Translations under genes and position numbers: made by a program
Notes under the pieces: generated by a model
Seen by the model: the letters and a program-made list of their open reading frames with translations, nothing else
Told to the model about the DNA's origin: nothing
Databases searched by the model: none
NCBI GenBank assembly: GCA_030688545.1
Contig: JAUYHT010000006.1
Location: forward strand, 90,001 to 122,000
Length of the DNA stretch: 32,000 bases
Source of the DNA: Candidatus Iainarchaeum sp.
GTDB taxonomy: Archaea; Iainarchaeota; Iainarchaeia; Iainarchaeales; VGJJ01
Direction of reading: 5' to 3'
In this document: positions 1-32,000 of the stretch, piece by piece
How the letters are laid out: each line of letters opens with the position of its first letter
Numbering within the stretch: the first letter of the stretch is position 1

Positions 1-48
1 CCGCTCATTTCCAGGTTCATGCCCGCGTCCACGAAGTGATTTGGGGGT

Positions 49-819
49 TTAAAAATTGCCGAGAACGACTCGTTCTTGTTTTTCGGACCATTCAATTTCT
101 TCCATGCGCTTATTCATGTTTTCCTTGAATACTGGTTCCATTTTTTTATCGTAAAAATCAAGTACGGCTTTAGCGAGTGCTTCGGGGTCCTTGGGAGGAG
201 TTAGATATCCTTCCTTTCCATCCGTAATCCAATCCACGTTTCCCCCGACCGCGGTACAAATAACGGGCACCCCAAAACCCCAGGATAAAGGTATGATGGC
301 CGATTCGGAAATATTTAGGTACGGCATGACCACCACGTCCGCAGAATAAAACACACGCGCCCGGTCGTCGCCCGCCACATACCCTTCGCGGATGAGAATG
401 TGATCTTTCAGGTTGAGTTTTTCTATCTCGTCAAAATACTTTTGTCTATCTTTCCAGAAAACCCCTTGTATGACCAGTTTAGTATTGGGTTTGTCTTTCA
501 GTATGCGGGGCATAGCCCGTATGAGGTAAATCAATCCCTTGTAAGGGCGGATAAATCCAAAAAATAAAATTATGTCGTCTTTTACTCCCAACCATTCCCG
601 CGATTCTTTTTTGGAAAACACTTTGGCTTCGGACGCGGGATTGGAATACGGGGGTTCGATCCAGAACTCCACTTTCTTTCCGGGCAACTCCGCTTCCACC
701 ATTTTTTTGTCCGCACTGGACATGGCGCATAAGTAGTCGGCTTTATCCAGAAACTTTTTGGCCAATTCCTTGTGCAGTCCCGAGAAGGTTTTTCCATGGA
801 AAAATTCAACGAAGCCCAT
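49..819 (-). CDS. Glycosyltransferase GT4/GT-B family, C-terminal (donor-binding) Rossmann half encoded as its own ORF
   Basis: 256-aa ORF with a GT4-type C-terminal region ('ILFFGFIRPYKGL', 'ADVVVMPYLNISESAIIPLSWGFGVPVICTAVGG'). Its ATG shares base 819 with the TAA of the upstream N-terminal-half ORF (TAATG). A GGAGG lies 9 nt upstream of the ATG. Confidence 0.8.
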   Translation of the reverse strand: MGFVEFFHGKTFSGLHKELAKKFLDKADYLCAMSSADKKMVEAELPGKKVEFWIEPPYSNPASEAKVFSKKESREWLGVKDDIILFFGFIRPYKGLIYLIRAMPRILKDKPNTKLVIQGVFWKDRQKYFDEIEKLNLKDHILIREGYVAGDDRARVFYSADVVVMPYLNISESAIIPLSWGFGVPVICTAVGGNVDWITDGKEGYLTPPKDPEALAKAVLDFYDKKMEPVFKENMNKRMEEIEWSEKQERVVLGNF

Positions 820-1214
820 TATTCTTCCCCTCCCATGTGGGGGAAAACGTTCTGAAGAATAACACCTGTTTTAGTGTTCTTTTTGATACGGTTTTGGATG
901 TACCAAAAACAGGGCATCAAATAAGTAGTCCACCATTGAAAAAGAACTCGATCCGGTTTTTCTCTAATAATATAATCCGAAGCATCTTTCCACGTCAGGG
1001 GGTTGGTTCCATCCAACAGGGCCACGGTTTTGAAATTGGGATTTTCGCTGGCCCCTTTTTCATGAATGTCCTTGAACATGAAAGTGGGATAAATTTTCTT
1101 GAATGAGATAGCGGTAACATCATGTTTCTTCGCCAGATTCTGACACAACTGCGTACCGGAATGCGAAATTCCTCCTTTGAACGGGGCTACGGGTCCAATA
1201 ACAAATATTTTCAT
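819..1214 (-). CDS. Glycosyltransferase GT4/GT-B family, N-terminal (acceptor-side) Rossmann half encoded as its own ORF
   Basis: 131-aa ORF 'MKIFVIGPVAPFKGGISHSG...ILQNVFPHMGGEE', typical of a GT-B N-terminal domain (glycine-rich loop after beta1, 'NVFPH' block). It stops exactly where the C-terminal-half ORF begins. Confidence 0.7.
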   Translation of the reverse strand: MKIFVIGPVAPFKGGISHSGTQLCQNLAKKHDVTAISFKKIYPTFMFKDIHEKGASENPNFKTVALLDGTNPLTWKDASDYIIREKPDRVLFQWWTTYLMPCFWYIQNRIKKNTKTGVILQNVFPHMGGEE

Positions 1215-1473
1215 TTAGATTTACTCTTTGAGACGATTTATAACCATGACCCATCAGCCCAAATTCTATTTTATATATGGGGACATTCCATAAGGGAACA
1301 TGCCCACCCCTTTACGCTATCATGGATTCTCCCAGCGCAAACTCACCGAGAAATCCCCCACTGGAAAGCGCCGCCTGTCCCAAAAAGGAAAGAATCTTTT
1401 ATTAGGAAAACGGATCCGGGAGATCCGGCGAATCTTCAATTCCCCTAATCCTGTTTTGACGACCAATCCCAAT

Positions 1474-1914
1474 ATGGAAAAAGCCCGCACTCGGGTGTGG
1501 GAGGTATTTTCAGGTAAAAGACCCGCGATTGAGATATATGAGGCAATGCATGATGTCATTTTAGAGCAATTGAAAAGGAAACTCCTTTATCATCGGAACC
1601 TTGTAAATTTGATTAACTATTCAAAGAAGGTGTACGACCATTATTCGATCCATTTCAAAAATGAGAGGCAATTTGGATTGGCTCATGAGATGTTGAATAT
1701 CTACCGGCAACACAAAGAGATCGAATATTTATCTTTGGAAGGATTGCAGAAATTGGAGTACGCCCTCCGTGAGTCCACCCAATTAAAAAAAATGGTAGAA
1801 ACCGGGCAACTTAGGCAGAAGGATGCCAGACGGTTTATCGCGTTTATTCGTTCCGCTCCTCCACAGTCTTTTTTCCTTGAAGATCCCAAGTCGGCAGATA
1901 AAAATAAAATGTGA
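1474..1914 (+). CDS. Hypothetical protein, predicted all-helical, no recognisable family
   Basis: The ORF track gives 1300-1914. I prefer the internal ATG at 1474 ('MEKARTRVWEVF...') because the upstream 58 codons are low-complexity and basic. It is the only + strand gene between two - strand blocks. The start is uncertain. Confidence 0.45.
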   Translation: MEKARTRVWEVFSGKRPAIEIYEAMHDVILEQLKRKLLYHRNLVNLINYSKKVYDHYSIHFKNERQFGLAHEMLNIYRQHKEIEYLSLEGLQKLEYALRESTQLKKMVETGQLRQKDARRFIAFIRSAPPQSFFLEDPKSADKNKM

Positions 1915-1967
1915 TTCCTCAAGAAATGGAATGATTTCAATTCCAAATTAAAATAGTCGATTTATCC

Positions 1968-2687
1968 TTAATCAAGAATGCGTTCGATGGTGTATTTGAG
2001 GACTGGAGTCATTTTTCCCTTATTTCGATGGTAGAAGGCCCGCAGGGCCGTCGGGTTATTGGGAATGAGCATGAAATGAGTGGCTTCCCATGCTTCGCTT
2101 GGGGACGTTTTCAGCGAATATCCTTTGTCGGCATTCTTTGGATCGATGGGGCGGAAATGGTTGCGGATGAAGGACTCCGCATCCACCCCCAACTTGGCGG
2201 GCTGCACGACGTTGAGGCCAAGCCCTTCCGGTTCGAGTGTGATATGCGTACCCAATGGCTTTCCGAAGGTGAACTTTTTCCCAGTAACCCCTAACTCATC
2301 CCTCAATTCCTCTGTCACGTTTTGCCGAAGCATCTTGTTGGTGGCCCGGCGGGGTTTGGCATGAAATGGAACGCCCCCGATCATATGGTAATACCCGGGA
2401 TAGGTACGCACCTTCTCGCTGCGAAGGGCCAAAACGATATATTTCTCTCCGATAGTCAACCAGGTGGACTGTCCGAATGTGATGGGCACGTGTTCTGGGA
2501 TGGCGAGTACACCATGCCCGCGTGCTACAATTCTTTGGTAGTCGTCCCGTATCCGTTTCACGTCCGCCAATGCTTTAGGTTCCTTTTCCCGCAACCGTTT
2601 GAGGAAATTAATTATCCATTCGTAATTGGAGGGAATCATTTTAATTCTGATGGAGGAGGAACCGCCCCTCCCTTTTGCAAAACGCAC
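1968..2687 (-). CDS. Hypothetical protein with a degenerate Nudix-like box
   Basis: 239-aa ORF. 'YPGYYHMIGGVPFHAKPRRATNKMLRQNVTEELRDELGV' resembles the Nudix signature Gx5Ex7REUxEExGU, but with substitutions (RE->EE, EE->DE, first E->K). Start is either GTG 2687 (directly after an in-frame TAA) or ATG 2639. Neither has a clear SD. Confidence 0.4.
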   Translation of the reverse strand: MRFAKGRGGSSSIRIKMIPSNYEWIINFLKRLREKEPKALADVKRIRDDYQRIVARGHGVLAIPEHVPITFGQSTWLTIGEKYIVLALRSEKVRTYPGYYHMIGGVPFHAKPRRATNKMLRQNVTEELRDELGVTGKKFTFGKPLGTHITLEPEGLGLNVVQPAKLGVDAESFIRNHFRPIDPKNADKGYSLKTSPSEAWEATHFMLIPNNPTALRAFYHRNKGKMTPVLKYTIERILD

Positions 2688-2962
2688 CGACGTGGGTTAG
2701 AATATGGGTTTCCCCCGGGATACGGGATAGCCACGGGACAGATCAAGCGTCTTTCGTCCTCCGGTGCGTTTTCTCCCGGAGGTTATGCGGACGTGGGTCT
2801 TTCTCATCGTCATAGTTTTAAATCCATTAAAATCGTCGGGTTTGATGGGTTGATTGTTTAGGCACAGGAAGCCACCTGCCCATTTCACAATTTGGTATAA
2901 TTTAAGGTTAACTCCTGGGTTGTATACTTGACTCGTGATTCAAAAACTCAAAAAAAACCTAC

Positions 2963-3730
2963 TTAGATACGTTGGTATTTCGACGCGTATTTGGCGAAGA
3001 TGCTGTTCTCGAAGTGTTCCTGCATGTAGCGGGTGGTTTGGATGAGGTCGTCGAATGTCCCGGCATCGATCCACCCATTTTGGAGCTTGGTGGTGGCGAG
3101 GGTCTTCCGGGAGAGGTAGCCATTGTAAAGGTCAGTAGATTCCAATTCACCCCGCTGACTAGGTTTGAATGTGCGGATGAGATCGAACACGTGGGGGGTA
3201 AGCATGTACATCCCGGTCACCACCCACTGACTCGGAGGCTGGGGGGATTTCTCAATGAACTCTTTGACGTCTCCTTTCGCATCGAATGCCACAACGCCAC
3301 TCTTCTGCGCCGCCTCGGGAGTGGCCTCCACGAGCACAAGGCGACATTCCTCTTTCCCTTTGGCGAATGTCTGAACGTGCTCCCGCATACTGTCAAGGAG
3401 GATGTTGTCTCCATGGATGGAGACGAATTTTTCCTTGCCCACAAAGGGTTCGGCAATTGAAATGGCATGCGGGATCCCCCCCGGAAACATCTGCACGCGA
3501 TAGGTCAAGTCCACCCCAAATTCCCCCCCGTCCCCAAGCAAGTCGATTAACTCGGGCAGCGTGTCGGGACCCGATACCACAAGAATCTGGGTAATGCCCG
3601 CATCGATAAGGGTGTGCAGGGGGTAATATATCATGGGCCATTTGTAGATGGGAAGGAGGTGCTTGTTCGTCACTTTCGTCAGCGGACGCAGACGCGTTCC
3701 CGATCCGCCAGCGAGAATAACCCCTTTCAT
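2963..3730 (-). CDS. rmlA: Glucose-1-phosphate thymidylyltransferase-type sugar-1-phosphate nucleotidyltransferase (short form)
   Basis: 'MKGVILAGGSGTRLRPLTKVTNKHLLPIY' is the canonical GGxGTRLxPLT nucleotidyltransferase motif. The ATG at 3730 overlaps the rmlB stop as ATGA, so the ORF-track extension to 3823 was rejected. Nucleotide specificity cannot be read from sequence. Confidence 0.85.
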   Translation of the reverse strand: MKGVILAGGSGTRLRPLTKVTNKHLLPIYKWPMIYYPLHTLIDAGITQILVVSGPDTLPELIDLLGDGGEFGVDLTYRVQMFPGGIPHAISIAEPFVGKEKFVSIHGDNILLDSMREHVQTFAKGKEECRLVLVEATPEAAQKSGVVAFDAKGDVKEFIEKSPQPPSQWVVTGMYMLTPHVFDLIRTFKPSQRGELESTDLYNGYLSRKTLATTKLQNGWIDAGTFDDLIQTTRYMQEHFENSIFAKYASKYQRI

Positions 3731-4740
3731 GCGCGTTCTCCCACCTTTGCCATCGTATTGGGAACGAATGACGCTTTCGCCGTAAGCAGAGGCGTCCACC
3801 AGGAAGGATGAGCAACATACCAATCAATGGTTTCCTTAAGTTTCTGATCGAAAAGGGTATGCTGGGGCGTAAATCCCAATTCCTTTTGGATCTTGGTGAT
3901 GTCCAAACTGTACCGCCGATCATGACCGGGCCGATCCGGCACCGAGTGGATCATGTCTTCCTTCTTCCCCATGAGAGCAAGGATTTTCAGTGTCAATTCG
4001 CGGTTAGTCATCTCGGTTCCCCCACCGATGTTGTAGACTTCTCCTTTCTTCCCTTTCTCGCGCACCAATTCAATCCCAAGGCAGTGGTCAAGCACATAGA
4101 GCCAATCCCGCACATGCTGACCATCCCCATACAAAGGGACTTTTTGTCCATTGAGGAGCTTGATGACGAAAACCGGGATCACCTTATCGGGATACTGGTA
4201 GGGGCCGAAGTTATTAGAGCAGCGCGTGATGGAGACATCCAACCCATATGTTTCGGAATACGCATAAGCCAATCGTTCCCCCCCCGCTTTGGAAGCCGCA
4301 TAGGGATTGCGGGGATTCAGTAGGCTTTTTTCGGTGAAACTGCCTTCCAAAATATGTCCGTATACCTCATCGGTTGAAATGTTCACGAATTTTTTGGCAT
4401 CCTGTTTCCGCGCGGCCTCGAGCAAGGCATGCGTCCCCATCACATTTGTTTTGAGAAATAAAGATGGGTCCACGATTGCTTTATCCACTTGCGTTTCGGC
4501 CGCGAAATGCACCACCTGATCGCACCCATTTATGGCCTGATTCACTATTTCAGAATCGCCAATATCCCCATGGATAAAAATATACCGAGGGTCCTTCTCG
4601 ATATCCTGGAGGTTTTCCTGGCGCCCCGCGTAGGTGAGCTTATCGAGATTCACAATCTCATCGTCGGGATAGCTTTTCAGATGTTCCCGGATGAAATGAC
4701 TGCCGATGAAACCGCAGCCGCCCGTTACCAGTATGCGCAT
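3727..4740 (-). CDS. rmlB: dTDP-glucose 4,6-dehydratase
   Basis: 'MRILVTGGCGFIGSHF', 'HFAAETQVDKA', 'ISTDEVYG', 'YAASKAGGE', 'RCSNNFGPYQYPDKVIP', 'YGDGQHVRDWLYVLDH' and 'DRPGHDRRY' are all hallmark RmlB/RfbB blocks. I prefer the start at ATG 4740. Confidence 0.95.
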   Translation of the reverse strand: MRILVTGGCGFIGSHFIREHLKSYPDDEIVNLDKLTYAGRQENLQDIEKDPRYIFIHGDIGDSEIVNQAINGCDQVVHFAAETQVDKAIVDPSLFLKTNVMGTHALLEAARKQDAKKFVNISTDEVYGHILEGSFTEKSLLNPRNPYAASKAGGERLAYAYSETYGLDVSITRCSNNFGPYQYPDKVIPVFVIKLLNGQKVPLYGDGQHVRDWLYVLDHCLGIELVREKGKKGEVYNIGGGTEMTNRELTLKILALMGKKEDMIHSVPDRPGHDRRYSLDITKIQKELGFTPQHTLFDQKLKETIDWYVAHPSWWTPLLTAKASFVPNTMAKVGERA

Positions 4741-4883
4741 AGAAGGTCTCTCCCCGGATAGGTTCAAAAAGCATCCTCCCCAGAGCGCGTTATATAGGCT
4801 ATTGGTACAAGCCTCTCCTCTCTTGGGGGAGATTGGCTGGATGAGGGATTGCTTTTAATAGACCTTCTTGGCCCATCCTAGTG

Positions 4884-5912
4884 ATGCGCACGTCAGCCAC
4901 TCTTCGTTCACGTGAAAGAAACGACCTCCTTACCCCACCTAAAGGGCTGACGCTCGTCGTCATGATTCCAGCCTACAATGAGGAACACACCATTCACCAG
5001 GTCGTTGATTCCATTCCCCGCCAGATAAGAGGAATTGACGTGGTCATTCCCCTCGTCATTGATGATGGGAGCACCGATCATACGGCCACCCGGGCCACGG
5101 AAGCCGGGGCGGTCGTCGTCTCCAATGCCACTAACCAAGGGTTGGCCTATTCTTTCCGGAAAGGGGTGGATACCGCGCTCCAATTGGGTGCGGATATCAT
5201 CGTGAACACGGATGCTGACAACCAATATGATCAATCCCAAATCCCTGATCTGATCGAACCAATATTGCGTAAACGGGCCGACATGGTGTTAGGATCCCGG
5301 TTCAAGGGGCATATTGAACACATGTCATTCGGCAAGTATTGGGGGAACCGTCTGGCGACGTTGGCAGTGAACGTCGTATCGGGAGGGAATGTGAGTGATG
5401 GGCAAACGGGTTTTCGAGCCTTTTCCAGAGATGCCATCCTCCGGTTGAATGTGCTTTCCAATTTCACGTACACCCAGGAGACCATCCTGGAGGCAGTCGA
5501 CAAGAACCTGGCCATCGAGGAAGTTCCTATTACCTTTCGCAAGCGCGTGGACCACAACCGCCTCTTCGGGTCTATATGGACCTATGCCCGGCGCGCCAGC
5601 TCCACACTCATCATGGGAATGCTCCGCTACCACCCCATGCGCACCTTCTTCACCATAGGAGGCCTGGTTGTGCTCGCGGGGCTCCTTGTTGGAAGCCGGG
5701 TAATCCTCCAATTTATCGCCACCGGCGCAGTTGAACCCTTTCTCCCGAGCGCCGTCTTTACAGTATTATGCATCCTCTTGGGTGTTCAGCTCGTCTTAAT
5801 GGGTTTGGTTGGTGCGATGCTCAAACAGCAGCGCCAATTGATCGAATTACAGGTAGTAGAACAACGGAAAAATATTCACTCGCCTCTATTGGGAATGCGA
5901 ACAGATAAATAG
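4884..5912 (+). CDS. GT2 glycosyltransferase, polyprenyl-phosphate sugar synthase type (GtrB/DPM1/ArnC-like) with C-terminal TM helices
   Basis: 'VVMIPAYNEEHTI', 'VIDDGSTDHT', 'NTDADNQY', 'GSRF' and 'DGQTGFRAF', followed by two hydrophobic helices ('FFTIGGLVVLAGLLVG', 'VFTVLCILLGVQLVLMGLVGAM'). GTG 4881 and ATG 4884 are both possible starts. Confidence 0.85.
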   Translation: MRTSATLRSRERNDLLTPPKGLTLVVMIPAYNEEHTIHQVVDSIPRQIRGIDVVIPLVIDDGSTDHTATRATEAGAVVVSNATNQGLAYSFRKGVDTALQLGADIIVNTDADNQYDQSQIPDLIEPILRKRADMVLGSRFKGHIEHMSFGKYWGNRLATLAVNVVSGGNVSDGQTGFRAFSRDAILRLNVLSNFTYTQETILEAVDKNLAIEEVPITFRKRVDHNRLFGSIWTYARRASSTLIMGMLRYHPMRTFFTIGGLVVLAGLLVGSRVILQFIATGAVEPFLPSAVFTVLCILLGVQLVLMGLVGAMLKQQRQLIELQVVEQRKNIHSPLLGMRTDK

Positions 5913-5932
5913 GCGGATTCCCCCAGATATCC

Positions 5933-7504
5933 ATGGAACAAAACTCTCTCTGCTTGATTTCCCCTCCCTCCCGCGCCCATAGCACACGCCCTCCTTTGGG
6001 TTTGATGACCATCTTAGCCTATCTCGAAAAGAATGGGATCCGCACCGAACTGATCGATATCAAAGTGGATGACTTGAAAGTGGTGGAGTTGGGATCTCCC
6101 AGAGCCCAGGAAATAGAGAACCAGATTTTCGACAAGGTTAAACAACTCAAACCCCGCATGATCGGGTTGAGTGCCTATACGCATGAGGTCTCCTATATTA
6201 TCGATTTCGCTAAACGGTTGAAGGAGGTGTGGCCCACGACCATCATTGTGGGAGGTCAGCATGCGTCTTTGGCCCCTCAAGATTTCATTTTCGAAGACAG
6301 CCCAGTGGCATTTGCAGTAATCGGGGAGGGAGAAGAGACCTTTCGTGAGCTATGTCAAACAATCCTGGAGAATAAACCTTCTTCTACCTACGATCACATC
6401 CAGAGTCTCGCGTTCTGGGATGGAACAGTAATGAAAAAGACCCCACTTCGTCCTCTTATCGAACCACTGGATGAGGTTCCCATGCCAGCCTATGATCGGG
6501 TGGATATGGAATTTTATACGCGCCCTCATCCCTACGCCATCCGATACCTTCCCCTTTCCTCAATGTTCGTTTTCGCCAGTCGGGGATGCCCAGCCCGATG
6601 CACCTTCTGTGCCATTCCGTCTGTTTGGCGGTACAACGAGACCAAAAAACCAATTCGTTTCCGTTCTCCGAAAGCCGTGGTGGATGAGGTTGAACACTTG
6701 GTAAAGAAATACAAGGTAGATGCCATTTATTTCTATGATGACGATTTTTGTGTCTGGAAAGAACATGTGATAAAGATCTGCCAAGAATTCATCTCCCGCG
6801 GCCTTCCCTTCGTGTGGGGGTGTGAGACGCGCGTGGATAAAGTGGATGACGAATTAATGGGGTGGATGGCCAAAGCGGGGTGTATTCAGATTGACTTTGG
6901 GGTAGAATCGGGGTCACAAAAGATGCTGGATGCGGTCAACAAGAATTGTAAGGTGGCCGATATCCATACCGCTTTCGATTTATGTAAGAAATATGGCATT
7001 CGGACGTTCGCAAATATGATGTATAATCTTCCCGGCGAGACGGAGGAGGATGTGAAGGCTAATCAGGCACTCATCCAGACTATTCGCCCAACGACCGTTT
7101 CCTTCGGCCTCATGACCCCATATCCTGGAAGTGTCATCTACGATGAATTGTCGGATGGACCTGAGGATTACCACTATTTCAAGGATGCCGAGTGGGTGCT
7201 GCCCAAAAAATTTCAGGTGGCCAAACATGAGATGGATCTCAACAAACTGGTTTCCGAGGACAACATCCGGTACAATAGCCCATTAAGACAATTCGGAAAT
7301 ACCCCAGCGATGGTAAAAGTGTTAGCTCAGGTGATTAGAAGTCGCAGGAAGACTGATTATGCCATGGCAGTCGTCCGATTAGGAAAATTTTTCCTTTTCG
7401 ATCGCATTCCTCGGATGGTGGCCAAAAATGTTTCACCGTATGGAATTCTAGCCAAAAAGGAGGTCATTTCACCCGCATCCCCGACTGAATCCCCCGCTTC
7501 ATGA
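5933..7504 (+). CDS. B12-binding-domain radical SAM protein (RS1)
   Basis: N-terminal Rossmann-type cobalamin-binding domain ('TTIIVGGQHASLAP', 'AVIGEGEETF'). Radical SAM cluster motif 'RGCPARCTFC', then 'IRFRSPKAVVDEV' and 'VESGSQKMLD'. 523 aa. Confidence 0.9.
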   Translation: MEQNSLCLISPPSRAHSTRPPLGLMTILAYLEKNGIRTELIDIKVDDLKVVELGSPRAQEIENQIFDKVKQLKPRMIGLSAYTHEVSYIIDFAKRLKEVWPTTIIVGGQHASLAPQDFIFEDSPVAFAVIGEGEETFRELCQTILENKPSSTYDHIQSLAFWDGTVMKKTPLRPLIEPLDEVPMPAYDRVDMEFYTRPHPYAIRYLPLSSMFVFASRGCPARCTFCAIPSVWRYNETKKPIRFRSPKAVVDEVEHLVKKYKVDAIYFYDDDFCVWKEHVIKICQEFISRGLPFVWGCETRVDKVDDELMGWMAKAGCIQIDFGVESGSQKMLDAVNKNCKVADIHTAFDLCKKYGIRTFANMMYNLPGETEEDVKANQALIQTIRPTTVSFGLMTPYPGSVIYDELSDGPEDYHYFKDAEWVLPKKFQVAKHEMDLNKLVSEDNIRYNSPLRQFGNTPAMVKVLAQVIRSRRKTDYAMAVVRLGKFFLFDRIPRMVAKNVSPYGILAKKEVISPASPTESPAS

Positions 7505-7520
7505 AGGGAATGGGATGAGT

Positions 7521-8195
7521 TCATTTTTTTTCGACCGTGAAGGTGAATCCCGGAGCGAATAGGCTGGGAAATAAACGGCTCAACCATCGCGTGGTCAGGT
7601 TGAATGGCAGATGATAATAGAATAGATCCTCATACTCTCTTACTACCACGAAGCCTCCTTCTTCCAAGAATTTTCTAAATCCATCGCGTGTAAAAAAACG
7701 GACATGTGGAAAATCCCATTCTTCTGCTCCGGGGAACCAGCGTGACACGACCATGTTCCGACCGAATACTATTTGAACACGATCGAGGAGAGTAAATTGA
7801 TTGGGCACATGGGCGTATAATCGCCCTCCTCTCCGGAGGGTACGGTGGATCTCGTCCCGTAATCGATGGGGATGCACCAGATGTTCAAACACGTCTTTAC
7901 AAATGGCATTATCCAACGAAGCACTGTCTAAGGGGATCCTCCCTTCGAGGGAAGTCTGGATCGTCTTTAATCCTCTTTTTTGTGCCTTTATTAAAGCACT
8001 CTCTTGTTCATCAATCCCAATGACAATAAATCGGTCCACGAGCAGGCCTCCAGCGGCACCGCTGCCGCATCCGAAATCAGCGACATTTTTCCCATGCATC
8101 CCTGAAAACCATTCCTTAAGAGACGGTACTAGTTTCTGGGAGGCTCGTTCATCCCGTTCAATATGAGGGGCATATTCCTTCGGATCGAGCGACAT
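7521..8195 (-). CDS. Class I SAM-dependent methyltransferase (MT1)
   Basis: Motif I 'VADFGCGSGAAG', acidic post-I 'GIDEQ' and 'CKDVFEHLVHP'. 224 aa. Its ATG shares base 8195 with the TAA of the upstream GT4 (TAATG). It is convergent with RS1, with only 16 nt between the stops. Confidence 0.85.
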   Translation of the reverse strand: MSLDPKEYAPHIERDERASQKLVPSLKEWFSGMHGKNVADFGCGSGAAGGLLVDRFIVIGIDEQESALIKAQKRGLKTIQTSLEGRIPLDSASLDNAICKDVFEHLVHPHRLRDEIHRTLRRGGRLYAHVPNQFTLLDRVQIVFGRNMVVSRWFPGAEEWDFPHVRFFTRDGFRKFLEEGGFVVVREYEDLFYYHLPFNLTTRWLSRLFPSLFAPGFTFTVEKK

Positions 8196-9283
8196 TATTT
8201 ATTCCTCCATACTTCCAGATATACTTTTTCGACCGCTTTGCCAACTTTTTCCCAGCTCCATACGAAAGAACTGTACGTGGAGGGTGAGGACCGAAGCAAT
8301 TTTATCAATCCTTTTGCAACCTCATCTTTTGAATCAGGATTCCTAATTCCCATGGCAGCGCCATGGGCCACATATTCATGCATAACCCCTTTATCGGCCA
8401 GTAGGATAGGCAATCCGGCCGCGGCGGCTTCCCCGAATACGATCCCTTGGCTTTCCGCATCCGTTAGAAGAGCGAAAACTTTCGCGCTACGAAATAGTTT
8501 AATCAAGCAAGGGCGCTCGGAGAAATGATAAGACCCATGAAATATGACCCTGTTTTCTAATCCTAATCGCCGAGCTTGTTCCTTCAATGCATGTTCCTCC
8601 GGCCCGGTGCCGACGATGTGGAGTTCCGCTTGAGGAATAGAATCTTTCACCATCGGAAGAGCTTCGATAAGCCGGTGCATCCCTTTATTACGAACCAAAC
8701 GTCCAACACTCAAAATTCTCCCCGGCACGGCTTTCCGGGGAACGCGATGAAATTCTTCCACATCGATTCCATTGGGGATGATAATAAACCTCTCCGAAGG
8801 AAGGGGTAGTTTTTGCTTAAAATATTCATATTCCCATTTGGATACGCAGATGACTCGGTCAATCTTATGAGAATAAAATTGGTAGAACCACAGCAAGGGG
8901 AATCGCAATGCTTTTCGTAGCCATGAGGTCGTTCCACTTGAGTTCATGGTGATGATGAGCAATTGACCTTTTTTCTTGGCGAGAATCCCAACAACGCTTA
9001 CGAGATTATTGAACCCGTTACAATGGATTATTTCCCCATCGAATGAAAGAAGGACGGAATAGAGAGCAGGTGAGAAGAAGTAGGTTTCACTGGGCGCGAA
9101 AGCGGGAAACTCATTAATTTGTAATCCTTCGAATACGGTTTTTCTTTCTGGTTTGGGGGCGGTACAGAAAATTTCCACTTTATGTCCTTTGCACTGAAGG
9201 TATTTTCCTATGTGGAGGACATTCTGTTCGATTCCAGCCGCTTCATGCCGGATTGTCCGCGGGCTAAGAAGTGCTATTTTCAT
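8195..9283 (-). CDS. GT4 family glycosyltransferase
   Basis: 362-aa GT-B architecture. 'ILSVGRLVRNKGMHRLIEAL' and 'LLTDAESQGIVFGEAAAAGLPILLADKG' correspond to the GT4 EX7E region. Confidence 0.85.
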   Translation of the reverse strand: MKIALLSPRTIRHEAAGIEQNVLHIGKYLQCKGHKVEIFCTAPKPERKTVFEGLQINEFPAFAPSETYFFSPALYSVLLSFDGEIIHCNGFNNLVSVVGILAKKKGQLLIITMNSSGTTSWLRKALRFPLLWFYQFYSHKIDRVICVSKWEYEYFKQKLPLPSERFIIIPNGIDVEEFHRVPRKAVPGRILSVGRLVRNKGMHRLIEALPMVKDSIPQAELHIVGTGPEEHALKEQARRLGLENRVIFHGSYHFSERPCLIKLFRSAKVFALLTDAESQGIVFGEAAAAGLPILLADKGVMHEYVAHGAAMGIRNPDSKDEVAKGLIKLLRSSPSTYSSFVWSWEKVGKAVEKVYLEVWRNK

Positions 9284-10211
9284 TTACAATATCCCTCCAT
9301 TTTGGAATGGGAATGCGAGATAGCAATAAGAGAGTCAGAATAAATGATAAAGCAATACCGACTCCGCTGTTAAGCGCTCCCACAGCCAATGCGATATCGC
9401 CTGGAACCCCGAATCCTTCTAACAAAACTACGAAAAGTCCTTCCCTTAATCCCAAACCGTTGAAAGAAAGGGGTACCATCCCGATGAGGAGCACCAGACT
9501 CACTATGGAAACCATGACTTCCAAAGGGATGTAAAAGCCTGCCTGCCCTATCAGGAGATGAGCCACCAATGCCTGAGTCAGGAGTCCGCTTCCTACCAAT
9601 CCAATAAAAACGAGCAGTCGCAAGGGGTTTCGTCCGAGTCGCTGTACGAGACCCCCAAATCCAATGAATAATCCCGTATGGTGTCGCAGGATAATTCGTT
9701 TGACTACGTCCCGACCCCTTTTCGTGAAGAATGTCCAGAATGTGACTATTATGAGAATGCCCGCTATCATCAAATAATGTTCTAATCCCCCTACCCATCC
9801 CCAAGTGGCCAAACCGGCAATTCCGAGGCCGAAAGCAAGGGTCACAGTAGATAATTTTGTCAGCATTACAATAGCCGTACTTTGACCGACAGTAACATTT
9901 TCTTTCTTGAGGAAATAAGCAATGGAAAAAGCGCCCAGCTTTCCAGGAAAATAGAATTCGGCTACCCAGCTATACAAGTAATAGCGGAGCATCTTCAGGA
10001 ATGGGATGGGAACCAATCCATTTAGTAGCCACCACCCGTTCAAAGCATTCAATAGGATGATGATTCCAAAACCAGTGGCTGAAATCCCTATCATGAGAGG
10101 CGCCACTCTAATCAATTGCGCAAAGGCTTCAAGAGGTTGTGCATACCAGAAAAGAAATGCCAATAGGATTAGACTGAAACCGATGCGTAATCCTTTTTCT
10201 GAAAATTTCAT
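9264..10211 (-). CDS. Flippase-like polytopic membrane protein (lysylphosphatidylglycerol-synthase TM-region / UPF0104-type)
   Basis: About 8 hydrophobic segments. The C-terminal 'PLSFNGLGLREGLFVVLL' resembles the conserved GxGxxE motif of that family. I prefer ATG 10211 over TTG 10217; it lies 2 nt after the stop of the upstream gene. Confidence 0.55.
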   Translation of the reverse strand: MKFSEKGLRIGFSLILLAFLFWYAQPLEAFAQLIRVAPLMIGISATGFGIIILLNALNGWWLLNGLVPIPFLKMLRYYLYSWVAEFYFPGKLGAFSIAYFLKKENVTVGQSTAIVMLTKLSTVTLAFGLGIAGLATWGWVGGLEHYLMIAGILIIVTFWTFFTKRGRDVVKRIILRHHTGLFIGFGGLVQRLGRNPLRLLVFIGLVGSGLLTQALVAHLLIGQAGFYIPLEVMVSIVSLVLLIGMVPLSFNGLGLREGLFVVLLEGFGVPGDIALAVGALNSGVGIALSFILTLLLLSRIPIPKWRDIVNENSTS

Positions 10212-10213
10212 TT

Positions 10214-11812
10214 TCAATGTTTCACCTGTAACACAAGAATATCCTCACTCCTGTAGATGGGTTCACCCCACCCAAGCAGGGGATTACCTATGAGACGTTC
10301 CTCTGGTCCGATAAAAACATAAGCGATGTTTTCTTCAGCCAAAAAATGGCGCATTTCATTAAGAGATAATCCCCCTGAATAGAATCTCTGCACATCCGCT
10401 TCTTTCGAGCCTCGTTCAAGCGTCTGGTTCCAGTGACCTAAATAGACAATATGATGAGTCATCCATGCGATATTATTTCCCGTCTTGTAGGAGGAAAGGA
10501 CCACCCCCCGTTCAAAAGTGTTCAGAAATTGGATCGCGTCGATCTCACTTTGACTCAAGTAGGGGCCGCTTTGAAATGAAACTTTGGTCACATCGAGGGT
10601 GTGTTGGTATATTACTCCTCCACTAGATGGGAGTGTGGCCAATAGGAATAGAACCCCCAACATCATGGGATTGATTTTAAAGAAATTTCCCCACCGTTTT
10701 CCATCTCTCTCGATGAAAGTTTTCAATCCATTCACTCCCAAGATGACGAGAGGGATAAAAAGTGCGGGTTGGAACCGTAATCCTTTCCAAGGATTCAATG
10801 TTAATATTAGCGCCGCCAGAACCCAACCCCAGAAAAAGGCGCTCTTCCAGTGGTTATCGAATTGAATGTGGCGAATGCCATATAGGGCGAATACGAGGAT
10901 GGCTCCATATCCGATGAACCACCAAAATGGATTTTCACTTCGGAGCCAGCTTCCGTAGCTAAAGAATACGGCCTCAAATACAGCATCCTGGAAGGCCCAA
11001 GCCAGGTAGATAATGATGGGTATCGATGCCAGGACACCAGTGATAGCGATCTTACGGATATGTAGGAAAGTTTCCTTAGTTGGATTGCCTAAAACGGCAA
11101 TTACTATTCCAGCAATTATCACAGGAACATAAGTGATAAAACTGATGGGATGGACAAAGAATAGTAATATTCCCATTATTCCGATGCCAACCAAATACTT
11201 ATTCTGAGATTCATGGATATATCGTAGAAGCAAGAGTAGCATCCCGAGGAAAATTACTTGCCCAGCAATGGCGAGTATGGAAAAGAGGTTTCCAAAAAGG
11301 GAATATCCGAGGGTGTATGTTACATCACTCGAATAGAGTACCGGCAAACCGGAAATTATCCATCGGGCCGCAAGATATACCCATCCCACCCCTCCACCCA
11401 AAGCCGTTACCCCAAAAGCGATGCGTCTCCATTTTTCGTCATGGAAGAAATGGCCTAAAAGATGCCAAACGAGCACCAAGAGCGCTACTCCAAGGAGGGT
11501 GCGCACAAGAGTTAAAGCGAGAGGGATACCGAGTGGGATGGAAATGATTCCGATGACCCAGAACAAAGGAAAAAAGAACCGTCCATCCTGGGGTTCGGAG
11601 GTCATTCGATTGGCGATAAATATGTCGAATGGATTTTCCTGGTAAGAGCGGATGTAGCTCCCATAATAATGAAAATCGTCAATGAAATCGAAACCCATGA
11701 AAATCTGTTGAGGCGGTTCGCTAGAGGCGTATCCTACAAGTAGTGGCACATTGGCTAATAGGATAACTGCCAATGCGAAAATCCAAACTATTTCAGGTGT
11801 CCTGAGTATCAT
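10214..11812 (-). CDS. Large polytopic membrane protein, GT-C-like (candidate lipid-linked-sugar-dependent glycosyltransferase or polymerase)
   Basis: 532 aa with at least 11 hydrophobic helices. An acidic motif 'FDFIDDFHYYGSY' follows TM1 directly, the position of the catalytic Asp motif in GT-C enzymes. A soluble tail of about 130 aa sits at the C-terminus. The family assignment is an inference. Confidence 0.45.
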   Translation of the reverse strand: MILRTPEIVWIFALAVILLANVPLLVGYASSEPPQQIFMGFDFIDDFHYYGSYIRSYQENPFDIFIANRMTSEPQDGRFFFPLFWVIGIISIPLGIPLALTLVRTLLGVALLVLVWHLLGHFFHDEKWRRIAFGVTALGGGVGWVYLAARWIISGLPVLYSSDVTYTLGYSLFGNLFSILAIAGQVIFLGMLLLLLRYIHESQNKYLVGIGIMGILLFFVHPISFITYVPVIIAGIVIAVLGNPTKETFLHIRKIAITGVLASIPIIIYLAWAFQDAVFEAVFFSYGSWLRSENPFWWFIGYGAILVFALYGIRHIQFDNHWKSAFFWGWVLAALILTLNPWKGLRFQPALFIPLVILGVNGLKTFIERDGKRWGNFFKINPMMLGVLFLLATLPSSGGVIYQHTLDVTKVSFQSGPYLSQSEIDAIQFLNTFERGVVLSSYKTGNNIAWMTHHIVYLGHWNQTLERGSKEADVQRFYSGGLSLNEMRHFLAEENIAYVFIGPEERLIGNPLLGWGEPIYRSEDILVLQVKH

Positions 11813-11820
11813 GTAAGTTC

Positions 11821-13356
11821 CTACGCAGAAGCCGTATCGACTTTCTTCCCCAGGATTCCCTTGAATACGGTTAATCCTTCCATGAGTGTTCGTACATCGC
11901 TCAACGACCTAATCCGGACGAATTTCTTGATGAGTATGCGGGGTCGAAGATAGAATTCTCGGAAAGCCTTTTTCTGATATTGGATAAGCGTCTCATAGGG
12001 AATTTGACTCTGTACAAGTAAGGGTTGTTTTGTCCCAAGAGGGATAAATTCTTCCCAAGGTGTCTGGGGGGTAATCAAGCCGCCTTCCAATGAAACAGAA
12101 TACAAATCAGTTCCGGGGTAGGGGGACGTAATGAAGAAAGTGGCGTTATCGATATCCAATTCCTTGGCAAAATTAATCGTGTCCTGCATGGTGTCTTTAG
12201 TTTCTCCAATATTCCCGAGCATAAAAGAAGAATGCACCTCAAATCCATGTTTTTTCATGAGAGCGATTCCACGACGCACTTGGTCCAACCGCAACGATTT
12301 ACGCATTTTATCCAAAACGTCTTGATTTCCGGATTCGATCCCCATACTGATTTGCACGCATCCCGCCTTCTTCATGGCGCGGAGCATGGGTTCAGTAACG
12401 GTATCGGTTCGAGCGAACGCGACCCATTTTGCTCCAAGATTTCGTTGCGCAATCTCCTCACAGACCTCGATGACTCTCTTCTCATTGATACCAAAAAGAT
12501 CGTCCATAAAATTGAATTCTTTCACCCCAAATTCATTGATGCAGTATTCCATCTCATCCGCAACATTCTGAGGAGAACGAAAACGCATTCTTCGTTTCCA
12601 TGTGGTCTTTGAAATGCAATGAATACAATCGAATACACATCCCCGTGAGGTCATGATGTTCATGGTGCTAGAGCTGTTTGATAACTTTTTGGAGGGGGCC
12701 GTGTGGTACCTTGTGACATCAATGAGATCATAGGCCGGAAATGGTATTGTATCCAAATCCTGTATTAACTCGTGCGCTGGGTTCTGCACTGGGTCACCGG
12801 ATCCGCTCTTGAATGCGATTCCTGGAATATCGGAGAAATCATCCCCTCCATCTCGTAGTCTTTGTACCAATTTCCGGATGATCTCTTCCCCTTCCCCTAT
12901 CACAGCGTAATCAACACTGGGATGTTTAACGCATTCCTTCGGGAACACCGTGGGATGCAATCCCCCCCAGACAACAATGGTTTTTGAATTCACTTTCTTT
13001 GCCAAATCGGATATCCTTTGGCAAATATTGACGGTCGGAGTGGGTACTGTGAATGTGACGAAATCAGGTTTGATGGTACGGAGTCGTTCCTCTATCTGAC
13101 TATCGGACAAACCATCTATTTCGCAATCTAAAATAGTCGTTTCGATCCCTGGTACGTATTTCCGGACATACGAGGCTATGTACATGAGCCCTAGGGGCAT
13201 GGCATGCCCACCCGATTCCTTGATTCCGAATGACGTGAGAAATGGGGGATTCAGCAACAGAAATCGTAGGGGGCGTGACACAGAAACCATGGATGAGGAG
13301 TCTGGGGACCGCATGTTAGTTGAATCGGATAAGGAGGGGGCCATATAGCCACACAC
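11821..13356 (-). CDS. B12-binding-domain radical SAM protein (RS2)
   Basis: 'TIVVWGGLHPTVFP', 'AVIGEGEEII', cluster motif 'RGCVFDCIHC', 'MRFRSPQNVADEM' and 'IESGNQDVLD'. Start uncertain: GTG 13356, or ATG 13344, 13314 or 13290. Confidence 0.9.
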   Translation of the reverse strand: MCGYMAPSLSDSTNMRSPDSSSMVSVSRPLRFLLLNPPFLTSFGIKESGGHAMPLGLMYIASYVRKYVPGIETTILDCEIDGLSDSQIEERLRTIKPDFVTFTVPTPTVNICQRISDLAKKVNSKTIVVWGGLHPTVFPKECVKHPSVDYAVIGEGEEIIRKLVQRLRDGGDDFSDIPGIAFKSGSGDPVQNPAHELIQDLDTIPFPAYDLIDVTRYHTAPSKKLSNSSSTMNIMTSRGCVFDCIHCISKTTWKRRMRFRSPQNVADEMEYCINEFGVKEFNFMDDLFGINEKRVIEVCEEIAQRNLGAKWVAFARTDTVTEPMLRAMKKAGCVQISMGIESGNQDVLDKMRKSLRLDQVRRGIALMKKHGFEVHSSFMLGNIGETKDTMQDTINFAKELDIDNATFFITSPYPGTDLYSVSLEGGLITPQTPWEEFIPLGTKQPLLVQSQIPYETLIQYQKKAFREFYLRPRILIKKFVRIRSLSDVRTLMEGLTVFKGILGKKVDTASA

Positions 13357-13399
13357 CCACTCACCCTTTTTAACAAAATCCCCTCGTGAGAGCGATGTA

Positions 13400-14083
13400 C
13401 TAATATTCGAGGGAATCCATCCGGTCGCCGATGAAAATAGTATAGAATCCTCGACCTACTTCCTTGTTGAAGGGTCGAAAAAATGGCAATGCCCATTTGG
13501 GTGTTTTGTTGGGAACGATGCTCCCATGTTCAGATAGATATAATTCTCGTAAACCGGCATTATGGGCGACACTCTCCAGAAACGCGGGCGTGAATTTGAG
13601 TGCCCCCCGTTCTTCAGGTACCACAAAGGAGAAGGCATACATCAATGGGTTCCGCGCATTCGGTTCGGATAGCACAACGTATTTTTTGGAGACGCGTACC
13701 ATCTCTTTTACCACTTCCAGCGGAGTTTCTACATGGTGAAGAAGATTGGAACAGAAAACCAAATCAAAACTCCTATCCTCGAACGGCAATCTTTCGGCAC
13801 GCCCCCGTATTAGTGACCGGTTTTCGTTGGATCCCAACATGACCCAACTCAAATCCAACCCGACCACATTTGGGGTGATCTCATGGAAATAATGGGTGAA
13901 GAATCCATTACCGCACCCGATATCCAATACCTTGGAATGGCCATCCAACCCCGTTTCTTTGGAAATGATCGCCACTTTAGGTTGGGCGAAAGCTTGCACG
14001 GCGGGATGAGTAGGATGTCGTTTATCACGAGGTTTCTCCCACCACGCCATTTGGTCTTCAAAATTGACGCGAGCTTCAATCAT
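13400..14083 (-). CDS. Class I SAM-dependent methyltransferase (MT2)
   Basis: Motif I 'VLDIGCGNGFF', 'GLDLS' and 'FDLVFCSNLLHHVETP'. 227 aa. Its start overlaps the upstream gene stop by 8 nt (ATGATTGA). It lies immediately upstream of RS2. Confidence 0.85.
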   Translation of the reverse strand: MIEARVNFEDQMAWWEKPRDKRHPTHPAVQAFAQPKVAIISKETGLDGHSKVLDIGCGNGFFTHYFHEITPNVVGLDLSWVMLGSNENRSLIRGRAERLPFEDRSFDLVFCSNLLHHVETPLEVVKEMVRVSKKYVVLSEPNARNPLMYAFSFVVPEERGALKFTPAFLESVAHNAGLRELYLSEHGSIVPNKTPKWALPFFRPFNKEVGRGFYTIFIGDRMDSLEY

Positions 14084-15803
14084 GGCTAGCCTCGATCAAG
14101 CGACCGGTTTGTATATTATATTGTCGAGATATTGAAATCTTTTTTTCGCGGTTCAGTTTTTCTAATATGCCATGGGGACATTCAAAAGCATGACTTTCTA
14201 ATTCAGGCTCTTGGAAATACAGGCTCTGGGGGACATATCGCACCGAGAATTCATCACCCAAAGTGAGGCGCATTATAGAACTATGAAAATCCACGGTGTT
14301 CAAGGTATCAATAATCTCGCATACATTGTCCTCGAAATGGATTTTCCGGGAATAGGGGATGGAAAGTGGCTTATTCTTCAAAATGATGCGCTCCCGTATC
14401 TTCCCTTTGATACGATAGGCAGCCGAGGTATTCGATCCTATGGTCAATAGGATTGAGCGTAAGACTATCATCTTGGAAGGGGTCGGCAATTCATTTACGA
14501 TGCGATGAATTCGCCCTTTTGCATGTAATATACTAGTATCAACCGTCTTCTGAGATTTAGGATCGATCCATTGGGAAGAACCTTGATTCCCTTTTTCGTC
14601 GAGGAGGCGAATTCCGCAATCGTTTATTGTCAGTTTTCCGGATGGTTTTGAAAACACTTTAATTACTCCCCCTTTAGAAAAATTGATGAGCGCATAAAAA
14701 TGAGGTCCGTTCCGTATCCAAATTCCAGCTTCTGGGAAAAAACGAGTGAATGGTTTTTCTTCCCATGGCAGCTTCACCGTCGATCGAACATTGTGACAAT
14801 CAATGGAGGATACCAGGAATTCATTGATGCGGTACGCTAAATATCGTCCCGGCATGATTCGCGGTGAAACCAATGACCCTTTTTCCAATCCCATCCGCAT
14901 GAATTCGGCCATTCGGGCGGCCACTGGATTCTTTCCCGCCCATTGTTCAAATCCATGCGGATAAAAATGTAAGGTTTGCCGGCTCCCCATAGTGCCACCA
15001 TAGTATCCGTTTGGATAAACGAAGTATTTGGCAAATTCAATAGCCTTTTCGATCGATGAATCAATTTTTTCTTTCCATGCCTTATCAACCTCAATTCCTG
15101 TCATAAAATGGGATAATTTGCTCATGAAACTGATGCTGGCTGAGAGATACCCCATATCAGCTCCATCGTATTCCAGATACCAACCTTCCTTGGACTGGAG
15201 ACTAAGGAAAAAATCCAATTTAGCCCCAAAATTAGAGAGAACAGTCCGATCTCCCGTAACATGAGAATAATGGTAAATAGGCAACAAGGCCATGGCGTGG
15301 TGATTGGCAAGGATACCATGTTCATCATACGTCGACAAGAAAATCGCGGCATTTCGACAGGTCGCTAGAAAAGATTTTTTGAATTCAGGATCCATCTCAT
15401 CTGACAGTAATTCAAAGGACCCCATCATGGCATGCAAGAGGAATCCCGTGGGACCGGCCCAACCATGTTCATTTGGGTAAAATTCATCAAAACTGCCATC
15501 TTTATTCTGAATTTTTTGCCAATACCTCATCATGGCAAACGCCCAATCACGAATTTTCGGTTGTCGATAAAATGGATTGTTGACATAGGAGTACGTGTAT
15601 ACTAATGCAAGGGCATGAACACCATATTGGTAGATGGAGGAAGGAAAATCGATCGCTTTATCCAACCAGAACATCCGGTCTCCGCACCCAAAAGTTTGAG
15701 AATAGGCATTCCGGTCTATCATGCTGAGCAGTCTAGGTAATTGATCCAATGCTTCCCGCGCATAAACATCATTCAATTGCTTCAATGGCACAATATCAGA
15801 CAT
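14076..15803 (-). CDS. Hypothetical 575-aa soluble protein, with possible alpha/alpha-toroid N-terminal half and beta-rich C-terminal half (heparinase II/III-like architecture is only a guess)
   Basis: Long uninterrupted ORF, translationally coupled at both ends. The ATG at 15803 overlaps the GT2 stop as ATGTCTGA, with GAGGA 5 nt upstream. The N-half is rich in aromatic/helix-repeat motifs ('GDRMFW', 'HGWAGPTGF', 'ILANHHAMALLPIY'). No catalytic signature that I can name. Confidence 0.5.
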   Translation of the reverse strand: MSDIVPLKQLNDVYAREALDQLPRLLSMIDRNAYSQTFGCGDRMFWLDKAIDFPSSIYQYGVHALALVYTYSYVNNPFYRQPKIRDWAFAMMRYWQKIQNKDGSFDEFYPNEHGWAGPTGFLLHAMMGSFELLSDEMDPEFKKSFLATCRNAAIFLSTYDEHGILANHHAMALLPIYHYSHVTGDRTVLSNFGAKLDFFLSLQSKEGWYLEYDGADMGYLSASISFMSKLSHFMTGIEVDKAWKEKIDSSIEKAIEFAKYFVYPNGYYGGTMGSRQTLHFYPHGFEQWAGKNPVAARMAEFMRMGLEKGSLVSPRIMPGRYLAYRINEFLVSSIDCHNVRSTVKLPWEEKPFTRFFPEAGIWIRNGPHFYALINFSKGGVIKVFSKPSGKLTINDCGIRLLDEKGNQGSSQWIDPKSQKTVDTSILHAKGRIHRIVNELPTPSKMIVLRSILLTIGSNTSAAYRIKGKIRERIILKNKPLSIPYSRKIHFEDNVCEIIDTLNTVDFHSSIMRLTLGDEFSVRYVPQSLYFQEPELESHAFECPHGILEKLNREKKISISRQYNIQTGRLIEASHD

Positions 15804-16749
15804 GGTATCCTCGATTCTTAACAATTAGTTGGGCCAAAATAGAAAAAATGAACATTTGGATTCCTCCAAGAATGAGGAGCGTGACAGTGGCGTCCATAAA
15901 TTGTTCCAAATAAAAATAGCTGTAAACTCCAATGCTAACCCCAAGTATAATCAAGCCTAAACCGAGAGGCAGTAGAGTTTTGCTAGGTTTGAAATAGGTA
16001 ACCACTCTCAGGATTAGACCGATGAAATTCAACCCATCCTTCACCACATTCATCTTTGATTTTCCCTTGCGTGCCGCATATTCGATAGGAATAAACTTTA
16101 CAGAATAATTGTTCACCATCGACCCTAAAGTAATTGTGATAGTGAATGAAAACCCCTGAGGATACAAATGATAGAATTCCATTCCTAACTCCTTTCGAAA
16201 CAGCCTCATGCCCGAATTTAGATCAGGTATTCGTTGTCCGACCAGGTATTGAGCAAGTGTAGATAGGACCATTTTACCTGGTTTTCTGAATAAAGAAATA
16301 TTCTGGCTCATCGGGTCCCGGGCACCGACGATCATATCATATCTATCTTTCCATTCCCAAAACTCAATCAACTTTTCGATAGGATAGGTCCCGTCCGCGT
16401 CCGTTATAAATATCCATTCCCCAGCGGCTTTTTTTAATCCTGTCTTGAGAGACGCTCCATATCCTCGATTCTGGGGATGAGATATGAGTATTATCCCCCC
16501 CACTTTTTTCAACACTTCAAGAGTGTTATCGGTTGACCCATCATCTATGATAATAATTTCCGCGTTTAAATGGATACGATCCAGCGATTTTTTTACTCTT
16601 CCGACGGTATCAAAAATCCCATGCTCCTCATTATAGGCTGGAATGATTATGCTCAATTCAATTTTTTCTATTGATGTTTTTGGATTGGCCATACTCATCA
16701 TTTGAGCGTTGTACGAAAGATGTCCGATGATATGATCATCGATCACCAT
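15796..16749 (-). CDS. GT2 glycosyltransferase, polyprenyl-phosphate sugar synthase type (GtrB/DPM1/ArnC-like) with C-terminal TM helices
   Basis: 'LSIIIPAYNEEHGI', 'IIIDDGSTDNT', 'ITDADGTYP', 'VGARD' and 'LNSGMRLFRK', plus two C-terminal helices ('LLPLGLGLIILGVSIGVY', 'VTLLILGGIQMFIFSILAQL'). The start could be an internal ATG (about 16692-16701). Confidence 0.85.
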   Translation of the reverse strand: MVIDDHIIGHLSYNAQMMSMANPKTSIEKIELSIIIPAYNEEHGIFDTVGRVKKSLDRIHLNAEIIIIDDGSTDNTLEVLKKVGGIILISHPQNRGYGASLKTGLKKAAGEWIFITDADGTYPIEKLIEFWEWKDRYDMIVGARDPMSQNISLFRKPGKMVLSTLAQYLVGQRIPDLNSGMRLFRKELGMEFYHLYPQGFSFTITITLGSMVNNYSVKFIPIEYAARKGKSKMNVVKDGLNFIGLILRVVTYFKPSKTLLPLGLGLIILGVSIGVYSYFYLEQFMDATVTLLILGGIQMFIFSILAQLIVKNRGYHV

Positions 16750-16790
16750 ATCTATATAAACGAACCGATAGACCCATCTTGGTGTACCTT

Positions 16791-18230
16791 ATGGATTTTC
16801 CCATTCCTGCTCGTTGGTTTTTACTTATAACCGGACTCATTTTCATCTCCATTTTTATTCTATTTTATCCCCCTTTTTACATTGGAATTGATGAGCATGA
16901 GTATATCAAGAATGCTTTTCTCCTCCGGAATGGTTCTCTAAAAACGGATGATCCATTACTTTATTGTGGAGGTATTCAAACCCCAACTGGAGAATCCATT
17001 TCATCCTACCCAATCGGTAAATCCATTCTTCTGATCCCTTTTACATTTCTTCCTTTTGCAGGCATTTTTATTTTTGGTTTAATCACACACTTGCTCAACC
17101 TCCTTCTGCTTGGAGGAATTTTACGTCAGCAAGCGATTGATATTCGATGGGCCGCTCTCTATCTTTTCATTCCCATATTTCAATGGAGCAGTCGGACCCT
17201 TTACCCAGAATTGAGTGTCCTGACATTGTTCCTCGCAGCTTATTTCTTTTGGGGGTGGAAACGACCTACAGCCCCATTTATCAGTGGTCTGCTTCTAGGC
17301 ATTTCCTTGTTCGTACGGTATGATGCAATCATAGGCATAGCTGGATTCGGATTGCATTCATTGTTCGCTGACCGTAAGAGATTCCTCCCTCTAATTTTAG
17401 GGTTCATTCCTCCATTCCTATTGCTTTTTGGGTTCAATCATTTCACATATGGTGATATTTTTTCTACGGGCTATGGTGCCATTGGGGAACAATTCCAATT
17501 AATGATTCCTTCAGATTTCTGGATCAATTTATTCACATATGGAGTATTACTAGCATTGGTCATCCCGTTCTCATATTGGGGGGCTATTCGTCATCCTCAC
17601 AAGATCCTTTTTCTTACAATGGCCGCAGGGTACATCGTATTTTTTTCGTATTTTACTCCATTTTGGCATTTTTCATTCTCCTGGCCGCTTACTTTCACGG
17701 CCCGTTTGAGATATTTCATCCCGGTGTTAGGCATGCTTCTCATCCCAACACTTACATGGTACCATGGTATTTTGGGTAGATATTTTTTTAGAATCTCTGG
17801 AACACATCGGAAATGGGTAGCCACAATCCTGCTCTTTGTAATCATTGGTGGAAGCATGGCACTCCATTCATCCCACCAACAACTGTCTGAACCTAGAGCT
17901 GAAGTGTCTGAAATAATATTGAATAATATCCCTGTACAGTCACATGTCATTGGAAGCGCAGACGATTGCATCTATTTTCTACCCGAATATTTTGGAAAGT
18001 ATTTCTATCACCAGGCCAAAATCGATTCGTCTTTCATCAATCCAGACACAGGGTATTACATATTGGACATCGCTTATTTGACCCAGATAAAAAACGATTC
18101 AACCCGTCAAGATGTGATTAATCGTGAAAGAGGGGTCATAAAGGCGTTTATCTCGGAAAATAGGGATAGATTGATTCAAGTCTATTCCAGTTCAGAAAAC
18201 GCTCGAGTTACTATCTGGAGAGTAGCATAG
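16791..18230 (+). CDS. GT-C family membrane glycosyltransferase, ArnT/PMT_2-like
   Basis: 479 aa, polytopic. The first loop after TM1 carries 'IGIDEHEYIKNAF', matching the DExxY-type loop-1 motif of ArnT/PMT-type GT-C enzymes. It is divergently adjacent to the polyprenyl-P-sugar synthase-like GT2. I prefer ATG 16791 over TTG 16779. Confidence 0.6.
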   Translation: MDFPIPARWFLLITGLIFISIFILFYPPFYIGIDEHEYIKNAFLLRNGSLKTDDPLLYCGGIQTPTGESISSYPIGKSILLIPFTFLPFAGIFIFGLITHLLNLLLLGGILRQQAIDIRWAALYLFIPIFQWSSRTLYPELSVLTLFLAAYFFWGWKRPTAPFISGLLLGISLFVRYDAIIGIAGFGLHSLFADRKRFLPLILGFIPPFLLLFGFNHFTYGDIFSTGYGAIGEQFQLMIPSDFWINLFTYGVLLALVIPFSYWGAIRHPHKILFLTMAAGYIVFFSYFTPFWHFSFSWPLTFTARLRYFIPVLGMLLIPTLTWYHGILGRYFFRISGTHRKWVATILLFVIIGGSMALHSSHQQLSEPRAEVSEIILNNIPVQSHVIGSADDCIYFLPEYFGKYFYHQAKIDSSFINPDTGYYILDIAYLTQIKNDSTRQDVINRERGVIKAFISENRDRLIQVYSSSENARVTIWRVA

Positions 18231-18231
18231 G

Positions 18232-19317
18232 ATGCCAAAAAAAGTAGCTAAAGTGAACAGAATTCACCTCGACACGTTCAAGAATCCAGTTTTGTTAACC
18301 CTGACTCGATCGTCGCTGCGGGGAGGAATGGAAGCGTATTCGGATTACCTAAAAAAAATTATTCCCTCCTTGACAATATGGAGTCGCGAGGATATAGAAA
18401 ATAGTCCCCCATTCAATCTCCCTTTCATGAAAGAGGCGTCGTGGTCTATTGCTTACGCGCGAAGGGTTCATCTCGAACGCGATCGGCCCGACTTGATCCT
18501 TTCGAGCGGCATGCATGGATGGGCGTTCGGTCCGACTGAACGAAATATTCCTTCCCTATCTATCCTCCATGGAACGTTTGCCGGTTTATCCGATACGGCT
18601 TACTCGCCAACCAACCTCCAATATTGGCGAATGCGATACGCTTATAGTTTTCTTGAACGGAAAAGCGCGCAAAACGCTCACGTTCGAGTGGCTAATTCTC
18701 CCTTCACGCAAAAAGAAGTGAAACGATATTATGGGTTGAATTCACGGGCCATACTCCCACCCATAGATTCCCAAAATTTTAGACCCGGTTCCAAATCAAG
18801 TGCTCGGAAAGAATTAGGTTGGGATTTGGGGGATCAGATAATTTTGTTCGTTGGAAATCCCACCTTTTCCAAGGGGTGGGACATTGTCATCGAATTGGCT
18901 CGTGCCTACCCGGAATATCGGTTTATCTGTCTTTGCAATCCAGTTATCTCTTTCCCATTACCCAATTTGTTTGTTTTTCCTTTTGTTTCTCAAGAACAGT
19001 TATCAACCTATTACCGCGCTGCTGACCTGCTCCTATTCCCTTCCCGGTATGAAGGGTTTGGCTTCGTACCACTGGAGGCATTAGCCTCCGGATGCCCTGT
19101 AATATCGTCTCGCGTCGGCATCTTCCATGATTTCCATTCCGCTGGAAGAGTAGAAGTAAAACATTCTCCTCAGGCATTCAATCATGCATTGCGGGAAACG
19201 ATGGAAGGTAAAGTCGAAAAGGTGGACGCAAAGAAAGTAGCCAAATCCTTTTCATTTAAAGCGTTTTCTCAATTATTTGACGAGGCGATCACGGAGGCAG
19301 AGCGATGCATCCTGTGA
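18232..19317 (+). CDS. GT4 family glycosyltransferase
   Basis: 'ILFVGNPTFSKGWDIVIELA' and 'LLLFPSRYEGFGFVPLEALASGCPVISSRVG' (the canonical EX7E block). The start lies 1 nt after the upstream stop. Confidence 0.9.
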   Translation: MPKKVAKVNRIHLDTFKNPVLLTLTRSSLRGGMEAYSDYLKKIIPSLTIWSREDIENSPPFNLPFMKEASWSIAYARRVHLERDRPDLILSSGMHGWAFGPTERNIPSLSILHGTFAGLSDTAYSPTNLQYWRMRYAYSFLERKSAQNAHVRVANSPFTQKEVKRYYGLNSRAILPPIDSQNFRPGSKSSARKELGWDLGDQIILFVGNPTFSKGWDIVIELARAYPEYRFICLCNPVISFPLPNLFVFPFVSQEQLSTYYRAADLLLFPSRYEGFGFVPLEALASGCPVISSRVGIFHDFHSAGRVEVKHSPQAFNHALRETMEGKVEKVDAKKVAKSFSFKAFSQLFDEAITEAERCIL

Positions 19318-20426
19318 AATCGACTCGTGCAGTCGTTTACTCCCCCTATCCATTATCAACACCAGGAGCGGCAGGTATGCGAGCTTTTTATTTTTTAGAG
19401 GCCTTGCGTGACAAAGGGGTAGAGGTCTCATTATTGACCCCTCGCGATGCAATGGGAATATATCTCATCATTAAAATCATGAGTCTTCGTCCCAATGTCG
19501 TGATTGCGACTTCTCCACCTTTGACACCCACATTTTTCACTTGGATAGGCGCCCGATTGACCGGAGCAATTTGGGTTCTTGACGCGAAAGAGGATGGACA
19601 TGCCATCAAAATCCAGAAAAAAGAAAAACGGAATCTCAAAGAGAAACTCTTCTTGGGACTCCGTCAATTTCTCTACGAACGGACCAATCGAATATGGTTT
19701 TTGACACAGTCTGATAAAGTGGAGGCAACGAGTACATATTTCATACACCCTTCACGGATTCAATGGGTACCTAATGGAGTGGATGGGCGCATCCATTTCA
19801 ATGCCAAAAAACGACTTTCTAAACGCAAGAAGTGGAATATTCCTCCTCGTGGACATGTGATTATTTATGCTGGGTCAATAGGTGATGAGGACGTGACAGG
19901 GCTAATCGATCATTTTCCACTAGGCAAAAAAAACCTCTACTTAGCTCTTGTCTTGGCGCATGAGACCACGCCGGAGGATCTTCTCCGATTGAAAATGTTA
20001 AAGGATAAAATCAGAGAAAAATCAATTGGTCTGAAGGTAATCATCGAGCAGAATGTTCCGATTGAAGACATGTCGGCCATCCTTTCAGCATCGGATACAG
20101 GCGTCATCCCTTGGCGGGATGAATTGCCAACGAGTCTTCCTGTAAAGGTATATGATTACGCCGGAGCCGGATTGCCTATTGTCGCGAAATGCCCAAGGGA
20201 TGGGGAATTAGAAAAATTCCTCCAGCAGAACCCAAAACTAGGACGTTGCGAATCATCGTGGGAAAACTTTTCAACAGTCCTCGAAAAGGCGGTGATGACA
20301 AAGTTATCCCCTTCTCAGAGGGAACGCCTTGGCGATGAAGCCCATAATCGGTGGTCACGAATCCGCATTGCGGAGGAAGCTATCGCATCCCTTTTACCAG
20401 CCGGACGACATGCATTTAAGCCTTGA
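19305..20426 (+). CDS. GT-B fold glycosyltransferase (divergent GT4/GT1-like)
   Basis: 373 aa. N-terminal 'AVVYSPYPLSTPGAAGMRAFYFLEAL', 'VPNGVD' and 'VIIYAGSIG'. The C-terminal 'LPVKVYDYAGAGLPIVA' takes the place of the EX7E block. It overlaps the upstream gene by 13 nt. Confidence 0.65.
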   Translation: MHPVKSTRAVVYSPYPLSTPGAAGMRAFYFLEALRDKGVEVSLLTPRDAMGIYLIIKIMSLRPNVVIATSPPLTPTFFTWIGARLTGAIWVLDAKEDGHAIKIQKKEKRNLKEKLFLGLRQFLYERTNRIWFLTQSDKVEATSTYFIHPSRIQWVPNGVDGRIHFNAKKRLSKRKKWNIPPRGHVIIYAGSIGDEDVTGLIDHFPLGKKNLYLALVLAHETTPEDLLRLKMLKDKIREKSIGLKVIIEQNVPIEDMSAILSASDTGVIPWRDELPTSLPVKVYDYAGAGLPIVAKCPRDGELEKFLQQNPKLGRCESSWENFSTVLEKAVMTKLSPSQRERLGDEAHNRWSRIRIAEEAIASLLPAGRHAFKP

Positions 20427-21867
20427 CGTCCCCCTCTTCATCATGCCATACTCAAAAGCCCTCCTGATTCCAGTCGCATACTACAAAAGTGCCTATCGCC
20501 CAGGGGATGTGCCGGATCTCGCACTGGGATATATTGCTGAATACCTCCAGGCGAATGGGGTAGATTACGAGGTGCTCGACCTTAATTTGGGCTACGGATT
20601 TCCTGACATTGTGCGCAAGATTGAGGAATTCCGTCCCGATATCATCGGTATCGCCATGAAAAGCTACCGTTACAAAGATAGTTATGCCCTAATCTCTCGA
20701 ATCAAGAAAGCTTTTCCACACATCCCTATTGCCGTTGGAGCGGCCCATATTTCGACTGAAAAAGAAAAGGTATTACAAGAATGCGAGGCCATTGACTATG
20801 GTATTGTTAAGGAAGGAGAAGATACCTTCCTCGAACTATGCCAGGGGAAACCGTTAAGCGATATCAAAGGGTTGATATTCCGAGAGAATGAAAAAATAGT
20901 TTTCACAGGAGAAAGGCCTTTCCGCCGAAATATCATGGCGCTCCCTTGGCCTAAATATGAACGTTTCGAACTGGACAAATACTGGTATCCCGCCATGATG
21001 GTCCTATCCTCAAGGGGGTGCCCAGAAAAATGCACCTTTTGTGCCGTTCCAAACGTGAGTGGAAATTGGTGGCGTTTCCGCACGCCTGAAAACATGGTGG
21101 AAGAAGTGCAATACTGGTACAATAAAGGATATCGGCGCATCGAATTCCTAGATGACAATTTTACATTGGACGGAAAACGCATTCTAAGGTTTTGCGAACT
21201 GGTACGCGAGCGGGGTTTGAAAGGACTAATACTGAATGTGCCCCAAGGAGTCCGGGCGGATAGGGTGGATCGAGAACTGCTTCAAGTCATGCGGGATACG
21301 GGATTTATCTCCATCGCTTTCGGTGTAGAGGTTGGTAACGAAAAAATGCTTGCCCGTGTTAAGAAAGGTGAATCCATGGCCACCATCGAGAAGGCGGTAT
21401 TAGATGCCATCGAGGTAGGATTTGATGTGCATCTAAACATGATGGTGGGTTTCCCCGACCAAACATTGGAGGATGTGGAAGACACATTTCAGTTCGCACT
21501 CAAGCACCCTATTCGATGGGCGACATTCAATAATTACGTTCCTTATGCTGGGACGGAGGGATTTTCGGAGGCATCAGAACGTAATCTTTTCCTAATACAG
21601 CCCGAGGAATACTTGAATGACCTCAATCCCAAATCCGAACGCATTATCGTACACACCCCTCATATTTCTGCTGACGAAAGAAGATACATCGAACGAAAGA
21701 TTCCTAACGTCCAGGCCGAGATTCGAAAACGGTATCATGTACGTCGTCTCCTGCGCGATTATGGGGCCCCTGGAAAAGTCATTGGCACCTTATATTCCCG
21801 AGGAATCATCCCCAAATCCGTCTTTAATTTGGCAGTTAAAGTGAAATCGGATGCAGGCATCCAATGA
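20410..21867 (+). CDS. B12-binding-domain radical SAM protein (RS3)
   Basis: 'IPIAVGAAHISTE', 'GIVKEGEDTF', cluster motif 'RGCPEKCTFC', 'WRFRTPENMVEEV' and 'VEVGNEKMLA'. The ORF track starts at 20329, inside the upstream GT. ATG 20410 or 20443 is more plausible. Confidence 0.9.
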   Translation: MHLSLDVPLFIMPYSKALLIPVAYYKSAYRPGDVPDLALGYIAEYLQANGVDYEVLDLNLGYGFPDIVRKIEEFRPDIIGIAMKSYRYKDSYALISRIKKAFPHIPIAVGAAHISTEKEKVLQECEAIDYGIVKEGEDTFLELCQGKPLSDIKGLIFRENEKIVFTGERPFRRNIMALPWPKYERFELDKYWYPAMMVLSSRGCPEKCTFCAVPNVSGNWWRFRTPENMVEEVQYWYNKGYRRIEFLDDNFTLDGKRILRFCELVRERGLKGLILNVPQGVRADRVDRELLQVMRDTGFISIAFGVEVGNEKMLARVKKGESMATIEKAVLDAIEVGFDVHLNMMVGFPDQTLEDVEDTFQFALKHPIRWATFNNYVPYAGTEGFSEASERNLFLIQPEEYLNDLNPKSERIIVHTPHISADERRYIERKIPNVQAEIRKRYHVRRLLRDYGAPGKVIGTLYSRGIIPKSVFNLAVKVKSDAGIQ

Positions 21868-21898
21868 CTTCCTCCCCGGCCTAAAAGCCAGGTATCCA
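21863..21898. repeat. Direct repeat copy 1 (36 nt, degenerate hairpin), overlapping the RS3 stop codon
   Basis: AATGACTTCCTCCCCGGCCTAAAAGCCAGGTATCCA. The first 23 nt are identical to copy 2, which lies 114 nt downstream. Confidence 0.8.
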
Positions 21899-21976
21899 AT
21901 AAAAAAGAATGTCAAAAGGCTGACGAAAATTTTTCGCAAACCTTTTTCAAAAAAGTTTCTTTTCTATGTAGGCCAA

Positions 21977-22013
21977 AATGACTTCCTCCCCGGCCTAAAG
22001 GCCGGGGTATCCA
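21977..22013. repeat. Direct repeat copy 2 (37 nt) containing a perfect 8-bp GC hairpin
   Basis: AATGACTTCCTCCCCGGCCTAAAGGCCGGGGTATCCA. Stem CCCCGGCC (21988-21995), loop TAAA, stem GGCCGGGG (22000-22007). Confidence 0.8.
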
Positions 22014-22047
22014 TGTTGTGCATGAACGTCAATCGGCTCGCGCGATC

Positions 22048-22090
22048 GCTCGCCAAAAACTAGGCGACGTATGTCGCCCTGAAGGGCGAG
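22048..22090. other. Cluster of overlapping or nested GC-rich hairpins (possible RNA element or terminator complex)
   Basis: GGCGAC-GTAT-GTCGCC (22063-22078) shares its 3' arm with TCGCCC-TGAA-GGGCGA (22074-22089). CTCGCC (22049-22054) can pair with GGCGAG (22085-22090), enclosing the first hairpin. Confidence 0.5.
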
Positions 22091-22108
22091 GCATATCACC
22101 TTTTTCGC

Positions 22109-22131
22109 CGGCCTTTTTTCTAAAAAGGCCG
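22109..22131. terminator. Candidate bidirectional intrinsic terminator between convergent RS3 and MT3
   Basis: CGGCCTTTTT-TCT-AAAAAGGCCG forms a perfect 10-bp stem with A/T tracts built into both arms. It lies 16 nt beyond the MT3 stop. It is not a textbook stem plus U-tail. Confidence 0.45.
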
Positions 22132-22146
22132 AGTGAAATATGAGGG

Positions 22147-22902
22147 TCACCTTTTGATTCCGACGGCCAGCATTCCAGTGCAGACATTAGTGGGACCAAC
22201 CCCTATTCGATCCCGATAAAATCGAATCAGACCGATTCGGGCACCGCGTAAAAAAGGGACTCGATGTCGAAAGGGATGTAAAAGAAGAATTAACCGGCGC
22301 CCAGTTTCGAACACCATCCTATTTAGATCCTTTTTCCCATATCCAATGACTTTCACGATTTCAACATGTGGTTTCAACAAATCGATCAATGTCGATTCCG
22401 TGAAATGACAGTAATGCTTGGCCACCAATTCTCGTTTTACGGATGGAACCGTCACGATTAATTTGCCACCGGGATGAATACGGGAAACCACTTCTGTTAA
22501 GAAAGAATTCACATGAGAAGGAGGAATGTGCTCCAATACTTCAATCAGGGTAATGGCATCCCATTTCTTCCTATCAGGAAACTGTTTCAAGGAGCCAACA
22601 TGGAAAAAAACGTGCGGATTGAAGGCGCGGGCGAATGCGATTGCCCGTTCAGAAAGATCAATCCCGGCCAGATTGGAACCCTTGCCGCGCAACTCATAGA
22701 TAAACCGTCCATCCCCGCACCCAATATCAAGCACTTTCTTCCCATGCAATGGAGATAATTCATCTCGGACTAGGTGAAGGTAATCCAAATATTCAATCGC
22801 CCTCAGGGCTTTTTCTTCAGAGAAAAGATCTTCATAATGATATGGAAGGGCATATTCTTCTTCCTGAATGGTCTGTTTATCAATTTTCCCAAGGGAGGTC
22901 AT
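22147..22902 (-). CDS. Class I SAM-dependent methyltransferase (MT3)
   Basis: Motif I 'VLDIGCGDGRF', 'GIDLS' and 'WDAITLIEVLEHIPP'. The ATG at 22902 overlaps the Wzx stop as ATGA and has GGAGGTGG upstream. It is convergent with RS3. Confidence 0.85.
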   Translation of the reverse strand: MTSLGKIDKQTIQEEEYALPYHYEDLFSEEKALRAIEYLDYLHLVRDELSPLHGKKVLDIGCGDGRFIYELRGKGSNLAGIDLSERAIAFARAFNPHVFFHVGSLKQFPDRKKWDAITLIEVLEHIPPSHVNSFLTEVVSRIHPGGKLIVTVPSVKRELVAKHYCHFTESTLIDLLKPHVEIVKVIGYGKKDLNRMVFETGRRLILLLHPFRHRVPFLRGARIGLIRFYRDRIGVGPTNVCTGMLAVGIKR

Positions 22903-24221
22903 AGGTGTCCACCTCCCCGGATACACGCAACTCCTTCTCGAAATATTTTTTTTTCAGATTCCGAAATAAATGAAATATCAGGTCGAATACCCAGTTGCCA
23001 GTGCATATACAGCATTACCCACCCTCCTAATATAAGAAAAGTGATGAGATTCGCCTGCGCTACGCCCAGTGCACCAAACTGTTGGGCGGAAAAGTAATAG
23101 ATGGGAACGGCCATTAAACTGGGAATTAGGAATAGTTTGAAAAAAAAATCCTTCGCAGGAATCTTGGATACGGCCATTGCCGCCCAGGGTCGGGCGATAT
23201 TGAATATCGTCAAACCCCCTACGATATAAATTGAGTATTCAAACACTCGCTCTGGGTGTTCGGGTCCCAAAAGGGATATGAGGAATGTCCCCATTATCAA
23301 ATATCCAATGAGTTGGGAAATGGCCATCAGTGTATTATATCGTATCGCTATCCCGAAAACCTGGGATAATTCTTTTGGAGTTTGAATATCCGAAAAGGTA
23401 AGCGAAAACACCTTCTGGATCATCTGGGGAAAGATAAAGAATACGTTCGCCAATGTCAGCGCCACCGCATAATCCCCAATAGTCGCTAATCCAACGAAGA
23501 AACCAAGGATGAGAATATCAATTTGGTAGACTAGACGTATAACGACGCCCGCCAGGTGATTCCATAATGAGAAACGCATCATGGCTTGAACCGCAGGGCC
23601 AATATCCCATTGATGCATCCACCGAAAATCCAAATGAGAACGGGCGTTCCAATACCACCAACCCACCCCGATAAGGGCCACGATGACTTGCAATGCTCCA
23701 TACACCAATACCTCCCGATGGAAATAAAGAAAGGCCATCGTCAATAACAATAGAATATTAACCACAATATCCACAAATGTAATGCGGGCTTGCCGATAAA
23801 ATCCGTAGAAGGCTTCCCGGAATGGACCATTCAGGCCATTGATGAGGTTCACACCTAGGAGTAGCATGAAGTATATGGACAATCGAGGGTCCTGCTGGAG
23901 CGACTGGATGTAAATGGCTACCGGGATCCCTATTAGGAATAGGAAAATTCCTCGAGCCAGGCTGAATTGGAGAAAAGAATTCATGAATACATTAAGGTTC
24001 TTTTTGATTGTCATGAATTCTCGGATGATAATATTTTCTGGAAGTATCATGAGAATTCCGAATAGGGCCATGTAGCCTCCCGCAAGCCCGATTATGCCTA
24101 TTTCTTCAGTAGAGAGGAGGCGGACGAGAATGGCGAAATTGATGAAACTGATTAGTTTGGAAACGACGGTTTGCATTGTTCCGAATGTGAGCACTGAAAA
24201 CACGCGCTCGAAACGGGTCAT
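22899..24221 (-). CDS. wzx: Wzx-type oligosaccharide/polysaccharide flippase (MOP superfamily)
   Basis: 440 aa with about 12 hydrophobic helices. The N-terminal 'VVSKLISFINFAILVRLLSTEEIGIIGL' is typical of polysaccharide-biosynthesis (Wzx/RfbX) proteins. The ATG at 24221 overlaps the upstream GT4 stop as ATGA. Confidence 0.7.
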   Translation of the reverse strand: MTRFERVFSVLTFGTMQTVVSKLISFINFAILVRLLSTEEIGIIGLAGGYMALFGILMILPENIIIREFMTIKKNLNVFMNSFLQFSLARGIFLFLIGIPVAIYIQSLQQDPRLSIYFMLLLGVNLINGLNGPFREAFYGFYRQARITFVDIVVNILLLLTMAFLYFHREVLVYGALQVIVALIGVGWWYWNARSHLDFRWMHQWDIGPAVQAMMRFSLWNHLAGVVIRLVYQIDILILGFFVGLATIGDYAVALTLANVFFIFPQMIQKVFSLTFSDIQTPKELSQVFGIAIRYNTLMAISQLIGYLIMGTFLISLLGPEHPERVFEYSIYIVGGLTIFNIARPWAAMAVSKIPAKDFFFKLFLIPSLMAVPIYYFSAQQFGALGVAQANLITFLILGGWVMLYMHWQLGIRPDISFISESEKKIFREGVACIRGGGHL

Positions 24222-25351
24222 ATGATAAGACTCCGGTAGAAATGGATCTGTTTTTCGATGATGGTGTTCCATCCAAAGCCGCAGGCGAAATCACGGCATC
24301 TCATACGTTTTTTCTTTAATTCATCTGAGGAAATATTCATCATATCATACAATAATTTACCAGCCTCATCGGGATAATCGAAATTGGTTAGTTTGACCTC
24401 CTTGCATGATGCTGAAAAATTCTCGAATGGAGGAATCTTATTCAATACAGGTATACATCCTGATGCCATGGCTTCGATCGTGGATATCCCGAAACCCTCA
24501 TATTCGGATGCAGAGGCGAAAATCCCGCTTTTCCTATATAGAGCCAAAAGGTTTTCGTCTACCATCTTCCCATGAAACCAAACGAAATCTTCCACCCCTT
24601 CTTCTTTGGCAATTTCTTTCAGTTCGGGCATCAATCCTTCCCAGTCCGCCCCCACGATATGCAATCGCGCACGAGGTTCTCGTTGATAGGCATGCGCAAA
24701 TGCCCGAATGAGATTGTCCACCCGTTTATTCTTGGACAATCGGCCCACAAATAGAATGCTCCTTGGATCCTTTTCCGATTTAAAAGGTTGGAAAAAATCC
24801 TCCTGGACCCCATTAGGAATGAGGTGCGCCTTCCCTCCCTTATTTTCGACGAATGTTTTATCGGAAGGACTGATGGCGATTATTCCGTCAATTTGGCGAA
24901 GGGTGTGGGGGAGAATTATCATCTCATAAATTTGTTTTGGGATCATTCGATTCGCCGTATGATAGAAACCACCGTGCGTGGTGAGGACCAATTTTCCTCT
25001 TATACGGGATTTGTTGCCGCTCCAGGCCATAATATCCAGCCAGGCGCCATATCCATGAACATGAATAATATCCTTATCGAGGGTATGCTTCAAAAATAGT
25101 CTAATTGGCGGGATGGGGTAGAATGTTGGACCCCTTGATGGAACACGATGGATTGTGATCCCGGAATTTTTCTCTAATGGAGACAGCTTTTCTGTCCCGC
25201 GGGGACAGGTATTGAACACTATCACTTCTACGCGATGTCCATTAGCCGCTTGGCGGGTAGCCGTTTCCCAGATAACTTTCTCAATTCCCCCTATACAAGG
25301 AAAGGTATGGTTTCCCACATGGAGGATGCGTAGTTTTTTTCCTTGGCTCAT
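24218..25351 (-). CDS. GT4 family glycosyltransferase
   Basis: 'LRILHVGNHTFPCIGGIEKV', 'ILFVGRLSKNKRVDNLIRAF' and 'IFASASEYEGFGISTIEAMASGCIPVLNK'. The ATG at 25351 overlaps the upstream GT2 stop as ATGA. Confidence 0.9.
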   Translation of the reverse strand: MSQGKKLRILHVGNHTFPCIGGIEKVIWETATRQAANGHRVEVIVFNTCPRGTEKLSPLEKNSGITIHRVPSRGPTFYPIPPIRLFLKHTLDKDIIHVHGYGAWLDIMAWSGNKSRIRGKLVLTTHGGFYHTANRMIPKQIYEMIILPHTLRQIDGIIAISPSDKTFVENKGGKAHLIPNGVQEDFFQPFKSEKDPRSILFVGRLSKNKRVDNLIRAFAHAYQREPRARLHIVGADWEGLMPELKEIAKEEGVEDFVWFHGKMVDENLLALYRKSGIFASASEYEGFGISTIEAMASGCIPVLNKIPPFENFSASCKEVKLTNFDYPDEAGKLLYDMMNISSDELKKKRMRCRDFACGFGWNTIIEKQIHFYRSLII

Positions 25352-26337
25352 GCCCACACCTTTTCATCCAAAAAACCCCGGATCATGCCCGTGGCGAAGG
25401 CAATGGACCGGAGGAAGTAAAGGCCGAAGGCGATGGCAACAAAATGAATCCCGTGTCTCCAGATATGGGGGATGGAAAAAAGGAATGTGAATACGTAGGC
25501 GAGGGCACTCACGCGGACCCAGAAGGTATAGTCCGGAATGGGAATCGAAATTAGAGCGAAAAATAGAATTCCAAGTGAAAAGGCCACATTGAATTTGAGC
25601 ATGGTAGGAGTATAACTGTCCTGCACCGCTTTACGGGGGTGCTTGAGATACATGCGCATACGCCAATAGGCCCGCACGTGTTTCACGTGAATATACCTTT
25701 CGACTGTATCCGGGTGGGAATGGTAAACAATGGCCGCCGGATTGAATACCAGTCGATACCCTTTTTCAGATAACCGGTAGGAAAATTCCGCGTCCTCTCC
25801 CGAAGCGCGGGGAAAATGTTCATCGAATCCCCCATGGGAAAGGAAAATGTCTTTTCGGTAGGCCGCGCTGTAGCTCCCGATCCAATCCAGGAAAGATGAG
25901 CGCTTCATCTTCTCATAGCGAAATTCAATATCCGCTTGGTCAAATCGGGCCACCAGGGACTTTTGATGAGTACGGTAAGCCCCTTGCACGCCCGCCACTT
26001 TCTCATCGATGAATGGTTTCACCATTTCAGCCAACCAATTCTTTTCAGGGACGCAGTCGCTGTCCAAAAAAACAATGATTGGATTTTTTGATTCCCTTGC
26101 CCCCTTATTCCGTGCTTTAGCCGGTCCTTGATTTTCCTGCGAAATCACTCTCACCGATCGATATGATTTAGCCATTTCAGGGGTTCCATCCGTACTCCCG
26201 TCATCCACCACGATGATTTCATCCGGGGACAAGCTTTGTTCTTGAAGCGCATCCAGGCATGCCCGCAGCGTCCTGGTCGCGTTGTAGGCAGGAATGATGA
26301 CGGTGGCCGGGGGGACTATTTTTTTTCGGGACACCAT
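25348..26337 (-). CDS. GT2 family glycosyltransferase with C-terminal membrane segment
   Basis: 'ATVIIPAYNATRTL', 'IIVVDDGSTDGT', 'QGPAKARNKG' and 'VFLDSDCVP' (DxD). The hydrophobic C-terminus reads 'FNVAFSLGILFFALISIPI...FVAIAFGLYFL'. Confidence 0.9.
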   Translation of the reverse strand: MVSRKKIVPPATVIIPAYNATRTLRACLDALQEQSLSPDEIIVVDDGSTDGTPEMAKSYRSVRVISQENQGPAKARNKGARESKNPIIVFLDSDCVPEKNWLAEMVKPFIDEKVAGVQGAYRTHQKSLVARFDQADIEFRYEKMKRSSFLDWIGSYSAAYRKDIFLSHGGFDEHFPRASGEDAEFSYRLSEKGYRLVFNPAAIVYHSHPDTVERYIHVKHVRAYWRMRMYLKHPRKAVQDSYTPTMLKFNVAFSLGILFFALISIPIPDYTFWVRVSALAYVFTFLFSIPHIWRHGIHFVAIAFGLYFLRSIAFATGMIRGFLDEKVWA

Positions 26338-26360
26338 GCGATAACCTGGTTGCGTGAATT

Positions 26361-26383
26361 AAAAACGGATTGGATACATCCGT
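26361..26383 (-). terminator. Weak intrinsic-terminator-like hairpin inside the operon, just after RS4
   Basis: The - strand reads ACGGAT-GTATCCA-ATCCGT followed by TTTTT. It starts 14 nt after the RS4 stop. The 6-bp stem is only modestly stable. Confidence 0.3.
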
Positions 26384-26396
26384 AGAATGATTCCCT

Positions 26397-27923
26397 TTAT
26401 GGGGTGTTAAAGAGAGCCGTTCGTTGGTTGGTCTCGCCAAGAGAGGGTTTAGCCTGCGATTCAAATAGATATTTGAAAAAGGTCCTCCCACTCTTCATCA
26501 GACGCGGAAATTCATGAGGCGTGGTAATACCCTCCCATATCTTGGCGGCGATGAAAGTAGGCCGCATGTAAAAGTTTCGCCGTGCGTCATCACAGGCCTG
26601 CACCAATTCTTCCGCAGTAAGCTGATCCGTACTCACAATCGTGTTGTGCGTGCCATCCTCTAACAGCCAGTTCTCCCAATTTTCAGCTTTGATGGTGAGA
26701 AAATTGTTGGTTTTCGCCCACTCATAGGCTTCCGTTCCCGGATACACCATGATGGGGAAGAATTGCACCGTGTCGGGATTGACTTTCTTGGCAAACTCGA
26801 CTGTCTTCTCAATCGTTTCGTGTGTTTCGCCCCGGTTCCCCATCATGAAGCACGCATGAACGAGCACGTTGGCTTCTTTGGTGTCGTTGAAGAATTGTTC
26901 GATCTTCTGGACATTCGTCCCTTTCTTGATGTTATTGAGTATTTCCTGGGTCGCGCTCTCCACTCCCACGCATACCAATCGACACCCGGCCTTTTTCATG
27001 ATTTTCAATGTTTCCAGGTCCACGTCACAGCGAGCGTTTACCGTCCAGGTGACTTGGAGTCCACGATCGATGACCTCCTGGCAGATATCCTTTACCCGGT
27101 TCTTATCCAAAGTAAAGGTATCATCCTCGATCATGATATCCTTCACGTAAGGGAGGTTGTGTTTCACCCATTCGAATTCGTCCACGATGTTCTTCACCGA
27201 GCGCGAGCGAAAAATGTGACCGGTAAAATTCTGCGGCCAATCGCAAAAGGTACACCGGAAGGGGCAGCCTCGGCCCGTCATAATGGTAACCTCTGGGTAT
27301 AGCACGGAGGGGTAAAAGTAATCACGGATGTTAAGATGTTCCGCCCAGACCTGCGAGGCGAACGGGAGTTTATCCAGATAGTCCGAGGGGACATCGGGGG
27401 CGTCCTCATTCTGGATGATGTTCCCTTGGCCGTCCCGGAAGGTAATGCCTTTCATCTTCTCATACGACGTCCCCTTTTCCAAATGGCCAGCTAATTCTAC
27501 CGCCGTGAGATCGTATTCGCGTCGGAGTACCATATCGACGGCCGGGGCGATGGTTAAAGTATTTCCGGACACCGCCGATACGTGCGGCCCCACCATCGCA
27601 ATGACAATTTCCGGATATTCTTGCTTGATGGCGGCCGCGACTTTGGCATCATTCACCACGGATGAGGTGACGGTGTGCATGATCAATAGTTTGGGTTGGA
27701 ATTCCTTTACAACTTCGATCACTCGCTCGATGGACATCACGTCCTTGGAGGCAGTGGCGTCCACCAGCTTGGTACGATGACCATTCATCTCAAGGGAACC
27801 AGTGGCATAGCCAAGGAATATGGGGTAATACACGCACCCTCCCTTGCTCACGGCCGGGCTGCGCGAGTTTTTTGAAAACTGGGGAAAGTATGGCGGATTT
27901 AGCAATAATACGTTGATGCCCAT
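26397..27923 (-). CDS. B12-binding-domain radical SAM protein (RS4), divergent subtype
   Basis: 'MGINVLLLNPPYFP', 'IVIAMVGPHVSAVS', cluster motif 'RGCPFRCTFCDWPQ', 'IFRSRSVKNIVDEF' and 'VESATQEILN'. GAGGT lies 6 nt upstream of the ATG. It lacks the 'GEGE' block shared by RS1-RS3. Confidence 0.9.
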   Translation of the reverse strand: MGINVLLLNPPYFPQFSKNSRSPAVSKGGCVYYPIFLGYATGSLEMNGHRTKLVDATASKDVMSIERVIEVVKEFQPKLLIMHTVTSSVVNDAKVAAAIKQEYPEIVIAMVGPHVSAVSGNTLTIAPAVDMVLRREYDLTAVELAGHLEKGTSYEKMKGITFRDGQGNIIQNEDAPDVPSDYLDKLPFASQVWAEHLNIRDYFYPSVLYPEVTIMTGRGCPFRCTFCDWPQNFTGHIFRSRSVKNIVDEFEWVKHNLPYVKDIMIEDDTFTLDKNRVKDICQEVIDRGLQVTWTVNARCDVDLETLKIMKKAGCRLVCVGVESATQEILNNIKKGTNVQKIEQFFNDTKEANVLVHACFMMGNRGETHETIEKTVEFAKKVNPDTVQFFPIMVYPGTEAYEWAKTNNFLTIKAENWENWLLEDGTHNTIVSTDQLTAEELVQACDDARRNFYMRPTFIAAKIWEGITTPHEFPRLMKSGRTFFKYLFESQAKPSLGETNQRTALFNTP

Positions 27924-27992
27924 GAGTTACCTCGTGAATACTGAACGAGTTTCTTTCAGTTTAAAAGGATAGTTACCATTTCGATATTTGTC

Positions 27993-28592
27993 CTATCCTT
28001 TCGTCATCATTCGATTGCGCGCTATTTTCCGTGCGATCACCACCATCTGCTCTCGCAGGGAATCCGGGAAAATATGATGGATTGTTTTCCGGATAGGAAA
28101 AAACCATTTGTGCGTGGCCCCGTCGGACGATTCTTCCGTATAGGGAAAGAAAACCATCTTTTGAATGGTGAATCCTCCTTGTTCCAGAAGCCCCCTTATT
28201 GAAACCGGGTCGAACAGTGATAGGTGAAGCGGCATCTCATAAGAGTGGGTGATGCGGTTGAGCCAGCTTTTTTGGTTGGGGGTGGAGAGGGCAAGTACGC
28301 CATTGTGTTCCAGCACGCGCCAGCATTCATCGATGAAAGCTTTCGGGTTCGCCACATGTTCGATAACTTCCCCCGCAAGAATACTATTGAAAGAACGATC
28401 TTCGAATGGCATTCGCTGACCGTCCCCCAATACTTGATTCGTGCGCACGTGAATGAGCTCGATGTCCAAGGAAACGATTTGGCTATCGGGAAACCGTTTC
28501 TTCAGCTCGTCATGCAGGGTTCCCGCACTCCCCCCAATATCAAGAACTTTCCCCGATAACGAGGCCAGCAATGTGTCGATGCGATTACGCAT
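27993..28592 (-). CDS. Class I SAM-dependent methyltransferase (MT4)
   Basis: Motif I variant 'VLDIGGSAGTL', 'SLDIE', 'FNSILAGEVIEHVANP' and 'GVLALSTPN'. 199 aa. It lies immediately upstream of RS4. Confidence 0.8.
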   Translation of the reverse strand: MRNRIDTLLASLSGKVLDIGGSAGTLHDELKKRFPDSQIVSLDIELIHVRTNQVLGDGQRMPFEDRSFNSILAGEVIEHVANPKAFIDECWRVLEHNGVLALSTPNQKSWLNRITHSYEMPLHLSLFDPVSIRGLLEQGGFTIQKMVFFPYTEESSDGATHKWFFPIRKTIHHIFPDSLREQMVVIARKIARNRMMTKG

Positions 28593-28595
28593 GGA

Positions 28596-29333
28596 TCATT
28601 TCCTGTTTCCGTTTTGAGCCCATTCCTTCATCAGGACATTGGCCCTCTGGAGTTCCTCGATGCTTCCGGCGTCCAACCAGTGCCCAGTGAGTTTGGAGGC
28701 CGCGAGCGTGCCACGTTGGATATAATTATTGTGGATGTCCGTCACTTCCAGTTCCCCCCGAGCGCTGGGTTTCAGATTTTGGATGATGCTAAACACATGA
28801 GGGGTGAAGAAATACACCCCAATAGAGGCCCAAAGGCTGGGCGGCTGGGCGGGTTTTTCCACGAGTTTAACCACTTTCTCCCCCTCCAATACCGCGACCC
28901 CCATCTTCTTGGCTTCTTCATTCGTCGTCTCGAATAGCAGGATTCGAGCCTCTTCCTTCCCCGATTCGAAGGCTTCCACATGCGGTCGGATGCTCTGGGT
29001 GAGGATATTATCCCCATTGATGGCCACGAATCGCTCGTTTCCCACAAAATCCTCCGCCAGTCCGATGGCTTGGGGAATCCCCCCCGCCTCGTCCTGCACA
29101 CGATAGGTAAATTTGACTCCGAATTGTTTCCCGGAGCCCATGAGCTTGAAGATGTTTCCCGCGTGCTCGGTGCCCGTCACGATGAGGATGTCAGTGATTC
29201 CAGCCGTTTTGAGAGTATTCAGAGGATAGAATATCATGGGCTGGTCATACACCGGCAACAGATGCTTATTGGTGACTGATGTCAGCGGACGCAAACGCGT
29301 CCCATTTCCACCAGCTAAGATGACTCCTTTCAT
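28596..29333 (-). CDS. Sugar-1-phosphate nucleotidyltransferase, RmlA-like paralogue
   Basis: 'MKGVILAGGNGTRLRPLTSVTNKHLLPVY'. By eye it is roughly half identical to the 2963-3730 product along its whole length. Its ATG overlaps the upstream SDR stop as ATGA. Confidence 0.85.
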   Translation of the reverse strand: MKGVILAGGNGTRLRPLTSVTNKHLLPVYDQPMIFYPLNTLKTAGITDILIVTGTEHAGNIFKLMGSGKQFGVKFTYRVQDEAGGIPQAIGLAEDFVGNERFVAINGDNILTQSIRPHVEAFESGKEEARILLFETTNEEAKKMGVAVLEGEKVVKLVEKPAQPPSLWASIGVYFFTPHVFSIIQNLKPSARGELEVTDIHNNYIQRGTLAASKLTGHWLDAGSIEELQRANVLMKEWAQNGNRK

Positions 29334-30301
29334 TCCTTCTCACCTCCATGAGCGAAATGGTTCTCGTACCATTGTAATGTCCGTTTCAACCCTTCCGTCA
29401 ATGAATGGGTGGGCCGCCACCCCAGTTCTTTTTGTGTGACAGAGATGTCACAGGTCACTTGGTCACGATCCTGCAGGGGTTGTTCGGTCTGCCATTCAAT
29501 TGTGATATCATTCCGGGGCAGGAGGGCAAGCGCCTTCTCCACGATGTCACCAACCGAAACATTTTCTCCGCTCGCGAATGTATATTCCATTCTTTTCAAG
29601 TGGGGGGCACGCAATGCCAGGGCGAGCATTCCTTCCACGGCGTCTTCCACATACATGAAATCCCTCCGCACCTTCCCATCGCCCCGCAATACTATTTTCT
29701 TTTCAGTGAAAATTCCTTTCATGATGCGCGGCACTAACCGAGAAAAATTAAGGTCATTCCCCCCATAAGTATTGGTATTCCGCGCGACCGCTCCGGGGAG
29801 ACTATAGGCATGCAAATAGCTGGCCACTATGACCTCAGCCGCCACTTTGCTGGCATCGTAGGGGTGGAGGGCCTCGGAGTAATTCGCCTTTCCTCCATGA
29901 GTAGAAAAATGAAATACTCGTACTGAACCGGCGAACACGGAAATCGGGGGATGTGGGGCTAACCGGATGGCCTCGAGCAGGTTCAGCGTTCCCATGACAT
30001 TCGTTTGAATGGTATCATACGGTTGCTGGATGGATTGCCAGGTATCCGCTTGCGAGGCGAGATGAAACACATACGAATATTCCTCCTCTCGCAGGAGGCG
30101 GGCGATACCATTTCCATCCCGTATGTCAAGAGGATGGATTTCAATCGCCTTTCGAATGGAGGAAGTTAAGTTGGGGGCATCAGTTCGACGTGAAATACCA
30201 TGCACCCGCGCTCCCCGTTCAATAAGAGAACGAGCAAGATGGCCACCGATAAACCCCGTGATGCCAGTCACGAGCACTTTTTCCCCTTTGAAGCTATCCA
30301 T
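29330..30301 (-). CDS. NAD(P)-dependent NDP-sugar epimerase/dehydratase/reductase (extended SDR)
   Basis: 'KVLVTGITGFIGGHL' (GxxGxxG) and the catalytic 'YDASK' (YxxxK). It lacks the 'TDE' block of RmlB-type 4,6-dehydratases, so the exact activity is open. Confidence 0.8.
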   Translation of the reverse strand: MDSFKGEKVLVTGITGFIGGHLARSLIERGARVHGISRRTDAPNLTSSIRKAIEIHPLDIRDGNGIARLLREEEYSYVFHLASQADTWQSIQQPYDTIQTNVMGTLNLLEAIRLAPHPPISVFAGSVRVFHFSTHGGKANYSEALHPYDASKVAAEVIVASYLHAYSLPGAVARNTNTYGGNDLNFSRLVPRIMKGIFTEKKIVLRGDGKVRRDFMYVEDAVEGMLALALRAPHLKRMEYTFASGENVSVGDIVEKALALLPRNDITIEWQTEQPLQDRDQVTCDISVTQKELGWRPTHSLTEGLKRTLQWYENHFAHGGEKE

Positions 30302-30315
30302 ACCTCATTCCTCAC

Positions 30316-31722
30316 CTAAACCAATAAATGCCCATGCCGGATGCTCCCAGCGAGTCGGGCGACCTTGATGGCCAACGCATAGCCTATCCCGATGAATGTG
30401 ATAGCCGCAAAATGGAAAATCCCTCTATTAGAGAGGAATGTCAATCCTCGGGGGGAAGATAATACTGGTTCTTTCTCGTCATCTTCCCATAACCCGGTGG
30501 CGACCTTGAAATCCGCCACGGGATCGATGAAAACCTTGCCGCGAACATGGAGAAATGTATCGCAAAGAGGGGTGCGATGTTTTTTGCGGAGCAGCACATC
30601 ATTCATGTGATAGCGTAACCGTTGAAGGGTATATCCCAGGATGTTCATTATTCCCTTGGGAGTGACTAGGGTCCTATCTTCCGTATACCGAGCGCCCGTG
30701 ATCTTTTGGTAAGCGAATCCCAATTCAATTATGCGAAATGACAGATCGGTGTCCTCCCGGTAATAAAAGAAATCTTCATCATAGCCTCCCAGATGATTCA
30801 AAAGATCTTTCTTAAATCCCGTGCTGGTGCCTCCATAATGCCCATACGCGCTGACCGCCCCCACATCGGGGGAATTAAATCCATTCACCATGGTTTGCAA
30901 CCAATCCGCATGGGGAATACAGTCATGATCCATATTGATGATCACCTCTCCCGAGGCGGCTTGAATCCCGGTATTGCGTGCCTTACATACCCCGGATCGG
31001 GGGAGAGTAATTATTTTTACTTTTTTGTTTTTTCCGAAATGGTTTCGCAATTGTTGCGGGGTGTTTCCATCAAAGCTCCCGTCATCCACTACGATAATTT
31101 CAAATTTTCCATCGAACTTTTGCCCAAGCATTGCATCCACCGCCCGGATGAGGGGTTCGCCCCCATTGAGGGTGGCAACGACGATGCTCGCGCTCTTTGG
31201 AGGGGTTGATTTTTTTTTCTTTGAGGGTAGTGAACTAAGAAGAGGATTGTTTGTCTCTCGCGCGATCCGTTCGAGGATGCGGGGAATGTACCCGATGGAT
31301 TTTGAAGAGAATTTTATCCATCTTTTTTTTTGGATATGCGCCGCCAGTCCTTCCATGTCTTCAACAACATTCCCAAATTGTTCCACGTGAGATGCATGAG
31401 CGAGTTCAAGTTGATGGTCATCCGTGTGTTCACCCCATTTTTTCAACCGGGGAACGATAATCATCCGTTTCCTCGCGAGAATACCGGTGCCAATGTTCCC
31501 TTCTCCAGCGTGGGTGATGAATAATCGGGCGCGCCGCACGTGATTTTCGAATGCGTCAATGGGAAGGAATGGGATGCACTCCATTTTGGGATGAGTGAAA
31601 GGTGTATGTCCGGTCTGAAATACCACCTTCTCCCGGATAATACCTTGGTCCACCAGCCGTGCCACGGCGTCGGCGAGACGCATGAATGGTTGAGGATGCG
31701 TTCCTACCGAAATAAATATCAT
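30316..31722 (-). CDS. Fusion protein with an N-terminal Alg13-like (Glyco_tran_28_C, PssE/Cps14G-type) domain, a GT2 glycosyltransferase domain and a C-terminal TM helix
   Basis: Residues 1 to about 150: 'MIFISVGTHPQPF', 'VVFQTGHT', 'LFITHAGEGNIGTG' and 'TDDHQLELA'. A Lys/Ser/Pro-rich linker 'LPSKKKKSTPPKS' follows. The GT2 domain carries 'IVVATLNGGEPL', 'IIVVDDGSFDG' and 'INMDHDCIP'. The C-terminal helix is 'FHFAAITFIGIGYALAI'. Confidence 0.8.
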   Translation of the reverse strand: MIFISVGTHPQPFMRLADAVARLVDQGIIREKVVFQTGHTPFTHPKMECIPFLPIDAFENHVRRARLFITHAGEGNIGTGILARKRMIIVPRLKKWGEHTDDHQLELAHASHVEQFGNVVEDMEGLAAHIQKKRWIKFSSKSIGYIPRILERIARETNNPLLSSLPSKKKKSTPPKSASIVVATLNGGEPLIRAVDAMLGQKFDGKFEIIVVDDGSFDGNTPQQLRNHFGKNKKVKIITLPRSGVCKARNTGIQAASGEVIINMDHDCIPHADWLQTMVNGFNSPDVGAVSAYGHYGGTSTGFKKDLLNHLGGYDEDFFYYREDTDLSFRIIELGFAYQKITGARYTEDRTLVTPKGIMNILGYTLQRLRYHMNDVLLRKKHRTPLCDTFLHVRGKVFIDPVADFKVATGLWEDDEKEPVLSSPRGLTFLSNRGIFHFAAITFIGIGYALAIKVARLAGSIRHGHLLV

Positions 31723-32000
31723 CCCAGATCATCTCCCGGCCGGACGAAAATGCTCCCTCCGAATATGCCCGATGGATACCATTTTTTGAGGGTTTTCCAT
31801 TGATAAATGACATGATCCGCGAGGGGGGATATGATTCTCCCCGTCCATCCGGGAGTGGTGACGCGGCAGAAGCTCTCGATGAATACGATGGGAACCCCTT
31901 TGATTTTGGCCGCGAGGCAAACCGGAACGGTGACATCCGCCCCCGTGCTGATCACCAAATCCGGTTGTTCTTGGGAAATGATTTTCCATGCCCTGAAAAA
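31719..32000 (-). CDS. Alg14-like (PssD/Cps14F-type) membrane-anchor subunit of a split glycosyltransferase, 3' part only (gene runs off the window)
   Basis: The frame is open to the window edge: 'FFRAWKIISQEQPDLVISTGADVTVPVCLAAKIKGVPIVFIESFCRVTTPGWTGRIISPLADHVIYQW'. This matches the conserved Alg14 core (xxGG/xxTG...ESxxRV...QW). Its stop overlaps the Alg13-fusion ATG as ATGA. Confidence 0.8.
   Translation of the reverse strand, partial: FFRAWKIISQEQPDLVISTGADVTVPVCLAAKIKGVPIVFIESFCRVTTPGWTGRIISPLADHVIYQWKTLKKWYPSGIFGGSIFVRPGDDLG

Follow-up and report, generated by a model that had tools for sequence, protein, structure and literature searches.

A DPANN archaeal gene island, most likely for N-glycosylation, in which B12-binding radical SAM enzymes and methyltransferases probably act as separate tailoring enzymes

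Introduction

The closest described systems to the locus analyzed here are the Agl clusters around aglB in Haloferax volcanii, Halobacterium salinarum and Methanococcus, with which it has in common the clustering of genes beside AglB/STT3, an AglJ-like Dol-P-hexose GT2, a Wzx-type flippase, NDP-sugar genes and methyltransferase tailoring. In Agl systems, this tailoring is of the AglP type. In contrast to these clusters, the present locus encodes eukaryote-like Alg7, Alg13 and Alg14 homologues as well as four B12-domain radical SAM enzymes together with four to five methyltransferases, and belongs to a tiny, uncultured DPANN archaeon. Further, it resembles Gtr-type modification systems (polyprenyl-P-sugar GT2, flippase and GT-C transferase), since two of its GT2s carry C-terminal TM segments and are similar to Dol-P-hexose/ArnC-type synthases, and since an LPG_synthase_TM protein is encoded alongside two large multi-pass membrane proteins in which TM1 is followed by an acidic motif. 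However, these two proteins, u532 and u483, are putative GT-C enzymes, and radical SAM and methyltransferase genes are interleaved among the components.

With regard to the radical SAM enzymes, the C-methylases GenK, GenD1, Fms7 and MoeK5 of aminoglycoside and phosphoglycolipid biosynthesis, classed as Csp3 methyltransferases (PMC12931638), have the same B12-binding plus radical SAM architecture, act on sugar carbons and belong to pathways that also employ class I N- or O-methyltransferases; however, no specific sequence relationship to them was seen, and they make secondary metabolites rather than cell-surface glycans. HpnJ, from the HpnI/HpnK/HpnJ pathway to bacteriohopanetetrol cyclitol ether, uses a lipid-linked amino sugar as its substrate (PMC9204698). 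One of the four enzymes, RS4, aligns with the full-length HpnJ model and is directly followed by a GT2, but its score of 418 bits falls below the equivalog cut-off of 577.6, a profile search detected neither an HpnI nor an HpnK signature at this locus, hopanoid context is absent, the host is an archaeon and the genes linked to RS4 encode an RmlA-like protein, a dehydratase-like protein and a methyltransferase. AprD4, the radical SAM diol dehydratase of apramycin biosynthesis, acts on an aminoglycoside sugar and gave the best solved-structure match (6fd2), although this match is confined to the radical SAM half and the NCBIfam scores (65–123 bits) are far below the cut-off of 500. None of the papers and reviews searched places a class B radical SAM enzyme in a locus for cell-surface glycans, and the term 'radical SAM' was absent from the archaeal N-glycosylation papers searched. 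In line with the original prediction, which knew of no characterized polysaccharide pathway built on such a repeated cassette, two reviews of B12-radical SAM enzymes make no mention of any polysaccharide or glycan pathway (PMC12931638; PMC9204698).

Results and Discussion

Gene content of the locus

The DNA analyzed, hereafter the window, is a 32,000-nt stretch from a Candidatus Diapherotrites (DPANN) MAG; two of its radical SAM proteins, RS1 and RS3, match 'Candidatus Diapherotrites archaeon' proteins exactly. As predicted, the radical SAM and methyltransferase genes are surrounded by genes for GT2 and GT4 glycosyltransferases, NDP-sugar supply and flippases:

49..1214, minus strand: split glycosyltransferase, with a 131-aa N-terminal piece (819-1214) and a 256-aa GT1-family C-terminal piece (49-819)
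2963..4767, minus strand: NDP-sugar supply set A, dTDP-glucose 4,6-dehydratase (3727-4767) and RmlA-like nucleotidyltransferase (2963-3823), by Pfam
4881..5912, plus strand: GT2, AglJ/dolichyl-phosphate hexose transferase-like, directly 5' of RS1, C-terminal TM segments by hydropathy scan
8195..9283, minus strand: GT4_a, GT4-family glycosyltransferase, by Pfam
9264..10217, minus strand: LPG_synthase_TM-family flippase-like membrane protein (PF03706, 73 bits), about 10 overlapping hydrophobic stretches by hydropathy scan
15796..16749, minus strand: GT2_b, AglJ/Dol-P-hexose transferase-like, C-terminal TM segments, by domain matches and hydropathy scan
18232..20426, plus strand: GT4_b and GT4_c, two GT4-family glycosyltransferases, by domain matches
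22899..24272, minus strand: Wzx-type flippase, by a Polysacc_synt_3 domain match
24218..26337, minus strand: GT4_d (24218-25357) and GT2_c (25348-26337), by domain matches
28596..30301, minus strand: NDP-sugar supply set B, RmlA-like nucleotidyltransferase and NDP-glucose 4,6-dehydratase-like protein
30316..32000, minus strand: Alg13-like/GT2 fusion (30316-31722) and the start of Alg14 (31719 to window end), by profile matches

The set A dehydratase scored 443 bits with TIGR01181 (cut-off 365), while its RmlA-like partner reached 207 bits with the RmlA models, below cut-off. Profile scores of both AglJ-like GT2s indicated a resemblance to AglJ (TIGR04182, 143 bits and below cut-off for the one at 4881..5912). 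The split of the first glycosyltransferase, whose 256-aa ORF is hit by Pfam Glycos_transf_1, is kept in two relatives (L082 and L085) at 72–86% identity.

Beyond the window end, the gene table of the contig (L001) continues with Alg14, an AglH/Alg7-like glycosyltransferase (Glycos_transf_4), a fifth methyltransferase and AglB/STT3. Because the locus runs on into these genes, archaeal N-glycosylation is its most likely function and, on sequence grounds, the window most likely covers most of a gene island for protein N-glycosylation or surface glycans.

Four radical SAM proteins from separate subfamilies

5933..7504, plus strand: RS1, B12-binding radical SAM enzyme (NCBI MDP2666529.1), last gene of a short plus-strand unit
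11821..13356, minus strand: RS2, B12-binding radical SAM enzyme (PF02310 and PF04055)
20443..21867, plus strand: RS3, B12-binding radical SAM enzyme (PF02310 and PF04055), closing a plus-strand unit
26397..27923, minus strand: RS4, HpnJ-like B12-domain radical SAM enzyme (PF02310, PF04055 and TIGR03471)

The four radical SAM and four methyltransferase ORFs that had been predicted were recovered exactly or within a few codons, the start of RS3 being placed at 20443 rather than 20410 because the NCBI product has 474 aa. All motif strings quoted in the prediction were found in the translations, and its domain assignments held. The radical SAM proteins (474–523 aa, n = 4) exceeded the gathering cut-offs both for PF02310 (B12-binding; 73, 81.5, 73.9 and 41 bits vs. 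32.1) and for PF04055 (Radical_SAM; 81–90 bits vs. 29.5), and all four share the CxxxCxxC cysteines when aligned. The term 'paralogous' calls for qualification: the radical SAM proteins are only 25–32% identical to one another and the methyltransferases 26–32%, over the SAM-binding core only. Each radical SAM protein is closer to relatives in other phyla: those of RS1 show 41–48% identity, orthologues of RS3 (66–77%) occur in several DPANN phyla, including Micrarchaeota and Aenigmarchaeota, and those of RS4 (42–82%) were found in five loci (L020, L093, L014, L067 and L090). Judged by these comparisons, RS1–RS4 are ancient, separate subfamilies and not copies.

The top NCBIfam matches were BchE, HpnJ, ApyD and Sden_1168, all far below cut-off, and the AprD4 scores were lower than those for BchE and HpnJ. 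RS4 covered positions 3–469 of the 472 of the HpnJ model TIGR03471. By sequence, the closest solved relative of the radical SAM profile was AprD4 (E = 1.8e-40, profile positions 191–453 only), and CysS was also among the PDB matches (9n1b, E = 4e-15). A kinship with sugar-acting enzymes, as originally proposed, is borne out by HpnJ and AprD4. In an alignment against the motifs in PMC9204698, the canonical GG and GEGE motifs were intact in RS1 and RS2, while Gly-Gly was degenerate in RS3 and RS4 and the Gly-Glu cobalamin-contact motif was absent from RS4, so that B12 use is not assured for RS3 and RS4.

These deviations, the full-length likeness of RS4 to HpnJ and the ranking of AprD4 as best PDB match would suit enzymes that are not methylases at all, some perhaps lacking B12, and that catalyze sugar rearrangement, dehydration/deoxygenation or epimerization, with the methyltransferases as unrelated decorators; HpnJ ring contraction and AprD4 diol dehydration would be the models. 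DPANN genomes usually lack cobalamin synthesis, which points the same way, and the B12-rSAM network in PMC12931638 shows AprD4 itself in orange, the colour for 'unrelated'. We nevertheless regard this explanation as unlikely, given the canonical motifs of RS1 and RS2, the PF02310 scores above threshold in all four proteins, the low AprD4 scores and the observation that methylases appear to make up the majority of annotated class B enzymes (PMC9204698). By analogy with GenK, GenD1, Fms7 and MoeK5, the most likely reaction would be C-methylation of NDP- or lipid-linked sugars, and RS4 may instead carry out an HpnJ-type ring rearrangement.

Another conceivable substrate is the lipid carrier or the membrane lipids, i.e., the isoprenoid chains of dolichol or archaeol, in the manner of the B12-radical SAM enzymes that modify hopanoids and GDGTs. 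Lipid-modifying class B enzymes are well documented (PMC13459092; PMC11214058), RS1 lies directly 3' of a Dol-P-hexose-synthase-like GT2, and RS2 is followed by the genes for a membrane protein and the LPG_synthase_TM protein. Further, the conservation of RS3 is far above that of its glycosyltransferase neighbors, which fits an invariant substrate. However, the hydropathy scan predicted no TM segment in RS1–RS4, genes for a nucleotidyltransferase and a dehydratase-like protein come before RS4, an RS1-like gene elsewhere (L095) lies within an NDP-sugar operon, flanked by a DegT aminotransferase and a 2-epimerase, and all loci are glycan rather than lipid loci, which makes a lipid substrate very unlikely.

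Methyltransferases are coupled to other genes

7521..8195, minus strand: MT1, class I methyltransferase, convergent to RS1, start overlapping the GT4_a stop by 1 nt
13400..14083, minus strand: MT2, class I methyltransferase, start overlapping the u582 stop by 8 nt
14076..15824, minus strand: u582, unannotated soluble protein whose fold, a toroid plus beta-sandwich, is that of uronate lyases/C5-epimerases (AF2, pLDDT 91)
22147..22902, minus strand: MT3, class I methyltransferase, convergent to RS3, start overlapping the flippase stop (ATGA, 4 nt)
27993..28592, minus strand: MT4, class I methyltransferase, 3-nt gap from the stop of the upstream nucleotidyltransferase

Each of the four methyltransferases (199–259 aa) scored above gathering for Methyltransf_11/23/25, and each is coupled more closely to a non-RS upstream gene, through the overlaps and the 3-nt gap listed, than to its radical SAM neighbor. 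HMMs built for each family added no further radical SAM or methyltransferase member among window ORFs of at least 70 aa, in agreement with the claim that the window holds no unpaired member; a fifth methyltransferase (259 aa) without a radical SAM partner adjoins AglB about 1.3 kb past the window end.

Foldseek matched u582 to PL33, PL8, PL17, heparinase and dermatan sulfate epimerase structures. In Halobacterium, the (alpha/alpha)-toroid protein VNG1058H is described as a glycan uronate epimerase (PMC12624080). The u582 family comprised 706 matches, including two 789-aa u582-MT fusions, and u582 and MT2 keep their adjacency and order in three relatives (L082, L085 and L086). Based on this conserved adjacency and gene fusion, the conserved partner of MT2 is u582, not RS2.

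Adjacency within the window and in other genomes

Every radical SAM gene in the window adjoins a methyltransferase gene, as had been noted, with gaps of 16, 43, 279 and 69 nt in pairs 1–4 and no ORF of at least 100 aa in between in any pair. When four radical SAM and four methyltransferase genes were placed at random among 29 genes (200,000 trials), each radical SAM gene lay beside a methyltransferase in 0.27% of trials (p ~0.003) and perfect one-to-one pairing arose in 0.08%. The original prediction interpreted this as a functional two-gene module used four times, with one sugar or position per pair and the methyltransferase as a possible obligate partner. Pairs 1 and 3, however, are convergent (RS on the plus strand, MT on the minus strand) and hence not co-transcribed, their genes lying at the ends of converging operons; pairs 2 and 4 alone share a direction, with the methyltransferase 5' of the radical SAM gene. 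The trees are compatible with co-divergence, both families sharing the bootstrap quartet topology 1,3|2,4, at 80% for the methyltransferases but only weakly (55%) for the radical SAM proteins.

Comparison with other genomes likewise yielded evidence on both sides. In favor of a module, the whole arrangement is kept in close relatives (L082–L085 and L093), a methyltransferase lies directly 5' of an RS1-like gene in L096, and a bacterial glycan locus encodes a fusion (P0032) of an MT1-like domain followed by an RS1-like enzyme. Further, RS4 and MT4 remain adjacent in L014, L067 and L090 through a swap of their order, a classic sign of functional linkage, and may form a real functional pair. On the other hand, of the best 150 clusters (50% identity) retrieved for P0032, no other matched its methyltransferase part. 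In L086/L088, the order is GT2_b, u582, MT2, u532, RS1, RS2, where neither radical SAM gene (48–54% identity) adjoins a methyltransferase, and the RS3 orthologues (68–72%) lack an adjacent methyltransferase in three of four other genomes (L088, L089 and L090). In the 15.2 kb of one locus (L020), an RS4 orthologue (82%) is accompanied by two other radical SAM genes, and an HMM search relaxed to E ≤ 10 gave no methyltransferase. Conversely, GT4_d, GT2_c and MT4 form a conserved operon core in other DPANN genomes, and L089 has all three (MT4 at 43%) without RS4. Since RS-only and MT-only loci exist, the obligate-partner idea is contradicted.

A neighborhood census of 70 distant radical SAM homologues, of low power and with crude ORF calls, placed class I methyltransferases third among neighbor families, in 8 of 124 adjacent slots (6.5%) compared to 4 of 138 slots three to four genes away (2.9%). 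The predicted enrichment was thus 2.3-fold and not significant (Fisher p = 0.24), and GT2 was enriched at least as much (10 vs. 4). To our knowledge, the class B methylases characterized to date handle both SAM and cobalamin on their own and require no additional methyltransferase. Together with the separate subfamilies and the coupling of the methyltransferases elsewhere, these observations make the fourfold module improbable.

For the co-directional pairs, above all MT4-RS4, successive steps can be envisaged in which the methyltransferase would O-methylate a sugar hydroxyl and the radical SAM enzyme would then methylate the methoxy group or a neighboring carbon. The products would be O-ethyl or branched alkyl ethers, in parallel to the O-methyltransferase and CysS acting in succession in cystobactamid biosynthesis. 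The substrate of CysS is a methoxy group, the MT-then-RS order of pairs 2 and 4 recurs in the domains of P0032, and CysS is among the PDB matches; it is also counted among the iterative class B methylases (PMC12931638; PMC9204698). This sequence of reactions is nonetheless highly improbable, as RS precedes MT in L067 and L090, RS4 occurs without a methyltransferase in L020, RS4 is nearest to a non-methylase (HpnJ), and no CysS-specific sequence feature accompanies an E-value far weaker than that of AprD4.

A probable scheme for the island

We consider it reasonably probable that the island serves N-glycan synthesis with radical SAM enzymes and methyltransferases as separate tailoring enzymes rather than as a conserved two-gene cassette, RS4-MT4 being the only possible pair. 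Two RmlA/RmlB-type sets would activate sugars, AglH/Alg7- and Alg13/14-type enzymes would start the dolichol-linked glycan, GT4 and GT2 enzymes would extend it and the Wzx-type flippase would flip it. Further decoration would probably come from dolichyl-phosphate sugars, with the two AglJ-like GT2s, the LPG_synthase_TM protein and the two large multi-pass membrane proteins as candidates for this branch, before AglB would transfer the glycan to protein. The four (or five) methyltransferases would carry out ordinary methylation of O, N or carboxyl positions; MT1 is coupled to a GT4, MT2 to u582 with its lyase/epimerase fold, MT3 to the flippase and MT4 to a nucleotidyltransferase. The radical SAM enzymes would perform radical C-H chemistry on sugars. 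The fourfold adjacency in this genome would then reflect how densely tailoring genes are packed in MT-rich sub-operons. This adjacency (p = 0.003), the persistence of RS4-MT4 through the order swap, the P0032 fusion, the shared quartet topology, the low power of the census and the motif deviations of RS3 and RS4 are the points against this scheme.

Further features of the window

10214..11812, minus strand: u532, unannotated multi-pass membrane protein, soluble domain at the C-terminus, 9 stretches flagged by hydropathy scan
16779..18230, plus strand: u483, unannotated multi-pass membrane protein, 7 stretches flagged by hydropathy scan
21868..22146, no strand: structured intergenic region separating the convergent RS3 and MT3

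The two membrane proteins are possibly GT-C-type transferases. As to this assignment, Pfam and PDB sequence searches returned no match and a single-sequence AF2 model had a pLDDT of 45; u532 had no NCBIfam match either, and u483 weakly matched the LA_3751/2 putative glycosyltransferase family and AZOBR_p60025. u532 stays clustered with radical SAM genes in L082, L085, L086 and L020. The intergenic region between RS3 and MT3 contains an exact direct repeat of 24 nt as well as GC-rich hairpins.

Gene Content and Probable Role of the Locus

The genes on which the comparisons below depend are the following (window positions; RS, B12-binding radical SAM gene; MT, class I methyltransferase gene; u, unannotated protein; GT, glycosyltransferase).

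5933-7504, plus strand, RS1
7521-8195, minus strand, MT1
10214-11812, minus strand, u532
11821-13356, minus strand, RS2
13400-14083, minus strand, MT2
14076-15824, minus strand, u582
15796-16749, minus strand, GT2_b
16779-18230, plus strand, u483
20443-21867, plus strand, RS3
22147-22902, minus strand, MT3
24218-25357, minus strand, GT4_d
25348-26337, minus strand, GT2_c
26397-27923, minus strand, RS4
27993-28592, minus strand, MT4
L001 62-4584 (approximately window 31719-36241), directly downstream: Alg14, AglH/Alg7-like GT, fifth class I methyltransferase, AglB/STT3

The glycan locus is cut by the window end. Sequence L001, which overlaps the window exactly and extends beyond position 32000, carries Alg14, an AglH/Alg7-like Glycos_transf_4 protein, a 259-aa methyltransferase and, around 2 kb past the window end, a 732-aa STT3/AglB_core gene. 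The fifth methyltransferase, located just past the window end and convergent to AglB, has no RS partner. Together with the Alg13-like/GT2 fusion of the window, the Glycos_transf_4 protein and Alg14 represent an initiating polyprenyl-phosphate HexNAc-1-P transferase and cytoplasmic elongation glycosyltransferases.

Within the window, one dTDP-glucose 4,6-dehydratase scored above its equivalog cut-off, and was accompanied by two RmlA-like nucleotidyltransferases, a second dehydratase-like SDR, two AglJ/Dol-P-hexose-transferase-like GT2s (each with C-terminal TM segments), five GT4/GT1 genes, one further GT2, one Alg13-like/GT2 fusion, a Polysacc_synt_3 flippase and an LPG_synthase_TM protein. 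Unannotated products comprise the multi-pass membrane proteins u532 and u483 and the soluble protein u582. An Rfam search of the window gave no match. Since this content (glycosyltransferases, NDP-sugar genes, flippase, Alg13/14-like proteins and AglB) corresponds to that of the agl islands found beside aglB in archaea, the locus is most likely a DPANN N-glycosylation or surface-glycan island with unusually many tailoring genes and a putatively Asn-linked product; we infer the substrates and products of its enzymes.

Domains and Cobalamin Motifs of the Radical SAM Proteins

The assignment of all four RS proteins to B12-binding radical SAM enzymes was confirmed by Pfam. The N-terminal B12-binding Rossmann domain (PF02310) scored 73.2, 81.5, 73.9 and 41.0 bits in RS1-RS4 (gathering cut-off, 32.1), while the Radical_SAM core (PF04055) reached 81-90 bits (cut-off, 29.5). 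In an alignment of RS1-RS4, the cluster cysteines of the CxxxCxxC motif (C240, C244 and C247) were invariant. The sequences of RS1 and RS3 are those of NCBI entries MDP2666529.1 and MDP2666541.1, respectively, from a 446-kb contig of a Candidatus Diapherotrites archaeon MAG. The start codon of RS2 is GTG, and the annotated RS3 product (474 aa) places its start at 20443 instead of 20410, the position originally given.

Cobalamin contacts were compared by alignment according to published motif definitions, namely Gly-Gly on β4 and Gly-Glu at the start of α5, as described for OxsB, TsrM and TokK (PMC9204698). Both motifs are canonical in RS1 (VGGQH and GEGEE) and RS2 (WGGLH and GEGEE), which would likely use B12. 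The corresponding positions read VGAAH and KEGED in RS3, and MVGPH and RREYD in RS4, where RREYD stands in place of GEGE and the Gly-Glu motif is lost. Cobalamin use by RS3 and RS4 appears uncertain, in RS4 because of this missing motif and a PF02310 score of just 41 bits.

In NCBIfam, RS1-RS3 could be placed only in the broad BchE/HpnJ/ApyD neighbourhood, with all scores far under the cut-offs, and RS4 was nearest HpnJ. The HpnJ equivalog TIGR03471 (cut-off, 577.6 bits) gave 417.9 bits for RS4, 208 for RS2, 156 for RS3 and 148 for RS1, and the top scorer for the BchE equivalog TIGR02026 (cut-off, 481 bits) was RS2, with 234 bits. Membership in either family was rejected, since scores were under the cut-offs and the context was wrong, in the case of HpnJ an archaeal glycan island and not the hopanoid HpnI glycosyltransferase/HpnK deacetylase setting. 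When the GT2 adjoining RS4 was searched for HpnI in NCBIfam, no HpnI match was found, only HpnB at 1.5e-7. The nearest solved relative by sequence was AprD4, followed by 9ccb, OxsB, TokK, TsrM and CysS. We infer that the four enzymes most likely catalyse sugar C-methylation, and that RS4 possibly performs an HpnJ-like rearrangement.

Pairing and Operon Structure within the Window

The original prediction had described RS and MT as a two-gene tailoring module used four times. Its observational basis was sound: all eight named genes are in the ORF list of the window, their translations contain the motifs quoted, and family HMMs found no further member among window ORFs, in agreement with the claim that no RS or MT is unpaired there. 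MT1-MT4 were all above gathering for Methyltransf_11/23/25 (Pfam) and contain the glycine-rich motif I (in MT4 as the variant DIGGSAG), which bears out their class I assignment. Further, when 4 RS and 4 MT were placed randomly among 29 genes, every RS fell beside an MT in 0.27% of the trials. On these grounds, RS-MT adjacency is real and non-random for this window.

Strand and spacing point to other partners. Pairs 1 and 3 are convergent, with RS and MT on opposite strands, a feature absent from the original prediction. RS1 and RS3 are the final genes of plus-strand units and abut the ends of long minus-strand operons, which MT1 and MT3 happen to close. In pairs 1-4, RS and MT are separated by 16 nt (convergent), 43 nt, 279 nt (convergent) and 69 nt. 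According to the coordinates, each MT is tightly joined to a non-RS gene: there is a 1-nt overlap between MT1 and the stop of a GT4 and an 8-nt overlap between MT2 and u582, MT3 overlaps the flippase stop (ATGA), and MT4 starts 3 nt after a nucleotidyltransferase.

Nor can the four pairs be regarded as copies of one cassette. Mutual identity was 25-32% among RS1-RS4 and 26-32% among MT1-MT4, in the latter confined to the SAM-binding core, and closer RS relatives were found elsewhere: RS3 orthologues labelled Micrarchaeota and Aenigmarchaeota (66-77%), RS1 relatives (41-48%, one of them from a Deltaproteobacteria MAG) and RS4 relatives (43-82%). Given these low identities, and the closer relatives of every RS outside this organism, a recent tandem duplication of the cassette was rejected.

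Gene Order around Orthologues in Other Genomes

Gene order at the orthologous loci is summarized below.

Loci carrying orthologues of the window genes (L-handles denote other contigs or loci; percentages are identities to the window protein)
L082-L085: RS1 68-72%, RS2 76%; wholly syntenic, uninformative on pairing
L093: RS3 77%, RS4 81%; wholly syntenic, uninformative on pairing
L086/L088/L092 (830-840-kb contigs): RS3 (72%) <-> GT2_b > u582 (48%) > MT2 (49%) > u532 (35%) > RS1 (48%) > RS2 (54%)
L088, L089, L090: RS3 orthologues 68-72%; adjacent MT in 0/3, the neighbour being a flippase or a similar-size unannotated membrane-protein gene
L014, L067, L090: RS4 75%, 58% and 42%; RS4 and MT4 adjacent, order swapped in L067 and L090
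L020: RS4 82%; promoter-like AT-rich spacer and divergent gene upstream, two more RS on the locus
L089: MT4 43%; MT4 with GT2_c and GT4_d, RS4 absent
L095: RS1-like 42%; RS flanked by a DegT aminotransferase and a UDP-GlcNAc 2-epimerase within an NDP-sugar operon
L096: RS1-like 43%; MT directly upstream of RS

Outside the wholly syntenic relatives, RS-MT adjacency was not conserved among the orthologues at these RS1-RS4 loci. In L086/L088/L092, MT2 touches no RS and an MT1 orthologue is absent; in L086, neither RS1 nor RS2 adjoins an MT. The RS3 homologue of L094 (42%) likewise lacks an adjacent MT. In L020, no MT was detected in 15.2 kb even at an HMM threshold of E<=10. The existence of RS-only (L020) and MT-only (L089, labelled Micrarchaeota; L090 is labelled Aenigmarchaeota) orthologous loci contradicts the alternative put forward originally, in which the MT would be an obligate partner of the radical enzyme, and this option was rejected.

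The proposed four-fold module is supported only in part, RS4-MT4 being the sole pair for which a functional connection is still plausible. The four to five methyltransferases of the locus are ordinary in kind, each tied to a different partner. Comparative data point instead to the pairs u582-MT2 and MT4-GT2_c, and adjacency inside a single MT-rich locus was a poor guide to partnership.

RS3 was found within the same glycan gene cluster at all loci examined. It is 66-77% identical across DPANN phyla (L088, L089, L090 and L093), compared with 32-49% for GT4_d, 44-56% for GT2_c and 28-60% for the flippase; this high conservation points either to a core role maintained in these phyla or to horizontal spread in recent times.

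Neighbourhood Census, Trees and Fusions

With the RS alignment as query, a genome scan retrieved 80 loci, which were spread over many phyla of archaea and bacteria and did not exceed 37% identity, and a metagenome scan with RS3 yielded three loci, too few for statistics. By HMM, an MT lay within 300 bp in 12/120 RS genes. Since gene ends cluster at short gaps, the density of MT positions in bp bins overstates adjacency, and a gene-rank Pfam census was used in its place. Among the immediate neighbours of 70 focal RS genes (124 slots), Glycos_transf_2 and Radical_SAM each occurred 10 times and Methyltransf_11 eight times (6.5%), as against four Methyltransf_11 (2.9%) and four GT2 in 138 control slots 3-4 genes away. 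The MT excess beside RS homologues (8/124 vs. 4/138) corresponds to an odds ratio of 2.3 (p=0.24). In an MT-rich locus like this one (4/29 genes), chance gives an MT neighbour to around 26% of genes.

Quartet bootstraps, a test of little power here, weakly grouped RS1 with RS3 and RS2 with RS4 at 55% (vs. 45% for RS1 with RS2 and RS3 with RS4), and the equivalent 1-3/2-4 grouping was obtained at 80% for the MT proteins, compatible with the RS topology; the two families may have co-diverged. An incongruence between RS and MT trees derived from bit scores was rejected, given the compatible quartets.

A direct MT-RS fusion was observed in P0032 (790 aa, Candidatus Omnitrophota MAG), which consists of an N-terminal class I methyltransferase (nearest MT1, 28%) and a B12/radical SAM part (nearest RS1, 37%). 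The surrounding locus is rich in GT4 genes and includes an MT-GT4 fusion (L091 1421-3160). No other such fusion was found among the best 150 matches (HMMER, 1.84 billion representatives), of which P0032 alone matches the MT part; this type of fusion is therefore real but rare. Further, an MT-GT2-like fusion was seen in L032 (8459-9994, Deltaproteobacteria). As MTs are fused to glycosyltransferases as well, their fusion to glycan enzymes is not RS-specific.

The MT2 Partner u582

The large, unannotated family of u582 (~560 aa) gave 706 matches at E<=1e-10, with 43-60% identity across DPANN, Omnitrophota, Eisenbacteria and Peribacteria. In two members, P0315 and P0352 (both 789 aa), u582 is fused to a class I methyltransferase, and the two parts follow the order of the genes in the window. 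An AF2 model built from a 54-sequence alignment (pLDDT 91, pTM 0.92) and Foldseek searches assigned it an (alpha/alpha) toroid plus beta-sandwich architecture, the uronate polysaccharide lyase/C5-epimerase fold. Foldseek matches (probability 1.00, TM 0.41-0.53, to 8r70, 1rw9, 2e22 and 6hzn) comprised PL33, PL8, PL17 and PL15 lyases, heparinases II and III and human dermatan sulfate epimerase 1. A hydropathy scan detected no hydrophobic segment and no signal peptide was seen at the N-terminus, for which reason the protein is read as cytoplasmic. Taken with the model, u582 may be a putative cytoplasmic uronate-acting lyase-like enzyme or epimerase working with MT2. Among archaeal N-glycan pathways, VNG1058H provides a precedent for an epimerase with a toroid fold; in contrast to u582, it is smaller and resembles cellobiose 2-epimerase (PMC12624080).

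Radical SAM Enzymes in Glycosylation Loci

Glycan loci in many uncultured phyla contained homologues of each RS, in some cases with five to seven in a single locus. Several B12/radical SAM genes per locus are common; within ~20 kb, seven occur in L033 (a 'bacterium' MAG) and five in L005 (a Methanocellales MAG). Four giant proteins of 1,879-2,331 aa (P0377, P0384, P0402 and P0414), with four separate B12/radical SAM unit matches each, seem to be tandem multi-RS polypeptides.

Reviews of B12-radical SAM enzymes (PMC12931638, PMC9204698) mention neither polysaccharides nor glycans, and searches for radical SAM together with AglB/N-glycosylation or with DPANN returned no description of such enzymes in glycosylation loci. 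Their role there is undescribed in the literature searched. Tentatively, and with more doubt than confidence, we consider that B12-type radical SAM proteins might form a widespread uncharacterised glycan-tailoring class in uncultured anaerobes with small genomes (DPANN archaea, CPR bacteria and Omnitrophota), encoded in their loci for cell-surface glycosylation. Here, they would equip a dolichol-linked N-glycan with sugars that are C-methylated, branched or ring-contracted (carbocyclic), so that the cell surface would depend on cobalamin scavenged from a host or the community. Action of the RS enzymes on the glycan would make this the first known protein-glycosylation pathway with cobalamin-type radical chemistry. 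Such a role would predict C-methyl, branched or carbocyclic sugars not yet seen in N-glycans, imply a large untapped enzyme pool, and tie DPANN envelope biogenesis to an externally supplied vitamin.

Other Features of the Window

Three further features were recorded.

49-1214, minus strand, split glycosyltransferase: 131-aa N-terminal ORF and 256-aa GT1 C-terminal ORF
1300-2687, two ORFs of 204 aa (plus) and 239 aa (minus) between the split glycosyltransferase and the RmlA/RmlB pair, interrupting the glycan genes
21868-22146, intergenic RS3-MT3 spacer of 279 nt, with strong folding (z=-5.1) and GC-rich hairpins

Neither the 204-aa nor the 239-aa ORF had a Pfam or NCBIfam match. In u532 and u483, conserved acidic motifs (FDFIDDFHYY and IDEHEY) directly follow the first TM segment and are reminiscent of GT-C transferases; profiles of both gave no PDB sequence match and none in Pfam even at E<=10. 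The single-sequence AF2 model of u483 was unusable (pLDDT 45, pTM 0.25), and a GT-C-like nature of the two proteins is suggested only tentatively by these motifs. The split glycosyltransferase is a two-subunit enzyme and not a pseudogene, because the split is kept in L082 and L085. In the RS3-MT3 region, the 24-nt sequence GACTTCCTCCCCGGCCTAAARGCC is present as two exact direct copies, at 21866 and 21980 (span 21866-22003), of which the first begins at the RS3 stop codon. Given that just ~10 nt are found at the same place in the syntenic L093, the window spacer looks like a lineage-specific insertion or duplication.
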